This document shows, piece by piece, positions 1 to 64,000 of a stretch of DNA of 64,000 nucleotides; within the stretch, counting starts at the first letter, position 1, and each line of letters begins with the position of its first letter. Position numbers and translations under genes: made by a program. The notes under the pieces are model-generated. The model worked only from the letters and a program-made list of their open reading frames with translations, ran no database searches and had not been told where the DNA came from. The DNA comes from Candidatus Omnitrophota bacterium (GTDB lineage: Bacteria; Omnitrophota; Gorgyraeia; Ghiorseimicrobiales; Ghiorseimicrobiaceae): positions 12,223 to 76,222 of the forward strand of contig JAUXSB010000033.1 in assembly GCA_030681595.1 (NCBI GenBank). The letters run 5' to 3'.

Positions 1-3000
1 GGGCGGTTGTGCTTAAGTTTTTCTACCGTAGTAAGCTTGATCAAGCGCTGCTTATTCAGCGGACTTGCGCCGCTAGATACATACCCTAAAGAAGCTCTTA
101 ATAAAGGAAGATCTAAGTTGGCGTAGTAATCCCGGAGAAAATCCCTTACTCTATTCTCCGCATGGCTCATCTTTATACGCTGGATGAATAATTTAAGATA
201 ATACTCGTTTAATATATCATGGCGCGTTTCTTGGCTATCTACCTCATCCAAAACCAGCACTTCATAAATACGGGCGAATACCTCTTGAGCTATCCTGCTT
301 TCTGCGTCTTTAAAACCGCGGAGGCGCTCAAATAAAAGATTATAAGCTCCATTAAGCATAAATTCGGCAAAAGCATCTTCTTCTTTGGTAAAATTATAAA
401 GTTCGGAAAACTGCGCTAAGGCATTTATTTTTGCTTCTGACAACATACCTTCAGCGGCTGTGCCGTAAACCTTATATACCCCCGGAACACGGATAACCTT
501 GTTTATTTCCTCATTACTCATAAGAGACGTGCGTTCCGGCAGGCTATGGCTAAGAGAAGAATATAAATTATGATACATCCTGATATGGCTTAGGATATAG
601 GCATGCGTACCTATATTGTCGTAGTCTTTATCTATAAAGACTACCGGGCCGAAAGGAGTAATTATGTGCATGGCCCGCGGATTAAGCGGCGTTAATTTAT
701 ACCGCTCTACGATTTCTTCAAATTCTTGGCTTGTGCTGACCTTAACAAAAGATTCATTCCTTAGCATCGTGGTAATCCGGCTATAACAGGCAGCACCGTT
801 TGTGCCAAAGTTATCCCACTCGAGGAAATGCGGGCTTTCATCCCTGGAGTTTATAGCGCCGACTCCGCCGCTGCCTGCCCAAAGAATACCCATATTAGAA
901 TTAGAATACATCTCATCGGCGTGGGTTTGCGCCCGGGGAAACTCTTCGGAAATCCTTAAAAACAGCTCGTTAATAATTTTATTCTGCCCAGGAACTAACT
1001 CACTATCTCTGTAGGGATAAATCAATTTAAAGAAAATCTTTAAATCCGTGATATTGTTTTTATTTTTTGCCAAATACTCATTTATCGGCCAGCGCAAAAG
1101 TGCCTTGTGGGAAAAATGTCCCAGAGCTATAAATTGCTTTCTGCGGCTTTTCCAGCTGGCCGCAAAACCGGTGCAAACAGCTAAATCAGGCGTTAAAATC
1201 AGCTCGTTATCATCTACCTCCATTATCAAAAACGGGTCTGCCCCGCCCCAGGAAAGGATATAGGTTTTTACTCCACCATAGGCAGTAACTTTTATCATCT
1301 CATTTACTAGCGTTGGATAATTAAAATTTCCCTTTAGCGCAGTTACTTGCGATAAAAATGAACGTGTAAAAAATAATTCAGCCTTTCTCTTTAGAAAAAC
1401 AAAATCTTTTTCTGTCAAATCGCCTGAATTTAACTGGATATGCTTCTTAAGCCCGAAGTATGAGCCGTTTATTCTATATATGTTATTTTCGGAACTTTTT
1501 TTATCGCTTGATTTAAACGGCGAAGAAGACGCTAAAGACCCGTTAGCCTCCGGGATGGCGGATACTTCTTTCTCAACTAATTTTATTACTTTACTCAATA
1601 GAACCTTCCAGCCCTGCAAAGAATCCGCGCTTTCTAACTGGTCATCTTCTATATACAAAACATCATAAGCATTTAATAATTCTCTTAATACTGCTTTACG
1701 CCGATCTATTTCTTTGATTAAATTAGGGGGATTACTATTTTTCTCTTTTATGCTGTCCAAGCGTCTATATTCATCAAATATCTCGCTGCCAATTTTGCCA
1801 ACTTCTTCTTTAAGCGCGGCCATGCTTTTACTGGAATCTTTTTTATTTTCAGCAATAGCTTTTATTTCCAGTGTTTTCTTCTGAAGGCCGATCAGCCATC
1901 TGTCAAAATCGCCGATTTTAGCAAATTGTAATTTTCTAGCCTCTTCCCAGAGAAGTTTCAACCTAAAATCTTCCTCCTGCTTCTTTGCTTCTCGATGAAG
2001 TTTTGATTCAAATTCAACCTGTTCTCTATTTTTTATTACCCTTATGCTTATGCGCGGCATTTTTAATCCGCCCAATACGGCCATAAGTTCTTCCGCAGAG
2101 CTGCTATTTATATTGAAACTCTTAAGGATACCGGCTAAATGCTTAAGATTATTGTTAAAATTCGCGATTAAACGATGGTCAATTGTGATATTATTTAAAA
2201 AGATGTCCTCAAAATTCCGGCGATGTGAAACAAAATAATCTTTAATAATGGACACCGTAGATTCTGTTTTACGCAGGCGCTCATCAATATCTTTCATATA
2301 CCCTGCCAGAGAATACGTATATTCTCCTGTCTTCTTTACATCCATATACTTATAATCGGCGCTCATTATTGAAAAAAGCGAAAGCAGATTATAGGCTCTT
2401 TTTGCGGAAAGGTTACCGCCTTTGGCCAGTTTATATACTATCTTTGCCATAGCCATCTTCGATAGTTCGCTTAGGCTAAGAATAGCCATCAGATAATTTC
2501 TCTGCGAATAAACGCTCAATAAATTTAATTTTTCATATCGTCTTCCTATGGTATTCTCATCTTCTAAATAACATTCGCCTCCGGCTATCCTTAGCAACGT
2601 TTCATTTGTTACAGCGGGAGCCGCAAAGAACGACCTTATATCGGCCAATACCCTTTCCACTGTAACCGGCTTTATGCCTAAAATTTTGGCAATAGAGCGT
2701 ATGCTTTCACCATTATTAAGAAGCCTTAAAATCTCTATCCTTCTGCCGTATAGCTCATTCTGTTTTATGCGTAATTTTAGCCGGTATAAATCTGCGTCGG
2801 CATCAAGGAAACCTTCCTCTATGGCCTTCTTAACAATCGCAAGCGTCGACTTATTTGGGAATACCCTATCGTCCTTATCTAAATTAACCTCGAGATTCCT
2901 GGCTATCTGCCAAAAACTTTCCCTTACATTGCTTTCATCTCTTTGAGTTATAAAGGCAATCTCTTCATAATCTAAGCCGTCTTTAATAAGGCTGAGTACC

Positions 3001-6000
3001 CTATATTGCATATCGGTAAGAATAGGCCGCTGAGGCTTAAATTTTATTTTCTTATCCCACCAGATTTTATCCTCTAATCTAATGGCAAGCTCGCGACGCG
3101 CTGCTTCATCCATCCTTTGGCCTGATTTACGTTTAGGCATGCCGGTTTCTTGCAACGCCCAAGGAATAACATAATTACTTGCCCAATCCCTATGCGAGGT
3201 TAATTCATCGTCAATCTTATAAAGCGCCCACCCCAGTATGTATAACTCAAGCGCCTCAAGTTTTTCTTCGCCGATTTCTTTTCTGGTAAATACAATGAGT
3301 AAATCCTCTAAGCTTGTTTTTAATTTAATGTATTGTTTATTAACGGAAACTTTTACAACATTTACCAGTCTTTGAGTGGTTAGATGATTAACTCCGCCGG
3401 CTCTTTTAATCCCAAGCTTATCTTCTGTTTTCATAAAATAATCATAGATATGCTGCCAGGAATTCTGCGTCTGCGGCATCTTGCGCAGTTTTACAATATC
3501 ATGCAGGTCTTTGCCGCTAGCCAAATAATTAAGTATTTCCTGCTCAAGCGGAGTAAACGGGTTTACCATAAAATTTAACCCCGCCTCATTGGCTAACTGT
3601 AATAATTTTGCATTTACTTTTTCCTTGGGTATATATTTCCTGCTAACGCCTACTTTTCTGCGGAGAAATCTAAGCTCTTTTCTGTAGTCACTACTGGTTA
3701 TATTTAGCGCGCGAATAATCTCTTTTGCTTCTTTTCTTTCTCCTGCCTTAAGGCGCAATATTTCTTTCTGCAACGGGCTGAGCTCTAGCTTATTAGCAGA
3801 ATTACTCATTGTCGCCGCGTCTTCTTTTATAGGGCTGCTTCCAAATGACAAAGGATAATCTCCTTGCTTCTGCCAGCGCCTGCGCATCATTATCTCAAAT
3901 TCTCTGGCAGGTATGCGCCCGGCTGAACGCGCTACGATTATCATTTCCGTTTCTCTTGCTTTAGCGATCCGTCCTAACCTCTTCTCTATTATTCTCTTAA
4001 CAATTACTCCTTTTTTTATCAGAACATAATGGCGCACCTGGAAATCGTTATTCCTATAGGCATATTTTTTATTTATACTGCCTTTTCTAAACAGCCAATC
4101 TTCCAACAATTTCATCGTATCGAGCGAAACATCCAACTCTAATTCTTTAATTCCTTTTAAATTAATGAGTCTATTTACCAAGCTTTCAAATAACGCTAGG
4201 CTCACCTCATTTTTATTTTTCTCTTCCGTATATAAAGGACCGGCCTTTGCCGCCCTTAGGGCTACCGACATTTCAATGCCTAGATAACCTTCGATACCAT
4301 GCCCGCCAAACGCCGCCAAAACAATTTTCGGAATATGTTTTTCAAAATACGCGTCTAACTCAAGGCTGCCTGCATTAAAAGGATAGCGGCGCTTGATAAG
4401 TACCATAAGGCTCCCTTTTATATCCTCTTTTTTATAGAGTTTTACAACTATCGGCGAGGCGGAAAGCCCATTTCTGTTGATAGCGTTTTCTATCCGCTGA
4501 ATAATCTCTCCTTGTGATAAAGATTTTAAAAATATCACTCGGTAATCCTTCACTCTAAATATATTCTTTAATAATATTCTGGATAATTCTCTTCTTGTCT
4601 TATCAGTTATTTTTTCTTCTTCAATACTCCTCAGTATATTTATAGCCAACCTATCCTCTAACGCCTCCAATACGCCTTGAGATGCCGCCTCTGGGATGTT
4701 CCCGCTGTCGCTATCAGCGGTGCATCCTATGCCTATGTGTATGTATGAACCTGGCCTAGCATGAAAATCAGTGCCTACGGCAACAATTAAATCGCGCCGA
4801 AAAGCAAAATCCCCCAACCACTTTATTTGCTTATAGGTATGGGCGGGATGATAAACTTCAATTCCGTCTAACGCGGCGTATTCTTTATACATAAGTTTTA
4901 CTGCTATTTTTTCCATCAAAGATAAATCTTCTAGTTTACCCGGATGCGCCCAAACAGATGCTCCGCCGATTGCTCTTATGATTTTAAGAGTGTCTATACT
5001 TACTAATGGCTTCTCGACTTCTTTCCTTGGAGTCCTTTTACGGCTTAGATTACGCCGCAATATACGATCAACCCTCACTAAAACCTTCCTTAACTCTTTA
5101 ACTTCTTTTAAAGTCAACCACATCCTTAGATCCCTGCTGCTCATAGGCATAAAATAGTAAAGCAGATGCAGCGGCTTAGTAGCGCCTTCAACCACAGGGC
5201 CTATAAACAACTCGACTCCCGGTAAAACCTTAATTTCATTATCCAAAATCTCAGCCGCCTTTATTGCTTCATACAGCCCTTCAATACTATTATGGTCGGT
5301 TATAGAAATAGCGGCTAATCCCTTCCTCCAGGCCTCATAAACAATCTTCGTCGGTGACCAATGGCCGTCAAAAGAGAATATGCTGTGTATCTGTAAATCT
5401 ACCCTGCCCTTTAATTCAGCTGTCCTTGCCTCAAGTAAACCTTGTTCTTTTGCTGCTTTAAGCGCCGCTAACCTGCGCTCCTGTGCTTGGGGCGCGGTAG
5501 ATTTATCGTCAAGAATAGAGAGAACATCGTTTTGCTCATCCTTTATCGGTGAATTAGAAGAAGCCTTAATTATCCCCGGCCAATCCGCAAAAACTTCAAG
5601 AATTTTAACCTTATGGTGTTTTGCTGTGTCTCGTAATGAGCGTAATTTCCTATCCTTATTAAAATCCAGCTCCCATATTCCGCCGCCGATATACCTAAAA
5701 CCAGAAAGAAGCCTCTGGTAAACTTTGTGCTCATCACACTTAACATAAATTATAACTTTTTCAACGCCGTCTATCTTACCTGCATAAATAGCGGCTAAAT
5801 TCACCAGCAGCGAACCATACCCTCGCTTGCGGTATCCACGCCATATTTTTATAGGCCTATCTCCTTTTGAAGCCATAACCGGATGCCTATACATACCTCT
5901 GTAATTGTACGATGGCATAAAAGCTAAATACTTACGCGTATATCTACTGAGGCCGGAATTCCTCTCTTTTTCTACCCAGACAAACTTAACGCTATTATTT

Positions 6001-9000
6001 AAGCTTCCTACAAGATATTCATCATTATTTTCCAAAAGATAAATATTAAAATACCTTTCCTTCCCCACTTTCTTAAACCGCACGACCGATAAATTACCTG
6101 ACTTATCTCTAAGCGCTATCACTGCCTCTTCCCCATTTTTATTTATCCTATCTATAGATATATTTAACTTATCCATTCGATATCTTTTTAGTGGTGAATC
6201 GGCGTTTTGTTCCTCTTCATCTATATCTTCCGGGTTACCGTTACCATCTAACTTATCCATATAATACCCTACTAATGTACCCACCTCTTTACTATCATGA
6301 AGCATTAGATTAGTTATTATAAAATCGTCGAGCCTATCTTTATCGAGCTCAATGCCGCGGATATGATTAAATAATGCTGCTGCCTCTTTCCAATCGGAAT
6401 CTTTACGCGCCAGGCGCAACATATCATAATATTCACTTAAAGTTTTATTTTGCGGAATCTCGGTATCGCCCAAACTTAAAGCCAGTAACCCGGAAAGCAC
6501 CATCCTTAACCCATCTCGTAAATACCGCTCATCTTCCTGCCTTGAAATAGCTCTATAATCTACCGGCTCGCCGCCAAGATCATCTCGGTTGGCTTCTTCT
6601 ATCTCGATAGTTATCGGTTCTTGCTCCAAATTCAATTCAAGAACCTTTTCTCTAATGCCTGGTATCTCGGCATCAATCTCTATGGCCTTTTCAAAATTTT
6701 TAAGCGCAGCGGCATGGTCGTCTTTTTGCAAACTTTCTTTACCCAGCTGTACATAACGAAACATACTCAGGGCTTTTTTCTTTTCCTCGCTTAAATTCCG
6801 CTCAAAATTTCTCTCTACAAACCCTAAGGCTTTCAATTTATCATAAACACTCTTATCTTCTTTCAACCCGAGGAAAAAGCCTAATTGTCCAAATGTTAGA
6901 ATATTACGATATCTTTTTATAAAACTTAACTCCCCCTTTTTCCTTAATACCGATTCTTTAGATTTTCCCAACTCAAATGCTAATGTAAGCGACTCTTCAT
7001 CCATTCTCTTAATTAGTTCAGCCTCCTCCTCATAAATCCATTGATGGAGCTCAAGCGTCTCGTTAATCAATCTTCTTATATTCCTGCGCTTCATACTGTA
7101 TTCGTCTTTATTATACCCATATAATTCATACAATGATTCTAAGCCATGGTCAAAATAGACTCTGGATATATCCTCATAGAGCTTAAATAAATCAAGCAAC
7201 GCCTCTTCTGGTTTCTTAAAGTCATCGGCTAGTTTGGATAAATTCCCTTCAATTATTCCCCTCTGACAAATATTCCAAGACTCTTTATACTGCTCTGTAT
7301 CCCAACGTTTATATTCAAACCAGCTTAACCGCCTTTTAACGGCGCTTTTGTTCCATCCGGATGAAAATTTTTTCTTAAGCGCGCTGGCCAATTCATCATT
7401 TGTTAATTCTAAAAAGTTATCCCGGATAAAGACTAACGGATTTAATATTTTTTTTACTGTATTCTCGGGCCTTCTTAAAATCTCGGATAATTCCCTTATA
7501 TTCTTTACGGTAGGCTTTGAACCAAAAGGCAAGCTAGCTTTTATCCAGTGAATAAGCAGTTTTTCCCGCCAAGACCTTTTGTCTTCATGTTCCTTGATAG
7601 GTGACACGCCGGCGCCCAGAGGCTGTTTCATCGGCGAGGCGGCAGGGATATCGAAAATACGCGCCCTGAATAAAGTGCCGCTATTTTCCGCTACAAAGAC
7701 AATGAGCTGGTCAGAATTATCAAAAATAAAAGATAATCCCTCTCCCGCCCCTCCTAGAATTCCGTCTACAGGCAATAAGCTACCGCTAATAGGAAAAGGG
7801 AGGACATCATCTCTGAACTGCGAATTAACTATTGTATTAAAATGCGCAATCCCCCGCCCTTTATCTGCGGCATTAATTTCAACTACCTGTAATCCCTTTA
7901 TATTGATGAGCCTTGTTATCAATATCCCCCATTCTGTATGCATCCAGATATTTCTAGCTAATTCGGAAAAAATATTGCAGGCTTTAAGAGCCGCTTCTTT
8001 ATTAATAAATCTCTGTTTGATAAAAGAAGGCGAATTAAAAATATAGTTTTTGCCTTTACTAGAGTCGAGAAGCACTGGGCCACAGGTAAATAAATCAGAG
8101 GTAAGGGGGTCATTTTTCTGCCCTAACTGGTCATCAATTATAAGGTTCTCAACAATAGAAAATTCTTTCGTTGTATCTTTAACTAATCTGTTAAATTTAT
8201 CTCTGGTTGTAATTCCTAACAAATTCTGCCAAATTTCGAATATTTTCAGGTTGAATTTATCTTTGAATATTGTCCAAGTAGTAATATAATCCGCTATTTT
8301 GTAAGCAGTTATGAAATTCATCGGCGAAGCGGTAAAGCCAGGCTCCTTGAAACCAAATCTATAGATTCTCCCTACTTTAACCCCAAAAGAAGACGGCGAA
8401 GGAACGTCTTGCGATAATTTTGTGGCCGCGCCTGCAATAGTAAGTGCCCGCTCGAGCGTAGTTATTGCTAATCCTAAGTTCTTAGAAATAGTTTTTCCGG
8501 CAGCTATGTTATAATCAACATCCGCGCCGACATCCGCAAAGTAAATTGTGCCACCCTGGGGGTTCTTTATATTAACGATGGTTTCAACTACCTTATGATA
8601 CTGAGAAGTGGTGTTAGGGGATCTTTCTTTGGAATTTACCACGCTTAACGCAACGACGTGATCAAACTTTCCTTCAGTATCGGCTATCCCATAAATCTTT
8701 TCTTTTACCGCGTCGCTAATCATATCTACTTCTATATAGGTTATCCTGCCTCCGGAAAACCCGATTAAATCAATAAGCTCATCTGCCGCTTTTTTTATCT
8801 CTGCCAAATAATCTTTGTTTATATCAACCGCAAAGACGTCTAACCCTTTTAAGGCCGCATATATTATAAAATTACCTTGCCTTCCGCCAAAACCGGGGCC
8901 GATTTCGATAAGTTTTTCTCCCTTTCTAAGATTTAAAAGCCCAAAAACTTCTCTGTATCGAAGATTTAACTCTGCCGGGGTTATTTCTGCGCCTTCGGTT

Positions 9001-12000
9001 ATTCTTCTTAAATTCGCATAAAGTTTTCTTGTAAAAGGCGGGACATTCTCATCGTTAATATCAAAAAATATTAAGGATTCCTGCTTTTTAATTTCGTTTT
9101 CTAATAGTTTAAGGATATATGCATCATCATTTATGAATTTATCCGCCTGCGCCTTATTTAGAATTTTTTCAATTTGTTCTACAACATGCTTTAGCTTATT
9201 AACATTGGCTAAAATTATTGTTAATATATTTTCACGTGAAACATAATAGCCGGACAAATCTCCTTTTTTAATCTTTATTGCCCGGAGGCTATCTTCAAAG
9301 GCGCCCATATAACGAGGTAATCTATCTCTGATTAAATTTTTTATATTCTCATTGGTAATTCTGCCGTCAAATTCGACTATAGGTGAGGCGGCGGGTTCTC
9401 TTTTTCCTTCAACCTCATGTGCACTGCGGGAGTGCACACGGTTTATGCCTTCTGAATTCACCGGCGAAGCGGCGAAATGCTTTTCTTCGCTCGGAATAAA
9501 TAGCATAGAGTAGCCGCTATCCTGCTTAAAAATAAGCACTGCGGCAGAACCAGAAACAAGGACCCACCAGCCACGGAAGGAATCTTGTCCTGTATTAATT
9601 GCTCTCTGCCGCAGTGAAATATCCGAATTTGAAAGCGTTTTCTTATTTCCTAAAATAAAAATGAAGGGATAAATAACTTCTGCCGCGCTGATAAACGAGG
9701 CGGAAGAAGGAAGGATAAAGCTATAACTTGTAACTAATTTTTGCGGCGGGCTGTGCTCGGATAAAGAAAACCATCCAATCAGTTGATATATTGCCCCGGC
9801 GCCGGGAAATCCCCCACCAGCCACGGAGAGGTAGACTTCCCTAAAGAACGAAGCGCCGGAGACAAACGTATTTTTTAATGGAGAAGAATTACCTGTTTTA
9901 TCCCCCAAAAGCCTATTCTTATACTCATTTTCAAAGCCGGAATAATCATCATCGCAAGAACAATCTTCTCCGGCATCGAGGTCTTCTTCTGACAAGATGT
10001 CATCATATACATTAGTTTTAAATAACGGCTTAACAGCCTTCTTTTTTTCTACGCCGTTAATCTGCTTAAAGATTTGCTCCCTATACTCTTTTTTTAACTG
10101 GCATCCGACAAGATAAAACTTTATAATCTCATCTCGCTTTTTTTCTTTCAGAAACCTAATAATCTTTTCTTGTTGTTCTGCGGTTAAGATCTTTGAAACA
10201 GCTAATTCAAATACAGAGTACTTAGGTTCATATCTTTTCTTTAAATGTGCCTTAAATTTTATTAATCCGTTCTCAAGGGCAATCTGATACTGCGTAAACC
10301 TGTAAAGCCCGAACTGATATATAAGTTTATCCCTGCCAAAAATTATATTATCTTTATTTAACCCTAATCTATATTTTAGAATTTCGCGCTCTGTTTCATT
10401 TAAAGCATCTAAACTATCAAGGCCCCTGGCTAACTTGCCCTTAATTACGATAAACTCTTGGGCGCATACCCGGATAAAACCATCTATAACGTTATCAATG
10501 ATGCGCGGCGTAAGATTAAAAAACTTTTTCTTCTCTAATGCGGCAATCAGCTTCTCATGCCTATAGCCGTTTCTTATCCCTTCCTCAATAAACCTTAAAC
10601 GCAAAAGTTGCTCGTTGCGCTTAGCTATGCCTTCCATGTCATCTTGCCTAACGCTCCGGGAAAAAATAGGCAGCCTTTCTATATACAACTTCATCAATCT
10701 GTCTAGCTCAATGGCAGGAATGACCCCATAGATAAGCACATTTGTAATTACCTTTTTCTCAGCAATAGATATTTCCCTTATATCGCGAACCTGCTTCTCA
10801 TTAGAACGCTCCTCAATATAAGCCTTTAACTTATTATGGGCGTTTAAGGTTGGATTAACTTTTAAAATCCTAAGCAGGCCTTTTTCTATTCTGCGTATCC
10901 TATCACGCAACTCATGCTTTAGAGGGATTGAACGCGGCATTTTACTAAAAAACCTTGCTAAGTCATTTCTGACTAATTCTATATCCTCGCCAGATACGGT
11001 ATTTTCTTTAATATATAACTCTAACAAGATATTTACCTCCTGGTAATCTAAGCCCAAAAGGTTAACCAGTACGTCTTTTATGCTAGAGGCAAAATAATCA
11101 GAGTCTATCTTTATTTTTCCTTCGAATAAATCATTAAGTAAATAATAGTATTCTTCATAATCATACGACGCAAGCAAAATGGTTGGTATTTCTATAGAAC
11201 AGATATTATTCTTTAGGCCCCAGGCAATGCGTTTTAACGCTTCTTCAGCCGCATCTCTTCTGCCGATAATATCGTATCTCTCTGGGTGTTTTATGCCTAA
11301 TCCCTGCGGCCCTAATAAGGCATACAGCACCTCTTTATGGCTAGAGCGATGGTGCCCTATGCTGACAATCCGTAGTAAAATATGCTCAATACTCATTGTT
11401 AAATCATCCGCATTTATTTCGTAATGTTTAAAATAGTTTAAAATACTCAACTTAAACCAGAAGATAAACTGTTCAATATAATTATCAAGGTTGTCCAATG
11501 ATTTTCTGCGCTTTAAGAATTTAAGGGTGCGGGATAATTCATGTTTTATGTATTTTCTACCTGTATGGACAGCGATGGAATTATCTTTAATTATCGCTGA
11601 GCTGGAAGAGCTATGTTTGATATCAAAATCCCTGCCTTCCCAGCCGGGTTTGGTGTACCAGTAGAAGGTGAAACGTTCCGCCCAAGAAGGCAGATATGCC
11701 CTAAAGGCGCCTGCTTCATCACTCCATTCCAAGCGGACTCTGCCAAGATTATGCCAATCGCCATCTTCGCTGACTTTGGCAAATTGCACAAAACCAGGGC
11801 CATTAACTTGCACTTCCACCTGCTCAGTATCCGGATTAATCTCAATCGAATTAGCTTCGTATTCGGGAAAGGCCCAAGCCTTAGTCTTCTCTTGCGTCTT
11901 TATATTTCTGAAGAAATTAATATTTGCGCCAAAATCTACACCTGCCATCTGACTAATTTCTTCGCTGGCTTCATAGAGATTTAAAACTTGGCGGCTGTTT

Positions 12001-15000
12001 GCGCCGATTTCGATGTAAAGTTTATTCGCCAGTAAATTTTCTCCCCTTGTCAGGTGTAAACCGCGGATTTCACCGTTTGGCAAAACTTCCTCTATTAAAT
12101 AATCTTTCTCCGGGCTAATATGAAAAAATTCCGGTAGGGGTAGCCAGAAATTCTTTGTTTCCTGGTCGGTATTGTAAACCACTATACGCGGCGTAAGACT
12201 CCCTCCATCTTCTCTCGCCATATCAACATCAACCTGCACGCCATATGGCGCTTCACTTACTTCGCCTTTAACAATTTTCCATAAATAATCTTCGCGGCTG
12301 TTTGGCACCGGATAAAATGATTGGCCAAATTTACTACCGGCTATATTGCCATCTTCCTCTAATATCAAGACTTCCCTTCCATAAGGCGCAAGCACTAAAG
12401 AAACAAAACCTTCTCTAAATAATCCCTGCTTAATCTCGCGAGCTGAAATACCATGTTTCAAAACTTCACCACTTAAAATATTGCGCAGGCGATAGGCCTT
12501 ATTTTCATCTAAATCAGAGAAGAACGCGTCCGGCACGCCAAACCAGGCGTTCCTTGAGACACCGTATATATTCATATTCGCCACTACAAAAATCTTAGCC
12601 ATTTTATTCCCGGTTCTTGCGCTCCAGCCAATTGCCGCGATATCACCCAAGCGGTTATCAAATATTTCCGGCCACATCCCTCTTAACAAAGGAAGCTCAT
12701 GCTCTAATTTTTTCATAATTTCTAAAAATCTACTCTCTTTAAAGAGCGCGGGGATTCCGCCTTCCGTCTTTAAAATCATATCTACGTCTTCGGCCGATGC
12801 AAGCAGTTTATCGGGGACACTGGAAACTACTGCGCCGCGATGGCCTAAGGCATCGCGCATATCCACCCAGACAGATAAACCAAAATACGACATCGCAAAG
12901 AGGAAAATTAAATGGTTAAGGATAAACTCGTTTTGGTATTTATGGTAGTGCTTTCCAAAAAAACCAATAAAGATATCCCTGATTTTTGCCGAAATTGCCT
13001 GTTCGTCAAAATTGCTGGAGAAGCCATGATTGGCCGACCTTTTAGCTAAATAAAGCATAAACTCTAATACATTGCGGTACGTTAAGTCCCATTTGCCGGT
13101 GAGCCATTCCTCAACAAGATCATAAAGTTCTTTACGGTAGAGCCGGTCAAAGCCCACCTTTAGAGCGTAGTCGTAATGTGCCGGGTCTTCTTTTCCATAG
13201 ACTTCCGGAATGACTAATACTTCTATACCGATGAGTTTAGCCGCATCTTTTAACATAGAAATTACTTCCTGATAAAACTCGACGCGGCTATTGCTTAATT
13301 CGGGATATTCCTTAAGCAGAGAATTTAAATAGGTAATGATTTCTGATACCGAATCCATCTTTTCTGCGGTTTCAATCAATGAAGAAATAAAATTATTGTA
13401 ATCTTGCGGGGTCCTTAAGAAATCTTCCCTGCTTCTTAATTCCGGAGGCAAAAGATGGTACACGCAACTAAGCATTCCTTTTAAATGCGCGGTACTGGCA
13501 CGTTGTGCTAAGTCGCAGCGGAAAAACATCCGCGTATGGCCGGCATCTTTAAACCTTTTGGCCAGCCTTAGAAGATAATCTATGTAATATAGGCGCAATT
13601 CTTTGTTGAATAAATTGGGAAATGCCTGATCCGCATGCAAGACTTGCCCGATAAAGTTTGCCACCCAGACACGTTTATAACAATATCCATTATCATCAAA
13701 GTAACGCACGATAAAACCGCTATAATACTGCGGGTAAGTAAAGAGCCACTGGTCAATGAAGTCATTTAGTTCTTCATCGGTTAAGGAAACGCCTTTATCT
13801 CTTGCCTTTGTAAGTAGCCCATTAAGGAAAACATCACAAGAAACATTTTCCACATTTTCGCCGTTTTTGGCCCGGTTAAAGATGGCTTCAAGCCACTTAA
13901 CCTCTTCTTCTCTGACTTCTTTATGGAAGAATTTATCATAACCAAGCTCTAACACTGCTTCCGGAGCCATCCACGGGACAAAATCCCATACAATGGCAAT
14001 ACCTTTTTGCGCGGTTAATCTCAATAATTCGTCAAGGTCAGCATCATCGCCAACCACAGGATCAATTTCTACTTTCATGCTACTTTCTTCGACTCTACGA
14101 TAAAGTACCGAAAAGTTATTGCCGTAACGCGTATATAACTTCATCCCCTTACCGCGGCCATAATTAATAGTATAATGTTGTTTAATAACATAATCGTTAC
14201 CGGCATTAAGGTATATCTCGGCGCGGCCTCTTCTTATTTTAAAATATTTATTCTCCGGTCCCGTAATACCGCCTCTATGCAATTCCTTGCCTAAATCTCC
14301 TGACTCAAGCATGCCAAAAAGATAAATCACATTTCCGACTATATCGCCATCTCTAATAGCGCTAATAAGCTTTTTTAAACCATCCTTACTTTCAAACTGG
14401 CCTTTCCCGGCTTGTGCGCCGAAATCTTTTACATCCACCAAAAGCCCGAAGTCCGGCTTATCCGCGCGCCAGTACCAATTGCCATATATATCGTTTAGGG
14501 TGAAAATAAAATTCTTTAATTCCTCACTAAGGCGCGGATAATCTCGCAACTTTGCGATTAATTCGCCTATTTTTTCAAAAACAATATCATATAAACCGAT
14601 ACTGTCACTATATCTTTGCATCAAGTCCAGTAATAAAATTATTACTTCCTCATCAATTTTAGCTGTCTTCCTTAGGTCATTTAATTCTTTGTGAATGTTG
14701 AATTGGCTTATCGACTCTTCCATTTCTCTTAATGGCCGCAAGGATTCCAAAGCTTCCTCTATTCTCCTGCGCTCGCTATTGAGCCACCGGTCAGGCCTGA
14801 TATGCTCAATAAGCTTTTCAATCATCTCAAAGTTATTCTCAATAACTGATAATGCCGGTGCGTCTTTTACTAAAGACATTGCTTCGTTAAATAGCTCCGT
14901 AATACGAGGGTGTTCTTTCCTTGCCAATAGGCGCTGTTCCCTGCCGTCGTTAAGCTCAATATAGCGGCTTTGTTTTAACTCACGTCCGGATACCGGATAA

Positions 15001-18000
15001 TGGAAAGTTAATCCGGAAACTAACTCTTTCATACAATAAACTTCGTCATCTTCAATCCAGTTGATTAATCCTTCAGGAAATATAACTGTTCCTTCTGTGC
15101 GGCCGCCGTATTTACTCTTTGCGACAATCACCGGCCCCTCATCGGAAACATCAATATATACGATTAAGTTATCTGAAGACTCAATCTTCTTTTGGATATA
15201 TAGTTCCTGGACACCCACCACTCTTACCGAAAGGCCATCCTCTTTTAAGTTACGGCCTGAATATTCTCCATAAATTGCGCCTTTATCTTTGTCAATTATA
15301 ACGTAGGCCGCGTTATCATCAATTCCACCAGCCATATTCTCAAGCAGGAAAATTTTATCCTCTACCGGCTTCTCGCCATGATTTTCCAATATCAAATGCA
15401 AGCCCGCGATATTTTCCTTAAATGTAACGCTAAATTTCGCTTCATCTGAAATCGGCGAAGAAACCTCTTCGGCTAACCTATGCAGCTCCTCCTCAAACTT
15501 CTCTTTTGAGTAAGGCGGATGGATATTTTCTGCTTGTAAAATATGGCGAAGCGGCTCAAAAAATATAGCCATGGCGTAATTACCGAATTCCGCCCTGAAC
15601 CCGGGGAAATTCAATAAATCCTGGTTGTAATCCTTAAGCATTCTCCGCCATAACTCATTTGCCGCTTTTTCTATTTCATCGTAATTATCGGCATTCTTAA
15701 AATATCCCTTGATAAAAGGAAGGTACGGATTAACTCCTTTTTCTTGCGTATAAATATATTTTACTGCACGCAGCACCATTAACTCATGAATGCCCAAGAT
15801 TGCGCTTTCAATGCCAAAAAGCTGAGCAAGAAAAACCTGTTTTTCGCTTACCTCAGATTTTCTTATCACTGAGTCAAAATCCAATAAAACTAAATCCTGC
15901 GTTTCCTCATCAAGCTGATAATTGCCAGCATGGCAGGCAAGGCGTAAGAATCCCGCGTCATGAAAACGGCGTAATGCCTGTCCCAAGCTATAAAATTTAG
16001 GTTGTAAGAAATCTATTGCCTCATTATTATTGAGCCGATGCGAACGCCTGTCTTTTCCTAAAAGATGGTAAAAATAATCGGAGCAACCGTTAAATTTAAT
16101 CTTTTGCCAACCATTAATTCTTATAAACTCCGTATCAAAAAGATCGGCGAATCTTCTGTCTTGGCTGTCTCTTACTGCCAGCACAACAAACCCTACATCT
16201 TTATCTGCTAATTTATCCTCGTATTTACCCCATGCCATAGGAATATTCGCTGGGACACCCCTTAACATGGCTTCGCTTGCAATATCGTATTCCCTTTTTG
16301 CCCTTTCGAATAATAATGCTCCTTTAAGCCTTGATTGAGACTTGACCCGCGTAATTTTTCCTGCTTCATCAGCAGATAAATGATATGTCCTATCAACATA
16401 TGTTTCGGCTAACGGCATACTTACGCCTTTTCCAGAAAAGCTACCTATGCCTTTTATCTTTATACATTTTATTTCAAATGCCCTGCCAATATACACTATC
16501 TTCAACGGCTCTGAGAGATTAATATAAGCGCTTCTGCCAAGTGATTTAAACCTGGGTAAAACATTCCAGCTGGCTGTATTTTCTATTTGATTTCTTAAAT
16601 CTCCCGACAGAGCGATATCGCTGTTATAACTAATATATTCAATTTTGAATTGGTTATCGATAAAACAGCGCTGCATCAAAACGAGAATATTGGACTGGCC
16701 TATCCCGCGAATACCCCTAATTTCTTCCCAAGAACTAAATCTTTGGTTTGGTTTTTGGGAACGTGCTATTATTAATTGCTTTATTGCCCCCTTGGTTAAT
16801 AGGCCCAATCCTTTGAGTTCTGTTTCCGTTGCGCTATTTAAATCTAACTTATTCAGTGGTGAAGCACTTATACCTAAGAACGAATCTGTATCTGCAAAAG
16901 GTACAAATTTAATCTCAAAACCCCATTCATTAACAATATCTAAGAAATCACTTATATTTTCTGTTTCCAGCAATGCCTCTAACTCTGGAGGCAGTTGCTG
17001 GCCAAACACGGAAATCTCTTTATTTAACGCAAAAAATTCTTTGATCATCTCCCGCATTTTTTCACTGCCACGATAAACAATATGAGTTATTCCCTTGATT
17101 GTTATAATCTTATGTTCGACTAAGGCATTCGTTAGGTCGTATATACCTGCTATCAACACCATATCTGTCGGCCCCGGCAAGTTGCATTTCCAATTTTCTC
17201 CAATAACAGGATGGGTATGGCCCAAATCTTCAATAACTGCATGGGCTTTTTCGGCTATATTTCCCTTAAAATCGTTAAATACTGCTAAGTCCTCCCCTAA
17301 GGGCATAATTTTCTCTCCAGACAGAACATATCGTGCTAACCCTTGAGCCACCCTGCCTTCCTGCACTGTCCTGCCTTTTCTAAAATACCAGATGTCGCGC
17401 GCTTTAAGTTTACCAAAAACTACTTCTGCGTCTTTACCTTTATCGGCAATCATCCGATAAAAACTTTCTGATTTATGTACCGAAGACGGCATATCTAAAA
17501 CTCTAATTTGCTCACAAGGCTTTAAATTCTCTATTAAATCGGATAAGTCGGAAAGTGCTCCGAATCTAATAGTTATTGTTCGGGGAATATACGTTGCTAT
17601 TTTCTCAATGGTATATCTGATAATTTCAATCGGGTCGCTGCCTTTTATTAAAATATCAAGCCCCATGCCGGGGACATTTTTCTGATAAGGGCTTAAGACG
17701 GCCATTCCCCCATGTTTTAAAGGCCTAAATTCCTCTGACTTCGCGAAGAAGCTTCTAATATTCTGCCTTAAGCTTTCTCTGTCTGTTACAAATAAGTTAA
17801 CATTAGCCAGCTTATTAAGCTGATTAGTAAGTTCCTGCCTAGCCACCTCAAATTCTTCATCTGAAACCATAATGCCAAATATGCCTTTAGAACCCTGCCT
17901 TAACAGAGCAATCAACTCATCAATCTGCTGTTGTAGATTTTTTTCGAGCGGGGAGGCGGATTCACGGGAAGAATTAGCTTTTAAATATTTAACCAGCGCG

Positions 18001-21000
18001 GTAGCTTTTTCTGCCTTATCAGTAGACGGCCTACCCAATGCCGCATCCAATAAATCATCAAGTGTGGCATCTATGGGCATGCGCGCGCGCCAGTTGGGAT
18101 GCGTTGAACCCGGCGCGGGGTCATTAACCATACCTTCCTTACCCTGCATAAGGATATCGGATAAAGAAAGAACGGCTATCCTTGCCGGAGACTGATAAAC
18201 CTTAAGTAATATGTCGCGAAGAATTATTTCAACTGCCGAGCCTTTCGCCGTAGAATCATTATAAAGCCAGCTTAAAACCGCTTCGCGCTTATCCGGCTCC
18301 AATTCCTGCCACCACATTAAAAGCGTCCGCGAATCATGCAGGCCGAATGTGGCATAGGCATTTTCTTTATGATTAGGGAAGAAATAAGGATTAGCCGGAT
18401 TCCAAGGGGTAGCCCCAAAAACTCCGGGCAGATAATTCATTACCCCTAATTCTTCGAGAATCGGCGGCACAAAATCCGGTACTGCGCCTAATGCCTCGGT
18501 AATCATCGCGGCATTATTTTCTTTGGCTGTTGCAAGGAGAACTCTTAGCGTTTCCTTGCCCGGAGAAAGCTTAAAGAATCCTGCCCTTAAGCCGTCCGCG
18601 GGCTTGGGTGATTTTTGCGGGTCATCCGGAAAAAGGTACTTCATCATCTTATGCATATGGAATATCTTAAAGTGCTCCTGCAGCTCAGTAGATAAATCGG
18701 AAACCGCGATAAAATCCCAAACAGGTTGGCCTTTGAATACAGCCTTCTCAACCACAAAAGGAATCCTAAACCAACTATTCGGCTCTTTCTCGCTTTGGGC
18801 TTCTCTGGCAATCAATATCATATTATCCGGCCTTAAATTTCCTTCTTCATCAAATATATTGGTGCGCACATCTGCTAATCCGCGATAATTCTTAAGAACT
18901 AAAATCATCGCTGTATAAACTTTTTCTGCCAACTCAAGCCGCCTGTCAGGATAAACCATTCCTTCTACTATCGCCGCTTCTACCATATCCCAAAGGTTTA
19001 ACTTCTCTAAAGTCATTTCATCATCAACATCTTCTGTGAATAAAAACGCGCGGAAAAACCCTAGGGCATGGTCTAACCTTCTATAACTGACTTTATCTAA
19101 CTGGTATCCAAAACGCGCCTGCCAGAAACGAATAGTTTTTATATATTCCCAAAGATACGGGAAGAATTGCCAGTATTGGCCGTTGTCGCTAAAGGCATCG
19201 GGCGGTACCCCTTGCGAGAAACGACGCTTAAAATCAGGAGCACGTAATCCGAATACCTCTGGTGTAATCCAAAGGTCAGCGCCTTCGACGGCAAAAGGCA
19301 CGTCGTCCATAATATCTACGCCTTTATCTTTTCCGCATTTGATTGCCTCGCTCCATTGAGAATCGAGAATCCACTGGAGGAATATTTGGTAGGAAATTTC
19401 TTCTTGGTGTTCTTTAAGTGTGGCTTCTAATGCCTCTTTCTTTCTTAGCCGTAAATCCATCGGCCACCTGCGCCAATCCCAGCCATTGGGAATTTCAGAA
19501 CCGTATTTCTGCTTAAGAATTAGATAAAGTATGTGGTCAAAAATCCATTCTTTATTCTTACGCGCGTATTCACCCATCGACTGCTTAAGCGCGCTATTTT
19601 CCGAATATTTCCTAAACTCTTGCCAAACCATACGCAGTGCCAGATATTTAATCTCTCTGGCAAGGCTATAATTAACTAACTCCTCTTTACGCGCGTATTC
19701 TATTTTTTCTCGGATTAACTCAAGATAACGCTCTGCCTCTTTAGAGGGGATTAATTTTAACAATTTTTCAATGCTGATATAAAGCGGCTCTTTAAGCTTT
19801 GTGCTTGCCACTGAATACGGTGAATCGTTATAACTTGATATAATCAGCGGCAGCACCTGCACGATTCTCTGCCCCCAAGCCTTGGCAAGCTCAATTGCGG
19901 TAAATAGCGAACCCATATCGCCTATGCCTAAATCATTTTTGCTTCGTAAATAGGATAACGGGCCAAAGAAGCCGTCGATTTTCTTATTCAGCGGCGAGGT
20001 GGAGGTTTGGATTTTTTCTCCGGCGGGGCCAGAGGAAAAAATTAAGATATCGCCAAGGGCAATATCAAGCACAAAAATATTATTTTGGAAAATTGCGACA
20101 TTCATCGGCCTTTGTAAAATTCCTTCTCCAACCGTTCCTATTAATTTTCCTTCTGAATTGAATTTTACAACATGGCTAATCCCTTCAATGCAAGTATATA
20201 TATTCTTTTGTTTATCCGGCTCCATATCTAAAATAGCGCCCTGTGCCTTAATAACCAGCCTGCCTTCATCATCACCCTGCTTATGATACGAAAAAACCTC
20301 ACCCGAAGCATAACCCGCATAAATACCGCCTTCAATATCGGCAGTTACGGATACGGCTACTCCCTGCATTATATTTATAGCACTTCTAACTATACTGCTG
20401 TCGTTATCGTAAATATTTACTTTATTACCCTTATCATCCAAGATATAAATGAAATCATGGTTATCTACATAAATATCGCTTAATGAATCCGCCCCAGCGC
20501 CAAACATAGACAGGAATTCGCCTGTATTCCTAAAGAAAACTAACCATCCATTGCTTGCCGCTACCAAGATATCGGTAAACGGTTTTTTCGTTTCAAGATA
20601 TTTATAGATTAAAGACTTACTTAAAACACCTATTCCTTCTATCTCGGATAGCCCAAGGTTTCTTATTCCCGATTCAAGAAATTGCGCGCTGACTTCCTGC
20701 TTAACCTGCCTGCCGGTATTAATATCAAAGATAATTAATCCTTGAGCGCCATCCAAAACATAAACCTCCCCTTTATATACGGCCATTGCCGCGGGTTTAA
20801 TTATCTGCCTTCTTCCGTTTTGCTCACCAAGAATCCCTCTAAATTCAAAATTATTCCAAATAATAGGCAACTGATTATTATCCTCCGCTGGAGAAGAGAC
20901 AGGCTTATCTTTATTTTGCGCCGCAGGTAAAGAAGAAATTTGAATTTGCTCATAGAATATATAGTCCTTAAGCGTTAACGGCGTAAAGTATTCCTCGTGC

Positions 21001-24000
21001 CTATAGAACCAATCAACGCCGATTAAGTAAGGCCCGTACGCATTAGACCACTTGGGGATCCCGCCATACTTTAAGATTTTCTTCACTAAATCTCGCGCTG
21101 GCCCTTCGACATACTTATTAATTTTTGCATCGCCGTTCAACAATAATTTTTGTGATTTTTCAAAATCGCCACCGGTTTTAAATATAATTCTAAACTTGCC
21201 ATCAATGGCCTCTAACTCATCGAAACTCCCCCAATAATTCGACACCGCGATAGTGCCTGGAAAAACCTTCTTTATTAATGGCAATTGAGAATCCCAGTCT
21301 CTATCGAGCCTGCGCATTAATCTATCTGTAGTCTTCTCTAATATATTAGTGATACGCTTTATCCGTTCCACTTCCATCGGCGAGGCTGATTTTTGCAATA
21401 CATAGAACTGAAACGGCTCACCGTTGAAAATATCACGCTCGGTCGTATTTAAAACCCTAAAACCGTAATCTTTAAAATCATGGCTATCAAGTAAAACGGG
21501 GGTTGCGCCGGTAACAAATATAAAGCCGTTTCTTTTTATCGTCTCCCCGACTTTCTTAAATAATCCTAGCGCCTCTTTCTTAGAAGACACAACTTGCCAA
21601 TTAAGAAATCTTACCAAGCTAAGGTCAAATTCAGATTCATATCTAACGGCTAAATCACCTGCATCATAATTACTAAGCACGCGCGTATCCAAGCCCGCTT
21701 TTTTAAAATTTTTGGCGGATTTGGCGTACATATTGATTGAATAGTCATTGCCATAGAGATCTACTGCATGGTTATATCTTTCATAAACAGAAAGCAGCAC
21801 TTCCGCAGTAGAACAAGCCGGATCGATAATTTTTATCGTCCTTCCTTTTTTCATTTCACTGCCAAAGATGCTTGCAATCCATTTATTTATGCCATGGGTT
21901 ATCGAAGGATTTTCTTTAAGGAGATCATCCATTGCAATTACATCCCATTCATCACGGTTAAACGCTGGCTGAATATCCGTATTCTTAGATATCAACTCGT
22001 ATTCTGTTTTTGAATTTACTAAGAAAGCGCGTAACTCTGGCCTATCGTGATGCTCAAGCATTATCCTGCCTAAATTAGGGACAATAATCGAATCCATATA
22101 CCGTGTACCGGCATGGCGCTTTATTATTATCGTTAGGCCTTTAAAGGGCGCTTCGAAATAAAGATTTAATGCCCTGGGCAGCGCATTAGTTATTTTTCTT
22201 CCGGCCTTTAATTTATTCATGAAACGCTGCCAAGACAAATTAAATTCCTCGCTATCAGCATCTATATTTTTCTCCATAAATTTCATCGGCGAGGTGGCAG
22301 CAGTTTCTTCAATATTCTTCTTAATATATTCAATCCTCTCCCTTGATGAAGGGTGATATTTTAATCTCGAAAACGGCGTTATCTCCATTTTCCCTGCTTT
22401 CATCGCCATTTCGCGCAAGCGCGGAAGATTATCTATGGCGCTTATTGCATCATCAATAGAAAAACCCAATTGAATCGTTAATCGGGTTGCGCTCAAATCC
22501 ATTTCGTGCTCCATCGCGCGCCCTTTTTCCTGCAAACTAACCTTCTCCTTTTCTTCTAATTGTTCAACTATACAATATATAAGGTCGATAATAAGTACTC
22601 TGTATTTATCGTTATTTTTGACATGGAAAACCTCATGAGCCAATAGAAAAACAAGCTCTCCCTTCTTTACCGTGCCATTGGCATATTGTTCAACCAGCCA
22701 TTTAAGTAATAATATTTCCCCTGTTGACACATAAAAACCAATCAAAGCCACGGATGTTTCTATAAAATCTAAGGCTGGGATAACAGAAACGCGCGCTAAG
22801 GACAATATGGAATTAAACATCTCCCTGATATCATTTTCTAAATCCTTAGAGCTTTCTTTTAAAGGTGAGGCAGTAGCGCAAAATTGGCGCATCGCCTTAT
22901 AGGTTTGTTTAATAAACCGCCTGCGGGATTCGGGTGTTTTAGTTTTAAAATGGGAATGAATAGCAACGAAAAGATTGTCGAAGCAGCAACCGGGGGACCC
23001 TTGAGCTATATAGCCATGGGTAAGAGAACTTCTTGTTACAACGGTTAATGTTAGCCTAAATTCCGGCGGGCCTGCCCGAATGAAGTCAGGCGGGCCTGCC
23101 CGAATGAAGTCAGGCGGGCCTGCCCGAATGAAGTCAGGCGGGCCTGTCTTAAATCGCTGCAATTCTTCAATCCATTCCTTGAGGAATCCTCTATATTCAT
23201 CAGAATACCTTCCCTTCATCTCCTTAATTATTCTATAGTTCCTTCCGGAGGAGAATACTTCAAATTTAGCCAGTATTGATTCTTGTCCGTATTCAGCGAC
23301 AGCTTTTTTATCGGCATCTTTCGGAAGCTTTCCATGCCCAACAGGACTGCTTGCCCAATCGGAATAGGCCAAATACTGAATAATTGGGTTTAACGGCCTA
23401 TTTTTCCCCAGCGGCGAGGCGGCATGTTTGGTTAACCGGTTATCCTGTTGACCGGTTGTCCGGTTAAAATCAAAATAGTCTTTTAACTGGCGAACCGGCA
23501 AACTGGCTAACTGGCAAACCGATAACACCGGCGAGGCGGAGATTTCTTTCTTGCTCCCCAACAAAATTTCTTTTATTGCCGCATCCTCCAATAAATCACC
23601 TTTAAGCTGAACGATAATTTCCTGATTTTCTTTGGCGCGGCTTACAAAAGACAAGGTATCACCATTTATGGGTGAACCTGAGGAGCGCCCCCCTTCCTCG
23701 CCTGTTTCCTCTGCCTCATCAGCATATATTTTGGCTTTTTCGTAATAGTGAAACGCGTTGATAATATCTTCGCTTGCGGGGGAATCTTTTCGCCAAAATC
23801 TGGCTTCTAATATTCTTGCCCGCAACGTAAAGAAGAGGCTGAGGTTACTGCGGCTTTCTTGAGTCAGTTGATAAAAACTGTCTATCTGGCGGGCATAATA
23901 GTTAAAAGTTTCTTTCTCCAGTAGTTCCGCTAAAGCTACCTCTTCAGGATAAGTGTATAGTAATACCTCCGTGTATTTTAACGCCAACCCTGTCTTACCT

Positions 24001-27000
24001 TCGCCTAAAAGAGAAATAATCTTACCCATTTCTACTTCAATATATGAGGCGCTGCCTATCTCAGAAAGCTCTATATTCAATTCTTGCGCCCTTGCCAGAT
24101 AATTAAAGGCCTTTGCGTAAATTCCGAGTTTATTATTTAATTTTCCGAGTTTAAGATGTATATCCCTTTCAATTTTATCCATCAAGTCCATATCATTAAT
24201 TAAGCGATAATAATTACCCCTTAAATTCCTTAAATGGCGCAGGCTTTCCCGATAAATCTCTTCGGCCAATACAAGATTATCTCTTGCTTCATAAACATAA
24301 GCCCTTAAGGAAGCAATGATGACATTGTAGATAGAATTTTTGCCTGTCTTCGCTTTCGCGATGATTCTTTCCGCTGAATCTATATCATTATTTGACATAG
24401 CGCTATACGCCTTTCCCAACAAATCAAACAACCTCAGATTACGCAGGCCTATAACGCTCTTATCAAATTTTCTCTTTATCGGGCTGGAGTTAGCTTGCGG
24501 CGGGTTTTCTTTATCTTCAGGGATATTCTCTAAATAGAACCTTAAATTCTTAGGCACAATCTGAGACCCGCCGTAAATGTTATCACGAATAAACCGTAGA
24601 TAAGACTTGTAAAAGACATTCCTTACATCATACAAGGAAACACCTAATACATGCGCCAGGCCTGGAATAGGGCCTATACCCTTAATGAGAAATTCGCAAT
24701 CTATATATCTTTCATAATCTGGATCGGGAAACCAACTTTGTCTTGCAAAAGTTTCAAAATCGCCTACGAATTTTATCTGAATTTGGTTATTTTGTATTAG
24801 AAGGCGTAAATTCCCTATATGATGGTCACCCCCAGAATCGAGCTCATGTCCCGTGTAGCCCAAAATATGGATAACCGCTGTAAGTTCTGCTGCCTGTTTA
24901 ATAATAATCTCGTTTAATTCGCCTTTTTCTAAATTTAACTCTTTCGTTAAATTGTTAAGGAACTTTTGCGATAGAAAATTTAATCTTTTCCCGTCTTCAT
25001 ATTCGAAAGCGATAATCCGTAAAGGGCATTCCAAGTTGAATTGTATTTGTTTTGAATAAAATTCATAAACGCCTTCAGCAAACTCTTTATGATAGAACGG
25101 CTTAACACAATATCTATCGTGAGGAAAATGGCTTAGAATATCTAAAGATACATTTTGACGTTCCTTGATAAACACTTCCCGTTTATGTAATTTTTCTCCG
25201 GGGATTAAAACTTCAAACGCAAAATTAATATTATCTTCATTATCAAAGCTAAAAATTATGTGACGGCGGAAAGACTCTGTGATAGGAGTTATAAAAAGAT
25301 TGCGCCCTACCTTAAAAATTATTTCTTCATTCTGCGCATATTCAAAAGGAAAACAGGAGTAATTTTGCGTCAAATCATAAGGATATGCCCTTCGCAATAA
25401 AGTTGATAACTTAAAAAATTCCTTTGCATTTTTTTCATCTTCAAAAAGCACATTGCATGCATCTTGTATAGTATCTATATCTGAAGATATGAAAAACTCT
25501 GTCGCCAACAAATTACTGAAATTCATATTTACCGGCGAGGCGGAAACATTAACAAGGAATAAAGAATAAATTACGGCTTTGCCGCTTCTGCTTACGCGGG
25601 CATCAAAAGTAGAAAAGACGAGCTCTTCAGGAACATAGCCGTCCTTTATTATGCCCGGACAATATAAAATAAAATTTGCTCCGGGCCTAAGATTCTCGGC
25701 TAATTGATAGAAAAATTCATCTTGATCCTCCAGGCTTCCGGCTAAATAATAATAAATTACGTCGAATTTACCGATATCCGCCTGTAAACCATTCCCGAAA
25801 GATCCTAAGAATCCGTAATCCTTAAATTCCGGCGAAAGCGGCGCCACCTTATCTCTATAAACTTTTTGCGCGTACTTAAATACATCCGGATTGCTTTCGT
25901 ACCCTGTTACTTCTGCGCCGAGTGTTTTCCAAATATACAAGTTTCTTGCATCGCCGAAACCAAAATCCAACGCTACTTTATCCGGCCCAACGCCTGCCTC
26001 TAAAGCTAAATAAATTAGATCAAGCATGGGTGCCGGTATAAATGGCCCTTGGCTTGGGTTTTCTACATCATCTATGACCACGCGCCGATAAGATTCATTC
26101 CTATCCAGCTCATTGAACGTTTTCATCAGCATATTTAACAGTTTATTCTCTTGAGAATTCTCAACGAAAGAATGATCCGTTAGGGGTGAGCCAGTAGCGA
26201 ATTCTGAAAGATTCAAGTGCCACAATTCTACCTCTCCGCCAAGACGGAACTTGATAAAACCGAATTTTTCTTTTTCAAGCAAGTGCGACCTCTCTAATTC
26301 CTCATCACTTATAAATAAATTTTTAAATCTGACTTGTTTTATCTTAAATTTATCCCTATAAGGATTATGGTAATAGCGCCGCAGGCTGCCTTGGTCAATC
26401 TCGCGATGCTGTATTTTGACTAATTTTCTTGGCTTGGCATAAAGATCACGGATTCCAGAAGTTTTAGCGGCTTTGATAATCGCGTAATTTAAATGGTTCT
26501 CCCATCCGCTAAACTTTTCCTGAATATCCTTAATCCTGCGAAACGCATATGAAGGCTGCACTTCTTCAATCAGCACTGAAGGCGTCTTCTCAACGCCAAT
26601 AAGAGATATGGCGGAAAAACCGATAGTTCCCGGCGGTACTTGAATCCGCGTAGTTGCCGCTTCATATTCCATTGCCCTCATGTAGTCTTCTATATCGGAA
26701 TCCCCGGAATAGATATTAAGATGAATTTCTTCGGGGAAAGCACTCAATGCCTCTAAACGAAAACCCTTTGAATCAAGATAGCCGCCGGCCACTTCCTCAA
26801 TGTGCCTTATAACCCGATGATAAAGCTCTTTATGCTTTTCGTAATCTTCATCATGTGTTGGTGAAGCACTATTTTCGCCCTCCATCTCTGAAATTAACTC
26901 TCTGGTGAAATTATTACGCCGCCTCCTTATGTCAACAAAACTTCCTCCGTTATCTATATATGTGTTTATTAAAGAACTCAAGGGCGAACTGCTTATCTGC

Positions 27001-30000
27001 TCTTTATATACCTCGGTAAACCAAGAATACGGATGTTCGGCACAGATTTCCCCTAAATGCTTCTTGATCTCTTCGCTAATAGCCGCATTCTTCAGCGAAG
27101 CGGAAATAATCTCGGAAAAGATGAATTCTCCCCAAGGCTGCCATAATTCGGCGCTGAATGTCGGGCTGGTCAGACTGGCCAAAAACTTCTTGAGGCCCGT
27201 TAAATCAGCTCCCTTTTTAATAGCCGCTATATTACATGTCAGGATCTCAACATAACCTACTTCATAAATGCTGTCTTTTTCCGCCCACTTTGCCATTGCC
27301 CAGGTAATAACCGCAGGATTATGTCTAGCGTTATTCTCTAAGATTTTTACTGCCGCGGGATTATCCAAAATCATGCCGACTATTTTTTCAACGTCCATCT
27401 CTGTAAACATATCCGGGTATCTCTTTTTTATATTCTCAAGCAACGCCACCCTATCAAAGACAATATTATCAATCCAATTTGCCGGCCGCGACGCTTCCGT
27501 TGCCGCGCAAAGAAAATCAAGTATCATAAGCTTGTTTATAATATTAACCATCTGTTTTTTTCTTCTGGGAGACAATTTATTGTAATCCGGGTCATTTAAA
27601 AGCAGATCCTTACAGGTGCCCCCTTTAAGCAAAAAGCGGTGGTGGTTACGTATCGCAATCCTTAACCTTAGGGGGGCTTTAAACTTGAGGTTGTCTAATG
27701 TGTTTTCTGATTGAAACGCATGCTCTATCATTAAATCCTGCAACAAAGGATCATCGTATTCCAGCTTGCGCGGTGTCAGAATAATAGAAAGGTATTTATG
27801 ATTAATACTTTTGCCTACGTCGTGCAGCCGTGCCGCAATATCAAGCAGCCTGAACTCGCTATAACTTAAACCCAATATGCCCTTAACGGCGCCTAAAAGC
27901 TTAGCCACATTCTCAATATGTTGCAGAGTAATAAAATCATAAAGCCCTAAAATATCGTCCATTCTTAAAGAAGAAAAATAATTTGCCCAGCCAACCAGGC
28001 GTAAATCCCTCATTTTTGACTTAGTGTGTTTTAGGGCCTGGGAAATAACAAAGCTTATCTTTTCCAGCGCGTCAGAACCTTTTTTGCTAAGCGGGCTTGA
28101 GCCATGTTTATCCTTAATTGGAAGCGCTTTCAATTTAGGCAAAATAAAAACGGGGCGGGCAAATTCTGAAAAACCAAGAGGCGAACTGCCATTTTGCTTA
28201 GACTTAAATTCCGTAACGAACTTACTTGCTTCCTCGCGGGCAAGAATAAGGTCTTTGACTACCCTTTCTCTATCTACATTGGCATAGACCACCTGATTTA
28301 CGGCATGCTCAACAATCGCTTTAAATTGCTCATCAGAAATAAAGCTAAATGCCTCTAATATCTTAATGACATACTCTCCCTCTTTCTCAACAAACGGCGC
28401 GTAATTCACTATATCGGGAATAACGATATTTTTGCCCCAGACATGCACGAATACATGGTCCTTTAAGAAGTCTTTTACTATTAAATCCAACGCCTTTAAA
28501 CCATGCATAACCTTCATATGTTCGCTATCTAAATGCTCGCTCGCAGTAAGATGTTTATGCTGGGAAGAAAATGGTAAAACAATGTAGGGCAAGCTATCGG
28601 GCTTAAGATGATTGATATAATGGCTCTTTTTAACAGGAATGCCCAATAATATAAGCAAATCTTCGATAATCATATGCGCCACAAGGCGCTCGCGTTTTTC
28701 CGCCTGATGCAGGACAATCCTGCCTTCCGGATTCATATGCCTTATTTCAAATATAAGATGGCGCATCAGCCTGTAAATGCTTAAATCATCCAAACTCCTT
28801 ACCTGCGTTACCCTGTATCTTCTCTTTAATTGCTCAGGCGTCAATTTACTAATTTTAGCCTTAATTTCTTCCCTATTATCCTTTTCAATATTAGGATAGA
28901 TGGAAGAAGCGCGTAGCAGCAAAAATATAGACTTAAGCCACTGCTCAACGCTTAAAAAGACAAATAAGGCAATATAAACAAACCGATATTTTGAAAGAGT
29001 TACTAATTTCGTGGAAATAATCTTACGCCCATTAATATATTCGCCTGTTTCTATCGAACTAACTGTCGAAAGCTTGGCGATTTTATAAATCTTTCTTTGC
29101 AGCATAATGGAATGCAATCTTGCCTTGATTCTGTATAATTCTTTCATAAAGCGGTATAATTTTGATTTTTCATCAAACCATGCCTTTTTATAGAAACCGG
29201 GTATTGTTTTCCTCAAAAATCCCCAAATTATGCCTCTCTGCGCTTTTTCTTCCAGATATGCCTGAAACTCCTTCAGATTCAATTTATCATTGTGGTCTAA
29301 GAAACCCCAGAATTCGCCTGTTCCGATAATCTGCTGGTAAAACCTTTCTTTTATCGCGGCATCTGTTATTCTATCCAAGTTATCCATATATTTAAGAAAT
29401 TCTATGACGGTTCCATAATATATGCTCCTCTGCTTCTTTTCACTGAGCCCATAAAACTTAGAGAGGCTGTCTATCCTGTCGCCGTATTTAATGATAAGCG
29501 CGCCTTCGTTTCTGCTTCTTGCTAATTTTATAAGATATATTATGTCTCTTAAACTTTCATTCCAGAGATTGCACCAGCTCAAATCCGGCTTGGTAAGAAG
29601 CGTTACCATCTCGGCAACTTCACTGCCGAACTTATTTCTTATGTAGTCTAAGGTATAATCCGTATCCTCTAAGACATCATGGAGAATAGCCGCGATAATA
29701 GTATTTTTATCTTTAATTCCCAGTTCATTTATTATAAATATGGCTAAGCCTATAGGATGAACGGCATAAAATGCAGTCCCGCTCTTACGTATCTGCGCAA
29801 AATGCGCCTTTTTCGCCAATTCACAGACAAACTTAATATCATACATATCATCTTGACTAAACTTAAGATTATGCTTTTCTATAGTTTCCATTAATAAAGC
29901 TATCATTTCGTCTATGGTAAGCCGCATCCCTCTTATCTTTGCTAGGGCATCCTCAAAAGAGAGCTTTACTGAAACGCGCCTGAAATCTCCGCGTGTCTCT

Positions 30001-33000
30001 GCCCAGTTAATAAGAAAACGCGAGATAATTTTTGTTGATTTATCCAATGCCTCTAAATTACTCTTGGCTTTTTCTCCCTTAGCTGCCTCCAGCGCAATAT
30101 TAACAAACCTAAGCGTCTTAATTAACCTGCGCTTGTATAGTATTCTTGTAAGAGCAGGCACTTTTTTATAAAGAGCGTGGCTGCCGCTTAAGATAAGTTC
30201 TAAAATGAAATTCCTGTATTTAATCATCGCGGCGTCTATGGATATATCTTTCTTGTTGTGGCCCAAGTTATAAAGGGCATTCTCTACCGTCCCAAGCGGA
30301 ACAGCGTCTCCGTAGTATAATCCTATAAAGAATAAGACGCGGCGCGCACGCACGATATCAACCCTTGAGCCTACGCCCCTTAAATTACTATTTTCGGCTT
30401 CTTTTATTAATCTTTGCAGAGGCGCAAAATTCCTATCTTCAAGATTTGTAAATATGTTAATAATTTTGGTTATGCTAGCAATATCGGGAATGCTTATCCC
30501 TGCCGGTTTTAACAATTTATTTAAACTACCGTCCCGATAGGACTTTCTTAGCTTATCTACCGAAGAGATGATATTTTCAAATTCTATATGTTTATCTTGC
30601 GAAAGAGGCGAATTAGCGGAACTTTCAGATAATCCCTTTAAAGATATTTCATAATTTAATACTAAATTCAACCATTTGTTGTATTCTTTCGCCTGTTTAA
30701 TCAGTAAAAGTAAATCATTCTCTGTCTGAGTCATTTCTTCAAAAAGTCCTTCAAGTCCGTTAATAATAAAGTAATCTTCCAAAACTCTAAAGATCCATTT
30801 ATTTTTGCCGGATATTTCGGCTATCGCACCCAGGATATTACTTCCCTTGCTATCCTTATCATACAAACCAATAACCTCATCTAACTGATACAGGCCGTCA
30901 GCATCTTTAAACTCCATCATTTTTCCGCTTAATCCAAACAGCGGATCTTCCTTATCCTCAAGCCGCTCCATAATTCTTTCTATGCGCGCGACCAGATAAC
31001 CGAAGAAGATATAGCGCTCTTTCTTTGTTATTATTTTCTTAACGAGCCTAACGATTTCACTTCGCTGTACTTCTGATAGAGCACCGATCACCCCTGATAA
31101 ACCTTCAGAAACCATACTGTTAAATATATCGTCTAATTCAATATATGGCCCTGCCTCTTCTTCGTTAAGCTCAATCCGCCTTAAAATATCTCTAAGCCCA
31201 TCAACATTTTTCTCCAAAATGCTCTCTTTTGACGGCATTGCCCTTACCTTAACTTGCGCTAAAGATAAAAGTTCTTTTGCGTAATCTAATTTACGGATAT
31301 CCTTCGCTTTAACTTTGCCCTCTTTCTTTTTCTTCTTATTTATCTCTTGCAGCTTCTTTTCAACTATCCCTTCTAATACTTCTGCAATAGCCGGCCAGTC
31401 TGCCGCAAGAACACCAAAAGCCTCTAAAAAGGCATGATATATATTTTCATCCTTTATATTATCAACCGATATCTCCAATAAAATTACCCATTCAGCTTTA
31501 GATTCCACCGCGTTAAGCAAATTCGTAAGATACGCTGGATAAGAGGCTATAATTTCCCTTATCGCTTCTTTCGCTTCTTCCCTAAGCCTGCTTGCATCCT
31601 CTGCCTCTTTTGTCTGCGCCACGCGAAGTGCGGATAAGGCCAGATTGTTGTACATGCTGCCTTCTTTGACCCCCAGCTTCCTTGCTAATCTCCAGTGCTC
31701 AAGGCATTTTTCATCCTCCAAGCCAAAATATGCATTTCCTAAGAGAAACTGCAGATCCGCGCTTTTGGTATTTATTTTTTCTGCTTTTAAAAGCTCAACT
31801 TTTGCTTCCTCATATCTCTTTAAGCTGATAAGGCATCTCGCCAAATAAATTAAAACATCAAATTCACTGGTTTCTTTATCGCCATATTTATTCTTTATAA
31901 ATATCCCAAACTGCTCTAATGCCTTATCAAACTTACCCCAGTTATAATACACACGGCTCAACATGTTATATAGGAAAGATTCATCGGGATAAAAGCTGAT
32001 TACTTCAAGAAGCGTCCGTTCTGCCTCTTCGTATTCTTGCTTGTTATAATGCAGGACAGCCCTGCTGTCTGCCAGCTTTATCTTGAGATCATCTATTAAA
32101 CCTGTTAAATCCGGTGTTAATGTTTTGGCTTTCTCCAAGGCTATTTTAAAAAGCTCGATAGATAACTCATAGCTTTCTTTGAGATAAAAATATTCCCCCA
32201 TTTTGCCTATAAAAACAGGGATGAGGCGCGCATCTTTAGCAACTATTTGTTCTTGGATGATTACTTTTTCCACAGCATCTGTCAGCGGATCGCCGTTCTT
32301 AAGTGCAGACTTTATTTTAGCGGCAAACCCTGCTATCATCCGCTCCATAGCCGCCTTCTTCTGGTAGTCGATACCTAACATTTTTTCTGCCTGCTTTTTA
32401 GCGTTAGTGTCCATCGGCCCGCCAGAATGACATTGTCGGGCTGGCGAGGCGGCAAGAAATTCCTTGACGCTGATAAATTTATCAATGATATCTTGAGTAA
32501 TTTTAAGATGTAAATTTACTTCTTTGGTATAAAAGAATATGCTAGACACGCCCTTCTTCAATAATTCCATCCTTATCCAAGTCACAACATCTGCCTGAAA
32601 CTCAGATAATTCGCCAAAAAGCATTTTTTCTTCATATTTTTTAAGATTGCCCCTAATGAGGTTAGCTTCTTTTAGGATATCTACCCTATTATATTTCTGA
32701 AGGAGAAATTCTTTTATAGGCACATAACCGTATTTAGGTAAATTATAGGTATCAACCAATATCCTATCCTTAAGGTTGGGATCAAACTGCATACGCGTAG
32801 GGCAGATCAACGACTGGGTATTATATTTATCCGTGGCGCGAGTCCAGACATGCGCGCGTTTTTGACCATCATAAATAAAATATCCGCCTTCAATAATAAA
32901 ATTGATTTCGGGGCTGCCGCCACCTATTATGCCGGATATTTCAGATAACGCAGGAGTAAGTATATTGTTAAAAGCAGCGCATATCATTCCCTGCTCTAAA

Positions 33001-36000
33001 ATCAATTGGTCAGCCTTACTTTTATAGACTCCTCTTAAGTTTTCGCTGACTACGCCCCAAATATCCCGTCCGTATTTGGTAAGAAATTTTTTTATAATTA
33101 AAATGGCCCTTGGCTTAGCGCGCCTTCCTATCGCCTTATTCACAAGGGGCGAAGCTGATTTTCCTGTAAGGATATTCTCTATTTGCGTAAACAGGGCATC
33201 TACCTTCTCGAAATTTATTTCGCTATTATTACTTAATAAATCCCTTGCTATGCCTAAATTAACATAATAATCCTGCGGAGATTTCTTGATCAAATAATGG
33301 ATATAGTTCAAAAATCCTTGGTCGCCTTTAAGCAGCCTCCTAAATGAAACCGCCGCCTTCTCAAGGATATCTTTACTTCTGTTATCATTTTTATATCTAT
33401 TTATGCTCTTAAGAATTAGCTGCTTCTTTACCAGCCTTTCCTTTAATAATTTCCAAAGTTCTGTAAAGGCGAATACATCCTCTTTGGCGCGAGCAAATTT
33501 AGCCAAGACATCAATGGCATATCGCTGATAAAAACTTTCTTTGGGGATAAATGCGCAAAGTGCCTTTATTAATTTCTTATATTCATCTTCACTTACTATG
33601 ATATTATTTTCTCTTATAGATTTTATTAAATCATGAGCCTCATCTAATAGTTTCTTTCTTTCGCGTAGCGAGACAATTAGGGGATTTATATCATTTAATT
33701 CCCGTGTTAGGCCAAAAATCTTTTTGGTTATTTCAGATTTTTGGTCTGGAATGTTGTTAGATCCATAATAAACATCTTCGATATGCAAACGAATTTCGTT
33801 GCCTTCTTCGATAACCCTAATTTTATAAGGCGGCATTATTTCGCCTTTTAAACGCGCCTCAAAATAAGTGCGCCGCAAAACACTCCGATAAATCGCCCAC
33901 AGTTCTTTGAAAGTTTTTTCATTTAAGCTCGCATCATTGGGATAATACTCTAGCAGCCACTGGCGTACCTTGATATCGCACTGAGGTTCCCATCCGGGCT
34001 TATGGTCGGCATAATAAACAGTTGCCTTTTCTATATTTTTCCCGGCTAACTTTTCCTCTAATCCCTTTATAATTAGTTTTCTTAAATGCCGCTTTACGCC
34101 GATAAACTGAAAATCAATAGGAGAAGAGCCGCCTTTAGCATTAACGTAAAAAATTAGAGCGTAAAGAGAGACGGTGCCCACCGGCTTTATCCCGTTAGAG
34201 AGCGATTGTACCCCACCAGCCACGGAAGGTAATACAATCTCTTTATGCAGCTTCTCTCTAACGGGACACGCCCGCCAGAACGACGTAGTCGGGCTGGCCT
34301 GTCCGCCAAAGTATTGATGGCGGAGAGAGGTCAACCATCTGTTTAAATCCTCCTTACGCCCTAATTTTAATAGAACATAATTATATGAAATTACATCCGG
34401 CCCGGCGCGCAGTTTACCTGATTCAACCAAAGCTCTACCCCTCTGCCAAGCAATGATACCTACGGCGACATAACCTAGCGGCCCGCCTGACTCCCGCCCG
34501 ACCCGCCAGACCGAAGTCGGGCTGGACGACATTCTGTCGGGCGCGGTCATTCGGGCAGGCGAAGCAGAAATGCCTGAATTAGTTTTAAGCGCTAAAGCTG
34601 TCTTTAAAACTTTCTTTTGGTTTTCTTTTTCAAAACCTCTATACAGGAAGAAATCTTTTATATACCACGCTACCATTTCATAATCTGCTGTGCCTTCTGT
34701 ATCCCTAAAAGACCCATCAATAGCACTTGTCAACAGCTTAATATAATCTTGGCCTGGCCAATGCTTACTCAATACGTAAACTAATATTTGAGTGGATGAA
34801 TTAAATAGTTTTCCTATTTTTTCATCGAGGTCATTAACTGCCTTTTCATCTCTAGGCCAGGCAAGCTTTTTTAACATATCCCTGCTATGTAGATAATAAT
34901 CTATTGCCTTACCCCAAACCCCTCTCTTTTGATAGATCTCTCCCAGATATGCTAAAATCTGGGCGGTCATCCTCTTATCGCCGACTCTTTCTCCTCCGGG
35001 AGCTACTATATATAAACTTTCCATAAACGCTTCTTCCGCCTTATCTAACTTATTTCTCTTCAATTCAAGGATGCCTCTGTTAAAATAGCTTTTTGCAAGG
35101 CCTATCCTATCCCAGCCATGTTTTCTCAATTTAAGGCTCAGGTCAGAATATATTTCTGCCGTATCATAATCTGTGAGGTTTGTGAAATGCGCCGCAAGAC
35201 GGTTATAGACCTTTGCCAGCATACGATTATCGCCTATTATTTTAAATATGTCTTCGCTTATCTTTAAGCTCCTTTCGTAGTCTTCTCTTGCCTGCTCGCT
35301 CTGCCCTAATCTATCGTATAAGTCTCCCCTGCGGAAATAGCTGTTTGCCAACCCCTCTAAGTTGACGACATCTCTGATATCTTTTGAATGAATGGTAAGT
35401 TTTTTTCTTATATCTATTGCTTTATTAAAGGCTCTCTCGGCTTTATCAAACCAGTAATGCCTTTTCATCACCCTTTCCTTCTCTCCCTTTACCATATAGA
35501 CAACGCCTAAATAATGCTGAGAAAGGACAAGGCCAAAATTTGCCTCTATATAAATAAGGTTGAGGTCTGTGCGGCTGATTATACTTTCCCAGAAATAATT
35601 ACTTAACATCAGGTAATCTTCCGCTTCATCTAACCTCTCTATATCCAGATAAAAACTGCCAAGTGTACGTAGTGTCTTAGCAATCTCTAACATATCTCTA
35701 ATATCTATTGTTATCGAGTGATAACGGACTATTGAATTTAAGGCATCTTTTACCGCAGAGCCCTGAAGCTTAGACTCCACATCAGCAATATTAATTGCCA
35801 ATTCCAAACTATCCAGCAGCCAACTTTCCGCCCCTTTAATCTCCTTTGCGTCTATTATGTTCCCCCTCAGCCACTCAATGATGCCTTTATACTTCTTGTT
35901 AGTACGCTCAAGCCTGCGGAATCTATGCCTCTGAGCAATCTCAAGAGCCCCTGTAAATTTTATGTTTTCTTCACCCATGATACCCATAATATTTACATCT

Positions 36001-39000
36001 GCCTCGTCCAGATATCCGGTACCCATCAATAGGCGCGCCTCTTTAAGCAGATTTTCGCAGATTGGGCGTTCATCAGGGTTATATTTCGCCTTGCGGAAGT
36101 CTATTAGCAGGTTACGAATATCATTTCTGTATAAATTTATCGCTTTTTTCAAATGCCATATCGCCGTATAAAGTTCAGCCAGGCCGGCGCTGGCAAGATA
36201 AAACACAAACCACTCCTTATTCCTGTGGCTTAGCGTGCGGCTCTCTATAAAATATTTTTTCGCCTCTTCCCAACTGCCTTGCCTCCATAAGCTCAGTGCT
36301 CGAGTATAATATGACATAGAGGAAACCGGCTCGTTAGCTTCAAATTTTTTCCTGCTAAAAGCCTTAAGCCTCTCTGCTACCACATGCCATCTTTGCTGCC
36401 ATGCCCATAAGGCGCACTGGATATTTAATAACACCTCTTCTGTGTCTATACCCTGCTTTTTTAGTTTATCTGACAATTTACTAAACCACTCATTAACTAT
36501 CCTGTGGTTTATAGCATCAATATTTTCTCTAGTGGTATCCGTAATCATTTTTTTTATCCATTCCAGTGCCTGTTTGGCGGGATGCGCCAAAAGGAAACCT
36601 ATGCCTAAGGCGACTGCGCACATTAAGGTAATCGCCTCCTTGTGGTCAAGATGCATGTGCAGAGACCCTGCTATCTCTATCAACCTATCAAAAGATACAA
36701 CATAATGTAATCCCGCCACCAACAAAGACGTTAAAACTATATGGGCGCCGTATTCAGTAATTATGCCTGCTGCATAATCGACTACGCGCATGAACAGCCC
36801 CTTTGCCCGATGAGAACCTGTTTTCTCTTCATCTCTATGTTTTTCTAACGCATCCTCGAGACCTGATTCATAGAAGAATAATAAATCCTCTTTATATTCC
36901 TTACTCAGCTCCTGACGCATCCTTTCTGCGCTCTTTACAATTTTACCTCCTTCTTTATGCAAGAATATATGCAAAGAGGTATTCTTTTCCCTGACTATAT
37001 CTTTATTCCTTATGATTTCAGAAAAGATGCTGTCTTTGCCGCTATAGCCAATAGCCAGTAAATGATAATTAGACATAATGTTCTTTAATAGGCACGTCTT
37101 GGCAACAGATAACCCCTCACCCTCCATTCTATAGGCATTGTATATTGAATCAGGGTTAGTAAGTGTGCCGTTAAGCTTAAATATCAATATCTTTTCGCCT
37201 CTTGCCTGGGCAAAACCGCTCTCTTCAACCTCTTTATTAAATTTCTCTATTTCCTCATCTGTTGCGTAAACCTTAAAGTCTCCGACTTCTTCTATTGCAT
37301 CTCTAAAAATACCAACCCCTTCCACTACTTCTTCTTTGTATGTCACTACCTGCTTGACTTCGCTTAACCCTTTATCTTTTAACGCCTGCTCAAGAAGCGT
37401 ATGGATATTGGTAGTAAAGAATAGGTTCATTTCTTTCCTTTTAGCTCTTTTGGCTAAATCAAGATATAAATCGCCTGGTTTTATCAGCCGCCTGAAGCGG
37501 GTTTTAAAATTATCCGAGTCAAAAAGCTCAGTCAATCCCATAATCCCCCTGCCAAAAGCGGTTATAAGCAGGCTATAGAAAACATCCGGCGGTAGATCCT
37601 TAGGACATTCAATCCCCATTTCAGTTGACACCAACTTCAAAAATCCTCTGTAAGTAAGCATGCCGCCTCCGCCTGCGCCTAAGAGAACGCCCATCTTACT
37701 TTGCTCGTTAAGCCCTCTTAATCCGTTACCGCCTGCCTTATTCAGCTTGTTATTGAATAACCGCTTAAGTGGCGAGCCCACGGAGCTAGAATCACCGTCT
37801 TCCTCTTCGCCGGATAAGTTCTTTAAGATGCCCTCAATTTTTCCAGCTTCTTTCTCGCCGAATAAATCCGTTAATATGGCTTCTTCTGGTGTTATTAAAT
37901 CCGGGAGGAACTTGCGGGCGTTCCGCCTTAATTCTCGTAAAATATCCACTGTCTTGCCAAAGGCATCTTTAATCACCAAGTCATCTTCTTCTAAATAATT
38001 CGGTGAATATTTGTCTTCGGCAAAATAATACAGAGCTTCTTCTGCCACGCCTTTATCTAATTCCATAAGCTTGCGGATAGAAACTTCAAATTTAGCATTA
38101 AAATGTATTAAGAAAAGATAAATCCTTACAAGGCTAAAAATTGCTGCCCTCTTATACTGTTTTACATGCCTAAATAAAATATCTTCAAGATATTCCTGTT
38201 TAGAAAGTTCTTCTTTGGCGCCTTTCTTTAATAATGCCTTTTGTTTGGGTTCATACAACCTCTGATACACTCTTGCGATTACCTCTATCAAATTAGAATC
38301 TAGCCCACCGGATAAAGCCGATACCTTATCAAGTATAAGCCTAATAATATTAAATAATTCCTTTACAGGATAAATAGAGACAAGCTGTTCAATGATTTTA
38401 TATCTCTCTACTGTTATATATTTTTCCACTGCCCGCTCAATAGAACTTAAGGTTGCCAAATAAGCGGATTCAAAGTCGGGATTTGTTGTCAGCGCCCCAA
38501 AGAATGTCCTCCAGAATAAATCCTTACCTAAAGCTAAAGAGTGTCTTTCTAAGAATCTTCTGAAATCGCTTAATTGCTCCCTGCTAAACTGCGCCTTGTG
38601 TTTCCCTAAGAATTTATTTATCTCTTCTTTGGACACGGGGCTAGCGGATTCCGCTTTAGATGAAGAATATAAAAGATTAACCGTTACCCTATATTCATCC
38701 GATATATAGCCTTTACCGGGGATTAAGCCTAGAATTTGCTCTATATATTCTTTTCTAGTTAATTTAGTAGAAGCCTCTTTAATCTCTCTTATGCTCTTGG
38801 AGACAACACCTACTTTATCCCTTGTAATGTTCTCTTTATAGCCGCCATCATACATGTATAATTTACCGCCCGTTCCTTCGCCTTTTCTTGTTTTTCCCCA
38901 TCTTTCTTCTTCCTTTGCAAACGCATAAACAAATTTTATAAAGCCGGCTGGCCCAAAATCAATTCTGCGCGCGGCATAATTTAAGCGTATCATCTTATTA

Positions 39001-42000
39001 ATGTCTAACCACTTAATTAAGACGCTCAGATCGCCCAATTCGTGAATTTCACGAAGCGCATTATAAGCTTCTCGATATTGCTTAGCATAATCTCTAGATT
39101 TTCCTTTGCTTAAGTCATTGGCGGTATCTAAGAATGCTTTTTCTAAATTATCTTCTTTCCCCCTAAATTTATCTATTGTCTTGGCTAAATCAAAGGTTTT
39201 TTCTTTCTTTATCACCGCGCCCATAAAACCATAAAAGAGGCGCACCGCCGGCCAATATTTCTCAAGCACCCTTAACTCTTTAACATTACCTAAGTCCAAT
39301 ACATAGAGGATATTGCTTATGCGCTGATTTGTAAGCGTGCCTATTCCTCTCGCCGCGTAATAAATAAAATCTAAGATAGCGGCGGCCTTAAAATAACGGT
39401 TTACATTTATTAGGTATTCATTATCAATAATAAGCGTTTCAGAGTTTTCGCCGCTTAAATAAACGATAAACCCTATCCTGTTTAAATATTCTATCAGTTG
39501 GCTTTCGCTGAATTTGGATATATTTTTTTCGTCAGTTATAGCCTTAAGCATATCTTTGATAAACTGCCGGCTCAACTGGGCAAGCCTTCGGGAAGCAGTA
39601 AAATCAAAACTCTTAATTCGCCCGCCTGATGCCTTATAAATTGTAAAAAATAGCTCAAGCACCTTTAACGTCTCTTTATCCGTTAGATTTACAAAGACGT
39701 CCATAGCATGATCCATCTGAACAGTCTCCATAAATTCCTTAAAATCACTATCATTTCTTATAGCTATATCTAACACGGTGTATTTTGCGTCAATTCTGGT
39801 TCCGGAAACATCAGAAGAAAATCTTTTTTTGCGGTGTTGGGTAATAGAAAATTTCCTTAAGTATTCCAAATCGAGCATCTTAGTCATAAATTCTGCCGCA
39901 GAGTTATTAAAGAAACTGCCGTCTCCATAAGAGAGGATATCCGCGGAATTAACTATTATCAAAAACTTAAGTAGCATTTGTCTTTCATCTTCGCTATCGA
40001 ATTTATCCAAGGCCTTTAAAACCGTATTCTTTGGTCGTTCGCCGCCTCCGATTCCGCCAAACTCCGGATGATACTTAATAATAAATACCGCCCACTCAAT
40101 TACCTGTTTATCGGTAATACCAAACCTGCCTAAAACCGCCGGGATAATCTTTGCTCCTCTGTCCTCATGGGCTCCGCCTTTAATTATATCCCCGATATCA
40201 TGCAGGAAAGTAATGGCATTGATGATAAAGTAAATTTCGGATGTATTTTTCCCCTGCTTTTTCATAAACCGGACAATATATTCCAAGGCATCAGAGAGCA
40301 TGTCGAAATATTTCTTATCTATATTAAGCATGCCCTGCCTTAAATTTTTAAATTCCGCATAGTCTCTCCTGAAAAATATCTCCGTAAATTTATTCAATTT
40401 AATAGAATGTTCTAATATCGTAACTTTTGGTTCTTTTGTTTTTACCCTCTCCAGGAGCTTTAGGTAGGATAGCGCCTTAAACAGAATTCCTTCCTTAGCC
40501 TTTGCGTTTTTATATAGTTTTTCTAATTCCTCACCTGAATTTAAAGTTTCAAGTGCTTTCTTAAGTAAAGATATGGCATGCGGGTCAGAATCAAAATCAG
40601 GTAGTCGCTCTTCTTGCGCAGATTTATCTTTTAGCCTGAATTTATTAGTTATCTCGTGAATACCGCCATCGCCTGAATCAATTACGCGATGGACACGGCT
40701 TTCACAGACAAGCGTAATGATAAGATTTATATCTTCTTCCTCAATATCAAGTTTTTCTAAAAGCGGCAATAAAAGCTGTTTAGCGCTCTCTGCATCATCT
40801 CCCAAGAGAATCCTCGAGTAATCTCTCAACAGGCCGCTTAAGAAAAGGATTTTCTTAATCATTTCATCTTTGCCATGCTGGCCTATATCACTAAACCGGT
40901 ATTGAAGCCTTCTTAGTAAGTCACGATTTAGATTATCCTCTCCGGGAAGTTTGCGCTGGTTAAAATACTCATACCAGCTGTCTTCATCTACAAGGCTCCC
41001 ATAATGCTCAAGGAAGCTCAACTGATTAGCGGATTCATTAACCAAATCCCAGCGGCTATTTTGCGCCCACCAAAAATCTGAATGGTCGGTGATGAAATCC
41101 AAAGCGCTGATATTTGTGTTCTTTATAACCCAGTCCCATAATTCTCTGACATTGCCTCTCTTCCAAAATATCTTAAAGTCGTTTATTTCTGTATCGGGAA
41201 TTAATTCGATTCTCGCCAAGAGCGCGTTCAACAAGCTTAAACGAATCTTAGAATGTTCGCTGTCCTTCGGCTCATGCCTCATATATTGCGTGAATGCCTG
41301 AATTTTTTCGTCATATCTGGCTGCCCTTAAAGCATGAAAATAAACAGTCGCGGCCTTGGCGTATTCGCCTCTCTTGAAAAATTCATCCGCCTCGCCAAGC
41401 AAGAATTTCATCAATGCCTCTAAATCAACTGTTTCTGTTTTATCGCCGCTCGCCGCCTTTATATAACGCACCTCATCTACGATATTGCCTTTTACCTTAC
41501 TCTTAGGCTTGCGCGGGTCTTTCTCTATTTTAAATTCCTTATGGATAGCCGGATACTGCCCTTTATTCTGCCTCAAAATCACATCCAAGAAAATCTTAAA
41601 GTTCTCGTTATTTGTAAGCGGGCTGGCGGATTCTCGGGTTGAGACTGCGGCAATAATCGCAGCGCCTATGCCCGAGCCATCATGAGTCAAAGTTAACTTA
41701 ATCCTGCCTGCCTTTTCAAAACCAAATATTTCTACGAATGCTTCTTGCATCCGCGCGGCAAAACCGGGGTATTTTTCAAAAAGTGAACCATCTACGGCAA
41801 CCGTATGCCTCTTGGATAAACGCGGGTCGATTTTGGTAAGCGCGCCTGCTAACGCGGCAGTTGCTATACGCGCCGCACGGATAGAAATAATCTTACAGAT
41901 TTCTTGTATCGCCTTTCTTTCTTCAAAAGTTATGCCTTTAATCTTAAGTTTACTTAGCACTGTATGCGCGCCCCAGAGATTAGAGGAGCCATCACTTTCT

Positions 42001-45000
42001 ATCTTTGCCATATCTTCTGTGCTTAAGCTGTGAATCTTTCTAAGCCGAGACGGAATCTTGCCGCCAAACAACAGGCCATTAGAAACAAAATCTAGTAAAA
42101 TTAAACGGGCAAGTTCGCCTAAATATTTACCGGAAACCATCTTCTCTTCTAAATGCGAACCGCGGTTTTCTGACTGTTTATCTAACATCTCATCATATTT
42201 AGTCTTGGACAGACTCTTATTAAAATTCCCTGACTCCATATTGATAATCATAGATTTACCGGAATATGGACCGATTTTTTTCTTAATCTTGGATGCCTTC
42301 ATCCTTGCGGACATATTTGTGCCTGTGCCTAGGATTAATGCTATATCGCAACGCAAATCAAGATAAGCCTTTGCTACCTGTGTACCCGTAGTATCATTAT
42401 CCAAAGAAACAATCTTAACATTATTAACGTTCTGACGTTTTAATGCCGCCTCAAGTAAAACAACCACGTCTTTGCCTTTGACGCCTTTTGCCGTAAAGCC
42501 TTTACTCCAACTCATAAGAACACCTTGGTCAATAGCTGTCTGATGAACGGCAAAACTAAAGGTATAACCTAAGGAATATTCGCCCGAATAACCATGCTTC
42601 CTTAAGAAGCTCTTTAGGAACTTAGCTAAGGCGTCAAATAAAATATTTCCTGTCTGGGTAATATCTCTCTTCTTGAGCCTGTATTTCTCAACTATAATTT
42701 CCGGGCCGGAAGAATCGCCTTTTAACTCCACCATCAGAACGCGGAAGTTCGTTGCGCCTAAATCAAGCGCCAAAAATAGGCCTTTTTCTTTACCTGTGGG
42801 ATTATCGACATATGTTGGAAGCATCTTTAATGAGCTTTCTTCGCCTCGCAGGCCTTTTTCCATCTCCTTATGGAACGCCCGCATAATATCCCTTATGCCT
42901 TTAGGCGTTAAACCAAAAACGCTTCTTAAATTATTTAACTCGACTTCTAATACATTGTTCTTTAATCCAAGCGGGCTGGCGGATTTTCCCCGGCCTGTTT
43001 TCAGATGCTGCCTTGCTTTATTGAGTAAAAACTCATCTGTTCGTTCTAATAAATTGTACTCATCGGTATCAAATGCATCCGCGGCATCTATGGCGACCAC
43101 AGGCCCATAAGAAGAAACCAGCATATTAGGCTCTGCTGTAATTCCATACTTTTCCAGCTGTTGCATAATAAAAGGGGCTTGCAGATTATATCCAGTTAAA
43201 TACTTACCGCCTACAGCCTGCATTGCGTAATTAAGCCTGCCGGATTCATCTATAAAAAGACCATAAAATTCCGGATAAATGCCGATCATGCTAAGTAATT
43301 GGGCCGCATAAATTTCTCTTTCCGCATATTCATAGCTCTGACGTTGCGAAATAACCTTTACGACTACGGGAAAATTCTTTTGTTCAATAAAGCTTAGGTA
43401 TACGCCATCGTTACGCATCCCGCCGCAAGAGTCATCGGATTCAAGCCGAACCGATAAAGTATCAGCCAAAGAAATAGGCCTGTCCATTAAATCGCTAATT
43501 CCGATAATATCTGCCTGCAGATCTTCCGTACGCCATTGATGCATAACCCAAAACTTCTTGGGGTCTTCTGCTCCGGTTACTTCTAAATGCCGAGTATTAA
43601 AAATATACCTACCTTGACCCGGCCATTTTGTATTAATTTCGATACCGCTTTTTTCTACGCCAAATTCAACCAGGCGCTGGATAATTCCGGAGGAGCTGAC
43701 GCGGACAGCAAGCATGTTTAAAAAATCTTCTTTACGTTGTGCGGAAGCTTCATCTTTGAATCTAAGCGGCGAGGAATTGTTTTGGAGGGAATCGGATACG
43801 GCGGAAGCGAAAAGTGTATTATTAGGATAGGCTTGCCTAAGATATTCTAGGTAAGTTTTACTTTCTCTGCCAAAGTTATTATGCCTGAGTGAGGCGGCGA
43901 AAATCTTGCTCAAAATCGCCCCTGCCTGGCCGTCTCCTAAAATATCTTCTATTTCAGGGTCTGTCAGAGAGCGTAGGAATCTTTGCAATGCCTTTTCATC
44001 CCCTGTCTTTTCTATCCTTTCATAAAGCGCGCCCAAATAACGCTCAAAATATCCGTTGCCTAGCTTACGCCAGCCGGAAATTGTCAGGGCAATAACAACG
44101 CCTTTTAACCTGTTGTTTTTGTCTAAAAATCTCTCTCCTCTTTCATGATTTAAGAGCTCATAAGCTAATTTCTCGGCATTCACGAGGCGGCGCGCTTCAT
44201 ATGCCGACTTCTTCTCGTACTTTCTTACTGACTCTATAATATCTTCAATGCCTAAGGAGCCGTTTTTCAGCCAATGATACGGCCTGAAGGTTTCGCTGGA
44301 GGCACTGATGATGTCGCAGACCATAAATATCTCAAGCAAATAGCGCACCTGCCTCTGGTCATGTTTTGACATCTCCTTGTAAATATGGTCATTGAATATA
44401 TCGCAAGGCTTATGATGATAAAGTATAATCAGCCGAACTTTATCCGAAATCATAATGCCTTTATCTATCAAGCGCGTTATTGAATAATGCGGATGCATTA
44501 TCCTTATATCTTCTAATTCTTCTTCAGCAAGGTCTTCGGGCGAATTAACCAGATAAATAAGTTCTTCTTCTGACTTGCCTATATCGTGCAGTATCGCCGC
44601 CCTTTCCAATATTTCCTTTGCTTCATCATTTAAGCCCCGCAGCTTTGCCGCAAGCCGCACAAGCCAATGCACATTCTTTACATGCATCCGGGTATGGAAA
44701 ATAGTAGAAGGATATAAATCAAGCAACTTTTCCCGTTCAGTCCCGCTCAGGGGGCTGGCGGATTCAGGCTTAGCATTAAATCTATAAATATAGCTATTAT
44801 CTGGAATATCCGGGTAATGCGGCTCATTAGATTGATGAACATCTCTAATTTTTAAGCTGCTATTCTTAAATGCGTCTGTCAATGCTTGTTCCATTTCTTC
44901 ATTTATCAGATTTATATCATCAAATCCTTCTGAACTTGGCGGCCTTATCCAGCTTGTCCAGATAAACCCGGCTTTGCTAGACTTAAGCCTTGCCAACCAA

Positions 45001-48000
45001 CTAAACGCCTCTTTATAGCCGCGGAACGATATTTGCGACATTCCTAAAGGATCTGTTATTCCAAATGCAATGATATGGGTGAATTTATTATTTCTTACTT
45101 CTTCTCTGGTTTCGGCTAAATTAATATCCCCCGCTATAACCCTAAGCGCACCACCCTCTAATCTCTTAATTATTCCGCGATATTGGCCGATATGCTCTTT
45201 CAACATCTTTGCCTCTATTGAATTAGGCACTAAAACAGTAACATCTACACCGTATAACAGCGCGATTAAGGCAAATGAGTAATAGTATCCGGCTGAATAA
45301 ACCTCCAATAAACTCTCGCCCTTTCTAAAATCTAATAAGCTATATGCGGCCTCTCCTAAGCGCAATCTCTCCTTATCCGTAAGCCTCTCTACGCCAAAAG
45401 CGCTTAAGAAACCGCTTTGGAAAGCGGAAAATGCCTCAATATGCTTATGCTCAACCCTGCCGTATTGCAGAAAAAGCCTCTTTAGTTCACTTTCGATAAT
45501 TTCTTTTCGTAATGCCGATAACCTATCTTCCTCTTGCTCTTTTTTCTGCAATGCCTCGATTTCTTTTAGTTTTTTATTCAGCAGTTTTACTGCTTTTGAA
45601 GCAGGACTCATATAGCGAATAGCTGTCCTGATTTTATCCAAGGCGTTTTCCCGTAAAGCTATTGTAGATATATCTATTTCTTTTAATATTGCGTTAGCTT
45701 CCTCTAAATCAGCCTTTTCGTTTTTCGCTTCTGCAAAAATCCTTAATTCTTGGTGCTCCCTATCTATCTCTCTAGCCAATTGTATTTTCTTATCCTGTAA
45801 TATCTTTTCCATCGGGGCTAATTGATAATACTCCCTTAAATTCTTATCCATCCCGTTTATGCGCCCAAGTAACGCGTTTACTTCTTCTATGGATAAATCT
45901 TTTTCTAATTCCGGAGTGATTTCATTAACCAGCGCAAGTAAGGCTATTTCTTTTTCCGCTAAATCTTTTGAGCGCGACGCTTCATCTCTTAATTTATTAA
46001 TTTCTTTATCATCTACGGTTATTGAAAGTATCTCGGATTCGATAAGCCCTAATGCCTCTTTATACTGGCCTTCATAATAAAATTCCCGCGCGATGTCTAA
46101 GGCATCTTTAGCCTGCCTTAACAGCGTATTTCTTAAATTATAGCCTTCCCTTATCGCATTAAGACGCTGCGAAATCTCCGAAGTTAGATTCTCAAGCCAA
46201 ATCAATTCATTTATTGCATTTGGATTATCCTCTGAAATGCTATTTTCGTATTCTTTAATTTTCGTAAGCGCAATACCTAAAGAAACCTGGCTACCTGTCC
46301 TGACAAGTTGCTCTAATGTCTTCATGAATTCTTGGCGCCTGCTATCTATAGGAGAAGAATTCATCCCGCCGATAATTTTATTTATAATATTTATGTCGGA
46401 TTCTAGCTCTTCATGATGAGTTTTGTACTTTAAAATTACCGCGCCGTTAAAGTTTCTCTGTAGCAGATTAGCAATTGTCAACTCCGCAACGCTTATCATC
46501 TCTGGATTGGAAAGGTTCCCCGGAAGATAAACTGCCTTAATAGGCACTGTTTTATCCAACCATTTCCAGAATTCTTCCATGTTATGCCCGCCTTCTAATA
46601 GATGCTCTACATTTAGACTAAAGCCTATATTTTCCCGGTTATGCAGAAAATCAAAAAGGTTAGATATGTCGAGCCAGCTGTGCACTGGTAGATTCTCGAT
46701 ATTGAGTTTGACCTTTTTTTCTTCCAATAGAGAAATAACGCTTTGTATCATGCCGAAAAATGCGTATCTGGCATATTCTGACTTTACTATTCCGGGCAGG
46801 TGAACGTTTACGGCCCTGGCGTTAATGCTGGCGCCAAATTCTATAGCTTTCAACCATAATGATATATTCTTGAAATCCTTAAAAATGTCGATATTGTTCG
46901 CGTGGACAAAAATAGTCCTATCGGAGGCTTCCTGATTAAACCAGCCCCTCCAAGATTCCAATATATCATCCGGAGTAAAACCATCAAAATGAATCACAAA
47001 TACCTTTAAAGCCTCGGGAGTAAATTTATAAGTATCTTCGATTTTTTCATGCGGCCTGTTTTTCCTTCCTAGCAAAATACCCCTGTAATCATCCGGCGTC
47101 TTTATTGGGCTTGAGGCATATTTTCTCTGCACGCGCATGATAAAACCGCCTGTGCTTATAAACGGAATCCTTAAATCGTGTATGACCTGCCTATACTGTT
47201 CTTGGGTTAATAATATCGGGGAGGAGGAAACCGGCAATTCAATAGTGAATTCCGCGCCCATGCCGAATTCGCTCTTGACGCTCATATCCCCGCCTAATAT
47301 ATTCAGGATTTTCTTAGCGCGGTAAAGGGTAAGCGATCCGGCAAATGTTTTGGTAGAAAACAACGGCATAAAAATATAAAGGATATCTTCGGCAGTTATG
47401 CCCGCGCCATTATCGCTTATGGAAATTTTGATTCTATCTCTCAACTTAGAAACGCGTATCTCTATCTTATTTGCCTTTGCCTCAAGGGCATTCTTAAACA
47501 TATGTAAGATAATCGTCCCCAAATCTTCGCTAACCATAACCTTTACCTCTTCCTTCAATTCCGAAACATAGCCAATCGACGCCCCAAAAGACTTTACAAT
47601 TTCTTGCAAGAAGCTATCAATCTTAACTTCCTCTATATTTTTCTTAATTGCAGACTCATCAATTTTTAACGAAGAAAGCACATTTGATACTATGAATGTT
47701 ATGTTTCCGTGATCCCGGAACATACCCGCTATTAACTCTTGGGAATATCGAATAAATTCGTTATTATTGGTTTCATTTACCTTCTCGGCCAAATTGTTTA
47801 ACGATTCAAGAATCTGTTTCTCAATAGCCTCAACATACTTTGCTACCGAAAATAAAGCATCGTCTAATTCCTTCTGGGTATCGCGGTTAATACCTTTATG
47901 CAGCTTGAAATACCTTTCTACTTTTCCCTCTAAATAAATAATCCTTTCCAACAATTCACCTACAATATCTTTAGTATTAAACTCTTCAGCTTTCTTCAGT

Positions 48001-51000
48001 ATGCGCCGCGCGAAACCACCCAGACTCGTGAAAGGATTACGCGTATGATGGTGCAAACCATCAAGAACGCGCCGGCCGGCAAGGATATACCGGGTTTTCT
48101 CCGCTTCTTTCCTTACTTCCTCATTGCCATCCTCAAGGGATATCCTCAAAAACCATGACGCCTTCTTATTGCTGATAGCGCGTAAATCTATCGCCATCTG
48201 CCTCCTTATCTCTGGGTCTTGCGACCTTATTAATTCAAGTATTAAATCCCCGGCTAATTTATGAGCGGGATAATAATAAGCAAGTATGACTATAGCCGAA
48301 TGTTTTTCTAGCTGGTCTTTGGTCAGATACCTGTCTTTCTGCTTATGTAATAATTCGTTAATATTCTCCTCGCTACGCGCTTTTACTATCAACCTTACTA
48401 AATCATCAGGCCCTTCGGACGCCCATTTATAATCCTCCTCTTTATTTCCCTTATGGCTAAAATATATAGTAAATTCAAAAAATCCTTCGTTCTCTTCCGG
48501 GATATCCGTCGGAATAATTTGCAGCTCGATTCTAAAGATATTACCCTTTTCATATATATGTTGCTTGTAACTTATGCCCGGTTTCCTGCCATACACCTTC
48601 CTATTGTCCTTGTAGATATTCACTATTTCTATATTTTCCCTGACAACTTTTCTACTTCTATGCGGCCGCACGCCTACCTCAATATAGCCATCACTAATAA
48701 ATCCAAGAAACTCCTCCATGCTTACGTCTCTGTCGAATTTTACCGTAGCATAAGCAAAGAAAGCATCGCCTACTATTACCTCATTCGTATCTTCCCTATC
48801 ATGAGCAATATCCCAGGCACCGACTATTTTCGGTAACTCGTTAGCATTATTGTTCTTAATCGGCGAAGAAACTTTGCCAACAGATATTTTCGCTGTAACT
48901 CCCTGCTGCTCTTCGACTGATATATTATTACCCCTTAGAGAGCGATTGTATCCCGCCAGCCACGCCCCGTTAGAAAGTGACGAATACCCACCACCAGCCA
49001 CGGAAGGTAAGATATCGCCTTTAAAAATTGTCTTTCTAACGGGGCACGGAAGGTAATACAATCTCTTTATGTAGCTTCTCTCTAAAGGGTTATTTAAATT
49101 TAACGGACTGGAGTTAGCCTTTGAATTTATCTTTATAGCAGCGGGCTTGCGACTTTCCCAATATATCTCGGATAAGCCCAAAAGCCACCAATACCTCTTC
49201 TTATAAACTCTATGGGAAGTAAACCCGGCTGAATGTAAAGCTTTACCAACAAAAGTGCGCTTGAGTAAATTAGCGTCTATAATAAGCCTTTGCTTAAGAG
49301 CGCGTTTTAAAAATTTCTTTGTCCTATCCTCTCTTATCATCATGCGAATCGCAATATCATCACGCAGCCTTGCGAATAATAATTTTAGGGCGCAAGCAAC
49401 CAAATTAAGCCCTTTAGGATAGTTCTCGGTAGTATCCGATGCCACTTCCAAGACAACCTCTTTATTTTTCAACATGAAATCCATTCCTATTTGCGCAAAG
49501 AGATTACTGTTTTCGTCAACGATGTCAATAACTACGCCCTTTCCTGATAATATGCCTTTCCCTAATAAAGAATAAACCTGCAGTTGGTACATCTTCTGGT
49601 CGTTAGCCTTAAGCCACTGGCGGTTTAGGCCTTCTGATATTTCTTTTATTTGCTTAGCAATAGGCGTGAGTTCTTTTCCGGCATTATCCTTTTCGTAAAC
49701 AGAAATTATGCTCTCTAACAACTGCCCCTGCTCGTCTTTGCTAAGCTTCATTATATCCGGCGCAAATATCTTAATTATGCCGGTCTCGGGGTCAATGTAC
49801 GCTGTATCACGCCCAATTCGTAAATCCTCCCTCTCGGCCTTATAAAATTCGGGAATAAGCGCTTCTTTCTCTAATTTATCGTTCGGTATCGGCGAACTCA
49901 TTTTTCTATCTTTTACCTGCCTGAATTGTTCCGGGGCCGTAAAACGCATCTTGGTGCTAAAGTAAGTGCCAAAATAACCAAAAGGTATTTCTATATTCAA
50001 CAAATTAATGACTTCATAAAACCTCTCTACTAAAGATGCCGCTTCCCTAATCTGATGCGTGCTTGAGACACCCTCAAAAATCAGCACTTTTTTACGGCTT
50101 ATAATAAAGCTGGAAATAATTTTGGCCAACTTCTTTGTTGAGACTACCCAATCCCCTTCAATATGTATTACTACATCCCTCTTTTCTGCCCTTAATCCTA
50201 ATCCGCCTCTCTCCATATAAGAGGACAACTCTGTTTTTCCAACACCCTGGTCACCATCTATGACTAAAATTACTTTCTTATCGCTTCTCTCGATAAAAGA
50301 ACGAATCTTCCTAATTCCTTTGTCTACCGGCATCATAACCCCGGATTTTCTCTTTGGCAGCCGGGAAATCTGTTCTCGTAAGAATATAGCGTTTCTTAAT
50401 CTATTAATATGCTCTTCTTTGTAAAGCGGCGAGTTGGAGGGGCCTTTGCCGATTTGAACAACCCATTCTTTTTCGCTCATAAGAAGAAGGGACGTAAAAG
50501 GTAGGACAGGCGTAGCATAAGTATCACCTTTGGAATACACGGTATCGATAATCACTCCTTTAACGCTGTCAGAACCAGGATTGCATATACATAAGAGTAT
50601 CTTTGAAATTTTCTTTTCTTTCGCTAACCAATTCACAACCTTAGCTGCGGAAATTTCACCAATATACACTTTTCCCTGTTTTTTCTCTCCCCTTGCGCCC
50701 AAGAAAGGTCCTTCGTATTTAAAACCTTTCTTGAATTCAGAAACGGTAATGAGTGTGGCTTTGACTTCTCGAACAAAAACAGCAGAACCTGGATTGTTCA
50801 AAAGAATATATTCCATCTGATCAATACTCTGTTGGGGCTCTAATTCAAAAATAAGAATTGGGAATTTGGTTAATAATATAGGGGAGGAGACGATGACTGA
50901 TGGCTGATGACCTGGTAACTTTTCTTCCACCGGCGAACTGCTTAATGCCTCTTCAGCGAAAGATATTTTTTCCCGGATTGAGGAAAGGCTTGCTTCTGTT

Positions 51001-54000
51001 TCTTTTCTTTGTTCGAATAGGCTGATCTTCAGGCCGGTTTGGGACCCAATCAAGTCGGATTCCTGTTGGCGAATGTCACTGAGTTTAGCTTCTAGTTTAG
51101 CTTCCTTGGCTTTGAGCCAAGCGATAATTTTTTTCCCTTCCCACACCGCCCTACCAAAATATAAATCAGCTAAAATTGCAATATAAAAGTCGGTTATCTG
51201 CTCATCAGTAAAACCTAATTTCTTTAAATCTCTAACTGCTTTAAGGCGGAGATCAAAGTTTGGATCAACTAATTTCTTAATTAATCTCGATACTCGAGTT
51301 ATTCTAAAAGAAATCCATATTCCCAACAGCTCTGCGATTGCGATACTAATATACGAATGCAAGGTTCTTACCAGCGCACCGGGAAAACCGGAAGACCCAT
51401 TCTTTCCTGCAAGTTTTGAGCTATGCGGATTAGAAGTTGAGTTATTATCGATATTATTCTTCTTATCGGGAGACTTGCTTGCCATTGAGGCAAAAACATT
51501 AAGGGTTAATAAAAACATCCAGACGAGATTAAATAGATTGCTGGTAGCAGCATAAGAATAATATATGGAATTTGCCGTCAAAGCGGATATATAAGTTAAT
51601 AAACCTATTTTTGGCCTTGACATAAAAAATCTTTCCGCGAAGAAAAATCCTTTTGGCATCATTTTTCTAAAAAACTCATAGCGGCCGTAGATAAATCCAG
51701 CTATGACTGCCGTGGCACTAAAAAGATGTATAGGCATCATATTGAATACCAATACAAACATTATCCCCGGTTTATAAAAATTTATTTCTTTATTAAATAA
51801 CTTGGCGGCAACCAAACTTGCTATTCCGCTTACGGCAAATGCTAATAGAGCATTAACAGCACTTTTGGTTAGAGCATAACCAATTAGAACATAGTCAAAA
51901 GGATAACCGCCAAGGCTATATGCAATAGTTAAAACCGCAAGTATCCCTAATACAATCTTCGTTTTTGTTGATATTTCTTGCGTCGTTATGTTATCATCTT
52001 GCGTCTTTTTCGCCATGGCGGGCCTGCCCGACTTATTTGTGGCGGGTGAGCTATTAGAGATAGTCTTATTAGCGATAATGAACTTCACAAAATTAGAAAG
52101 GATTTTTAATTGCGTATTCTCTGAAAGCTCAAAGAAATAAGGGTGGAGGATTAATGTTTCGCTAGAAATAAAACGGTTAAATGCGGCAGTATAGGGCAGA
52201 TTGGTTTTGAAATCTTTAATTAATTCGTATCCTTCGGTAAGGATTTTAACATAGAAGTAAAAATCAGGCGGCGCGCGGATTTCCTGACTTAATAAATGGG
52301 CTTGTTTCGTTAATATTTCCTGCCATTTAAGATAAAGCTTGCCTTCTGCCAAGGTTACTTTAATATCTTTGCCTAAGCTTATCTTCACAAATGCTATGAA
52401 GCCGCTTCCCTCATTAGAAATTATTCGTTTATGCTCCGCTTCGAGAACAGGCAAATTTGAAAACGGTAAACCAAGCGGGCTGGCGGATTGGCCCAATGCC
52501 TCAGCAGTAATAAAGTCCCGCCTTTGCCTCTTAGCAGCAGATGACAAGTCGTTTTTGTCCACCGGCGAGCTGGATGAAGATGGATACGAGGCATTATCTT
52601 TAGGTATTACTCTGGACGCCTCAATGGTTTTTAATATCCTATTCCCAACGATAATATTAACCAACAACACACCCCACGATACAAACACTATATCTCTTAT
52701 ACCCGTCGGCATCGCGATGTTTTCGGTCATAAAAAATAGTATAGCCCCCAAAGAAGCCGCAGACGCAATCAGTGCTGCCGTGCCCAATTTCAGCATCACA
52801 TCAACGATGGCTTCTAATTTCCGCACCCTATCACCTAACGCCGCCGGAGAGTTAGATTTTAATTCCTCTTCGCTTTGATTATCTTTTGTATATTTTACGG
52901 TGCTGTTTGCTTTTATCGCTTTTATTGTCTCTAGTGTATGCTTTACAAACGAAACCATGGCGGCAATAAACACTACCGACTCCGGTATGCCAAGCGAAAG
53001 AGGGCTGGCGGATTGGCCCAGGAAATCAAATGTCTTCCTGCCAACCAATTCCCAGATAAACTGTGACTTGGATTCCTTAAAACCTTTATAATCAACAACG
53101 TTATCAACTATAAGCATAATGCTCCTGTAAAGGGGGATACCGTATTTACCGGATGGCGCCTCATTCATGACATGCCTAAACAGACCCCCATAATCTTCAT
53201 AATCAAGATTAAACTCGGAGATATTTCCTTTTGCAATCACCGGAATAATAATATAACCTTCCTTTGAATCCGCCTGCTTAGCCAAAGCGGATAATCTTAC
53301 GATAAGCTCCTCAGAGTTCATTGTTACATCTAACTCAAAATAAGGAGTAATTACTTTGGGTAAGAGATTACGGGTTGCTTGGGCAAACTCTTTAGGATGG
53401 CTGACCGCAACAAGAGAGCTTTTACAATAAGGATTACGGTGCTCATCTAGTATTTGAATAACTTCGCCTGCCTGCTGCCTAATCTTTTCTTCTTGCTCTG
53501 GAGTAATAGGCGAAGAATTTCCTTGAATAGAATCGAACGGATTATAATATCCCTTGCCTTCTTTTTCCCACTGCCTAATATCATTCGTGATATTTTGAAT
53601 AATCGGAGAAGATAAACTAAAATCTTTTTCGCCTACCTTTTTATTAATGCCATAATATTTTATATTGATCCCTCCCTTATTATCTACAGTTACGATTTTT
53701 CTAAGCAAAGAGGTGCTTGGTTTTTCAAAATTTTGTTCAGGAATCCCATTTTGATCTTGTAAGTATTTCTGAATATCTTCTACTTTCCATCTTCTTAAAG
53801 GAGCTGTATCTTTCGGTGTGGGAGTCATTGGATCGTCAGAATAAACAATCATAATTATCCAATCTTTCCCTCTAATATCCTTAAATGAACTTTCCATAAA
53901 ATCTTTCTCTTTTTGCTTATCTTCATCTTCATGCCATCCATAAATATGAACCACTTTCGTTTTGCCTGTTTTACTATTGTAAGCTATTGTTGCTAAACAA

Positions 54001-57000
54001 ATTTCTAGAAAAACTAGTAGTTCCATATTATTATCTTCAGGCCCTAATTCTCCACAGTCCCATTCTTTTATGGTCTTCCATTCCTTGCCTTTTGCCTCTT
54101 GCGAATTCACCGGAGAAGATGGATTTTCACTGATTGGGCCGAAAATAGTGTCGTTTCTGCTTAACTCTTCTATTTTCAAATAGTTAGGATTAAATTCACC
54201 ACTATTCTTCACCGCGGGCGAGTCTGCGATAGAATTAAACAAAGAATCATAAAGCTGAACTAAGATATGCTTAATCTCATCTACCTGCGCATCGCTTAAG
54301 ACAAAATAAGGATAAGTTTTTAAATGTTGACGTTTAGCTTCTATAAAACCCAAGAGGGAATCTAATGTTATTTGCCCCCTGCTAATAATCTTTCTTGCGC
54401 CCTCTGTCAGATAGAACTTTGCAAGCCTGCGTACCCAGCCCTGCAAAGCTAAATTAGTTACCCCGTCTGATTCTGAATAGCGAAGATTGTTTTTAATCGC
54501 GTTTAATCTATCCTCCAGCGAAAACTTATCATTGAAGAATTTATTAATGATTCTGCGTTCTTTTTTTGACAGCTCTTCTGACCAGCTCACCCAAGTTTCA
54601 TAGATTCTATCTAAATCGGATACGGCACAAAGCATATCCGCATCATGCAATATTCGCGCTTCGGAGAATTTAAGATGTTCTTCTCTGGGCTGGCCATTTT
54701 CTGCTTTTTCATGGCCTTTTACTATCTGCTTAAGTTCTGGCCTGACGGCCTTATTAAATCTTTCCTCCTTAGTTAAGATTGCACTCATCCATATGGCTGA
54801 ATTCTCTACATGGTTATCCCTGTGCACAATGCAAGCTAAATCGTGCATAAGGATAGATATAATCAGCTTTTCCATATCTACCCCAGCCGCTAAATCCGGC
54901 TCCTCTTTGATAATTTCTAAAGCGACTCTTAAAACCTCTAAAGCATGAGGCAAACCATGTTTAGCAACAATGCCTCTATCAAGATAAAAACGCTTAAACA
55001 AATTAAACGGCATCCAGCGATGAGCTACTTCTATATAATTCCATATATAACCAACAAACTGCGCTGTCTTATCACTATCGCTAAAGATAGTTTCTAGAGA
55101 AGGTTGAATTTGTTGTAAGAATTCTTCTATTCTTAAATAGGCGTTAGATAATTCTCTATCGGAAAGCTGGCTTAAAGCTACTACTTGCGGCACATCGCGC
55201 ACCAAATTAGAGAAAAGATACTCTTCATTTTTCTTATTTAATGCTTCATCGTCGGTTAGCAGGAATTTATCCCTAAAGTCGCGAATTTCATGATCCGTCA
55301 GATCTTTATTTTTCAGCGAATCAATGGCTTTCTGGAATTCTTTTTCCGCCAGCGAGCTGGAGCGGACACGGACAAAGGAAACAACTTGACCTGACAATAA
55401 AGATATGATATCTTCGGTAAGAACTACTTGATAAGGAGGCGCTGAATGAACAATAGAATCATGGAGCGGTTGGAAATACTTGAAGAGAAAATTGAAAATC
55501 TCAAATGGCTGGTCATCACGCCTATCTCTCTTGGTAAAGCCGATATTTCTAACGCTGTCGGCATCATTAGAAAAAGTTCGGGTCTCTTGAATAAGTCTCT
55601 TACCAAAGGAATTGTCTTTGAAAACAAAATCCGCAGGCAATGGACGGCTGATTTCCTTAAAAGAAGGGGTTAACCAATGAGATACCTCATTGATACCAAT
55701 ATAATTATTGACCACCTGCGGGGAGACAAATCCGTTACTGCTTTTCTTGAAGAGATAGAAAAGCGGCAAGCTAAAGCGAGTATCTCTGTAATTACCGAAT
55801 ACGAACTCCTTATTTATCCCTCGCTTAATAAACAGCAGGAAAAAGAAATAATTTCCTTCGTAAGAATCTTTGCTCTGCTTAACATCACCCCATCCATTGT
55901 AAAAACCGCCGCCCGCCTTAAGAGAAAGTATAGCGGCATTGGCATCGTTGATTCCCTCATCGCCGCTACCGCCTACAAAAACAAGTCTATCCTTATCACC
56001 CGCAATATCAAACATTTTAAAGATATTAAGGAAATCCAAATAAAGTCTATTTAAGAAATCCCTGATTCCTTCCGCCGGCGAGCTGGAGCGCATTAACGCC
56101 CATGATAAAGAATCTATTATGGCGTTATAATTAGGCGAATAAGACGTGATACGTTTATCATTCTTCGTATCATAGAGAACATAGCGCAGCTCACCGTCTT
56201 CCAAAGAATGCCTTATAATCACCTCTACGCTTTCAATCCTATATTCAGCACCGTCAAGAGCTCTTAATATGCTGCCGGCCTTATAGGGGATTTGCGCTAA
56301 AATAATCTCTTCTATTGATTCCCTTAATTGAGTAATCTCTTCGATAGCTGATTTTTTCATCGCCCCAAGTTCAAGGCTGCAGCCAACGCACGCACCGCTA
56401 TCTTTTAGCTTCTGCTCAAAATCTTTAACTTTTTTCTGGATATCAGCTATCTGTTCTAACGCGACCTCGATAGACTGCGCCTTATCACCGCTTATTTCGG
56501 GTAATTTTTTAAGAATAGGGCTGGAAAAACCCTTGGCCTGCATTAACTGACGGGGTACAGTTTTAAAATCTCCATCCAGAAAAGACTCAAGCAACATCGC
56601 AGTTTCTTTGTCAGATAGGATTATTTTCCCCCAACGTACAGCATGTAAAAATTTAATAATATCGTAGCTACCGGCAGAAATTAGTTCTCTGCCAAAGCGC
56701 CTATCAATAAAATTTGCCACTTTAGAAAAATCAATAATATTATCTTTTAATTTCAACCGCATAATGCTATCTTGTAATATTTCCTCTGTAAAATTCTTCT
56801 CTTTACCGTAGTTTTCCAAAGAATCAATAAATGATGAAAAATTGCCTTCCGTAAACTTATATGCATCCTCCAAAATCCACTCCAGAGAAGATATTAAATG
56901 GTATGTTCTTGGCCTATTCCAAGCACTATGATCGTCTATTGTAAAAATAAGTATTGAAATATTTTTAACAACACTAAAGAACCGGTCTATCCTTCTGACA

Positions 57001-60000
57001 AAAAGGTTAAATTCTTTGGCATCTTCATCTGAAAACATCGTCGTTGCCCCTGATTTAATCTTCGCAAAAGGAGTCCTTAAGTAAAAAGGCATGGAAAGAT
57101 CTTCCGTGATTAACTTAGCCTCGCCTTTCCTCGCATAAGTAATTTCATAAGTTTGATATATACTGGCATACTCACGCTCTACATCTATAACCTCCAAATC
57201 TAATACCTCATAGCCTTGTTCTTTTAAACGAGCTCTCTCCTGACTTAAATAGGTGCATTCAACCGTCGTGGTCAGGATGCCCTGACCGGTTAATTCTTTA
57301 TACTTTTGGATATCCAATCCAGCATACCTTAATTCTAAATTGATGGCATATCTGAGGGTTTCAAGGGTGTCGCTTATATCTACTATATCTAAAATAACCT
57401 CTCTTAACCTCTTGTCGCTGTAACCTTTGTCCCTCGTGGATTTCATTAAGGCCGGTATCAAACGCGCTGTCTCTAAAACCGGAACAAACGAACTTTCATC
57501 TGTAAGGAACTTAATAATGGCCGGCCTGCCTTCTTCCAGTGTTCGGTAGGCGTTTATACCCTCTTTGTCTAATATAGATGCCAACGCCTCAAGGAATTCC
57601 AAATATAAATTATATTTACCTACATCTCCTTTCGCCTTTTCTATAGCTATTGGAACACCCCACTTTAACGTAGAACAGAAAGGAACTAATTTCTCTTTTA
57701 ATCTCAAGCCGAGGTTTAAAGCCGGCACAAGATAAAGATCCTCACTCCCCGTCTGTTGTAATAATGCGGGAACAGCGACTTTTCTTGCGTATTCAAGATC
57801 ATCATCCGGGTTCAATTTCTTTAACAACTGCTCAATTAATTGTCCACTTATTTCACTCACCGGCGAGCTGGGGAGAGATTCTGGCCCTTCTTTGCTTTGA
57901 TTATTTTTAGCGTCTTTCGCCGCACCTTTTGCTTTTATCGCTTTTATTGTCTCTAAAGTATGTTTTATAAGCGAAACTATGGCGGCACTAAGCACGGCTA
58001 ATTCCGGCATACTAAGCGAAAGAGGGCTGGCGGATTGGCCCGATGCCTCAATCGTCTTATTTATCAAAGTATTTCCTTCTTGGATATCCTCCGGTAAGTC
58101 GGAGGTAGTATCGTCAAAAAGAGAACCGCCACCCTTTTCAACATCATACAGTCCTTCATATTCGAAATAATCCTCTTCGCTTAACGGCGTAAAATAGGAC
58201 TTGCGAGAAACAATATCTCCCCACTTTACTCCATTGAGATAAGGCCCGTACGCATCAGACCAATAGGTTTCATGTTTGGGGTTTCTATTAATTCTATCCA
58301 CTAATACTTGAGCCGGGCCTTCAATTAAACCTCTCTCTACGGGAGACTGATGTGGATCCCCCCACTCATCTCCGGAAAAACAATATATTCTTTTTTCAAT
58401 ATCAATGGCTAATTCATTATCTACCATTATAATATCTTTAACGTCGGTCGCCCTCACAGTTCCGGGGAAAATTTTACTTATTTCGTGAACAACCGGAATC
58501 CCGGCCAATATTCTTCTTTGCTCTTTAAGCCTGGCGGTAATAAAAGCCCGCCTTTGCCTCTTAGCAGCAGATGACAAGTAGTTTTTATTCCCCGGCGAGC
58601 TGGAGCGTATCCACTCCTTAGGCCTAAAACTAACTCTGACTATAGGGTTAATTAAAGCGTTGTTCCTTCTCTGCATATTCTTTATTCCAGACTCATAGGC
58701 TGCAGCCATAAGTTTTATACCTATGCCATGGTCGCTGGCTAACGATACTGCTCTATCAAAAGGCTTACCTTCAAAAAGGATGTCTAAAAATTCTTTACTT
58801 GGGGACTTATCATCTTCTAACTTTGGTGTTTCTTCTAGTATTGGCTCGCTATTTTCAAAAATAAGGTTGCTTTTAAACGTCCTCATATAGCGGTGGTTTT
58901 CCCCTCCTAATGCCTTTGGTTTTTTGTGCAGTTGAGGATCAAAAATCCTGGCTTCTCTCGTATATCTAATATCTAAAGCTTTATGAAGAACAACCCTGAC
59001 ATCCTCAATCTTTACAAGCCCTGAACGAAGCTTCATTTCTTGAGAAGGATGACGCATTGTAACGCCTTCATGTTTTAGGCTCAAATGAACAGTAGTTATC
59101 AAGTTACCTTTGCTAAAAAAGTCTATAACAACATCTGTATTCACATCATAGAGGTCTTTTACGGGACGATATTGATTAATTTCTTTATCAGCAATACGAT
59201 GCACTATGCCATTGCTATCCCTTTTGAAAGGAAAGGCTTCATATAAATCAAGAGGTGTTTTCCAAACAGTATTTACATCCGCATAATCAATGATAATGTC
59301 TGAATACCTTAACAACCAAGGAATAATATCAAAAAAGTGGTAGCCGGAATGAGCCATTTTGCCGCCCCAACGAGAATAGAGCGCATTGTATATCCCATAA
59401 CTGCCGGGCCACTGGTCTTTGCTGAATATAGGGTATCCATCATTTACCTGATATACAATACTCTCTACTGGAATCTTCTTGTTGTTTAAACGCGCAGAGG
59501 AAATGTGGCCTGCCATTCTTTTAAATATATCTCCGTAGCGCTTCTGCGTAGCAAGCATAAAAAGTACGCCCTTAGGACACTTACCACGCAGCTCTTTATA
59601 ATCTTTATATATTTTTCGGGCAGCAGCTATATCTGTGTTGCATTTCTTTGGAAGAGTCAGCGGCTTATCAACTAATACGTGAAAATTATTTTTTAGCGCC
59701 CATTTCACATATGTTTTATGCGTATCCGCGCCTGTAGAAACCACAATCGCCTTTTTAGCATAGGACTGTAACCTTTCTTTCGCCTCATCTTTCCACCGCG
59801 TTGATATAGGTATCTCTATTTGCTCCCGGTTCACACCAATACTTCTATAAAATTCCTCCAGTTCTGCCTCGTGTTTTTTATACCAACTTTCATTTTCACG
59901 CTTTCTGCCTTGCTTTTTATTATAATATTTAAGGTCAACAACTCCCACTAACCTACTTTTTCCTTCTCGCTGATATTCCCTTATGGTCTGTAAATGCGCT

Positions 60001-63000
60001 GATAACGCATATCTTCCTGCCCCGATAAGAACGATTCCTACTTCCTCCGCCGGCCTGCCCGACTTCTTTGTGGCGGGCGAGCTGACAGGCGTAAGTTTTT
60101 TCCTTGCAATTGCTGATATACGCTCACCTCTCCCTTCCTTCTCAATCTTTTCCTTATCACGTTTTATTCGTATAAAATCAGCATCGCTGATTCTTCCATG
60201 CCTATGCTCACGCTCTACTTTCTTAAGATTAACTTCTGTTTCTAAAGCCACAACTTCGAATCCATTGCGTCTCAATAAATTACTTAATGAATCCGGGGAA
60301 AAGAAGTAGAAATGGCCAATCATATGATCATAGAACTCTCCCTTCTGCAATTCAGCCACTTCGCTATCCAAATTAGGAGATCTGGTTATATAAATATATC
60401 CACCTTCTCTTAATACACGGTGGGCTTGTTTAATCTCGGCATTAGGATCAATCAAGTGCTCCATAACGGCAAAATAGCACAACAAGTCAAATTCTTTATC
60501 CTTGCGATCTTGTAAGGTTCCTACAAAGCCATCAACTCTTTTTTCCTTTAGGCTTGCTACGGCAGTAGGCGAGGGATCGATGCCTATAGTTTCAATTCCT
60601 TTTTTTGCTAAAAGATTAATGTAATCCGATACTGTACCGCATCCTACATCTGCCGCTCGTTTTATTTGATGATTACCTCCTATTATGGAAAATAAATGAT
60701 TTAATTCTGATTGCGCTCTTTCTAATCTCCTCTGTGACGCGGTATAGCCGCTAGTCCAATTCCTAACCCACATTTCGCTAACGTACTTTAGATGACAACC
60801 TTGACACTCTACAATAATATGAAGCTCAGAAGCTCTATATCCTACTCCTTTAACGGCGGTCTTTCCTTTGGGGACCTCATTACTACCAACGATAGGGTGT
60901 ACTTTGAGAAATTCTTTCTGTCGGGACGAACCGCAAACACAACACCTGTCAGTCTTTATTATATCCAGATATTTGCGTCCCTCTGTATCCCGCATTGCAT
61001 CAGTTTCATTCCTTATGCCTTTATAAAGATAGCTGATGAATTCATGGTAGAGAATTTCTACAGGCAGGCTAAAGAAATACGGATGGATATAAACAGTTTT
61101 TGATGAGATATCGCAGGCGGCGACATTGCCGCGGGTAAAGATTTTTTCGGTGCTGACAATTACGGTAACCTCCGGCGGGCCGCGGGCTATCTGGTTAAGT
61201 TTGGCTAATTGCGCTTTTAATACTCCTTCCCAATTTTCATAGAACCTGCCTTTTTCTAGAACCAAATCATAACCGTCTTTGGTTAACAGGGCTTTTGCTT
61301 TAGTTATTGTGCCTGTGCCGTATTGGGATATGGCCTTGTCATGCTCTTCTTCAGGCACAGGTAAATCATAGGACAGACTTGAAGCAAGGGGGCTGGAGGA
61401 TTCTTTTATTGTATTGAGGAGGCTGGCGGGGGTCAGTCCGGAGATAAATCCAGTCGCCAGCCCATCCCCAATAGCCCCTATCTCTCCTGCCACGCCCGCC
61501 AGACCGAAGTCGGGCTGGGAAGAAGTTAGCAGCTTGACATTTGATAAAATAAGCCCCGTTAGAGAGCGGAAAATACGCACCACCAGCCACGGAAGGTAAC
61601 GTATAACCGTTATAATCATCTCTAACGGGGCATTGAGATTTACTGGCGAAGATGGATTATTTTCTTTTGAATCCGCAGAATGCTCAAAAGTAATAAAACT
61701 TAGTTCTCTACCTGTTATATTTAACCTTGTCAAATCCCCATAGCGCAATCCTTTTTCTTCGGCATCCAAGAAATATTTCAATATCGGCCCAAATCCGGAA
61801 TGCCGAACATTATCTTGGCCGCGTTCATTCCTAGCCACAAGAATATCAGAATTTTTGGCTATGCTGTCAAAAGCTGAACCCAGATAAATAGGAATATAAA
61901 CGCGCTCTTTGCGAGTTAGCAACAGAAAATCGTCAAGGTTGGAATCCCCTATTGCTAAAACAGCGCCTTCGGATTGCAAAGTATCCAATTCTTCCCTAAT
62001 AACATCCCGTTTACCTCTCAGGACAACCTCTGTAAAGCTTGTACCTCCAAAGAATAAATATTTATTTTCTTTATCAAATTCGCTGTTCCGTCCAAATAAG
62101 ATTCGCTGGGTTAATGCTGGGATATCCGAACCGGAAATCGGTGTGTTCTCTTTATAGAAAACAAGAACTAATGCGCTTCCAAAAGGCCAAAATTGGATAC
62201 CTTTAATATGTGTAATATGGGTGGCTATTTTTTCTAATCTCTTCAATTCTTCGTTAAGGTTCCCGACCATATCAGTAGACCATATCTCTTTTGCTTGAGG
62301 CCCCGCCAAGAAAGTTTCCAAAGACATATTTTTATGCAGTGCGCAGAAAACAGATATCATGGCTCGTCCGATTTCTATTTGGATATTTTCCGGGATCCCC
62401 TTCTTTTCATCCTCAGATATCCTTTCCTCTCCTTGCTCATTAAAAATAACAACCCCCTTATCGTTAACGTAATATATTTTAAGGTTCTGTATATGTTCCA
62501 TCTTACCTAAAGCTTTTAAAGTCTTTCTGACAGGAATCGCAATACGTTTCTGAAGAGATTTTCTCCCGAAATTCATTCCTGCATATTCAGCCAAATAAGG
62601 ACTTCCGCTGATCGAGATGAATCTCTTATCGCTCAGTAAACACCGCAGGGTTTGTTCTAAGTTCAACCCGCTCACTGGGGTAATATTATCCGTCATGGTG
62701 TAATCAACATCACTAACAACGGCGGCTATTTTAACTTTCTCATCTTGGATCGGACTGTTGCCGATATTCTTTGTAACCACAAAGACAATCCAGCCACGGT
62801 CTTTTTCAAACTCAATCCGTGTTTCTTTACTGATCCTCTTGCCTTCTCTATCAAGCAGGAATATCTGTTCACCTTCCACCTCATAACTATGGACTTTGGA
62901 CAGAACGTCATTCAACCAATACAAATATTCATCCTTGTTAGAGAGCTTATAAATTTCAACGCGATCCTGAGTCAAGACAGCCACGCGCCTATGATGGGGA

Positions 63001-64000
63001 AATTCTTTTGCTGTCTGAAGGAGAAGCACGATCAGTTTAATCACATTGAGATTGATCTCATTGTCCTGTTTAATATCCCTATAATTTTCCGTGGTATTTT
63101 TAAAAACATGGTAATCAGCAGTATCTATGGTCCATGCCAACGCATTGATAATATTGTCGGCATAATCAAAATCTTCCTCGGCAATAGTGTTCACCCGATT
63201 GCCAATATCTGAAAAGAGGGTAACGCCGGTTTGCTCTATCCGTGAAACAGCTTGATCCCACTTCGTCTTGTATGAAACGGGCTGGGGATTGCCATCATTA
63301 TAAGCGAACAAACGCAAGACTCTGCGCGGGGTGTCTTGCCTGCTGATTTCAGTTAAGAAACTCTCAACTTTTTCTTGTGTTGAAATATCTATATTTTTTA
63401 ACAGATCGCAGGAATAATTTATGAAATCTGTCTTTGTTTGAGTGAATACATTGATTGTGGCCGTGGTATCAAAATAAGTAATCCAGCCGATATCTTTCAA
63501 TAGAGGATAAAGATGCTCTTTTTGTTCCTCTTTCGGATAAGAACCAAGCCAGGCCGCCAATCTTGCGTCTTTGAAAAATGGCAACCAGTGCGTATAATTG
63601 ACCCCGCCCGTAAACACAAGGTGGTGGAAAACATGATATCGTACCAATAATGCAATAGTCAGACCTTCTCTTTCGCTCAAACGGCCTGTTTCGACGAAGT
63701 GTTTTATCAAACCATATTTTTTTATAATCTCGTCGCTGATTGCATCATGCCCTAGCCCTTGCACAACCTTGCCTATATCATGCAACAGAAGAGACGGGAT
63801 CCAGACCTTGGGATTATCCGAAAAACTAGCGTCTTGTGTTTTCAACCATACTTTAAAAAGTTTGCCTGTATGCTCTATCGCTGTCTTAATTCTTTCGTCC
63901 TCCTGATGCCCTCTTGTATCAAGCTCAAGAGAGGCGACCGCATTGAAAATTTCATCTATTTTTAATGCCTTGAACAACGCTTCTTCGGAAATAGAGCTCT
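1..64000 (-). CDS. Giant multi-module ORF, partial at both ends. It is a single stop-free frame across the whole window (at least 21,333 codons) encoding a polyprotein-like chain of enzyme and regulator modules.
   Basis: Minus-strand frame anchored at 8 points (228, 9459, 19989, 23049, 29673, 42804, 52560, 58038), all with codon low ends divisible by 3. No tta/cta/tca plus-strand triplets in that frame in any stretch walked: 9459-9830, 34140-34380, 48900-49118, 55350-56073. Translations contain canonical catalytic motifs. The ORF track lists no complete minus frame-0 ORF, consistent with no in-window stop. Confidence 0.8.
2640..2760 (-). other. LuxR/FixJ-type helix-turn-helix segment
   Basis: NELYGRRIEILRLLNNGESIRSIAKILGIKPVTVERVLAD matches the LuxR-family HTH pattern. 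Confidence 0.5.
9537..9616. mobile_element. Related hairpin element with a different TIR (CACTGCGGCAGA/TCTGCCGCAGTG) and inner stem AAGGAC/GTCCT around the same loop core.
   Basis: Perfect 12-bp inverted repeat flanking the conserved core. The core is read in codon phase 0 (S-F-R-G-W-W-V). Confidence 0.55.
9797..9856. repeat. Third variant of the core-in-hairpin motif (outer CCGGCGC/GCGCCGG, inner GGGAAATC/GACTTCCC, core CCACCAGCCACGGAGAGG).
   Basis: Imperfect inverted repeats around the conserved core. Core phase is 1 (S-V-A-G-G-G), 250 bp from the phase-0 copy within the same ORF. Confidence 0.45.
18400..19988 (-). other. GH77 4-alpha-glucanotransferase (amylomaltase-like) module starting immediately after linker TSTSPL; lower bound approximate.
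   Basis: Minus translation from 19988 reads NKKIDGFFGPLSYLRSKNDLGIGDMGSLFTAIELAKAWGQRIVQVLPL, matching the GH77 N-terminal signature (GIGDxG ... WQ.LPL). Confidence 0.65.
22284..22860 (-). other. Small HExxH zinc-metallopeptidase-like module between linkers TASPL (22863) and ATSPM (22284).
   Basis: LLAHEVFHV at 22623-22637 (HExxH). About 190-aa module in a linker-dense zone. Confidence 0.5.
23056..23137. repeat. 24-bp tandem repeat GGCGGGCCTGCCCGAATGAAGTCA, about 3.4 copies, in-frame, encoding (GPPDFIRA)n in the giant ORF.
   Basis: Exact tandem copies at 23056-23079, 23080-23103 and 23104-23127, plus a partial copy. The unit length is a multiple of 3. Confidence 0.85.
29300..29760 (-). other. 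RelA/SpoT-type HD hydrolase-like module; bounds approximate.
   Basis: LIIAAILHDVLEDTDYTLDY at about 29645-29700 (HDxxED signature of (p)ppGpp hydrolase HD domains). Other HD motifs at about 27850 (RLHDVGKS), about 40190 (ITFLHDIGD), about 44600 (AILHDIGKS) and about 63740-63800 (HDIGKVVQGLGHD). Confidence 0.5.
34191..34265. mobile_element. 75-bp MITE-like hairpin element. TIR CCCGTTAGAGAG/CTCTCTAACGGG, inner stem ATTGTA/TACAAT, loop core CCACCAGCCACGGAAGG.
   Basis: Perfect 12-bp terminal inverted repeats and a nested inner stem. Length is exactly 25 codons. In-frame and stop-free in the giant ORF (core read as S-V-A-G-G). Confidence 0.7.
34502..34525. repeat. GC-rich motif CCCGCCAGACCGAAGTCGGGCTGG. 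Identical copy at 61495-61518; variants at 34271-34297 and 32418-32444.
   Basis: Exact 24-mer shared by two GC-rich islands, each adjacent to a MITE-like element. It has internal CCCG/CGGG and CCAG/CTGG dyads. Confidence 0.6.
35000..36400 (-). other. TPR-like repeat region; bounds approximate.
   Basis: E.g. SYFRRGDLYDRLGQSEQAREDYERSL at about 35280-35340 and similar 34-residue periodicity nearby. Confidence 0.4.
41633..42972 (-). other. Hexokinase-family module (about 443 aa) of the giant ORF, bounded exactly by two GGGCTGGCGGATT linker sites.
   Basis: N-terminal region ...NPTGKEKGLFLALDLGATNFRV (hexokinase phosphate-1 signature). C-terminus ...HDGSGIGAAIIAAVS. Linkers KSASPL at 42973-42985 and ESASPL at 41620-41632. 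Confidence 0.75.
47250..48080 (-). other. Histidine-kinase module (HisKA H-box plus HATPase_c); bounds approximate.
   Basis: H-box DGLHHHTRNPFTSLGGFA at about 48030-48080. N/G1 box IKISISDNGAGITAEDI at about 47390-47440. Confidence 0.65.
48931..49089. mobile_element. Composite: a 75-bp element of the same family (outer) carrying an 80-bp copy (48965-49044, TIR CCCCGTTAGAAAG/CTTTCTAACGGGG) inserted into its own loop core, with a 4-bp duplication CACG.
   Basis: Outer halves match the 34191 element almost base for base. Removing the 80-bp insert plus one CACG restores the 75-bp element. The total of 159 bp equals 53 codons, and the giant ORF remains open through it. Confidence 0.7.
51480..52017 (-). 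other. Multi-pass membrane module starting with Met-Ala-Lys-Lys immediately after the linker SSPATNKSGRPA.
   Basis: MAKKTQDD... followed by hydrophobic stretches (KIVLGILAVLTIAYSLGGYP...). It looks like an intact N-terminus of a membrane protein fused in-frame. Confidence 0.45.
52476..52488. other. Representative copy of the conserved linker 13-mer GGGCTGGCGGATT (encodes S-A-S-P on the minus strand). Other exact copies at 41620, 42973, 44752, 53001 and 58024; variant at 61390.
   Basis: Six identical 13-mers in an AT-rich 64-kb ORF, all in the same codon phase and each at a module boundary. Confidence 0.8.
52507..52574. repeat. Dispersed direct repeat B (left copy). Right copy at 58536-58605, about 90% identical. 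Encodes SSSSPVDKNDLSSAAKRQRR...
   Basis: Near-identical 68-bp segments ending in the GGCGAGCTGGA linker motif. The order of B and C is swapped on the two sides of the vapBC segment. Confidence 0.65.
52905..53020. repeat. Dispersed direct repeat C (left copy). Right copy at 57927-58042, about 85% identical over about 115 bp. Encodes ...HTLETIKAIKA...GQSASPL.
   Basis: Alignment of the two plus-strand segments by eye. Both end in the GGGCTGGCGGATTGGCCC linker motif. Confidence 0.7.
55386..55445 (+). promoter_or_regulatory. Putative vapBC promoter (-35 TTGACC 55386-55391; TATGAT/TGATAT -10-like hexamers 55404-55412) plus Shine-Dalgarno AAGGAGG 55433-55439.
   Basis: Consensus -35 hexamer and AT-rich -10-like hexamers, but the spacing to TATGAT is short (12 nt), so the exact -10 is uncertain. 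The SD is a perfect 7-mer at optimal distance from the ATG. Confidence 0.45.
55446..55673 (+). CDS. Putative type II antitoxin (VapB-like partner of the downstream PIN toxin); family uncertain.
   Basis: 75-aa ORF ending 4 nt before vapC. Strong SD AAGGAGG at 55433-55439, 6 nt upstream of the ATG. The size and position are typical of a TA antitoxin. No confident fold assignment from sequence alone. Confidence 0.6.
   Translation: MNNRIMERLEILEEKIENLKWLVITPISLGKADISNAVGIIRKSSGLLNKSLTKGIVFENKIRRQWTADFLKRRG
55677..56054 (+). CDS. vapC: PIN-domain ribonuclease toxin VapC
   Basis: 125 aa. N-terminal YLIDTNIIIDHL, central ITEYEL, C-terminal GIVDSLIAATAYKNKSILITRNIKHFKDI. This acidic-residue spacing and length are typical of VapC PIN toxins, and the gene is tightly coupled to an upstream small ORF. 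Confidence 0.85.
   Translation: MRYLIDTNIIIDHLRGDKSVTAFLEEIEKRQAKASISVITEYELLIYPSLNKQQEKEIISFVRIFALLNITPSIVKTAARLKRKYSGIGIVDSLIAATAYKNKSILITRNIKHFKDIKEIQIKSI
58620..60063 (-). other. Gfo/Idh/MocA-like NAD(P)-dependent oxidoreductase module beginning right after the long linker SSPATKKSGRPA.
   Basis: Rossmann start EEVGIVLIGAGRYA at about 60005-60046. Family assignment from the motif plus later DKPLTL-type sequence; moderate. Confidence 0.5.
60100..61300 (-). other. Class I SAM-dependent methyltransferase module with a preceding Cys-rich (zinc-ribbon-like) segment; bounds approximate.
   Basis: Motif I AADVGCGTVSDY at about 60625-60660. Cys pairs upstream. Confidence 0.55.
61555..61629. mobile_element. 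75-bp MITE-like hairpin element. TIR CCCGTTAGAGAG/(T)CTCTAACGGG, inner stem ATACG/CGTAT, same loop core.
   Basis: Same architecture and the same 75-bp length. The core is read in a third codon phase (L-P-W-L-V-V) with no stop. Confidence 0.65.

Follow-up and report, generated by a model that had tools for sequence, protein, structure and literature searches.

Giant open reading frames (ORFs) of over 20 kb have been described by Seymour et al. 2023 (PMC10066038), and those of the Omnitrophota span 30,000-147,000 codons according to the giant-gene literature, which also reports that peptides of one such ORF were detected by proteomics. The size thresholds used to delimit such genes differ, with an ORF that runs unbroken for 10,000 aa or more in one case (Nielsen & Lui 2026, bioRxiv 10.64898/2026.06.07.730766) and more than 30,000 aa in the other (West-Roberts et al. 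2023, bioRxiv 10.1101/2023.11.21.568195). Two of the described types are rich in enzymes: the 'Archaeovorin' type combines methyltransferases, glycosyl hydrolases, peptidases and glycolytic enzymes (West-Roberts et al. 2023), while 'multi-enzyme metabolic cluster' giants contain methyltransferase, HATPase_c, HD, HAD and hexokinase domains (Nielsen & Lui 2026). Translation of these giants as a single unit, the cutting of the product and the sites at which it would occur, and the way in which the genes grow are still open questions; West-Roberts et al. left cleavage of the transcripts or products open and stated that the cleavage points are unknown. The stretch of DNA analyzed in the current study (64,000 nucleotides, hereafter the window), together with its relatives, bears on such questions.

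Very probably, the whole window belongs to a single genuine giant gene, a member of the multi-enzyme class of the Omnitrophota whose frame is maintained by selection for read-through. With at least 21,332 stop-free codons and both gene ends outside the window, the gene exceeds the class threshold of at least 10,000 aa, and as such it is a new, very divergent member of the multi-enzyme (Archaeovorin-like) giants already described. Like other Omnitrophota giants, it is a single ORF of tens of kb that is tiled by diverse enzyme and regulator Pfam domains (methyltransferase, HATPase_c, HD, hexokinase, glycosyl hydrolase, TPR and peptidase modules), poorly conserved in sequence, interspersed with candidate membrane helices, and closest to proteins from Omnitrophota MAGs. 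SecA_DEAD-like domains and N-terminal signal/C39 or S8 peptidase features are reported for this class; the search for SecA_DEAD and C39/S8 peptidase domains (E<1e-3) found none in the 21 kAA contained in the window, which does not extend to either end of the gene. Three features of the locus, namely an antisense vapBC cassette, a recurrent junction peptide and a covarying hairpin, appear to be new; a text search of the West-Roberts, Nielsen & Lui and Seymour papers found no junction motif, antisense nested genes or embedded hairpin.

Uninterrupted reading frame

A sequence-only reading of the window had proposed that it is occupied by one stop-free frame on the minus strand, belonging to an ORF that extends past both edges and hence exceeds 64 kb (more than 21,000 aa). 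Full six-frame translation, with stops counted in phase over the entire 64 kb, bears this out. One minus-strand frame (3..63998), which is open at both window edges, runs for 21,332 codons in succession with no TAA, TAG or TGA, while the remaining five frames contain 714, 1,497, 1,195, 1,775 and 2,191 stops across the whole window and have a maximum open run of 183 codons. Given a per-codon stop probability of ~0.07, calculated from the base composition of the giant strand, the probability of encountering no stop in 21,332 codons is ~10^-676. The window therefore holds an internal segment of the giant gene with no start and no stop, as indicated by the absence of stops, the codon-usage score and the Pfam domains in frame. 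Residue i of the giant frame corresponds to window positions (63999-3i)..(64001-3i), and all features of this frame given below are on the minus strand.

The coding statistics are uniform enough along the window to support the same conclusion. The giant frame was preferred in every 600-nt window, using a score that is based on the ORF's own codon usage and is hence partly circular, and when stops were ignored it was still clearly preferred in 416 of 424 450-nt windows. Four of the eight exceptional windows correspond to the vapBC cassette and three places holding hairpin copies, two fall within a transmembrane-rich stretch, and the last two are located at 60549-61148, where a nested gene is absent; no antisense ORF was found in the low-score regions 51249-51848 and 60549-61148. 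GC skew is below zero in all 32 of the 2-kb windows, which is consistent with one transcription unit, and Pfam domains occur in this single frame along the whole window. The GC-rich islands remarked upon in the sequence-only reading are also real, consisting of the GC-rich codons of the junction motif, the hairpin repeats and a 24-bp tandem repeat. Rfam and tRNA scans of the window gave no matches, and neither rRNA or tRNA genes nor any marker gene were identified in it. A search for the gene ends and their extension, using a chimeric query made of the first and last 300 aa of the window protein, returned no match in genome_contigs, viral_contigs or metagenome_contigs, and a look-up of the exact VapC product was likewise negative.

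Domain modules and relatives of the giant gene

Approximately 15 domain families are present in frame, including Methyltransf, GFO_IDH_MocA, HD (five occurrences), HATPase_c, hexokinase, SIR2_2, TPR, M48, GH77, PHP and HTH. These Pfam matches uphold the earlier description of the modules as enzymes and regulators rather than adhesin repeats, but not the suggestion that this is unusual, since such content has already been described for the lineage. The product would be a chain of modules, each resembling an ordinary free-standing enzyme or regulator, with a few hydrophobic segments interspersed.

The hexokinase module (residues 7011-7456; 41631..42968) is complete, scoring 202 bits against Hexokinase_1 and 236.6 bits against Hexokinase_2, and retains all of the signature motifs when aligned with the vertebrate halves. 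Its length of 446 aa compares with 437-500 aa in ~70 free-standing bacterial homologues. The peptide SASPL flanks the module on both sides (residues 7006-7010, 42969-42983, and residues 7457-7461, 41616-41630), and neither a Met nor another start is found between the junction and the hexokinase domain. A protein-database search with this module was dominated by vertebrate tandem hexokinases, and its relatives were obtained by a prokaryotic-genome alignment search. The closest of these (54-59% identity) sit within further stop-free frames, each more than 7,000 codons long, of Ca. Omnitrophota MAGs, which supports the giant-gene reading.

Other modules are similarly intact. The GH77 4-alpha-glucanotransferase (residues 14681-15308; 18075..19958; Pfam 217.5 + 73.5 bits) ends 40 aa before a junction motif, and junction VSSPA at residue 1306 divides a SAM methyltransferase (residues 1109-1251) from a GFO_IDH_MocA oxidoreductase (residues 1321-1461), both identified by Pfam within 59616..60674. 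A histidine-kinase-type ATPase domain (HATPase_c; Pfam; 47229..47531) is followed by junction SSSPI, which begins 2 aa past its end. The M48-like zinc-metalloprotease (22437..22739; Pfam 23.7 bits compared to a cutoff of 20.3) starts 44 aa past junction ASPL and contains an intact HEVFH (HExxH) at residue 13788, and the HD, SIR2, TPR and PHP modules are likewise intact in the giant frame. A Kyte-Doolittle scan identified a cluster of hydrophobic 19-mers, which are candidate TM helices, at residues ~3667-4173 (51480..53000); over the whole window protein, 19 segments had a mean KD of at least 1.6, with ~10 of them containing at most one charged residue.

The nearest homologues of the window protein are local matches of 36-59% identity, with none closer, and residues 1-5000 matched nothing but incomplete giant proteins from Omnitrophica. 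By sequence, placement of the window in the Omnitrophota is indicated indirectly, through nearest relatives only: the best protein matches, the nearest hexokinase modules, the labels of the mini-domain matches described next, and a hairpin element (R1, below) shared with MAG GCA_023818905.1. The window protein also contains a recurrent mini-domain, R-G-P-P-E..GNVAACDISSKTVYIHPYFF..LYHEFISY (residues 940-1000; 60999..61181), with further copies at 52074-52274 and 22899-23072. Only 79 matches to this mini-domain were found among 1.84 billion representative proteins, mostly in long Omnitrophota proteins, and 8 of the 10 matches that were checked are labelled Ca. Omnitrophota or Omnitrophica. Its identification as a known protease was rejected, with Pfam silent even at E=10. 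A perfect 24-bp tandem repeat of 3.4 copies (23065..23146), which encodes GPPDFIRA three times in frame, runs into one of the mini-domain copies.

Junction peptide

In the window gene and a subset of its relatives, the modules would be joined by a short peptide of the form x-[S/A]-S-P-[L/I/V/M]. The window protein contains 58 [SA]SP sites compared to ~6 expected (~10-fold enrichment), and the longer form [SA][SA]SP[VLIMA] was observed 28 times compared to 0.26 expected. The peptide brackets both the hexokinase module and the slot occupied by vapBC. None of the 58 [SA]SP sites is located within a Pfam envelope (7.8 expected, P = 2e-4), and the proximity of the sites to envelope edges is not above random (9 of 36 edges compared to 8.6 expected). 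The invariant Ser of the motif uses both serine codon families, so the constraint is at least partly on the peptide. Codon choice within the motif is also strongly skewed (TCC GCC TCG CCG), which would fit a DNA-level role or recent spread as well.

Enrichment of [SA]SP extends to L081 (29 sites, 3.2 expected), and SSP is enriched in P0002 (16 sites, 1.1 expected). Other giants have other motifs at a comparable density, with DGG enriched in L002 (19 compared to 2.1 expected) and KSHP in L080/L082 (7 compared to 0.4 expected), and homologous hexokinase modules are bracketed by SASPL in the window and by DGG in L002. A universal junction motif was rejected, as L001, L003 and L007 show no enrichment of [SA]SP, DGG or SHP; the same is true of most of the 38 long proteins containing the mini-domain.

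Viral and eukaryotic polyproteins resemble the window gene in having many units per ORF, a short recurrent peptide between units and a candidate protease in cis. The window gene differs in belonging to a cellular organism, in being 10-100 times larger in scale, in having a motif that is limited to a subset of giants, and in that cleavage is here hypothetical. The junction peptides might be polyprotein processing or recognition sites, an M48-like module with an intact HExxH being present in cis, and the GC-rich junction codons might serve as recombination points for the gain or loss of modules. Cleavage at the junction motif is something that we purely infer, and a joint role of the motif in cleavage and recombination is offered tentatively, as a possibility that falls somewhat short of being probable.

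Hairpin element within the coding sequence

A hairpin element of ~90 nt, designated R1, recurs in the giant frame. The first copy (61550..61640; cmsearch 97.3 bits) consists of an invariant loop, UCCGUGGCUGGUGG, and two covarying stems, has a fold z-score of -4.5, and begins 2 aa past junction SSPV (residue 783). The second (48961..49054; cmsearch 87.5 bits) has a partial extra arm upstream, and the third is located at 34186..34276 (cmsearch 85.9 bits). Two additional copies come from outside the training set: the fourth (9788..9874; 34.9 bits, E 1e-6) begins 2 aa past junction SSPL (residue 18038), and the fifth (9533..9626; 50.2 bits, E 1.5e-10) has stems that are entirely different in sequence. 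R1 consistently occupies the sense strand a short way past a junction motif; it is located in coding sequence and, although used in two different phases, introduces no stop into the host frame. The element is common to the window and MAG GCA_023818905.1, and it matched no Rfam family.

The interpretation of R1 as an attC-like site was rejected because its loop is conserved and its stem boxes are variable, which is the opposite of attC. REP/MITE palindromes and mRNA-stabilising hairpins are similar to R1 in being repeated hairpins of ~90 nt with covarying stems and several copies per locus; however, R1 differs from these in its location in coding sequence and in a loop that is invariant while the stems vary.

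Antisense vapBC cassette

The vapBC region, through which the giant frame had been read as open, does contain a PIN-domain vapC and an upstream small ORF (55446..56054, plus strand), with the giant frame uninterrupted opposite them. A promoter scan identified a sigma-70-like promoter (55386..55414, plus strand) with TTGACC, a 17-nt spacer and a TG-extended TATCTT, and an RBS (AAGGAGG) is located downstream of it. All four of the cassette copies that were compared preserve the TTGAC and TAT hexamers as well as the AAGGAG RBS. The first ORF (55446..55673, plus strand) would encode a putative antitoxin, 'vapB', of 75 aa; it is codon-aligned antisense to the giant frame and has a homologous ORF in L080-L082, and it matched no Pfam or NCBIfam model and no known antitoxin family. 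After a spacing of 3 nt, vapC (55677..56054, plus strand, stop included) encodes a PIN-domain toxin of 125 aa, and both genes terminate in TAA under the standard code. VapC scores 67.8 bits against PIN (PF01850; cutoff 23.6), covers profile positions 1-118 of 120, and matches the solved VapC 7by2 (E 1e-8), with D6, E42/E44, D92 and the LITRN motif recovered in the alignment. NCBIfam VapC equivalogs scored under cutoff (55 compared to 140), so this protein is a PIN/VapC-family toxin and not a named equivalog.

The cassette is flanked by a 21-bp direct repeat (TTCCGCCrGCGAGCTGGAGCG, family D13) that was found by a repeat search. On the giant strand, the left copy (55344..55364) encodes RSSSLAE, a copy of the junction motif in which Pro is replaced by Leu, and the right copy (56070..56090), located 726 bp (242 codons) from the left one, encodes RSSSPAE. 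As in type II VapBC systems, a small upstream ORF is followed by a PIN toxin with a full-length PIN match, and the pair has its own promoter and RBS. Unlike these systems, the window pair is wholly within a gene on the opposite strand, codon-aligned with it and purged of TTA, CTA and TCA, and its antitoxin candidate falls outside known families. The nested vapBC is real and, judged by its PIN domain, promoter and RBS, is a putative TA pair. None of the 16 further ORFs on the plus strand of the window with a length of 100 aa or more had a Pfam match.

Stop avoidance and alternative explanations

The closest metagenome relatives of vapBC are also antisense inside stop-free giant frames, at non-homologous positions, with four full copies of the nested cassette in three contigs and one partial copy (L083). 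Comparison of the cassette copies, which are saturated at synonymous sites (pS 0.5-0.8 between copies), gave a dN/dS of 0.04-0.11 for vapC, indicating purifying selection, and ~0.2 for vapB, while the overlapping giant frame had a dN/dS of ~1-2 and hence no amino-acid constraint. The four copies nevertheless contain no stops in the giant frame, compared to 3-9 and 22-29 in the other two antisense frames. The 20 Leu and 15 Ser codons of the window vapBC include no TTA, CTA or TCA (P ~1e-6 under host codon usage), whereas non-nested relatives have 3-14 such codons. A second antisense PIN gene, with a promoter-like TTGAC..TATGGT and GGAGG ahead of its upstream small ORF, is likewise stop-free in its host frame, and an antisense gene for a retropepsin-like protease is also stop-transparent in its own. 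The guests of the giant genes (antisense vapBC and sense-strand hairpin) are kept stop-free in exactly the giant frame while the encoded peptide is unconstrained. Such selection against stops supports the giant-gene reading, as stop avoidance despite an unconstrained peptide implies that ribosomes must translate the gene continuously, and we infer that downstream modules depend on read-through and not on internal starts.

An alternative explanation is that the locus is a fused 'super-operon' that is open for another reason, with the modules expressed separately, either once the mRNA has been processed or by initiation at internal sites, and the giant polypeptide never made. The question of transcript or product cleavage left open by West-Roberts et al. 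would leave room for this, and the stable sense-strand hairpins just past junction motifs could be RNA-processing or stabilising sites. However, there are no stop codons to end separate products, the stretch from the junction to the hexokinase domain offers neither a Met nor another start, peptides of one giant ORF of the phylum have reportedly been detected by proteomics, and stop avoidance over the unconstrained 242-codon segment opposite vapBC, in four independent copies, is hard to account for if ribosomes do not have to cross that segment. We consider this explanation improbable.

Less probable again is that vapBC was inserted recently and by accident, lacking giant-frame stops by luck, with no signal of selection. 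Only one cassette is present in the window, and the 21-bp repeats on either side of it, which are 95% identical, might point to a recent event. This account would nevertheless require a chance of ~1e-6 under host codon usage, and it is difficult to reconcile with four full copies and the partial L083 copy being stop-free at non-homologous sites despite a pS of 0.5-0.8, with the lack of stop-codon transparency in all of the more distant, non-nested relatives, or with the transparency of the second PIN gene and the retropepsin-like protease gene in their host frames. Finally, it is scarcely credible that the open frame is an artefact of assembly chimerism, synthetic concatenation or a wrong code with reassigned stops, since the short repeated junction sequences that might favor misassembly are at most 21-183 nt and diverged, a chimera is unable to create 21,332 stop-free codons in one phase, the same architecture occurs in independent assemblies (L002, L003, L080-L082 and L160), and stop-codon reassignment was rejected given that TAA, TAG and TGA are each common in the remaining frames and that vapB and vapC end in TAA.

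Implications for giant genes and their guests

Within a continuously translated giant gene, the vapBC cassettes might be selfish addiction modules or anti-deletion stabilisers, and in gene-dense small genomes they would survive only as 'frame-transparent' inserts in a junction slot. TA cassettes in chromosomal superintegrons reportedly act as anti-deletion stabilisers. The window resembles a superintegron in that a long array of modules, divided by short repeats, is dotted with TA pairs driven by promoters of their own, a layout that, by analogy only, makes it a plausible setting for stabilisation against recombinational loss. In contrast to a superintegron, the array in the window is one reading frame and its 'cassettes' are protein modules, and neither an integrase domain nor attC-type sites were found in the window.

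A broader reading, which we regard as on balance unlikely, is that the giants are like miniature chromosomes. They would be modular polyproteins that are processed and recombined at short junction peptides (according to lineage, [S/A]SP, KSHP or DGG), in which the slots are colonised by frame-transparent guests (antisense TA pairs with their own promoters and sense-strand structured RNAs), and the TA pairs protect a repeat-rich gene from deletion. If this is true, the stop avoidance of the guests would be direct evolutionary proof of end-to-end translation.

To our knowledge, bacteria very rarely contain protein-coding genes that lie entirely within another gene on the opposite strand and are co-adapted with it, and the locus adds a small family of such genes, found repeatedly at different sites. 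A gene nested in a longer ORF is beyond what gene callers can report; therefore, guests of this kind are invisible in current annotations of these genomes. The [SA]SP sites provide concrete candidate junction or cleavage sites in the giant product, and the codons opposite vapBC, which change freely but never to a stop, are what would be expected if ribosomes must pass through them, a pattern that can be checked computationally in any genome.

The open frame and its coding signal

Six-frame translation bore out the claim of the sequence-only reading that a single minus-strand frame runs unbroken across 64 kb: no stops occurred in the 21,332 codons between window positions 3 and 63998 (the giant frame), while the remaining five frames held 714-2,191 stops and no open run longer than 183 codons. 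The chance of such a stop-free frame, by our own arithmetic from base composition, is ~10^-676. The encoded protein has a normal amino-acid composition, its codon positions are markedly asymmetric, and the sign of the GC skew is identical in 32 of 32 2-kb windows. The giant frame was the top-scoring frame in all 212 of the 600-nt windows and, with stops disregarded, was still clearly favoured in 416 of 424 450-nt windows. Four of the eight exceptions were guest elements (a vapBC cassette and three places with hairpin copies) and two were a transmembrane-rich stretch; no nested gene was detected at 60549-61148, where the last two fall. Given this single coding frame with domains along its whole length, the interpretation as a piece of a giant gene was correct, and the finding is real.

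Modules and relatives of the giant gene

Pfam searches with overlapping 1,100-aa chunks of the window protein identified domains along the entire window, all in the giant frame. These comprised a SAM methyltransferase (residues 1109-1251), GFO_IDH_MocA (1321-1461), HD domains in five places, HATPase_c (5490-5590), a xylose-isomerase-like barrel scoring under the cutoff (5710-5809), a hexokinase (7021-7452; 202 and 237 bits), SIR2_2 (8859-9022), TPR (~9540-9782 and 10646-10759), an M48 peptidase with HEVFH intact (13754-13854), GH77 (14681-15308; 217 and 73 bits), PHP (19534-19600) and a helix-turn-helix (20419-20453). The hexokinase module retains all signature motifs and aligns to vertebrate hexokinase halves at 37-41% identity. 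A hydropathy scan gave 19 candidate hydrophobic helices, clustered at residues 3667-4173, and scans of the window for tRNAs and Rfam families found neither. The giant gene also contains a segmental duplication (window 52473-53036 versus 57876-58604, with 183 nt at 77%, 71 nt at 90% and 31 nt at 94% identity), which takes in the junction peptide GQSASPL and, after it, a hydrophobic helix; SASPLSL(S/G)(M/I)PE.. recurs at residues 1990 and 3664.

Among 5.8 billion clusters, only two proteins matched residues 1-5000 at E<1e-10, namely P0001 (3,566 aa) and P0002 (7,695 aa), both partial giants from Candidatus Omnitrophica MAGs. Searches of genome, viral and metagenome collections did not recover the source contig; both ends of the gene lie beyond the window, and its relatives place it probably in Omnitrophota. 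Used as an alignment query against one genome per prokaryotic species, the hexokinase module recovered 79 loci, the nearest of which (54-59% identity) were L001 and L002 (both Ca. Omnitrophota by label) and L003 (uncultured Planctomycetia by label). The module lies within long stop-free frames in these three and in L007, L031, L062 and L063, and the frames of L002 and L003 remain open past both ends of their 21-kb loci (>7,080 codons); approximately 70 further loci are ordinary stand-alone genes of 437-500 aa. The L062 contig (JAIWAR010000067.1, 5.2 kb), wholly one stop-free frame with DGG junctions and a hexokinase module 56% identical to that of the window, is labelled a Methanosarcinales archaeon and is probably a mis-binned Omnitrophota fragment. 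The methanogen bin is of note, given that V. archaeovorus is attached to Methanosaeta.

Omnitrophota commonly carry giant ORFs >20 kb (Seymour et al. 2023, PMC10066038), and genes of up to 85,804 codons and proteins of up to 147,155 aa have been described (West-Roberts et al. 2023, 10.1101/2023.11.21.568195; Nielsen & Lui 2026, 10.64898/2026.06.07.730766, respectively). The sequence-only reading had considered a content of enzymes and regulators unusual, which does not hold, since enzyme-rich giants are already known: the 'Archaeovorin' type carries methyltransferases, glycosyl hydrolases, peptidases and glycolytic enzymes (West-Roberts et al. 2023), and the 'multi-enzyme metabolic cluster' class, which the window gene fits, is rich in methyltransferase, HATPase_c, HD, HAD and hexokinase domains (Nielsen & Lui 2026). 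The window gene is a new, very divergent member of an already known class, and the ORF by itself is therefore of moderate interest.

A mini-domain with the consensus R-[GA]-P-P-[DEQ]..GNVAxCDIxSKxV[YF]IHPYFF..LYHE[FL]IS[YH], for which a Pfam search returned no match, occurs three times on the minus strand of the window (60999-61181, 52074-52274 and 22899-23072), at residues 99-180 of P0002 and at residues 3282-3325 of L002. Among 1.84 billion representative proteins, the 76-aa sequence had only 79 matches; the matched proteins are mostly 1,000-7,800 aa in length, some with several copies. Ten matches were looked up (the eight best and two picked for [SA]SP enrichment), eight of which are labelled Ca. 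Omnitrophota/Omnitrophica. In P0002 the mini-domain sits at the extreme N-terminus of the giant ORF, a hint that several such genes may have fused to give the window gene, or else that the mini-domain may mark where super-modules start. Directly before one copy, a perfect in-frame 24-bp tandem repeat (3.4 copies, 23065-23146, GPPDFIRA three times) looks like a recent in-frame expansion.

A frame-transparent antisense vapBC cassette

Antisense to the giant frame, the plus strand carries a vapBC cassette: a promoter-like site (TTGACC-17-TATCTT with TG) upstream of 55446, a ribosome-binding site (AAGGAGG), a 75-aa ORF at 55446..55673 (putative vapB) and, starting three bases after it, a 125-aa PIN-domain gene at 55677..56054 (vapC). 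The vapC product matches PIN across the full profile (67.8 bits), shares homology with a VapC of solved structure (7by2) and scores under the cutoffs of the NCBIfam VapC equivalogs; the 75-aa ORF matched no family in Pfam or NCBIfam. The codons of both ORFs are in register with those of the giant frame, so that any TTA, CTA or TCA in vapBC would put a stop into that frame. None of these occurs among its 20 Leu and 15 Ser codons (P ~1e-6), while TTA alone makes up 37% of the giant gene's Leu codons.

Searching JGI metagenomes with VapC in a tblastn-type scan recovered 80 loci. Two of the three nearest (70-72% identity), L080 and L082, share the 309-kb contig Ga0082335_1000071 at a separation of 58 kb; the third, L081, is on contig Ga0315294_10000007 (259 kb). 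All three have the full cassette (TTGAC..TAT promoter hexamers, AAGGAG, a vapB homologue and vapC), antisense within frames that are stop-free across the whole 20.4-kb locus. In L083 (65% identity) the antisense frame stays open through vapB and vapC as far as the end of the contig. This 1.6-kb marine sediment contig (33% GC, nested-clade vapBC) has no TTA/CTA/TCA among the 12 Leu and 6 Ser codons of vapC, and its antisense frame closes just upstream of the cassette, which possibly lies at the C-terminal end of a giant ORF. The examined relatives at <=56% identity and the degenerate L111 have only short antisense frames and 3-14 TTA/CTA/TCA codons.

The giant proteins around the four cassettes (~3,300 aa compared on each side) have no detectable similarity beyond the cassette segment; the copies therefore occupy different sites, and the cassette recurs within giant ORFs as a mobile guest. 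Between copies, with synonymous differences (pS) of 0.5-0.8, dN/dS is 0.04-0.11 for vapC and about 0.2 for vapB, compared to about 1-2 for the same DNA read in the giant frame. Each copy contains no stops in the giant's frame and 3-9 and 22-29 in the other two antisense frames. Thus vapBC is under purifying selection and the giant-frame peptide opposite is unconstrained, yet giant-frame stops are excluded all the same. We infer that translation of the giant gene must run through the cassette segment, which argues that giant ORFs are read as one unit.

Contig Ga0082335_1000071 harbours two additional genes antisense in giant frames: a second, unrelated PIN gene of 151 aa (L082:5802-6254, within the plus-strand interval 5653-6257), with a promoter-like TTGAC..TATGGT and GGAGG ahead of an upstream small ORF, and a retropepsin-like aspartyl protease gene of 152 aa (L080:1461-1916, plus strand). 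Each is stop-free in just one of its three antisense frames, that of the host. Text searches found such nested genes unreported in West-Roberts et al. 2023, Nielsen & Lui 2026, Seymour et al. 2023 and a wider set of papers. On the contig of P0002 (L160, Ca. Omnitrophica MAG GCA_023818905.1), a divergently oriented DUF433/DUF5615 (PIN-like) toxin-antitoxin pair (56-638) lies right at the annotated giant-ORF start; the full DUF433 ORF of 80 aa (399-638) overlaps the called start (591) and was shortened by the caller to 54 aa.

Junction peptides and an associated hairpin

The window protein is strongly enriched in [SA]SP peptides, with 58 sites observed versus about 6 expected (SSP, 33 versus 3.1; ASP, 25 versus 3.0), and by our calculation [SA][SA]SP[VLIMA] occurs 28 times versus 0.26 expected. 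Median spacing is 262 aa, and L, I or V usually follows the Pro. None of the 58 sites falls inside a Pfam envelope (7.8 expected, P = 2e-4), and their proximity to envelope edges is no better than random; SASPL lies on both sides of the hexokinase domain (14 aa before, 6 aa after) and SSSPI 2 aa past the end of HATPase_c. At the invariant Ser, TCN and AGY codons both occur, which places at least part of the constraint on the peptide. The codons are strongly biased (TCC GCC TCG/AGC CCG), which accounts for the GC-rich islands of the sequence-only reading and leaves room for a DNA-level role.

The motif is also enriched in L081 (29 versus 3.2 expected, one site 17 aa past the end of GH15) and P0002 (SSP, 16 versus 1.1). 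Other giants have different tripeptides at similar density: DGG in L002 (19 versus 2.1), flanking the hexokinase module at 3323 and 3774, and in L062, 3 aa ahead of that module; L080 and L082 have KSHP (7 versus 0.4). Most other Omnitrophota giant fragments examined contain no such motif, which thus characterises some giants and not the whole group. In three of the four cassettes, vapBC sits between two junction copies: RSSSPAE and RSSSLAE in the window (a 21-bp direct repeat, 726 bp apart), SSPAE and SSSPAAASSPAV in L081, and KSHPAA and KSHPTA in L080. These patterns suggest that the peptides may be inter-module junctions recognised by something, for example a protease, and they may also be recombination points.

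Window repeat families resolved into one ~90-nt hairpin (R1) whose loop, UCCGUGGCUGGUGG, is invariant and whose two stems covary. Copies lie on the minus strand at 61550-61640, 48961-49054, 34186-34276, 9788-9874 and 9533-9626, and elsewhere at L081:16045-16132 and L160:4827-4920 and 23364-23452. A covariance model trained on four copies found two further window copies with quite different stem sequences, one in L081 and two in L160; the ~856 kb of control loci gave a single weak partial match, and an Rfam search gave none. In a six-sequence alignment, itself fitted to the model, 95% of cells pair and both sides have changed in 19 of 25 pairs, compared to <=55% pairing in slid controls. Every copy is on the giant-sense strand, and in seven of eight an [SA]SP site precedes the start by 2-17 aa. 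Because the giant frame passes through the copies in two phases, they share no conserved peptide, yet none contains a stop. The hairpin could act in the mRNA, as a signal for pausing or stabilisation, or be a MITE-like element tolerated only in linkers.

Implications for giant genes

Whether and where giant products are cleaved has been stated to be unknown (West-Roberts et al. 2023). Something such as a protease could cleave the window product at its junctions, and an M48-like module with intact HExxH is present in cis with them; cleavage, anti-deletion stabilisation and a role for the hairpin are offered as hypotheses. The lineage-specific junction peptides are concrete candidates for the processing points of giant products, and R1 adds interest as a new structured element tied to junctions. 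The family of antisense, frame-transparent toxin-antitoxin cassettes within giant ORFs adds further interest as evolutionary evidence that these genes are translated continuously.

Follow-up and report, generated by a model that had tools for sequence, protein, structure and literature searches.

A hairpin element with an invariant loop in the giant genes of Candidatus Omnitrophota

Two hairpins in the 64,000-nucleotide stretch of Candidatus Omnitrophota DNA analysed here (the window) carry the same loop on different stems, which raises the question of what such an element is and how it comes to lie within a coding sequence. Giant genes of Omnitrophota reach more than 100,000 codons and are the largest ORFs known; the papers describing them state their transcription, translation, processing and evolution as an open question, and are explicitly undecided on whether the giant transcripts are processed. 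A first-pass annotation of the window, made from its letters alone, had read a conserved loop on stems that vary yet remain complementary as the sign of a functional hairpin, in structured RNA or single-stranded DNA. The pairing statistics below support this reading, and far more strongly with 70 copies than with the annotation's six.

Hairpins with a common core in a giant reading frame

Frame 2 of the minus strand contains no stop codon over 63,998 nt, as against 700-2200 in the remaining frames. Since the window is a single minus-strand stop-free ORF, the functional strand of the core is the minus (sense) strand. The annotation was right to place the hairpins within a giant mRNA, but it had drawn them on the plus strand, and the minus-strand fold is the more stable in 5/5 cases (Table 1). 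Pfam domains in the giant frame include hexokinase, GH77, methyltransferases, HD, HATPase_c, SIR2_2, TPR, PHP and HTH. An NRPS module, a reading cued by 'LPRYM' near the site, was rejected on the Pfam results.

The core, UCCGUGGCUGGUGG on the sense strand, appears on the plus strand as the 14-mer CCACCAGCCACGGA. Five exact copies occur in the window, at 9564, 9814, 34213, 48991 and 61580, all on the plus strand, compared with 0.01 expected by chance, and none of 100 shuffles reached five or more. No variants with one or two mismatches were found in the window, and a search with model R1 likewise found cores either intact or absent. A sixth, split copy lies at 48931-49089. Each core sits at the tip of a nested hairpin, on one strand throughout, and all five hairpins are more stable than dinucleotide shuffles (sense z-scores -2.3 to -6.0).

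Table 1. Features of the window, with sense/antisense folding energies, model R1 scores and z-scores where available
Feature	Positions	Strand	Stems and sequence	Core and its reading	Energy (kcal/mol)	Model R1; z
Stop-free reading frame, giant multi-enzyme ORF	1..64000	minus	21,332 codons, open at both ends; sense strand bears all elements			
Hairpin 1, class-2-like	9537..9616	minus	outer CACUGCGGCAGA/UCUGCCGCAGUG, inner AGGACAAG/CCUUGU	9564-9577, F-R-G-W-W	-34.3/-29.5	42.1 bits, E 1.5e-9; -4.05
Second conserved motif	9627..9661	minus	UUUUUAUUUU-N10-GAAAACGCUUUC(AAAU), about 10 nt 5' of hairpin 1			
Hairpin 2, class-3-like	9794..9861	minus	outer CUCCGGCGCU/GGCGCCGGGG, inner GGGAAGUCU/GGAUUUCCC including G.U	9814-9827, S-V-A-G-G	-30.8/-19.3	34.5 bits, E 2.6e-7
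Second window copy of the motif	28120..28150	minus	UUUUUAUUUU...GAAAGCGCUUCC, no core hairpin after it			
Class-1 element	34188..34268	minus	outer UGUCCCGUUAGAGAG/CUCUCUAACGGGAUA, inner GAUUGUAUU/GGUACAAUC	34213-34226	-36.6/-29.5	60 bits; -6.0
Host element A, 3' half	48931..48960	minus	GCUGGCGGGAUACAAUCGCUCUCUAAGGGG			
Class-1 element B	48961..49044	minus	84-nt insert (28 codons) in apical loop of host A	48991-49004	-37.2/-36.2	
Host element A, 5' half	49045..49089	minus	ends ..UUACCUUCCGUG			
Possible decayed or variant relative	59377..59467	minus	UAGAGAG-UAUUGUAUAUC / GGAUAUACAAU-GCGCUCUA, like the element with core at 34213	none (54-nt loop)		missed
Class-1 element	61553..61631	minus	outer GCCCCGUUAGAGA/UCUCUAACGGGGC, inner AUACGU/GCGUAU	61580-61593, L-P-W-L-V	-38.5/-29.9	56.8 bits; -5.2

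In plus-strand letters, hairpin 1 has 12-nt arms, CACTGCGGCAGA/TCTGCCGCAGTG, that are 100% complementary around the inner stem, exactly as had been described. For hairpin 2 the description holds in its outer part, where CCGGCGC/GCGCCGG (9797-9856) enclose the inner stem GGGAAATC/GACTTCCC, but that inner stem contains one plus-strand A.C mismatch, at a position where the minus strand pairs as G.U. Hairpin 2 also has a single additional base 5' of the core (ACCUCUCC). Three further structures were considered and set aside: an older shell around hairpin 1, suggested by arm-like repeats at 9421-9432 and 9679-9691, gained no support from folding, and the weak model hits at 44071-44107 and 51620-51656, candidate core-less scaffolds, are ordinary chance hairpins. 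A search for homologues of the 1,200 residues spanning hairpins 1 and 2, wanted for an empty-site comparison, found none.

Distribution, base pairing and coding constraint

A search of public genomes and metagenomes, as the first-pass annotation had proposed, recovered 70 unique copies at 63 loci, mostly from Candidatus Omnitrophota. Of the 70, 63 are enclosed by sense frames that stay open and measure 1.4 kb or more, about seven lie outside long ORFs, and some stand at or just past the 3' end of a giant ORF (loci L041, L121 and L124). In the genome scan, 44 of the 45 copies judged genuine belong to ORFs without a stop over the entire 8-kb locus, 100% of them in the sense orientation. An independent metagenome scan found 35 of 36 cores in a hairpin and about 30 within ORFs that stay open for as much as 13.9 kb, sense only. 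The annotation had held that its reading would fail if the core were equally common outside hairpins; with these metagenome cores and 5/5 window cores in hairpins, it stands on this point. Hairpins 1 and 2 are copies of an element family nearly confined to Omnitrophota giant genes.

No Rfam family accounts for the element. None of 4227 Rfam models matched anywhere in the window at the gathering threshold and nothing appeared at E<=10, the best sub-threshold scores being 18-19 bits against thresholds of 41-105, and a known RNA family was rejected on these Rfam results. The literature searched gave no description of it, so that it is apparently undescribed. IMG/VR contigs contained no core matches, and viral carriage was rejected. 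Judged by eye only, the core is no more complementary to the 16S 530 loop, SRP RNA or the anti-SD than chance would allow.

The element is a two-tier sense-strand hairpin of 58-96 nt. A GC-rich outer stem of 8-20 bp, in about three sequence classes, surrounds a covarying inner stem of 5-16 bp with an A/U-rich 5' bulge, and the invariant tip module, UA-CCU.U.CC-GUGGCU-GG.U.GGG, forms a mini-stem and hexaloop. The stems do not vary freely, as had been supposed: besides the limited number of outer classes, inner positions beside the core are partly constrained. The loop of about 20 nt is invariant across genomes of 32-59% GC, but both scans demanded exact core matches, so part of this invariance is there by construction, and a model search over 356 kb found some diverged cores (the L084 cluster, L027 and L115).

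Could the core be conserved for the peptide it encodes, or the repeats be spurious? Loci L084 and L141 give this idea some footing, since about seven diverged cores stand there in tandem in one phase (..SVAG(E/G)G..). Copies inside ORFs, however, occupy codon phases 0, 1 and 2 in 28, 16 and 19 cases and are read as three unrelated peptides (LPSVAGG, TFRGWWG and YLPWLVG), and the cores of hairpins 1 and 2, 250 nt apart, already lie in different frames. This three-phase usage refutes the peptide-motif explanation. The chance expectation given above and the recurrence of the architecture at 63 independent loci in two collections count against coincidence and assembly artefact, and we regard the whole group of explanations as scarcely tenable.

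Selection for pairing is evident in the stems. Inner-stem cells are paired in 89.8% of cases, compared with 46-59% in slid registers; double-sided changes number 130 versus 43 in shuffles, a count that 0 of 500 shuffles reach; and G.U exceeds A.C by 168:6 (p 3e-42). Strong covariation together with this excess of G.U means that it is the sense strand that folds. At the orthologous L012/L110 element every stem change keeps pairing, and orthologous copies overall show 15 one-sided and six compensatory changes versus 12 broken ones, seven of which come from one doubtful pair. Between L044 and L083 the element is about 95% identical, as against 53-69% in the flanks.

The same arms obey a coding constraint. 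When in frame, an arm triplet is TAG, TAA or TGA in 0/13 cases versus 9/14 (Fisher p 6e-4), and the 3' arm covaries; the arms thus shift to dodge in-frame stops without losing pairing. Elements keep 2.0 open sense frames on average, versus 1.3 in controls. The copies are stop-free and occupy every codon phase, so that ribosomes translate them into linkers of arbitrary peptide sequence. The element is under joint selection: its arms must pair, and its frame, in any phase, must stay open. Stop codons do not explain its orientation: none of 72 copies is antisense, although inversion would leave 63 of the 72 with one or more open frames, and antisense stops are thereby ruled out as the cause of the bias.

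Insertion into the apical loop and neighbouring signals

At no fewer than eight loci a class-1 copy has been inserted precisely at the CGUG of a resident copy's apical hexaloop, with measured inserts of 84, 87, 84 and 84 nt, all multiples of three. In the window, element B interrupts host A, with CGUG on each side. Its junction, CCGTG/CCCCGTT...ACGGGGCGTG/GCTGG (slashes mark the boundaries of the insert), is identical at L015, L097, L101, L119, L120 (twice) and L152. The CGTG at both junctions can be read either as a 4-nt duplication or as a target CGTG plus an element-terminal CGTG. The nested hosts differ in their inner stems, so the insertions are independent events. Once split, the host core decays: in host A, GGUGG has become GGCGG and GGGG has become GGGA, and the flanks of the element at 34188-34268 (..GGCGUG on one side, ..GCCGGUGGGC on the other) look like another decayed split core. 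Host A and that element are about 93% identical, in unrelated flanks, and L013 carries two near-identical copies 2.6 kb apart.

No empty site, meaning a corresponding locus that lacks the element, turned up among all fetched loci, orthologous sites all being filled; insertion is therefore an inference that rests only on nested copies and on copies whose flanks are unrelated. Nested copies of classes 2 and 3 were not found, so that the insertion signature is limited to class 1, and no transposase is evident among the neighbours of intergenic and 3'-end copies. Site-specific self-insertion supports reading the element as mobile or as a recognition site; all the functions that the annotation had listed, a protein-binding site, a transposase-recognised end and a regulatory or pausing RNA, are still possible.

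Breaks in homology near elements, seen in the comparisons L012/L110, L142/L145 and L044/L083, might suggest that the hairpins are Chi-like or site-specific signals exchanging giant-gene modules. On the sense strand, the G-rich one, the core does include GCTGGTGG, the Chi octamer of E. coli, and outside parsed elements this octamer occurs 26 times in sense versus five in antisense, with about eight expected. However, the sense excess may stem from decayed element remnants. Chi requires no hairpin, and its sequences are specific to lineages. In L012, L110 and L078 the break falls not within the hairpin but 17 nt past it, in the adjacent SSSP(V/I) linker, and its position in this SSSPV linker excludes the hairpin itself as the breakpoint. 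Exchange within the core also predicts non-complementary arm pairs, of which none was seen. We therefore consider a recombination signal very improbable.

The flanks bear on a further possibility, that the outer stem and a U-rich 3' flank form a translation-gated intrinsic terminator, which would stop transcription only if the first ribosome falls behind the polymerase and so abort unproductive synthesis of giant mRNA. The outer stems are GC-rich at the base, positions +1 to +6 contain 40-69% T against a background of 27%, the copies of L041, L121 and L124 lie at giant-ORF 3' ends or slightly downstream of them, and at L144 and L157 a GC stem plus UUUUUAUUUU follows the small embedded gene described below. 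The U-tract is nevertheless weak (the first 8 nt hold about 3.5 T), and because the upstream flank is as T-rich as the downstream one, the T-richness suggests target or linker composition instead; weak tract and symmetric flanks together speak against a canonical terminator. The 3'-terminal copies of L041 and L121 have no T-rich sequence after them, some 90% of copies are internal to ORFs and not at the 3' ends of transcription units, termination does not call for a loop of 20 invariant nt, and loop-specific self-insertion would go unexplained. An attenuator of this kind appears unlikely, though not beyond consideration.

A second conserved motif accompanies some of the hairpins. The copy 5' of hairpin 1 is 94% identical in nucleotide sequence to sequence in L010 and at two L013 sites, each directly 5' of a class-2 hairpin. 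The UUUUUAUUUU motif occurs in 21 copies, on the sense strand only and with a spacer of 10-14 nt, and in nine of the 21 a core hairpin follows 34-56 nt downstream. The GAAAGCGCUUUC motif may resemble boxA, but a boxA-like reading was not retained, the motif accompanying only a minority of hairpins.

As a separate observation, a conserved, SD-led gene of 75 aa lies out of frame within giant ORFs and adjoins hairpins. It forms about 60 clusters in public data and causes gene callers to truncate giant ORFs, and the order small SD-led gene, U-tract/palindrome motif, hairpin is recurrent. No remnant of the gene was found in the 64-kb window. Since a single small-ORF family occurs in a fixed relative frame, we argue for vertical descent and not cassette traffic.

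Relation to known systems and interpretation

Several known systems share part of this description. Rickettsia palindromic elements (RPEs; Ogata et al. 2000, via PMC10969869 and PMC3733652) are described as short palindromes in frame inside genes whose ORF stays intact. They add translated stretches of peptide to the protein, and they are non-autonomous elements for which a dedicated transposase is not known. The Omnitrophota element, too, is a hairpin-forming palindrome in frame within preserved ORFs. However, an RPE family encodes one conserved peptide in one frame and RPEs occupy many unrelated ordinary genes of one genus, whereas the Omnitrophota element uses three phases and lies in giant ORFs phylum-wide. 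It also differs in conserving a 20-nt apical loop on covarying stems, in being sense-only, in homing into its own loop, and in its tag (CGTG at class-1 junctions, CGTC in RPE-4 and RPE-6).

REP/REPIN elements, which are mobilised by RAYT (IS200/IS605-type Y1 HUH) transposases, resemble it as GC-rich hairpins presumed to work in single-stranded form, whether DNA or RNA, with a conserved tetranucleotide beside the stem, long vertical persistence, occasional intragenic copies and REPs inserted inside other palindromes. Yet REPs measure 20-40 nt, bear GTAG/CGTC tags, have conserved arms and variable loops and are overwhelmingly extragenic, whereas the Omnitrophota element measures 58-96 nt, bears CGTG, has an invariant loop on arms varying in about three classes, and lies inside ORFs in 90% of copies. 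IS200/IS605-derived MITEs (PATE) insert strand-specifically, 3' of a fixed tetra- or pentanucleotide and with no target duplication. The Omnitrophota element is likewise strand-specific, while its junctions allow the two readings of CGTG given above. PATE has distinct left and right subterminal hairpins, in contrast to the one hairpin found here throughout.

Integron attC sites are likewise folded single-stranded hairpins with stems little conserved in primary sequence, keep one orientation per array and adjoin small SD-led ORFs of unknown function. At the base of their stem lie R''/L''-L'/R' boxes (GTTRRRY), with crossover there between the G and the TT. The class-2 and class-3 arms (GGYCGCTGCGG, GGCYCCGGCT) contain no GTTRRRY, and the Omnitrophota element is conserved and invaded at its apical loop and translated within one ORF. 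The antitermination signals of phages and rRNA (lambda nut boxA-boxB, HK022 put and EAR) are sense RNA hairpins with a specific loop that act in cis on the polymerase of long units. Some have a short linear box a few nt upstream, to be compared with the GAAAGCGCUUUC motif, which precedes some hairpins by about 10-55 nt. The Rfam comparison revealed no sequence or model similarity between these signals and our element. Antitermination signals of this kind lie in leaders and not within ORFs, are immobile, and number one or two per operon.

Our main proposal, to which we give about an even chance, is that the element is an in-frame palindrome, strand-specific and homing on itself, that recognition goes through the invariant loop, and that it may have been co-opted as an RNA signal of giant mRNAs. 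It would be a non-autonomous, self-homing mobile hairpin of the REP/RPE kind. As a mobile element it is unusual in the joint selection described above, in conserving its loop instead of its ends and in homing into that loop. The loop may be both recognition site and integration target of a conserved trans-acting enzyme, as yet unidentified, which would act on the single-stranded sense strand, whether lagging-strand template, non-template single-stranded DNA or RNA. Only copies that leave the giant frame open would survive. Resident copies were probably co-opted, by inference, as an RNA or single-stranded DNA signal in giant-gene expression; that pairing, and sometimes whole-element sequence, is conserved in place between species suggests that they are not neutral. 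Against mobility, no transposase or recombinase has been identified, in the absence of a genome-wide search; homing exchanges one intact core for another, which alone leaves the origin of new sites unexplained; and an invariant loop with structure-preserving orthologous evolution is more typical of host-functional RNA than of selfish DNA.

A host cis-acting RNA signal, which we regard as possible but less likely, would bind a conserved factor on the loop (the 75-aa protein, a NusG/antitermination-type factor or an endoribonuclease), and would secure processive transcription and translation or direct site-specific processing or the stabilisation of transcripts exceeding 100 kb, the copies spreading secondarily by duplication or homing. 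In its favour are the sense-only orientation that stop codons do not explain, the G.U bias, restriction of copies to giant ORFs or their 3' ends, pairing kept or compensated at orthologous sites that outlast their coding flanks, cores sharply intact or absent with split cores decaying, the recurrent gene-motif-hairpin module, and a literature that leaves processing open. In a more specific form, possible but on balance doubtful, the hairpin is the cis signal of a dedicated giant-gene expression system, with a factor on the loop, possibly the 75-aa protein, and the UUUUUAUUUU...GAAAGCGCUUUC motif. If this were true, the complex would make processive transcription and translation possible or keep a check on them, or else it would cleave mRNAs of more than 100 kb into defined units, and self-insertion would renew and spread the signal.

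Among recurrent features at the nucleic-acid level, this element is the first to be linked specifically to giant genes. It gives defined positions at which to seek RNA ends, ribosome pauses, protein binding and DNA rearrangement in metatranscriptomes and long-read data that already exist, and ACCTTCCGTGGCTGGTGG within a hairpin is a simple tag for giant-gene fragments in fragmented assemblies. The 75-aa gene and the second sense-strand motif, moreover, suggest that giant genes contain internal genetic signals overlooked by their current annotation.

The hairpin family and its sense strand

The minus strand of the window is a single reading frame without a stop codon in 63,998 nt, against 700-2,200 stops in each other frame, and the paired hairpins listed in the table, which share a common 14-mer core, therefore lie within coding sequence. 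The first-pass annotation had described them on the strand that the stop-free frame identifies as antisense. Both hairpins are real: the first has perfect arms, and both fold more stably than dinucleotide shuffles. Pfam searches of the giant frame recover complete, high-scoring hexokinase (1e-59 and 1e-69) and GH77 4-alpha-glucanotransferase (1e-87) domains, fused to methyltransferases, several HD domains, HATPase_c, SIR2-like, TPR, PHP, GFO/IDH/MocA, a LuxR/sigma-70 r4 HTH and an M48 peptidase (weak). The ORF is of the 'multi-enzyme' giant-gene type described for Candidatus Omnitrophota; placing the window in that phylum rests on this gene type and the common element alone. Long unannotated stretches separate these ordinary cytoplasmic-type enzyme domains, and no Pfam domain is interrupted by the elements of the window. 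No homologues of the 1,200-aa segment around the paired hairpins were detectable among 5.8 billion proteins.

The core, CCACCAGCCACGGA (UCCGUGGCUGGUGG on the coding strand), occurs five times in the window, always on the plus strand and without near-matches, whereas 0.01 copies are expected and none of 100 shuffles reaches five; a model search likewise found perfect cores or none, with no intermediates. In each of the five copies the fold of the sense strand is more stable than that of the antisense strand. Since the two paired cores, 250 nt apart, fall in different codon phases (encoding FRGWW and SVAGG), it is the nucleic acid and not the peptide that is conserved. Elsewhere in the window, a coreless hairpin has stems like those of the 34213 element and may be a relative that has decayed or diverged into a variant.

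Coordinates of the hairpins and associated features (L-numbers denote loci fetched from public genomes or metagenomes; rc, reverse-complement coordinates)
Feature	Locus	Position	Strand	Remarks
Hairpin, first of pair	window	9537-9616	minus (sense)	perfect 12-nt arms; MFE -34.3 kcal/mol, z -4.05
Hairpin, second of pair	window	9794-9861	minus (sense)	MFE -30.8 kcal/mol, z -2.3
Octamer GCTGGTGG in core	window	9564-9571	plus; reads GCTGGTGG on minus	E. coli Chi octamer
Second motif	window	9627-9661	minus	inside the paired-hairpin region
Second motif	window	28120-28150	minus	
Class-1 element	window	34188-34268		
Host element A	window	48931-49089		split by nested insert
Nested class-1 insert	window	48961-49044		
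Coreless hairpin	window	59377-59467	minus	54-nt loop
SSSP(V/I) linker	L012	2880-2900		
SSSP(V/I) linker	L110			
SSSP(V/I) linker	L078	region 640-1100 (rc)		
Last hairpin of giant gene	L041	region 940-1110		
Last hairpin of giant gene	L121	region 7400-7600 (rc)		
Tandem cluster	L084 (identical to L141)	1480-2010		
Small gene	L083	2380-2605 (rc)	minus	
Small gene	L044, L126, L130, L144, L101, L143/L153, L014, L021, L072, L154-L159			
Second motif	L010, L013, L068, L072, L099, L126, L127, L130, L131, L143, L144			

Scanning one genome per species for the exact pattern gave more than 117 loci. High-GC matches are chance occurrences without a hairpin; the roughly 50 low- and mid-GC matches, from Omnitrophota MAGs and some MAGs labelled Planctomycetales (the labels are the depositors' own), all share one architecture. 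From the base inwards, it consists of an outer stem (8-20 bp), a 5' bulge rich in A/U, an inner stem (5-16 bp) and a UA bulge, and it ends in the invariant tip CCU.U.CC-GUGGCU-GG.U.GGG. In an independent scan of metagenomes, which added 35 loci, this hairpin surrounds 35 of 36 cores. The invariance of the core is partly ascertainment because the scans demanded exact matches, and the data come mostly from MAG or metagenome assemblies, where chimeras can arise from repeats. After deduplication we retained 70 strictly parsed elements of 58-96 nt from 63 loci, whose outer stems belong to roughly three sequence classes (GCCCCGUURSAAAG, GGYCGCUGCGG and GGCYCCGGCU).

In a gapless 50-sequence alignment, pairing holds in 89.8% of cells, compared with 46-59% in controls that shift the 3' partner by 1-3 columns, and double-sided changes number 130 versus 43 in shuffles (0 of 500). 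The stems contain 168 G.U pairs and only six A.C mismatches, and the sense strand is therefore under structural constraint. No Rfam model matches the element, the giant-gene papers on Omnitrophota make no mention of hairpins, palindromes or inverted repeats, and the core sequence was not found in the literature searched. The closest precedents are Rickettsia RPEs, which are also in-frame palindromes, and REPs/REPINs, GC-rich hairpins that carry a tag and sometimes lie within genes or inside palindromes. However, RPEs keep one frame and one peptide per family, while the present element uses all three phases, and REPs/REPINs are 20-40 nt long and mostly extragenic, with conserved arms and GTAG/CGTC tags. 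Because it lacks defining features of each, we class it as a variant of the coding or repetitive palindromic elements that belongs to neither group. L084 has about seven hairpins in tandem, spaced 70-93 nt apart, whose slightly diverged cores (e.g. TTTCCGTGGCTGGTGAGGGG) share one phase and so encode ..SVAG(E/G)G.. repeatedly; as in the two-copy cluster of the window, the element here takes the form of a local array.

Reading frame, orientation and constraint

Among genuine copies from genomes, 44 of 45 lie in frames open across the entire fetched locus, as do about 30 of 35 from metagenomes (up to 13.9 kb); over all sets, 63 of 70 occupy sense frames of 1.4 kb or more, and there is no antisense copy. 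A few copies depart from this pattern, being either intergenic or within some 100-200 nt of the 3' end of a long ORF, but these too are co-oriented with the genes. In two syntenic genomes (L041 and L121) the giant gene has its last hairpin at the very 3' end: the hairpin precedes the stop by about 200 nt in one genome and lies about 100 nt beyond it in the other, and both continue into the same set of PilZ-like, phosphorylase-like and sugar ABC transporter genes. Avoidance of stop codons does not account for the sense-only orientation, as 63 of 72 copies would still have an open frame after inversion.

The elements occupy codon phases 0, 1 and 2 in 28, 16 and 19 cases, giving three unrelated peptides, and the mean number of stop-free sense frames per element is 2.0 versus 1.3 in controls. 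In class-1 arms a variable triplet is TAG, TAA or TGA in 9 of 14 copies where it is out of frame, but TGG, TGC or CGG in 13 of 13 where it is in frame (p 6e-4), and the 3' arm covaries with it so that pairing is kept. Translation thus shapes the sequence of the element. That the hairpin is a translation-gated terminator is improbable: T-rich 3' flanks lend this weak support, but the T tract is weak and the flanks are symmetric. Across all parsed elements (-7 to -1 and +1 to +6), T makes up 58% of sense flanks at -1 and -2 and rises or falls between 40% and 69% over +1 to +6, where the background is 27%, which could reflect target-site preference, linker codon composition or a weak U-tract.

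Orthologous copies are kept between species. Every stem substitution between L012 and L110, whose flanks are 90% identical, preserves pairing, and eight orthologous pairs show 15 one-sided and 6 compensatory pairing-preserving changes versus 12 that disrupt pairing, 7 of them in a single doubtful pair. Certain elements greatly exceed their coding flanks in conservation (for example, about 95% versus 53-69% between L044 and L083), which means either host-level selection or recent replacement by homing. The main rival explanation, in which the hairpin is primarily an RNA signal that the host uses in giant mRNAs (for factor binding, processing or processivity), is possible, but we consider it less likely than not.

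Related giant genes have a mosaic make-up, with short SSSP(V/I) linkers between the modules, and interspecies homology breaks at these linkers, directly 3' of hairpin elements; the element adjoins such a linker in L012, L078 and L110. L044 has an extra 630-nt P-loop kinase-like module between small gene and hairpin relative to L083 and L126. These breaks near elements, together with GCTGGTGG inside the core, would suit a Chi-like or module-shuffling site, but the break that was resolved at nucleotide level lies in the neighbouring linker and not in the hairpin, and we regard this explanation as very improbable. The Chi octamer lies on the G-rich sense strand of the core; outside parsed elements, 526 kb of giant-gene loci contain it 26 times in sense and 5 times in antisense, where about 8 occurrences per strand would be expected, an excess that may be coincidence or decayed element remnants.

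An embedded small gene and a second motif

Giant ORFs of several loci, although not the window, contain a gene of 74-80 aa (e.g. MYELSDIQITRVSPVKHGILVCAKYSDWTHEYDLFINPDGSVIGKTSSGSWLELSQ...). It is invariably offset by -1 from the giant frame and has an ATG, a stop of its own and a strong Shine-Dalgarno sequence. Over its length the giant frame is free of stops in all 10 loci, against 2-10 stops in the third frame. Substitutions number 33-34 at its own third codon positions versus 4-8 at second positions; purifying selection acts on the small gene's own frame. A core hairpin usually follows some 60-160 nt downstream, and in seven loci the core is 64-160 nt beyond the stop; of six contigs retrieved via the small protein alone, three carry the full core hairpin 50-300 nt downstream and five an open overlapping giant frame. 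The protein family comprises about 60 clusters, with standalone proteins of 71-105 aa, and belongs to no Pfam family; its AlphaFold model is confident (pLDDT 89; five strands and a helix), with only weak fold matches.

The small gene makes gene callers truncate giant ORFs, which are probably systematically under-called at the overlap. In L153 (contig Ga0172375_10000431, 1-15658) the giant frame is open for the whole 15.7 kb, through the embedded gene, and the public call, a 9,554-aa gene, starts only at 13187. L154 (contig Ga0496406_007594, 1-4282), a close relative of the L083 region with a 96% identical small protein and the hairpin, has a surrounding frame open for only about 1.1 kb and ordinary gene calls (a 448-aa phosphorylase fragment and a 261-aa HD_4 protein), reflecting either a broken-up, non-giant arrangement or assembly frameshift errors.

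A second motif, UUUUUAUUUU-N10-14-GAAAGCGCUUUC, also written TTTTTATTTT-N10-14-GAAAGCGCTTTC (a palindrome), has 21 copies, always on the sense strand of giant ORFs. It often directly follows the small-gene stop, between small gene and hairpin, and lies 34-56 nt upstream of the core hairpin in 9 of 21 cases.

Nested copies and the proposed nature of the element

Within host element A, a complete 84-nt class-1 element occupies the hexaloop of another element, with the junction ...UUCCGUG / CCCCGUU...AACGGGG CGUG / GCUGG.... The identical junction recurs in L015, L097, L101, L119 and L120 (twice) and, slightly varied, in L152, and L053 is apparently triply nested. The host elements differ in their inner stems, indicating independent insertion events; four inserts measure 84, 87, 84 and 84 nt. 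Split host cores contain substitutions while intact cores are invariant, and the flanks of 'non-nested' class-1 copies resemble decayed core halves (CCGTG/../CGCGGTTAATAAC in L109, GTG/../CTTAGTTAATAAC in its relative L044). Host element A and the copy at 34188-34268 share about 93% identity but have unrelated flanks. Nested junctions, core-like flank halves and the likeness of host element A together indicate that class-1 elements are copied and inserted, and that their target is the CGUG of the apical loop. No empty site was found among the fetched loci, no transposase among neighbours of intergenic or 3'-end copies, and no viral carrier of the core in IMG/VR contigs.

As far as sequence comparison can establish, without expression or biochemical data, the element is a sense-strand hairpin with an invariant tip, under dual selection for pairing and an open frame, specific to giant genes, translated through and inserting site-specifically into itself. 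The explanation we prefer, inferred without biochemical data and held at about even odds, is a non-autonomous REP/RPE-like mobile hairpin whose loop would be used by a conserved enzyme. That enzyme would recognise the loop and cut or join there, acting on single-stranded sense DNA or RNA, and the copies resident in the giant genes would probably have been co-opted.

Follow-up and report, generated by a model that had tools for sequence, protein, structure and literature searches.

Conserved Ser-Pro motifs at module boundaries in a giant Omnitrophota open reading frame suggest a polyprotein

The window (the whole 64-kb stretch of DNA analyzed) very probably lies within a giant "multi-enzyme" ORF of the Omnitrophota type, in which about 60 protein-sized cassettes are chained; this judgment covers the anatomy and the assignment jointly, and on the taxonomic side the assignment is indirect. 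By sequence comparison, the linkers between cassettes are located at the ancestral termini of complete, stand-alone-sized proteins. The best overall reading is that the locus encodes a polyprotein that would be cut at Ser-Pro motifs, and we give this reading a probability of roughly 0.5.

On the minus strand, the window contains no TAA, TAG or TGA in 21,332 codons (codon i starts at position 63998-3i), whereas the remaining five frames contain 714 to 2,191 stops each. The continuous ORF (3–63998) therefore extends over 21,332 codons or more and is open at both window ends. Coding periodicity, with G highest at codon position 1, was observed in 21 of 21 consecutive 3-kb blocks, and codon usage is uniform along the ORF. 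Searches of the window for tRNAs and Rfam families gave no matches. A preliminary description had placed a polyprotein at 19860–23545. The observation was upheld but its limits were not; since the stop-free frame crosses the window from end to end and continues past it on either side, the proposed polyprotein extends beyond that interval. The cassettes have a median length of 257 aa (mean, 342 aa), and many are full-length counterparts of proteins encoded elsewhere as separate genes. Their functions are mixed (sugar enzymes, methyltransferases, HD, a histidine-kinase domain, HTH, TPR, SIR2 and a kinase-like fold) and the module order is not kept in relatives, so the earlier suggestion of an ancestral operon is not supported.

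The junctions have the consensus x-[S/A]-S-P-[L/I/V/M]. The pattern [AST]SP[LIVM] occurs 49 times in the window ORF, compared with an average of 2.1 and never more than 6 in 300 composition-preserving shuffles (∼23-fold; Poisson p ∼3e-48), and the looser [AST]SP occurs 61 times against ∼8 expected. The preliminary description had proposed comparing linker positions with domain boundaries; at most one of the 61 [AST]SP sites lies in the interior of a detected domain, against an expectation of 9. At some junctions the motif is doubled around a spacer of 13–40 aa, or the junction is extended to SSP[AT]...SG[RG]P. The canonical motif is absent from four stretches of 1,000–1,900 aa each. Start codons had been thought to survive after the linkers. 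Met does follow the junction at six sites, but only at six, and no Shine-Dalgarno enrichment was found upstream of module starts, so the case for start-codon survival is weak.

The arrangement was followed in the direction of translation from 25544 to 17946 (minus strand throughout). A module after a SASPV motif (24576–25544) has no Pfam match but is predicted to adopt a protein-kinase-like fold (AF2 pLDDT 90); Foldseek matched it to PknB, IRE1, DYRK1A and SRPK1, and CMGC kinases are among the folds that it matches. This module connects the window to giant ORFs of Omnitrophota metagenome-assembled genomes (MAGs). Further on, the junction SASPV (23526–23540) is followed by a 34-aa spacer peptide and the junction AASPL (23409–23423). 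Motif scanning and paralogue starts place another junction, ASSPV, at 23340–23354, directly before a 155-aa module (22875–23339) of a lineage-specific paralogue family. Self-BLAST located its paralogues at aa 866, 3837 and 13549, each of which starts at a linker. The 155-aa module also carries a tandem peptide repeat, FIRAGPPD (23046–23144). After TASPL (22860–22874) comes a 187-aa M48-like metallopeptidase module (22299–22859; Pfam Peptidase_M48, 24 bits, cutoff 20.3), whose motifs HEVFH, MEHEMD and HPSSRER are conserved in an alignment with the sequences P0130, P0135 and P0139. AF2 modeled it poorly (pLDDT 63), and a fold search gave no significant match. ATSPM (22284–22298) precedes a methyltransferase-like module of 298 aa (21390–22283), assigned from stand-alone homologues and a Methyltransf_25 match below cutoff. 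SASPM (21375–21389) is followed by a 158-aa helical module (20901–21374) that has a paralogue at aa 1840–1948; the homologues P0131, P0134 and others match this region (query 720–880). At VSSPA (20886–20900), SSP is invariant in the alignment with P0128 and P0129, and a block of homology begins. The repeat-rich module that follows (294 aa, 20004–20885) has no Pfam match and, judged by its sequence and NHL-like repeat pattern, is probably a β-propeller. STSPL (19989–20003) then introduces a full-length GH77 4-α-glucanotransferase module of 676 aa (17961–19988), which matches positions 3–460 of the 465 in the Pfam Glyco_hydro_77 model in two chunks, contains an insertion of ∼150 aa and is closed by SASPL (17946–17960).

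All six linkers named in the preliminary description for this region are present, their coordinates off by no more than 3 nt, and the modules were confirmed to measure 39, 183, 192, 303 and 462 aa. The list was incomplete, having missed ASSPV (23354–23340) and VSSPA (20900–20886). As a consequence, the "460-aa" module has the right size but is not a single module; VSSPA splits it into 163 and 299 aa, in agreement with the homology.

Comparison with stand-alone homologues indicates that the linkers coincide with protein ends, as had been claimed; this applies to the hexokinase, GH77 and methyltransferase-like modules. The full-length hexokinase module (446 aa; Pfam Hexokinase_1 and Hexokinase_2, with PDB matches) lies, as described before, between two SASPL linkers (42983–42969 and 41630–41616; whole unit 41616–42983, minus strand). 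In an alignment with eight stand-alone hexokinases (439–457 aa), Met1 of the homologues falls 1–2 residues past the first SASPL and their C termini fall within a few residues of the second. Relatives carry the homologues as separate genes; in the hexokinase search, nearly all of the 120 matches listed, from a total of 1,505, are 430–480 aa long. For GH77, residue 20 of PDB amylomaltases aligns at query 1204, so residue 1 of the Thermus enzyme extrapolates to the first residue past STSPL, where the N terminus had been predicted to be. About 60 stand-alone methyltransferase-like homologues match query 570–717, and their own C termini coincide with SASPM. The N-terminal start of homology in the probable β-propeller coincides with VSSPA, and the end of a HATPase_c domain at aa 5590 is the start of SSSPI. 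A long junction in two parts, VSSPATKKSGRPA, at 60048–60086 (minus strand) separates a methyltransferase module from a Gfo/Idh/MocA module. The Gfo/Idh/MocA module does start after SGRPA, at 60062, and its Rossmann fold begins 4 aa past SGRPA. Similar two-part junctions occur at 52055–52017, near aa 9824 and near aa 10516. The SGRPA-MAKKTQDD reported earlier was likewise confirmed (52031–52017).

The relatives identified are mostly Omnitrophota MAGs, and the motif also punctuates three public giant ORFs. It occurs 11 times in L015, a Candidatus Omnitrophota MAG (0.73 expected), 20 times in P0128 (0.65 expected) and 8 times in P0129 (0.26 expected). These are independent public sequences with little else in common with the window, and Pfam domains in the relatives (LspA, methyltransferase, GerE and Response_reg) are likewise located between linkers. 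The probable β-propeller cassette shares 37–39% identity with residues 664–959 of P0128 and 1209–1494 of P0129; in all three ORFs it is flanked on both sides by SSP, and its neighbors differ each time. Of 14 giant ORFs found in a scan with a conserved module, 13 have no motif, and the same is true of P0121–P0127. The giant mosaic architecture is thus not dependent on the motif.

At the junctions, four residues (xSSP or xASP) have been added between the old C terminus of one protein and the old initiator-Met position of the next. In the process that we envisage, the ORF would be translated as one precursor, and an endopeptidase would cut it at or next to Ser-Pro, freeing the individual proteins in the style of viral polyproteins. 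We propose this mechanism as plausible but tentative, as we infer that the chain is cut, at which bond and by which protease. Several observations favor release. The LuxR/sigma-70 r4 HTH and response regulator modules are hard to picture functioning while tethered in a megadalton chain. Several modules start like independent proteins: signal-anchor-like helices begin 3 aa past the linker at aa 1989 and aa 3663, and the linker at aa 3993 is followed by MAKKTQDD and transmembrane (TM) helices. Viral polyproteins have short spacers like those found here between doubled sites, a further point for processing. Other considerations count against cleavage. The weak M48-like module is the only recognizable peptidase in the 21,332 aa, where no Ser-Pro-specific protease was found; it is a candidate for the processing enzyme, although we know of no preference among M48 enzymes for Ser-Pro-type sites. 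If the cut were made after Pro, about one-third of the products would receive an N-terminal Leu, a destabilizing residue in many bacteria, and a polyprotein would yield enzymes, regulators and membrane proteins in equimolar amounts.

A serious rival, which we nevertheless consider unlikely, is an uncleaved, membrane-tethered megaprotein in which the [S/A]SP-hydrophobic motif serves as a conserved inter-module hinge or cap, or as a modification site. Embedded kinase-like modules could phosphorylate the Ser in a proline-directed manner, or Ser residues in the Ser/Ala/Pro stretches could be O-glycosylated. The literature treats such ORFs as single polypeptides with many TM helices, and the lack of a recognized processing protease and of any motif in most related giant ORFs would fit this explanation. 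A high-confidence kinase-like module with some CMGC matches is indeed present in the same ORF; however, it also occurs in the 13 loci without the motif, so module and motif do not covary. Known flexible linkers are far less specific than a four-residue motif whose Ser-Pro never varies, it is not obvious how doubled sites with short spacers would serve as hinges, and the internal signal-anchor-like starts and DNA-binding modules suit released proteins better.

Explanations of the punctuation at the level of nucleic acid have no support. The motif could reflect translation through a DNA recombination site that serves the in-frame insertion, duplication or shuffling of cassettes, somewhat in the manner of integron cassettes or shufflons, and would then have no role in the protein. 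Such a site would account for linker codons that are GC-rich (TCC GCC ... CCG) in DNA of 40% GC, for two nucleotide variants of the linker clustered in different parts of the ORF, and for cassettes that reappear in different contexts with paralogues beginning at linkers. We regard it as quite improbable. The central Ser is encoded by both unrelated codon families (AGY at 19 and TCN at 42 of the 61 sites, a ratio similar to that of the whole ORF), which indicates that the peptide, not the DNA, is under selection. Both families are also used in L015, L017 and L018, and the Pro and hydrophobic codons vary too, so that it is the peptide and not a DNA word that is conserved. No recombinase was detected in the window, and RNA folds near linkers are no more stable than those at random positions. 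Translational punctuation, whether by StopGo/2A-like release and continuation, by a frameshift into a nearby stop or by new initiation after the Pro codon, appears very improbable. Known stalling and skipping peptides have Pro at their core, the FIRAGPPD repeat resembles the SecM arrest motif, IRAGP, and the codon after Pro is often GTG, ATG, ATA or CTG. Yet the window ORF contains no NPGP or 2A-like motif, out-of-frame stops are not enriched after linkers (22 of 49, versus 37% in controls; p = 0.15), and the missing Shine-Dalgarno signal is matched by a lack of excess RNA structure and of Rfam hits. To our knowledge, stop-free release is without precedent in bacteria. A mis-assembly, chimera or engineered DNA is extremely improbable. 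The window was not found in GTDB species genomes, JGI metagenomes or IMG/VR, and the closest hexokinase among the matches listed is only ∼52% identical. Nevertheless, 21,332 stop-free codons with uniform usage and periodicity are not expected of a chimera, the motif and cassettes are shared with independent NCBI and JGI assemblies, and the synonymous variation between linkers looks evolved.

The ORF differs from other fused systems. AROM, CAD, FAS and the NRPS/PKS megasynthases are uncleaved chains in which formerly separate enzymes are fused. They combine domains of one pathway, with carrier or docking domains and linkers that are not a conserved tetrapeptide; the window ORF has none of these features, and no carrier or docking domains were seen in it. 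The polyproteins of picornaviruses, potyviruses and flaviviruses comprise one ORF with many units the size of mature proteins, junction motifs, small spacers and an embedded peptidase. The window ORF resembles them in its protein-sized units, short conserved junction motif, spacer peptides and embedded peptidase module, but it is cellular, at least about ten times longer and has metabolic and regulatory cargo. Its motif, at which cleavage is proposed, is Ser-Pro-hydrophobic, unlike viral junctions such as Gln|Gly. Nuclear-encoded plastid polyproteins of Euglena and dinoflagellates have conserved short linkers between complete proteins, which are removed by a protease. They share with the window ORF a cellular origin and repeated conserved linkers, but they are eukaryotic, reach tens to a few hundred kDa and repeat the same or a few proteins, whereas the window joins dozens of unrelated enzymes. 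In engineered "fuse-and-cleave" nif polyproteins with TEV sites (PMC6130400), separate bacterial genes are similarly joined in frame by short protease-site linkers that replace stop, intergenic and start junctions; those constructs are synthetic, of few genes and with a known protease, whereas the window ORF is natural and its protease putative.

The locus had been thought not to belong to any described system. This applies to the conserved punctuation motif, which alone appears to be undescribed; giant ORFs with "multi-enzyme metabolic clusters" are already on record for Omnitrophota (Nielsen and Lui, bioRxiv 10.64898/2026.06.07.730766), as are other giant ORFs (Seymour et al., 2023, PMC10066038; West-Roberts et al., 2023, bioRxiv 10.1101/2023.11.21.568195). 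In all three reports the product is taken to be a single chain, and a junction motif is not described. The first makes no mention of a linker, cleavage, polyprotein, fusion or proteolysis, and the last states that cleavage points are unknown; the Ser-Pro signature may mark these missing cutting sites in Omnitrophota giant proteins. For Archaeovorin and Dockerin-type giant proteins, proteolytic maturation was suspected by the authors (10.1101/2023.11.21.568195). These too are giant Omnitrophota ORFs with methyltransferase, glycosyl hydrolase and peptidase domains, but no dockerin, TSP3, C39, S8 or SecA_DEAD domain was detected in the 64 kb, and the N terminus, where C39 would be expected, lies beyond the window. 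With the multi-enzyme ORFs the window shares a length above 10,000 aa, many Pfam families tiling one polypeptide, few annotatable domains, poor conservation and scattered TM helices. It differs from them as described in carrying a conserved Ser-Pro motif at its module boundaries, where the ancestral termini lie, a motif that is restricted to a subset of such ORFs. Methyltransferase, HATPase_c, HD, TPR and hexokinase, all matched in the window, are named among the families of the multi-enzyme ORFs, together with NHL and signal peptidase II (10.64898/2026.06.07.730766).

One minus-strand frame of the window (codon i starting at window coordinate 63998-3i) has no TAA, TAG or TGA in 21,332 codons; the remaining five frames carry 714 to 2,191 stops each, and the plus strand holds no ORF longer than 179 aa. 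Codon usage along the frame is uniform and natural-looking, and G leads at codon position 1 in each of the 21 successive 3-kb blocks. Neither tRNA genes nor Rfam families were detected in the window. Together with the absence of stops, these properties lead us to conclude that the entire window is part of a single ORF of at least 64 kb, which extends past both ends. Separate genes sharing a frame by chance are ruled out by the lack of stops at approximately 60 junctions and by the uniform periodicity, and an alternative genetic code or stop reassignment is unnecessary for a frame that contains none of the three stop codons. The coding strand is strongly purine-rich, with a plus-strand GC skew of about -0.16 along the whole window, and cysteine is scarce throughout the ORF (90 of 21,332 residues, 0.42%).

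Protein-sized modules along the ORF are separated by a short linker with the core [A/S/T]-S-P and then one of L, I, V and M; the position ahead of the core is preferentially S. There are 61 [AST]SP sites against roughly 8 expected, and 49 of the longer form [AST]SP[LIVM], for which composition-preserving shuffles gave 2.1 on average and never more than 6. Site-to-site intervals average 342 aa (median 257 aa), and half of them measure 150-500 aa, as ordinary bacterial proteins do. In ten cases the interval is below 50 aa, which creates doubled sites with short spacers. The preliminary description had placed the feature mainly at 19860-23545; it is real and spans the whole window. All six linkers named there were found, displaced by 3 nt at most, and that inventory had overlooked two more, ASSPV (23354-23340) and VSSPA (20900-20886). 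Four junctions are longer and two-part, for example SSPATKKSGRPA; they lie at 60086-60048, 52055-52017, about 34526-34480 and about 32450-32412 on the minus strand. Their layout is [S/A]SP[A/T], 4-10 residues, SG[R/G]P, then M, L or E; two of the four have an extra Ala ahead of the final residue, and in two Met comes directly next. The two parts occur in reverse order in P0129, a motif-bearing relative, as RGPVSSPA inside a 24-aa repeat (two full copies and one partial).

Alignments indicate that the motifs mark true module boundaries wherever this is testable. The hexokinase module (42968-41631) is of stand-alone size and covers positions 2-201 of 201 in PF00349 and 2-242 of 242 in PF03727. 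It is approximately 50% identical to bacterial hexokinases of 439-457 aa, and its best match among 5.8 billion proteins is approximately 52% identical. When eight such stand-alone homologues were aligned, their Met1 fell one or two residues past SASPL and their C-termini within a few residues of the next SASPL. The GH77 module (19988-17961), assigned to its family at the sequence level, matches PF02446 positions 3-460 of 465 (E-values of 1e-63 and 2e-20 for its two parts) and 15 amylomaltases in the PDB. Solved amylomaltases align from their residue 20 at query position 1204, and residue 1 would therefore be the first residue past STSPL; the match stops about 15 residues short of the PDB chain end, and the next linker follows about 28 residues past the last aligned query position. 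In an exhaustive HMMER search, approximately 60 stand-alone proteins matched a methyltransferase-like module (query positions 570-717) and ended at their own C-termini, with SASPM at 718. The same search placed the start of a repeat-rich, beta-propeller-looking module at VSSPA and confined M48-like matches to their own module. A histidine kinase HATPase_c match ends at aa 5590 of the ORF, where SSSPI starts, the Rossmann fold of the Gfo/Idh/MocA module begins four residues past SGRPA, and internal paralogues within the ORF start at linkers. Of the 61 sites, no more than one falls within a detected domain; nine would be expected there.

The Pfam families found along the ORF are GH77, Hexokinase_1/2, M48, Methyltransf_23 and _25, GFO_IDH_MocA, HD (three copies), HD_4, HATPase_c, AP_endonuc_2, PHP, SIR2_2, TPR and GerE/HTH, and none is dominant by copy number. 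Searches of the unannotated modules against NCBIfam and PDB sequences added nothing. A crude hydropathy scan returned 15 segments, and some modules open with signal-anchor-like helices. The sole recognisable peptidase is a weak match, an M48-like module at 22859-22299 that scores 24 bits against a Pfam cutoff of 20.3 over model positions 42-143 of 186 only. Its HExxH and ExxxD motifs are intact, and HEVFH, MEHEMD and HPxxxER are conserved in alignment with relatives. The structure model is poor (pLDDT 63) and the fold search was not significant.

Selection on the linkers acts at the peptide level. The invariant serines are encoded by AGY at 19 sites and TCN at 42, near the ORF-wide ratio; the Pro and hydrophobic codons also vary, and the linkers of three related sequences show a like mixture of Ser codon families. 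These three observations place the constraint on the peptide. The first two also led us to reject a conserved DNA repeat or mobile element as the main cause of the junctions. The linkers use GC-rich codons, and two nucleotide versions of them are clustered regionally, TCCGCCAGCCCGCTT in the 5' third of the ORF (58034-38648) and TCCGCCTCGCCG(N)T(N) in its 3' part (25544-1529, both minus strand). This pattern suggests that cassettes were duplicated locally, or underwent gene conversion, along with their linkers.

Relatives of the ORF were sought with several queries. No copy of the window itself turned up in GTDB species genomes, JGI metagenomes, IMG/VR or the index of 5.8 billion proteins. A 5,000-aa query matched only seven proteins, all mosaics of 3,328-6,971 aa, through one module that has no Pfam match and starts directly past the linker at aa 12818. 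This module of about 320 aa (24576-25529, minus strand) also lacks NCBIfam and PDB sequence matches, and its predicted structure (pLDDT 90) has a protein-kinase-like fold. It carries the motifs PITESFRRH, EDGKRL, DHHxGNFRL and VGDF. Its profile picked out 14 loci across GTDB genomes, of which seven carry an Omnitrophota or Omnitrophica label. None of the 14 ORFs that hold the module is shorter than 1,926 aa, and many run off the contig or the fetched locus. The module has the look of a kinase-like family not described before and characteristic of these ORFs. The module occurs in the mosaic proteins P0121-P0127 and in the loci L003-L016, in up to four copies per protein, and the host MAGs are labelled Omnitrophota, Planctomycetia, Auribacterota, Elusimicrobia and Chlamydiota.

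The Ser-Pro motif was found in one of the 14 loci, L015 (JAZDMX010000004.1, Candidatus Omnitrophota), with 11 sites against 0.73 expected; the other 13 have the module without the motif, so a coupling of the two was rejected. In L015, methyltransferase, GerE/sigma-70 r4 and signal-peptidase-II domains all lie between linkers, and only two modules are shared with the window, at approximately 30% identity. A word-index search with the originally noted region (19860-23545) returned no relatives. Exhaustive HMMER search alone recovered them, including two further motif-bearing ORFs: P0128, with 20 sites against 0.65 expected and a response-regulator domain that begins ten residues past a linker, and P0129, with 8 against 0.26. 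The window, P0128 and P0129 share a probable beta-propeller cassette at 35-39% identity; SSP stands at both of its ends in all three, and the neighbours differ. Given the motif excess in these relatives and the flanks of the propeller cassette, the punctuation is natural, old and maintained. It is restricted to a subset of giant ORFs. No taxonomic marker genes were found within the window.

We favour a reading of the ORF as a polyprotein in which the motif would be a processing signal. Several complete proteins lie in one ORF, with the termini of stand-alone homologues coinciding with junctions, and a junction motif is kept in three distant relatives. A dedicated endopeptidase would cut this cellular polyprotein at [S/A]-S-P|hydrophobic sites, and a proteolytic "punctuation code" would take the place of stop codons, intergenic regions and start codons. 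Dozens of cytosolic, membrane and regulatory proteins would then arise from one ORF of more than 64 kb in a free-living or episymbiotic bacterium, and at least a portion of the largest known ORFs, which reach 147,000 aa, would have their mature products specified by this code too. We give this wider reading a probability of roughly 0.4. The polyprotein reading as such is favoured because a strict, short motif stands at every testable boundary, is selected as peptide and is conserved over deep divergence and change of context; because sites are doubled around spacer peptides; because signal-anchor-like helices occur at module starts; and because DNA-binding and regulatory modules should need release.

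A serious rival is an uncleaved chain in which the motif would serve as a conserved hinge or a site of modification. It stays in contention because the motif is missing from most related giants, and we rate it as possible but on the unlikely side in view of the helices at module starts and the modules that should need release. The two regional nucleotide versions of the linker speak for a recombination footprint; the serines, drawn from both codon families, speak against it, and we rate it improbable. Translational punctuation is slightly more improbable again. Internal initiation would call for an enrichment of Shine-Dalgarno sequences before module starts, and there is none; if anything they are depleted. 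NPGP is missing from the ORF, which excludes 2A/StopGo skipping on the D(V/I)ExNPGP consensus. Out-of-frame stops seem by eye to be in excess next to the linkers, an effect of hydrophobic NTR codons in AT-rich DNA; with the hydrophobic codon controlled there is no enrichment (p = 0.15), and frameshifting into an adjacent stop was rejected. Terminator remnants or RNA structure were dismissed likewise, as minimum free energies at linkers do not differ from those of random windows (p = 0.94) and Rfam families and tRNAs are absent. An artefact is scarcely credible in a frame with natural-looking codon usage and a motif that recurs in relatives.

Omnitrophota giant ORFs are among the longest genes known, and they figure in Seymour et al. 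(2023; PMC10066038). West-Roberts et al. (2023; bioRxiv 10.1101/2023.11.21.568195) described giants of up to 85,804 aa and suspected proteolytic maturation, stating that they had no information on cleavage points. Nielsen and Lui (June 2026 preprint, bioRxiv 10.64898/2026.06.07.730766) catalogued 916 proteins of at least 10,000 aa, including "multi-enzyme metabolic clusters" with methyltransferase, HATPase_c, HD, hexokinase, signal-peptidase-II and HEAT/NHL/TPR domains, and read the products as single membrane-anchored chains; their text has no instance of linker, cleav-, polyprotein, fusion or proteol-. The window ORF fits this class in length (at least 21,332 codons), in domain content, with many Pfam families and none dominant, and in its hydrophobic segments. 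It differs from Archaeovorin/Dockerin-type giants in that dockerin/TSP3, C39 or S8 peptidase and SecA_DEAD were undetected in 21,332 aa, the N-terminus of the ORF, a possible place for C39, lying outside the window. The system was thus mistakenly presented as undescribed. The architecture has been reported; new, as far as the searchable literature shows, are the motif at the junctions and the fact that it coincides with ancestral termini. The earlier view that complete proteins have been joined at their former termini by conserved linkers stands, and the operon ancestry attached to it is unsupported.

The literature asks explicitly whether such products remain one chain or are cut, and states the cleavage points as unknown. 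A motif at the ends of recognisable stand-alone proteins offers concrete, testable candidate cleavage points in the largest known bacterial ORFs, and so makes the polyprotein hypothesis directly testable. It also provides a rule for dividing giant ORFs into units for structure prediction and annotation, and could alter published single-chain inferences of topology and function, such as the placement of hexokinase-like enzymes outside the cell. If cleavage is confirmed, cells would for the first time be seen to apply a virus-like polyprotein strategy to housekeeping-type proteins on a large scale.

Several smaller features accompany the ORF and its relatives. The stretch at aa 8451-9811 (about 34570-38640, minus strand) is free of canonical linkers over 1,360 aa and holds a SIR2_2 domain with TPR repeats after it. 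This may be one large protein, with a domain combination similar to that of NAD-depleting defence proteins. Inside a 155-aa module of a paralogue family lies the tandem peptide repeat GPPDFIRAGPPDFIRAGPPDFIRAGPPEF (23046-23144, minus strand; aa 13618-13650). The repeat includes IRAGP, the C-terminal core of the SecM translation-arrest peptide, and the match may be coincidence. The relatives P0129, P0130, P0135, P0139 and P0166 have in common a conserved N-terminal domain (LWVNL...TDMGR) and a GGID[LF] motif near their C-termini and adjoining SSP linkers; the window lacks GGID[LF]. P0129 is complete at 2,420 aa in locus L018 (JGI 3300041085, Ga0452209_028675), amid toxin-antitoxin-type genes (Fic, RHH, and NTP_transf_2 with HepT). 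A further related locus, L017 (1-12160; GCA_043815445.1, JBDRIY010000110.1), is an entire contig in one stop-free frame. Its two ends have 58 identical nt in common, which implies a unit of 12,102 nt (3 x 4,034): an "endless" in-frame ORF on a circle, or else a 12-kb tandem repeat that lies in a giant gene and has been collapsed.

Follow-up and report, generated by a model that had tools for sequence, protein, structure and literature searches.

The question raised by this locus is how a family of hairpin-forming repeats comes to lie, in all three codon phases, inside a coding sequence that is never interrupted. To our knowledge, the longest bacterial ORFs are the giant genes of Omnitrophota. 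The stretch of DNA analyzed here (64,000 nt; the window) is in its entirety a single minus-strand ORF with zero stop codons in frame, open at both ends and encoding at least 21,332 aa as a chain of multi-enzyme modules. Pfam domains along it include methyltransferases, GFO_IDH_MocA, HD, hexokinase, HATPase_c, TPR, SIR2_2, GH77, M48 and PHP. As the frame has no stops across the 64,000 nt, every copy of the repeat in the window lies inside one giant ORF.

Five intact hairpin elements were identified in the window, together with one outer element that is split by a nested copy (Table 1). The 17-nt core, CCACCAGCCACGGAAGG, occurs exactly at 9564, 34213, 48991 and 61580 and with two mismatches at 9814; chance alone would give 0.03 matches, compared with these five. 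A covariance model run on the window detected five intact cores and no more, each of them on the minus strand, with only noise below them. An initial annotation of this DNA had described 75-bp hairpins bounded by terminal inverted repeats (TIRs). Its sequences, core positions and TIR pairs (34191/34254, 48931/49078 for the outer and 48966/49032 for the inner element, and 61555/61618) were all present, and the nested stems that it anticipated were recovered by folding, with z-scores of -4 to -7 for the window elements. Its four exact cores stood, but it had missed element E. The length that it gave, exactly 75 bp, varies with the point chosen as the end of the stem, P1 being 1-2 bp longer in elements A and C, and the only length measured against a reference is that of the nested copy, where 80 nt plus a duplicated CACG add a net 84 nt, or 28 codons. 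The duplicated CACG flanks element B-inner at 48961-48964 and 49045-48 on the plus strand (CGTG on the sense strand). Without this insert element B-outer measures 75 nt, and it corresponds to repeat families D5 and D6.

Table 1. Coordinates of the host ORF, the hairpin elements and related sequences in the window.
Feature	Coordinates	Strand	Covariance model (bits)	Description
Giant ORF host gene	1..64000	-		Codon first bases at position mod 3 = 2
Element A	34190..34266	-	48.3	P1 TCCCGTTAGAGAG/CTCTCTAACGGGA; P2 ATTGTA/TACAAT; core 34213-34229
Element B-outer	48931..49089	-		Subfamily of A; halves 48931-48964 and 49045-49089, split by nested copy
Element B-inner	48965..49044	-	40.8	80 nt (CCCCGTTAGAAAG...CTTTCTAACGGGG) within the B-outer hexaloop
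Element C	61553..61631	-	45.5	P1 GCCCCGTTAGAGA/TCTCTAACGGGGC; core 61580-61596 read LPWLVV
Element D	9537..9616	-	33.9	Different P1, CACTGCGGCAGA/TCTGCCGCAGTG; core 9564-9580 read FRGWWV
Element E	9794..9861	-	27.6	Third P1 type, CCGGCGC/GCGCCGG; core 9814-9830 (two mismatches) read SVAGG
Degenerate core	61484..61525	-		Sense CTTCTTC...CGTGGCAGGAG; repeat family D1
CACG + 27-nt mini-hairpin variant	34267..34297	-		Abuts element A

Element A, translated as CPVREKLHKEIVLPSVAGGVQSLSNGI, folds on the sense strand with -37.4 kcal/mol (z -5.4). Together with the abutting mini-hairpin and flanks (~34160-34330) it forms a composite that is homologous to an intergenic composite at another locus, L041. 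A 24-nt mini-hairpin (61495-61518) breaks the degenerate core immediately 5’ of CGTG. Element D coincides with inverted repeat I25; the inverted repeats I1 (59377-59467) and I11 (5394-5505) do not belong to the family. All window copies are translated through within the stop-free minus-strand frame, and the three core phases initially described (SVAGG, LPWLVV and FRGWWV) were confirmed there: the core is read as PSVAGG at 34213 and 48991, LPWLVV at 61580 and FRGWWV at 9564. Over the giant-ORF copies among the matches listed, the three phases were represented 33:19:13.

The hairpins are a structure-defined, non-coding palindromic repeat family with a wide distribution in Omnitrophota. On the sense strand their outer helix, P1, measures 8-19 bp and is followed by an A-rich 5’ bulge, often ending in AAAGG, and by a helix P2 of 5-8 bp; in the apical module, CCUUCC pairs with GGUGGG around the hexaloop GUGGCU. 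Sequence conservation is limited to this apical module, whose loop is invariant over genomes of 32-60% GC, and P1 and P2 are kept through compensatory and G·U changes. With the covariation alignment anchored on the loop only, paired cells amounted to 85.5%, compared with 69.3% in shuffles (0 of 500 shuffles reached the observed value), and the covariation score reached 0.488; shuffles gave 0.199, and sliding the partners gave no more than 0.21. Because a whole-element MAFFT alignment misaligned P1, this helix was judged by stem-length controls. The family is defined by the apical stem-loop CCUUCC-GUGGCU-GGUGGG and not by the TIR: the loop is conserved, whereas P1 differs between copies even within one genome, with three unrelated types in the window and seven in a single array at locus L084. 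The idea that the element is defined at the nucleotide level is upheld by the three phases and the covarying stems.

The folding strand is the sense strand, since it is there that the G·U pairs appear. P2 and P3 together contain 98 G·U pairs compared with 19 A·C pairs, and where P2 meets P3 two U·G pairs are almost invariant. Uninterrupted pairing runs in P1 had a mean of 12.6 for the sense and 9.4 for the antisense strand (median 8 at random control positions), with G·U accounting for 115 of 818 sense pairs and 23 of 610 antisense pairs. In the orthologous copies at loci L012 and L110, all five stem substitutions keep pairing through sense-strand G·U. Base composition (A.31, C.18, G.24, T.27) was rejected as the source of the excess, as it predicts a G·T:A·C ratio of ~1.2:1 where ~5:1 was observed. 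The restriction of G·U mismatches to the sense strand points to an entity that is single-stranded and strand-specific. T is frequent in the 3’ flank (62-72% T at +1 and +2) and equally so in the 5’ flank, and copy C alone passed the tail rule of our intrinsic-terminator scanner. At Rfam gathering thresholds the window gave no matches; by E-value, the best match to 34150-34320 was a chance miRNA hairpin (E = 8.9).

Scanning a genome collection placed the element in at least 42 Omnitrophota loci, with the core as the loop of a two-stem hairpin. Among the matches listed, 55 of 57 structure-supported copies lay inside very long stop-free ORFs, a count that describes a sample of matches to the exact 17-mer and not a genome-wide census of copies inside and outside giant genes; within this sample the family is almost confined to giant ORFs. 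The 59 structure-passing candidates among the matches listed comprised 53 sense copies in stop-free frames of at least 3 kb (42 loci), two further ORF copies in short loci that are open throughout, two intergenic copies co-oriented with their neighbors and two chance matches in high-GC genomes; antisense copies numbered zero. The intergenic copies, at L041 and L097, lie just downstream of ordinary co-oriented genes, as does a weaker third match at L033. We rejected the stop-codon filter as the cause of the orientation bias, as it predicts only 60% sense copies and gives a probability of ~4e-13 for 55 of 55. Copies at L044 and L083 are 93% identical at unrelated sites, and the viral contigs scanned contained no match to the core. 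The family is apparently new to the literature: we found no prior description in the literature searched, where the core string turned up only as unrelated primers; the Omnitrophota giant-gene preprints searched do not mention hairpins, palindromes or MITEs, and a search combining Omnitrophota with palindromes returned only unrelated papers.

In giant ORFs that bear a recurrent peptide, [SA]SP[LVIM], the elements cluster beside it. This peptide delimits the protein modules, standing at their ends. Three of the five window elements (C, B-outer and E) lie 3-5 aa downstream of the strict motif, C at 3 codons from SSPV and E at 5 codons from SSPL, and element A follows the variant ASPT. Across motif-rich loci, 16 of 21 elements were within 20 aa of [SA]SP[LVIM]. 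Of the roughly 47 junctions in the window, only ~6 have an element, which is therefore not required at each of them. The initial annotation had attributed the residence of these repeats in coding sequence to a lack of intergenic space; the copies do lie in the ORF, but they are clustered at module junctions, and the same family occupies intergenic spacers at L041 and L097.

The insertion of copies into one another bears on how the family spreads. Nested copies occur at an identical hexaloop junction in the window and at L015, L097 and L101 (80+4, 80+4, 83+4 and 80+4 nt, respectively). The bond is sense CCUUCCGUG^GCUGG, and CGTG is duplicated in all four insertions, one with a single mismatch. 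At one and the same junction, L015 carries Russian-doll nesting compared with a single copy in its relative L052, and arrays of 4-7 hairpins occur. The nesting and the copy-number difference between related genomes argue for mobility, although the CGTG duplication at nested sites could also have arisen by site-specific recombination or template switching, and the seven-copy L084 array looks more like duplication with compensatory drift than seven separate insertions. In 40 primary copies, target-site duplication was not above a permuted control. No close relative of the window was found in the genome and metagenome collections searched, and blastn against 117 fetched loci gave similarity confined to the elements. 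The metagenome collection held no relatives of the region around element C and no match to B-outer without its inner copy, the predicted pre-insertion allele. Around element A a protein database search brought up nothing but generic TPR proteins, with no orthologues of the giant protein among them, so an empty site was not found there, and the collections searched gave no clean empty site for any window copy.

Taking these observations together, we consider the family to be, probably, a strand-specific, structure-defined mobile repeat of the REP or RPE kind, tolerated as stop-free insertions of length 3n at module junctions. The element would multiply or move, new copies entering a resident hexaloop at the one fixed bond with duplication of CGTG and the remaining copies landing in AT-rich DNA. 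Within giant ORFs only frame-keeping, stop-free copies would survive, and so would add 22-30 arbitrary residues to the protein, whichever of the three phases is used; persistence as stop-free, length-3n insertions, as initially claimed, does hold inside the ORF. Copies would pile up where such peptides are tolerated, beside the [SA]SP[LVIM] that closes each module, making the junctions the polyprotein counterpart of intergenic spacers. We infer that the junction bias reflects tolerance and not need. Propagation would occur in trans, through a strand-specific, structure-recognizing enzyme acting on the single-stranded sense strand. REP/RAYT and IS200/IS605 suggest, as analogies, that this strand may be the lagging-strand template or non-template DNA; alternatively, it may be the transcript. 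An HUH-type version of this step is suggested by analogy and is put forward only tentatively; no candidate mobilizing enzyme was identified, and Pfam assigned no Y1_Tnp domain on the window ORF.

Known small repeats share parts of this description. Rickettsia palindromic elements (RPEs) are small palindromic repeats that lie in frame in coding genes and are translated as tolerated extra peptides (PMC10969869), and the likeness lies in this in-frame insertion into an ORF that is translated through. RPEs, however, are ~100-150 bp long, conserve a family peptide in one frame and are scattered over many ordinary genes, whereas the Omnitrophota repeat belongs to a different phylum, is read in three phases, conserves a hexaloop stem and not a peptide, has covarying stems, is sense-only, nests in its own loop and is concentrated in giant ORFs. 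REP, BIME and REPIN sequences are short, abundant, non-autonomous hairpins that are conserved in structure and arrayed in transcribed operon spacers; REPs are thought to be moved as single-stranded DNA by an HUH (Y1) enzyme and can stabilize upstream mRNA. They are extragenic, are found in either orientation (REPINs being inverted doublets), have a conserved GTAG at the foot of the stem and are linked to RAYTs. The Omnitrophota repeat, in contrast, lacks GTAG, its variable foot often being GCCCCG, keeps one orientation and conserves its apical loop, and most copies are translated, with two or three intergenic (L041, L097 and L033) among the matches listed. PATEs, derived from IS200/IS605, insert strand-specifically without terminal duplication, through hairpin recognition and next to a short specific target. 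Single orientation, the lack of primary-site duplication and, to a degree, the fixed CGTG loop site recall them. A PATE, however, carries a pair of dissimilar subterminal hairpins and has its defined 4-5-nt target at just one side, whereas the present repeat is a single symmetric three-helix hairpin whose nested copies have CGTG on both sides, and TnpA was not found. The very small hairpin repeats of Nostoc and Anabaena described by Elhai et al. in 2008 reportedly insert into each other at fixed positions without target duplication; they are 21-27 nt long, cyanobacterial and mostly intergenic, and a frame constraint or sense-only orientation is not known for them.

A possible account, though one we do not favor, is that the giant transcript uses the hairpin as a cis-acting RNA element, selected by the host and kept at junctions, with copying between junctions secondary. 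In a 60-to-400-kb mRNA it might block 3’ exonucleases or mark sites of RNase processing. Ribosome pausing that allows co-translational folding or cleavage, translation-dependent termination, and the binding of an antitermination factor by the conserved hexaloop are further possible roles. Such a role would suit the sense-only orientation of all 55 ORF copies and of the two or three intergenic copies among the matches listed, the confinement of G·U to the sense strand with its near-fixed U·G pairs at the P2/P3 junction, the adjacency to the module delimiter, and the AU-rich flanks on both sides with a U-rich tail at copy C. The pairing preserved by five of five stem substitutions between L012 and L110, the loop invariance across the phylum at 32-60% GC and the near-confinement to giant ORFs fit host function as well as they fit a mobile repeat, or better. 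The scarcity of elements at the window junctions (~6 of roughly 47) speaks against it, as do the variation in copy number between related genomes and the absence of a matching Rfam family from our searches, and Russian-doll nesting and arrays of 4-7 hairpins are hard to reconcile with function. We are doubtful of the proposal that the hairpin is a dedicated junction signal of giant polycistron-like ORFs, acting with the [SA]SP[LVIM] delimiter, and not merely a tolerated parasite. If it is true, the hairpin would be a conserved structure of the RNA or of non-template DNA and would organize the expression of 60-to-400-kb genes, for example by segmenting or stabilizing transcripts, pausing ribosomes at module ends or coupling transcription to translation, and self-copying into junctions would have helped to build and reshuffle the modular giants.

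The initial annotation likened the repeat to a miniature mobile element. Mobility is supported by the nesting and the copy-number differences, but three unrelated P1 helices in the window do not agree with a MITE defined by its TIRs. The classical form of this idea, a deletion derivative of a DDE insertion sequence that is recognized by its TIRs, moves by cut-and-paste or copy-out-paste-in and leaves a target-site duplication of fixed length, is in our judgment improbable. Perfect terminal inverted repeats of 12-14 bp within the main subfamily of the window and CGTG duplication at the four nested insertions are what it predicts, and the abutted ends, GGGG-CGTG-CCCC, would presumably resemble an IS circle junction. 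The unrelated P1 helices among copies of one genome (the window and L084), however, and primary copies without duplication above the permuted control are not, and a double-stranded element with TIRs would not be expected to show strict single orientation and sense-strand G·U. None of the 117 loci showed a parent insertion sequence.

We think it quite unlikely that in-frame shuffling of modules between or within giant genes uses the hairpins as attC-like sites of single-strand recombination or as recombination hotspots of another kind. Integron attC sites are imperfect, variable palindromes that fold from a single strand of one polarity, are co-oriented and bound exchangeable units; their conserved part is the hairpin base, not the loop. 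The hairpins share the variable length and sequence, the conserved one-strand fold, the co-orientation and the position at module boundaries. The homology of L012 to L110 falls off abruptly ~10 codons beyond the element, directly after SSSPV, and the homologous blocks common to L012 and L078 start or stop at the motif; these breakpoints, however, match the peptide motif and not the hairpin, which is missing from most junctions. In attC sites the R and L boxes and extrahelical bases are conserved and loops vary, and the sites lie between cassettes, not in ORFs, and depend on IntI; no integrase is known for the present system. The attC order RYYYAAC...GTTRRRY is opposite to the GTTAGAG...CTCTAAC seen here in one subfamily only, others having GCTGCGG, CTCGGC and similar sequences. 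The Chi octamer of E. coli, GCTGGTGG, is likewise part of the sense core; it has six occurrences in the window, every one on the sense strand and five within elements. We rejected a Chi-site reading, as variant cores (GCAGGTG) keep pairing and lose the octamer, and the extra GCTGGTGG (15325) and CCGTGGCTGG (62790) are ordinary coding sequence.

That the repeats are paralogous segments of a protein motif or domain, such as SVAGG resembling a double-glycine processing site, is a reading that we give almost no credence and that, as an explanation of the family in general, is in effect refuted. In its favor, the PSVAGG phase is used most often (33 of 65 copies among the matches listed), all seven L084 array copies share it, and C39 double-glycine peptidase domains are reported in giant proteins (bioRxiv 10.1101/2023.11.21.568195), but one nucleotide core gives unrelated peptides in three phases, conservation is at the level of nucleotides and base pairs with covarying stems, and copies occur outside ORFs too.

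For the study of mobile elements, the interest of the family lies in an unusual combination: a palindromic repeat in frame, with its identity borne by the loop, targeting of its own loop and RNA-like covariation. For Omnitrophota, it is a nucleotide-level landmark, almost specific to giant genes and strand-specific, that marks module junctions. The authors who described the giant proteins knew of no cleavage points in them (bioRxiv 10.1101/2023.11.21.568195); the hairpin and [SA]SP[LVIM] together give definite points at which to seek the ends of RNAs, pausing of ribosomes, proteolytic cleavage and breakpoints of recombination.

A single minus-strand frame runs without any stop codon across all 64,000 nt, which makes the window an inner segment of one ORF of at least 21,332 aa. 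In Pfam searches this ORF appeared as a string of enzyme domains unrelated to one another (methyltransferases, a GFO/IDH/MocA oxidoreductase, several HD domains, a complete hexokinase, HATPase_c, TPR, SIR2-like, GH77 4-alpha-glucanotransferase, M48 peptidase and PHP), a predicted composition that agrees with published accounts of multi-enzyme giant proteins in Omnitrophota (bioRxiv 10.1101/2023.11.21.568195; 10.64898/2026.06.07.730766). A short helix-turn-helix (HTH) segment weakly matched transposase-, resolvase- and LuxR-type families (HTH_38, HTH_23, HTH_7; E ~1e-5 to 2e-3), with no adjoining catalytic domain.

A window search placed the 17-nt core of the hairpins, CCACCAGCCACGGAAGG, exactly at 9564, 34213, 48991 and 61580 and with 2 mismatches at 9814, for 5 matches observed against 0.03 expected. 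A covariance-model scan of the window returned precisely the same five intact cores, each on the minus strand, the remainder being noise; an Rfam search of the window gave no match, and Rfam holds no family matching the element. The initial annotation had described 75-bp in-frame hairpins with terminal inverted repeats (TIRs), and the sequences lie where it placed them. It was also correct that the core is read in three phases. Its outer element at 48931-49089 is a 34191-type copy with a second element inserted within its core.

Repeat features of the window, with core readings translated in the frame of the host ORF
Feature	Position	Strand	Core	Core reading	12-nt terminal repeats	Remark
Element A	34190-34266	minus	34213	PSVAGG	34191/34254	
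Element B, outer	48931-49089	minus			48931/49078	split by inner copy
Element B, inner	48965-49044	minus	48991	PSVAGG	48966/49032	
Element C	61553-61631	minus	61580	LPWLVV	61555/61618	
Element D	9537-9616	minus	9564	FRGWWV		
Element E	9794-9861	minus	9814	PSVAGG		
Region of stretch AAATAAGAAAACGCTTTCAAAT	9617-9650	sense				upstream of element D
Mini-hairpin	61495-61518					directly 5' of CGTG of element core
Mini-hairpin	34502-34525					
Mini-hairpin variant	34271-34297					adjoins element A
Related mini-hairpin copies	52023-52046, 60054-60077					
Tandem array	23065-23146					
HTH segment	~2640-2740					ORF aa ~20419-20453

Scanning the GTDB genome collection (596 Gb) with the 17-mer yielded at least 117 loci, against ~70 chance matches by our own estimate; among the matches listed, those due to chance were recognisable as high-GC actinobacteria. 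At Omnitrophota loci, including some labelled 'uncultured Planctomycetales', the core lies between complementary arms whose sequence varies by locus (CCCGTTAGAGAG, CCCGTTGCAAA, CCGCTGGAAAG, GGCCGCTGCGG, GCCTCGGC, GGCTCCGG and others), with three unrelated outer stems within the window and seven within one 540-nt array of a single locus (L084). The family is defined by its loop rather than its ends, and the TIR does not define it. When 64 copies were aligned without gaps over 40 nt, anchored solely on the invariant CCGTGGC, 85.5% of cells in the named structure were paired vs 69.3% when shuffled (0 of 500 shuffles reached the observed value), and the covariation score was 0.488 vs 0.199 shuffled and at most 0.21 with partners slid. 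One pair, for example, varied as GC:24 AU:11 UA:8 CG:7. An independent MAFFT alignment, analysed with RNAalifold, gave the same helix of middle (P2) and apical (P3) stems, while the uninterrupted run of the outer helix (P1) had a median of 12-13 bp vs 8 at 400 positions drawn at random from the host ORFs. Diverged copies at four loci (L004, L017, L048, L084) retain only CCGTGGC[TA]GG, and their apical helix covaries, as where a U·U mismatch becomes A-U. Covarying stems around a constant loop establish the order on the sense strand, that of the host ORF: P1, an A-rich 5' bulge (often ending AAAGG), P2, a UA bulge, CCUUCC/GGUGGG and the hexaloop GUGGCU. Together with the three core phases, the covariation confirms the earlier view that the element is defined at the nucleotide level.

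The 23-nt stretch AAATAAGAAAACGCTTTCAAAT is 22/23 identical, synonymous sites included, between the window and a locus (L013) where it precedes both copies, in genomes that are otherwise unrelated. This suggests that the unit of the GCTGCGG-stem subfamily may extend ~35 nt 5' of the hairpin, encoding NKKT[LV]SN there.

Across P2/P3 of the 64 copies there were 98 sense-strand G·U pairs vs 19 A·C pairs, which compares the two strands because A·C on the sense strand is G·U on the other; base composition predicts a G·T:A·C ratio of only ~1.2:1. Two positions are U·G in 26/64 and 34/64 copies. In P1, G·U pairs made up 115/818 on the sense strand vs 23/610 on the antisense strand, with mean uninterrupted runs of 12.6 vs 9.4. 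In each of the five window copies, the sense strand was predicted to fold more stably than the antisense strand. Two orthologous copies (L012 and L110; flanks 91% identical, fold energies -41.9 and -41.7 kcal/mol) differ at six positions; of these, five fall in stems, where a sense-strand G·U preserves the pairing each time.

A structure-supported set (at least 6 of 7 P2 pairs, among the matches listed) comprised 59 candidates. Fifty-three, at 42 loci, are sense copies within frames that stay open for 3 kb or more, a further two lie in short loci open end to end, two are chance matches in high-GC genomes, and none is antisense. The other two are intergenic and co-oriented with their neighbours: one is flanked by a methyltransferase and a PilZ gene (L041), the other follows a 2,479-aa ORF immediately past its stop codon (L097), and a weaker match just downstream of a co-oriented ORF (L033) resembles them. 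Stop-codon filtering of random insertions predicts 60% sense, making 55/55 highly improbable (P ~4e-13). Core phases of giant-ORF copies split 33:19:13.

Mobility is supported by nested copies. Those in the window and at L015, L097 and L101 occupy the identical bond each time (sense, CCTTCCGTG / CCCC...GGGG / CGTGGCTGG, with CGTG on both sides), adding 84, 84, 87 and 84 nt, respectively, and this layout recurs in degraded cores at two further loci (L053, L109). The outer element at L015 encloses a stack made of one element's halves, two left and three right, and its own right half matches the single un-nested element of a relative, L052; as far as the SSSPV motif, which precedes the elements, the proteins of the two loci share 66% identity. 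Copies 93% identical occur at unrelated sites in L044 and L083; between them a T-A pair has become C-G, with full compensation. No target duplication was found at primary copies, which lie in AT-rich DNA: in the flanks of 40 elements, sense-strand T reaches 44-48% over 8 nt each side vs 27% background, and 62-72% at positions +1 and +2. Element C has a terminator-like U-rich tail. The T-rich flanks could reflect target preference, RNase E-like sites or conditional termination. The initial annotation had looked to empty sites, and none was found for any window copy because the collections searched contained no close relative.

Single orientation, one-strand folding and primary sites without duplications recall REP/RAYT and IS200/IS605, and the elements may move by a similar chemistry on single-stranded DNA. 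Where a gene runs in the direction of replication, its sense strand serves as the lagging-strand template. A constraint or function of the hairpin as RNA would explain the sense-only rule without every giant gene being co-oriented with replication, and fits the pairing kept between orthologues. A purely functional reading has against it that most junctions between protein modules carry no element and that nesting and arrays look parasitic. That the hairpin is a functional junction element of giant genes we consider possible but less likely than not. A classical TIR/TSD MITE fits poorly with variable arms and primary copies free of target duplications, a protein repeat with a core read in three phases, and an attC-like site fitted poorly when tested.

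The E. coli Chi octamer, GCTGGTGG, is part of the sense core in all five window copies; it occurs six times in the window, always on the sense strand and 5/6 in elements. A Chi site is a poor fit: variant cores elsewhere (GCAGGTG) lack GCTGGTGG, so the octamer is probably incidental.

The peptide [SA]SP[LVIM] occurs 47 times in the window's giant protein vs ~1.5 expected (roughly 1 per 450 aa), and its many synonymous codons mark it as a protein-level signal. Pfam domains fall between successive motifs: the hexokinase domain (aa 7021-7452) is bracketed by ASPL at 7006 and 7457 (window 42980, 41627), and HATPase_c ends at aa 5590 where SSPI starts at aa 5591 (window 47225). Homologous blocks of L012 and L078 start or stop at the motif, and that of L015 and L052 is likewise bounded by it. 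Between L012 (2797-2900) and L110 (reverse complement, 4576-4680), 91% identity over 2.9 kb breaks off just past the codons for SSSPV, 10 codons downstream of the shared hairpin, a breakpoint that suggests swapping of whole modules at junctions. The motif looks like a polyprotein's module delimiter or processing site.

The commonest phase of the core (phase 1) encodes (L/S)PSVAGG (e.g. window 34213-34229 and 48991-49007), the phase of 7/7 hairpins in the L084 array (1472-2014). This peptide resembles the double-glycine sites at which C39 bacteriocin-processing peptidases cleave. C39 domains are reported in such giant proteins (bioRxiv 10.1101/2023.11.21.568195).

A second nucleotide-level repeat is a 24-nt mini-hairpin (sense CCAGCCCGACTTCGGTCTGGCGGG), identical at two sites in different phases (SQPDFGLAG vs SSPTSVWRV). 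Two copies lie directly 5' of the CGTG of a hairpin-element core, related copies occur in opposite orientation, and there is a perfect 24-nt tandem array of 3.4 copies. Element A and its flanks are homologous to the L041 intergenic composite, minus the mini-hairpin.

Among published cases, the Rickettsia palindromic element, inserted in frame (PMC10969869), comes closest; it has a conserved peptide and one frame per family, whereas the core here is read in three phases. Neither the hairpin family nor the junction motif is mentioned in those giant-gene papers on Omnitrophota that were consulted, the core string was absent from any relevant paper in a literature search, and Omnitroph* + palindrom* returned nothing relevant; we found no earlier description of either. 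We class the elements as REP/RPE-like palindromic repeats with several unusual properties. They form a nucleotide-level, structure-defined, sense-strand-specific family, with copy-number dynamics that include self-nesting at a fixed loop position and, as initially proposed, survival in ORFs solely as frame-keeping, stop-free inserts. They also prefer junctions: elements C, B and E begin 3-5 residues after an [SA]SP[LVIM] motif and element A after ASPT, and, giant-ORF loci being either motif-rich or motif-free, 16/21 elements of motif-rich loci lie within 20 aa of a motif vs ~15% expected (our estimate from motif density). The elements therefore accumulate at what amount to the intergenic spacers of a polyprotein.

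Follow-up and report, generated by a model that had tools for sequence, protein, structure and literature searches.

Giant open reading frames (ORFs) of Omnitrophota contain a short in-frame junction peptide, x-[S/A]-S-P-[L/I/V/M/A], which marks where one protein module borders on the next, is common to the giant ORFs of many Omnitrophota species and is maintained by amino-acid selection, not by nucleotide selection. Tentatively, we propose that a trans-acting protein, most probably a protease, recognises the motif, in which case the giant ORF would be a polyprotein that is cut at its junctions. The junction peptide, the borders at which one module equals one protein, the exchange of cassettes at the junctions and the hairpin spacers are new, and the peptide provides the first concrete candidates for cut or swap points in giant proteins.

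The window, i.e., the whole stretch of 64,000 nucleotides analysed, harbours a single long ORF, which runs on the minus strand for 21,332 codons without a stop. The ORF fills the window and is open at both ends, and thus its length exceeds 21,332 codons:

3..63998 (-) interior of the giant stop-free ORF (no stop in reverse-complement frame 2), with Pfam and NCBIfam content

Unrelated enzyme and regulator modules are chained along this ORF (GC content 40%) according to Pfam and NCBIfam, including modules of cytoplasmic type such as hexokinase, SpoT-like HD and methyltransferases using SAM or ATP. It belongs to the “multi-enzyme” genes that have been reported from Omnitrophota as giant “multi-enzyme metabolic cluster” ORFs (West-Roberts et al. 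2023, bioRxiv 10.1101/2023.11.21.568195; Nielsen & Lui 2026, bioRxiv 10.64898/2026.06.07.730766). Like those genes, it comprises tens of thousands of codons in one ORF and is tiled by methyltransferase, HATPase_c, HD, hexokinase, sugar-enzyme and TPR Pfam families, and the related sequences found for the window are Omnitrophota MAGs. Neither publication speaks of linkers, junction motifs or cleavage sites in its text.

The tripeptide [AS]SP occurs at 58 sites in the giant ORF (about 6 expected), so that the sites lie around one protein length apart (median spacing 262 aa), and S[AS]SP is found at 25 sites against 0.41 expected. The junctions are catalogued as follows:

61644..61655 (-) PSSP (aa 783)
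61389..61400 (-) SSSP (aa 868)
60075..60086 (-) VSSP (aa 1306), methyltransferase / GFO_IDH_MocA domain border, within 32-nt repeat
58593..58604 (-) SSSP (aa 1800), GCGAGCTGGAGCG copy
58023..58034 (-) SASP (aa 1990), GGGCTGGCGGATT copy
57861..57872 (-) PSSP (aa 2044)
56517..56528 (-) FSSP (aa 2492)
56076..56087 (-) SSSP (aa 2639), GCGAGCTGGAGCG copy
54111..54122 (-) PSSP (aa 3294)
53604..53615 (-) LSSP (aa 3463)
53508..53519 (-) NSSP (aa 3495)
53001..53012 (-) SASP (aa 3664), GGGCTGGCGGATT copy
52563..52574 (-) SSSP (aa 3810)
52476..52487 (-) SASP (aa 3839), GGGCTGGCGGATT copy
52044..52055 (-) NSSP (aa 3983), within 32-nt repeat
50931..50942 (-) SSSP (aa 4354)
50880..50891 (-) VSSP (aa 4371)
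49890..49901 (-) MSSP (aa 4701)
49104..49115 (-) NSSP (aa 4963), start of spacer with nested hairpins
48861..48872 (-) VSSP (aa 5044), end of spacer with nested hairpins
47217..47228 (-) SSSP (aa 5592), exact end of histidine-kinase profiles
47106..47117 (-) ASSP (aa 5629)
46350..46361 (-) NSSP (aa 5881)
44751..44762 (-) SASP (aa 6414), GGGCTGGCGGATT copy
43767..43778 (-) NSSP (aa 6742)
42972..42983 (-) SASP (aa 7007), hexokinase N-terminal border, GGGCTGGCGGATT copy
41619..41630 (-) SASP (aa 7458), hexokinase C-terminal border, GGGCTGGCGGATT copy
38637..38648 (-) SASP (aa 8452)
34557..34568 (-) SASP (aa 9812)
34518..34529 (-) junction-like SSSP (aa 9825), inside small GC-rich UUCG-type hairpin repeat
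34290..34301 (-) QASP (aa 9901), start of hairpin spacer
34119..34130 (-) GSSP (aa 9958), end of the same hairpin spacer
33147..33158 (-) SASP (aa 10282)
32442..32453 (-) AASP (aa 10517), previously taken as a shifted partial copy of CGGCGAGGCGG
28179..28190 (-) GSSP (aa 11938)
28092..28103 (-) GSSP (aa 11967)
26982..26993 (-) SSSP (aa 12337)
26859..26870 (-) SASP (aa 12378)
25533..25544 (-) SASP (aa 12820), CGGCGAGGCGG copy
24480..24491 (-) NSSP (aa 13171)
23529..23540 (-) SASP (aa 13488), CGGCGAGGCGG copy
23412..23423 (-) AASP (aa 13527), CGGCGAGGCGG copy
23343..23354 (-) ASSP (aa 13550)
22863..22874 (-) TASP (aa 13710), start of M48-like module
21378..21389 (-) SASP (aa 14205)
20889..20900 (-) VSSP (aa 14368)
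17949..17960 (-) SASP (aa 15348), 40 aa past the end of a GH77 4-alpha-glucanotransferase domain
16857..16868 (-) SASP (aa 15712), directly precedes ComEA-like HhH segment
15453..15464 (-) VSSP (aa 16180)
9879..9890 (-) NSSP (aa 18038), start of spacer with hairpin copies
9462..9473 (-) AASP (aa 18177)
9381..9392 (-) AASP (aa 18204)
8322..8333 (-) TASP (aa 18557)
7632..7643 (-) AASP (aa 18787), CGGCGAGGCGG copy
4452..4463 (-) SASP (aa 19847), CGGCGAGGCGG copy
3831..3842 (-) GSSP (aa 20054), 18 aa ahead of sigma-70 region-4-like segment
1518..1529 (-) SSSP (aa 20825)
60..71 (-) GASP (aa 21311)

The small UUCG-type hairpin repeat at 34518..34529 is read in another frame at 61483-61522.

Junctions are absent from the interior of domain envelopes (0 against 8.8 expected for random placement, P = 8e-5; one is located at a domain's first residue), and several modules correspond in full to proteins that elsewhere are free-standing. 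The clearest outline is that of the hexokinase:

41631..42971 (-) hexokinase module (Pfam E 1e-70 and 1e-59)

This module aligns end to end, from Met1 to the C-terminus and at about 50% identity, with free-standing hexokinases of 440-450 aa, its termini align to the two flanking SASP sites, and compared with these enzymes it is a complete protein. In an AF2 model (pLDDT 82 for the module) values below 50 are confined to the two segments that are SASP junctions; both are coil between helices, and a helix begins at the Pro of the first. Likewise, histidine-kinase profiles end exactly at the SSSP of aa 5592, and in the related locus L003 positions 1-287 of the 290-position CofD profile fit between two junctions. 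The in-frame cassette junctions postulated in an earlier note on this DNA are thus borne out, as the motif brackets modules equal to complete free-standing proteins.

The motif is not a peculiarity of this gene. In giant ORFs from about 30 Omnitrophota MAGs, SSP is enriched more strongly than any other tripeptide; among 33 pieces of such ORFs, all from other Omnitrophota MAGs than the window, a biased sample since the comparison loci were selected via the hairpin 20-mer (see below), SSP occurs 133 times (13.7 expected) and SSSP 58 times (0.8 expected, in 22 of the 33 pieces). Approximately one third of the sampled pieces are without the motif, and no alternative motif was seen in these; in 198 unrelated proteins the motif is found 46 times, with 35 expected. 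Related Omnitrophota genomes have gained, lost or exchanged modules relative to one another, and the breakpoints coincide exactly with the motif, in line with the cassette turnover that had been envisaged. L003 carries two additional, SSSP-bounded modules compared to L012, and it is 89% identical to L018, the two diverging directly behind an SSSP-V. Overall, 10 of 54 internal termini of homology blocks are no more than 12 aa away from a junction in each of the two sequences compared, against 0.15 expected at random.

The earlier note had started from exactly repeated GC-rich strings, and most of that description holds. The 13-mer GGGCTGGCGGATT occurs in six exact copies (0.00 expected), embedded in unrelated sequence contexts and starting at 41620, 42973, 44752, 52477, 53002 and 58024; two starts had been placed one nucleotide off, at 52476 and 53001. 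CGGCGAGGCGG is repeated exactly, in five copies instead of four (that at 4452 was overlooked), and GCGAGCTGGAGCG has its three exact copies at the reported positions. The linker of about 30 nt does occur twice, at 52021 and 60052 (not 60061), and the junctions there are part of a 32-nt repeat encoding SSPATxKSGRPA. All string copies are on the plus strand, antisense to the giant ORF, and share a single codon phase, in which the reverse complement reads S-A-S-P or S-S-S-P.

The conclusion that these linkers are conserved at the nucleotide level does not stand. The 12-nt junctions have 68% GC compared to 40% in the gene because of their Ser, Ala and Pro codons and a general NNG|CCN codon-pair bias. 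The postulated preference for G/C at third positions is partly real (invariant Ser, 44 of 58 against 28.6 expected), and much of it, including most of the TCG excess, reflects the gene-wide preference for NNG before Pro. The invariant Ser is encoded by all six Ser codons of both families and the Pro by all four Pro codons, and the string k-mers are confined to one reading frame and one strand. Around the junctions no information was found beyond five codons, and no attC-like site, conserved flank or inverted repeat. Orthologous junctions show synonymous variation, which had been named beforehand as the observation that would count against a nucleic-acid role: 15 of 36 codons differ (e.g., AGC AGC AGC CCG versus TCC TCA TCA CCG), three Ser codons change family and flank identity is 59%, and S-S-P is kept despite differences at up to five of nine motif bases. 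Some motif copies have a common DNA ancestry, as supported by the Ser codon of xASP sites, with AGC confined to the 5' portion of the gene and TCN to the 3' portion (permutation p = 0.0008). The Ala codon of ASP sites (GCC or GCT in 24 of 25) and the first Ser of SASP (mostly TCC) show biases that are unexplained.

A separate nucleotide-level element does exist, namely a covarying hairpin of about 80 nt, which occupies junction-bounded spacers across Omnitrophota and is read in all three frames:

61535..61645 (-) hairpin element with core TTACCTTCCGTGGCTGGTGG, in a junction-bounded spacer, core read as YLPWLVV
48931..49094 (-) two nested hairpin elements, fold z = -7.7
34171..34281 (-) hairpin element, read as LPSVAGG, fold z = -4.2
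9775..9876 (-) diverged hairpin copy, 36.8 bits
9520..9629 (-) diverged hairpin copy in the third frame, read as FRGWW, 50.5 bits

In the nested pair the outer copy houses an inner one of 80 nt in its apical loop, with a 4-nt CGTG duplication; the 84 nt thereby added keep the frame. Of the spacers that encode such frame-dependent junk peptides, 40% are enclosed by two junctions, compared to 2.9% at random, which hints at a protein that reads the junctions, such as a protease.

If the giant ORF acts as a polyprotein, it would in effect be a translated operon. Cleavage at [S/A]-S-P|[hydrophobic] would free the individual enzymes and dispose of the short spacers with their structured hairpin. The common junction would also ease in-frame cassette exchange, which might explain why strings recur letter for letter and why codon “dialects” are local. 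One candidate for the cutting enzyme is itself a module of the ORF:

22287..22862 (-) small M48-like zinc-metalloprotease module (Pfam PF01435, 21.6 bits, cut-off 20.3)

The Pfam match is weak (E = 2e-4), and the module contains HEVFH (HExxH), EHEMD and YHPSSRERI (HPxxxRI motif), with a Glu downstream of HExxH. It opens at the TASP junction of aa 13710 and ends in ATSP, and a hydrophobic P1' residue would fit metalloproteases of this kind. Homologs lie inside other long ORF fragments; none was found in the 33 sampled giant-ORF pieces, and a word-index search gave no match.

Alternatively, though somewhat less probably, the junctions might be uncut boundary or insulator linkers within one scaffolded multi-enzyme chain. 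Ser-Ser-Pro would then stop the preceding fold and N-cap the next helix, and the motif would be uniform as cassettes were copied along with their junction, followed by purifying selection. Ser-Pro is a generic helix N-cap, and the motif is very short; the coil and the helix start at Pro in the AF2 model suit such a linker, as does the copying indicated by codon dialects and exact 13-mers. Furthermore, no protease is known to recognise S-S-P, which is also missing from the known M48 specificities. Nielsen & Lui (10.64898/2026.06.07.730766) view such proteins as membrane-anchored multi-enzyme chains. However, in ordinary multidomain proteins one and the same linker does not recur from species to species at hundreds of borders that are unrelated; helices can be capped just as well by many other residues, but here S and P persist although their codons drift; and an insulator is needed only once, yet the junk-peptide spacers are bracketed on both sides.

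An action of the strings as nucleic acid, either as integron-like recombination sites for in-frame cassettes or as signals for RNA processing or pausing, is improbable. The breakpoints at the motif, the six 13-mers in unrelated contexts, the AGC/TCN segregation and the residual codon bias would agree with it, but the free use of codons, the drift at orthologous sites, the frame- and strand-locked k-mers and the lack of a conserved flank or inverted repeat speak against it, the synonymous variation largely refutes it, and at 12 nt the site lacks the length and constancy that a site-specific recombinase requires. A post-translational modification site that regulates or protects the linkers (e.g., Ser phosphorylation or O-glycosylation at S-P) is more improbable still: the invariant Ser adjoins Pro in an exposed coil of the AF2 model, and Ser/Ala/Pro-rich sequons are known for bacterial O-glycosylation, but general O-glycosylation is periplasmic and the modules are of cytoplasmic type, no link to a kinase or glycosyltransferase was found, and a motif at every border would be left unexplained.

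The proposed processing has its closest model in viral polyproteins, where a protease recognition motif marks every boundary (picornavirus 3C Q|G, potyvirus NIa sites). Common to both are several complete proteins per ORF, a short conserved border peptide in an unstructured context and a protease-like module embedded in the chain. In contrast, the giant ORF is cellular and far larger, with at least 58 junctions in 21 kaa, its motif is S-S-P-hydrophobic, its protease candidate is weak, and its cleavage is a proposal. Integron arrays (attC, IntI), like the giant ORF, line up unrelated cassettes, which one relative may have and another lack or carry in exchanged form, and the breakpoints fall at a junction that recurs. 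Yet the cassettes of the giant ORF are fused in frame without stops, their junction is a peptide of 4-5 residues with degenerate codons, whereas attC is structured and spans 57-141 nt, and no integrase or other recombinase is seen in the window, which lies wholly inside the giant ORF. The hairpin element, finally, resembles the Rickettsia palindromic elements and in-frame MITE/REP-like repeats (PMC10969869), which are compared with this element only: both are multi-copy palindromes of about 80-110 nt, in frame within coding sequence, with nested insertion and a short duplication. Unlike these, the hairpin is phylum-wide and read in all three frames, its 20-nt apical core is invariant and compensatory changes are extensive in its stems, its orientation is sense throughout, and it is placed only in junction-bounded spacers or about 70 nt after ordinary genes. 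Core invariance, stem compensation, orientation and restricted placement suggest that the element works in the transcript and is not purely selfish DNA.

The whole window lies inside one minus-strand open reading frame (ORF), which runs for 21,332 codons without a stop in frame 2 of the reverse complement and is open at both window ends; all remaining frames contain hundreds to thousands of stops each. The ORF exceeds the 10,000 codons in a single ORF required of the giant multi-enzyme genes of Omnitrophota (West-Roberts 2023, 10.1101/2023.11.21.568195; Nielsen & Lui 2026, 10.64898/2026.06.07.730766), and it harbours many distinct Pfam families without a dominant one. Its content is a mix of cytoplasmic-type modules.

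Modules of the window ORF according to Pfam/NCBIfam
Methyltransferase and GFO_IDH_MocA oxidoreductase, with VSSP between the two
Four HD domains, one of them SpoT-like
C-terminal half of a histidine kinase (HATPase_c)
Hexokinase, SIR2_2, TPR, M48-like peptidase and GH77 4-alpha-glucanotransferase
PHP phosphatase; sigma/LuxR-type HTH segments

Several GC-rich strings recur in this ORF and had been flagged in an earlier note, made from the sequence alone, as possible nucleic-acid-level linker sites. All four k-mer families are real and far above chance expectation in the window. Six exact copies of GGGCTGGCGGATT (0.00 expected) and three of GCGAGCTGGAGCG were counted, as reported; CGGCGAGGCGG is indeed repeated, though five times rather than four, a copy at 4452 having been missed; and a string of about 30 nt does occur twice, yet at 52021 and 60052 and not exactly where it had been placed, a few of the reported coordinates being wrong by 1 to 9 nt. 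The strings are antisense because the whole window is the inside of a minus-strand ORF. On the coding strand every one of them falls into one codon phase and translates into S-A-S-P or S-S-S-P.

At the peptide level, S[AS]SP is present at 25 sites of the window ORF (0.41 expected), and the full pattern is x-[A/S]-S-P-[L/I/V/M/A], with 58 [AS]SP sites versus approximately 6 expected. The positions of this junction motif are interdependent: Ala or Ser precedes Ser-Pro in 47 of 60 xSP[LIVM] sites, and Pro occupies x in 47 of 78 [AS]Sx[LIVM] sites. Junctions are spaced by a median of 262 aa and a mean of 360 aa, about one protein length. The two copies of the 30-nt string (52021-52052 and 60052-60083), located in otherwise unrelated places, encode SSPATxKSGRPA, in which an AT-hook-like KSGRP segment comes after a junction.

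The k-mers are not a by-product of duplicated modules: self-BLAST yielded only seven short paralogous segments, and since the ORF is devoid of internal repetition, the motif recurs in unrelated contexts. Internal translation starts at the junctions are ruled out as well, given that the codon after Pro is mostly GTT, GTA, ATA or CTT, none of which is a start codon, and that the upstream TCC-GCC-AGC-CCG is not Shine-Dalgarno-like. A 24-nt repeat, present in three tandem copies at 23059-23146, encodes GPPDFIRA each time and lies within one of three paralogous modules of about 130 aa (aa 866-997, 3837-3958 and 13558-13705), two of which begin directly after a junction; PPDF occurs four times (0.06 expected).

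The junctions mark the borders of modules. Domain envelopes, 18 in number, account for 15% of the protein, and not one junction falls within them, versus 8.8 expected under random placement (P = 8e-5); one junction sits at the first residue of a domain. The hexokinase module is exactly bracketed by two SASP sites and shares about 50% identity with free-standing hexokinases of 440-450 aa; in the alignments, Met1 and the C-terminus of these proteins fall a few residues at most from the two junctions. In the AlphaFold model of this module (mean pLDDT 82), values below 50 are confined to residues 18-23 and 472-495, which both begin at junctions and adopt coil there; the former segment ends at its junction and the latter continues through the downstream flank. 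Furthermore, the last position of histidine-kinase profiles falls at an SSSP site, and CofD is full-length in L003, a locus from another genome. P0026, a metagenomic fragment of 782 aa that fills its whole 2.4-kb contig, is a fusion of a HAD-hydrolase and a hexokinase 52% identical to that of the window; no [AS]SP separates the two, and RSAPV follows the hexokinase. P0026 probably belongs to another giant ORF with a different junction style.

Close relatives of the window were sought by several routes. A word-index protein search with aa 3640-4400 and back-translated scans of GTDB genomes returned none, a JGI metagenome scan gave only an ordinary free-standing hexokinase (L001), and an exhaustive HMMER search with aa 13171-14370 produced only weak matches to single modules. 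Related loci were retrieved from GTDB genomes by an exact 20-mer from the palindromic repeat of the window. This search yielded 35 loci. Most carry Candidatus Omnitrophota or Omnitrophica in their titles; of the others, one is labelled Patescibacteria and the rest uncultured Planctomycetales or bacterium. Of the 35, 32 read through without a stop across all 8 kb or across their entire contig, and L026, L027, L031 and L035 share homologous blocks with the window, which itself contains no marker gene.

Among the tripeptides of a comparison set of 33 giant-ORF pieces (78 kaa), the most strongly enriched real one is SSP (133 versus 13.7 expected), and [AS]SP occurs 155 times versus 29 expected. 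The consensus in these other giant ORFs is [S/A]-S-S-P-[V/L/I/A], again written with all six Ser codons. SSSP is found 58 times in 22 of the pieces (0.8 expected); among 198 unrelated control proteins, the motif was counted 46 times with 35 expected. In the other 11 pieces the motif is scarce or absent, and no substitute junction motif was detected in the pieces poor in [AS]SP.

The motif marks module boundaries as a code at the peptide level and is common to many species. An orthologous junction is encoded by AGC AGC AGC CCG in L003 and by TCC TCA TCA CCG in L012, and a second one by TCA TCG CCG and TCC AGC CCC, respectively. Across 12 conserved alignment-internal junctions with a flank identity of 59%, 15 of 36 codons differ, including 3 switches between Ser codon families. 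Within the window, the invariant Ser is likewise encoded by TCG (26), AGC (15), TCT (6), TCA (5), TCC (3) and AGT (3), and all four Pro codons are in use. Orthologous junctions thus keep the peptide while their codons differ synonymously, which largely refutes a nucleic-acid-level role of the motif; the earlier note, which had proposed that role, had itself named synonymous variation in related genomes as the observation contrary to it.

An attC-like or otherwise extended nucleotide site is ruled out, since the nucleotide information at window junctions is limited to five degenerate codons, chiefly to positions 1 and 2, and no conserved flanking nucleotides were found within ±36 nt. Junction 8-mers occur in a single frame and only on the coding strand; GC-rich k-mers of other kinds that are over-represented turn up in all frames. 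The GC-richness noted from the sequence is genuine (68% versus 40%) and follows from the use of Ser, Ala and Pro codons.

The excess of TCG at junctions largely reflects a gene-wide preference for NNG before CCN: third-position G amounts to 36% before Pro versus 22% overall, and 27% of the Ser-Pro pairs outside the motif have TCG. Across the whole ORF, third-position A drops to 13% before Pro from 28% overall. The remaining nucleotide signal concerns the Ala of ASP, which is encoded by GCC or GCT at 24 of its 25 sites (55% for Ala before Ser elsewhere), and the Ser of xASP. The latter is AGC at 8 of 8 sites as far as aa 9901 and then TCN, save for a final AGT (permutation p 0.0008). This leftover codon bias and the AGC/TCN segregation indicate that some junctions are of common DNA ancestry through local copying, which is a matter of history and not of nucleotide-level function. 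The switch lies near 34300-34560 (aa ~9810-9900), in a region dense in GC-rich hairpin repeats, and the AGC side comprises the 5' 46%; two older arrays may have been joined to give the window ORF. Selection for translational accuracy, as a source of the junction codon bias, was examined on invariant versus variable hexokinase columns, where C-ending codons numbered 30 (24.4 expected).

A small GC-rich hairpin repeat with a UUCG-type tetraloop, CCAGCCCGAC-UUCG-GUCUGGCGGG, is present at 34490-34529 and 61483-61522, and also near 34297, 32444 and 27169. It is read in differing frames, giving SSSPTSVWRV at one site and SSQPDFGLAG at another, and one “SSSP” is a by-product of this repeat.

Comparisons between relatives reveal that cassette exchange takes place at the motif. 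Of the 54 HSP termini that are internal, 10 are found no more than 12 aa from a junction in each of the two partners, with a random expectation of 0.15 and a maximum of 2 in 2000 trials. Compared to L012, L003 contains two additional modules (aa 1076-1516) with SSSP on each side, and the adjoining module is replaced by an unrelated module, with conserved junctions on either side. L003 and L018 align at 89% identity along 990 aa, and their homology stops right after a common SSSP-V. Modules are hence present, absent or replaced at junctions, and since homology blocks start and end there, the term “in-frame cassette junction” proposed earlier is correct as a description. The breakpoints may arise by microhomology-mediated recombination at the junction, or they may reflect selection for module-precise events.

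The hairpin element is truly a nucleotide-level element and distinct from the junction motif. Found via repeat families, it comprises about 80-110 nt with an invariant apical core, TTACCTTCCGTGGCTGGTGG, and fold z-scores of -7.7 and -4.2. The window contains at least six copies, all in sense orientation, and the loci contain 40.

Copies of the hairpin element in the window
61535-61645, minus strand, hairpin copy
48931-49094, minus strand, nested hairpin copy
34171-34281, minus strand, hairpin copy
9775-9876, minus strand, hairpin copy
9520-9629, minus strand, hairpin copy

The orientation is sense in 32 of 32 giant-ORF loci, and the core is read in three frames across loci (15, 10 and 8 times), giving LPSVAGG, YLPWLV or TFRGWW. 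Pairing in the stems amounts to 95% of cells, compared with 76% after shuffling and about 50% in slid controls, and compensatory cells number 145 versus 41. Conserved U-G pairs in the stems point to the sense strand, and the hairpin is followed by a T-rich tail (T 0.48 versus 0.27 background). Rfam gave no match at the gathering score for the whole window, and none at E ≤ 1 around the hairpin. The last 8 nt of the core (e.g., 34213-34232) are GCTGGTGG, the same as the E. coli Chi octamer, and a 13-mer flagged in the earlier note contains GCTGGCGG on the opposite strand; the likeness to Chi may be coincidence.

The copy at 48931-49094 consists of one hairpin in the apical loop of another, accompanied by a 4-nt CGTG duplication. 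The nested insert adds 80 + 4 = 84 nt, and thus, the reading frame is kept. Nesting recurs at the same point, TTCCGTG^...CGTGGCTGG, in L004, L027, L029 (twice), L035 and L036, i.e., in 6 copies from 5 loci, which suggests that insertion is targeted to the element's own loop.

In three loci without a giant ORF, the hairpin, in sense orientation, follows the stop codon of an ordinary gene at a distance of about 70 nt and there resembles a 3'-UTR, REP or terminator-like element.

Hairpins outside giant ORFs
L008, 1014-1126, plus strand, hairpin downstream of an ordinary gene
L034, 431-540, minus strand, hairpin downstream of an ordinary gene
L021, 1157-1266, minus strand, hairpin downstream of an ordinary gene

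Within giant ORFs, the hairpin resides in short spacers: at least one side of the hairpin has a junction no farther than 70 aa away in 92% of copies (32% random), and both sides do in 40% (2.9% random, p ~1e-9). Given these positions, after ordinary genes and in junction-flanked spacers, the spacers look like translated former intergenic regions. Some hairpin-bearing pieces, among them L011, L014, L020, L030 and L033, have neither [AS]SP nor a detectable substitute, and others have few sites; therefore, the junction code is not universal among giant genes.

The conservation of one short motif at hundreds of unrelated borders suggests that something reads it, and by analogy with viral polyproteins a protease would be the most economical candidate. 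Spacers of junk peptide bracketed on both sides would fit excision; a serious rival to cleavage is an uncut insulator linker, in which Ser-Pro serves as a helix N-cap. On a bolder reading, whole genes would be fused in frame via a universal junction peptide, [S/A]-S-S-P|[V/L/I], at which a dedicated protease would cleave. Former intergenic regions would persist as translated spacers containing the phylum-wide structured RNA hairpin, REP/terminator-like and read in any frame, and these spacers would be discarded once cleavage is done. New genes would arrive and depart as in-frame cassettes at the junctions. That giant genes are “translated operons” combining in-frame fusion, protease cleavage, discarded hairpin spacers and cassette exchange is a tentative proposal, which we consider possible, yet doubtful in its entirety.

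Judged by its sequence, the M48-like module is a candidate processing protease. It is a compact unit of about 195 aa (22287-22874, minus strand), bounded by TASP and ATSP. Its motifs HEVFH, EHEMD and YHPSSRERI make up an M48-like gluzincin signature, and the module scores 21.6 bits against Pfam PF01435 (cut-off 20.3). The hydrophobic residue after the junction Pro fits the S1' preference of such metalloproteases. Homologs occur inside other long ORF fragments (P0121, P0125 and P0129), with SAP or STP at border positions; searches with the module gave no significant match among PDB sequences and none in the word-index protein search.

Omnitrophota proteins of 20,000 to 147,000 residues pose a puzzle, namely whether they persist as one chain or are cut. 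According to West-Roberts et al. 2023 (10.1101/2023.11.21.568195), missing cleavage-point information blocked module-wise analysis. The easily searched junction motif splits giant ORFs into protein-sized units, makes per-module structure prediction and annotation feasible and provides exact candidate sites for proteomic cleavage searches, which turns the processing of giant proteins into a directly testable question. Moreover, in-frame cassette exchange offers a way to trace how giant genes grow. A further result is the covarying hairpin of the translated spacers, an apparently undescribed RNA or DNA element that is phylum-specific and serves as a handy marker for giant genes.

The junction motif is a new feature of a known gene class. 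The text of Nielsen & Lui 2026 mentions no linker, junction, motif or polyprotein, and that of West-Roberts 2023 contains “motif” once, in the title of a cited reference, without a description of any junction motif. The giant protein is not a topic of the Velamenicoccus metaproteome paper, and no literature linking Omnitrophota with polyproteins or palindromic elements was found. As in polyproteins, complete proteins (hexokinase in the window, CofD in L003) are concatenated in one ORF, with a short conserved boundary peptide under amino-acid selection. As in integrons, cassettes differ between relatives at the junction, which is devoid of an attC-type structured site (57-141 nt, imperfect inverted repeat). 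The hairpin shares with MITE/RPE elements its multiple copies, terminal inverted repeats, target duplication and tolerance in frame, but its covariation, fixed orientation and U-G pairs are at odds with selfish spread without selection on structure or orientation. Like the Rickettsia palindromic elements (PMC10969869), the hairpin is an in-frame palindromic repeat, yet phylum-wide conservation, covariation and fixed orientation set it apart from them.
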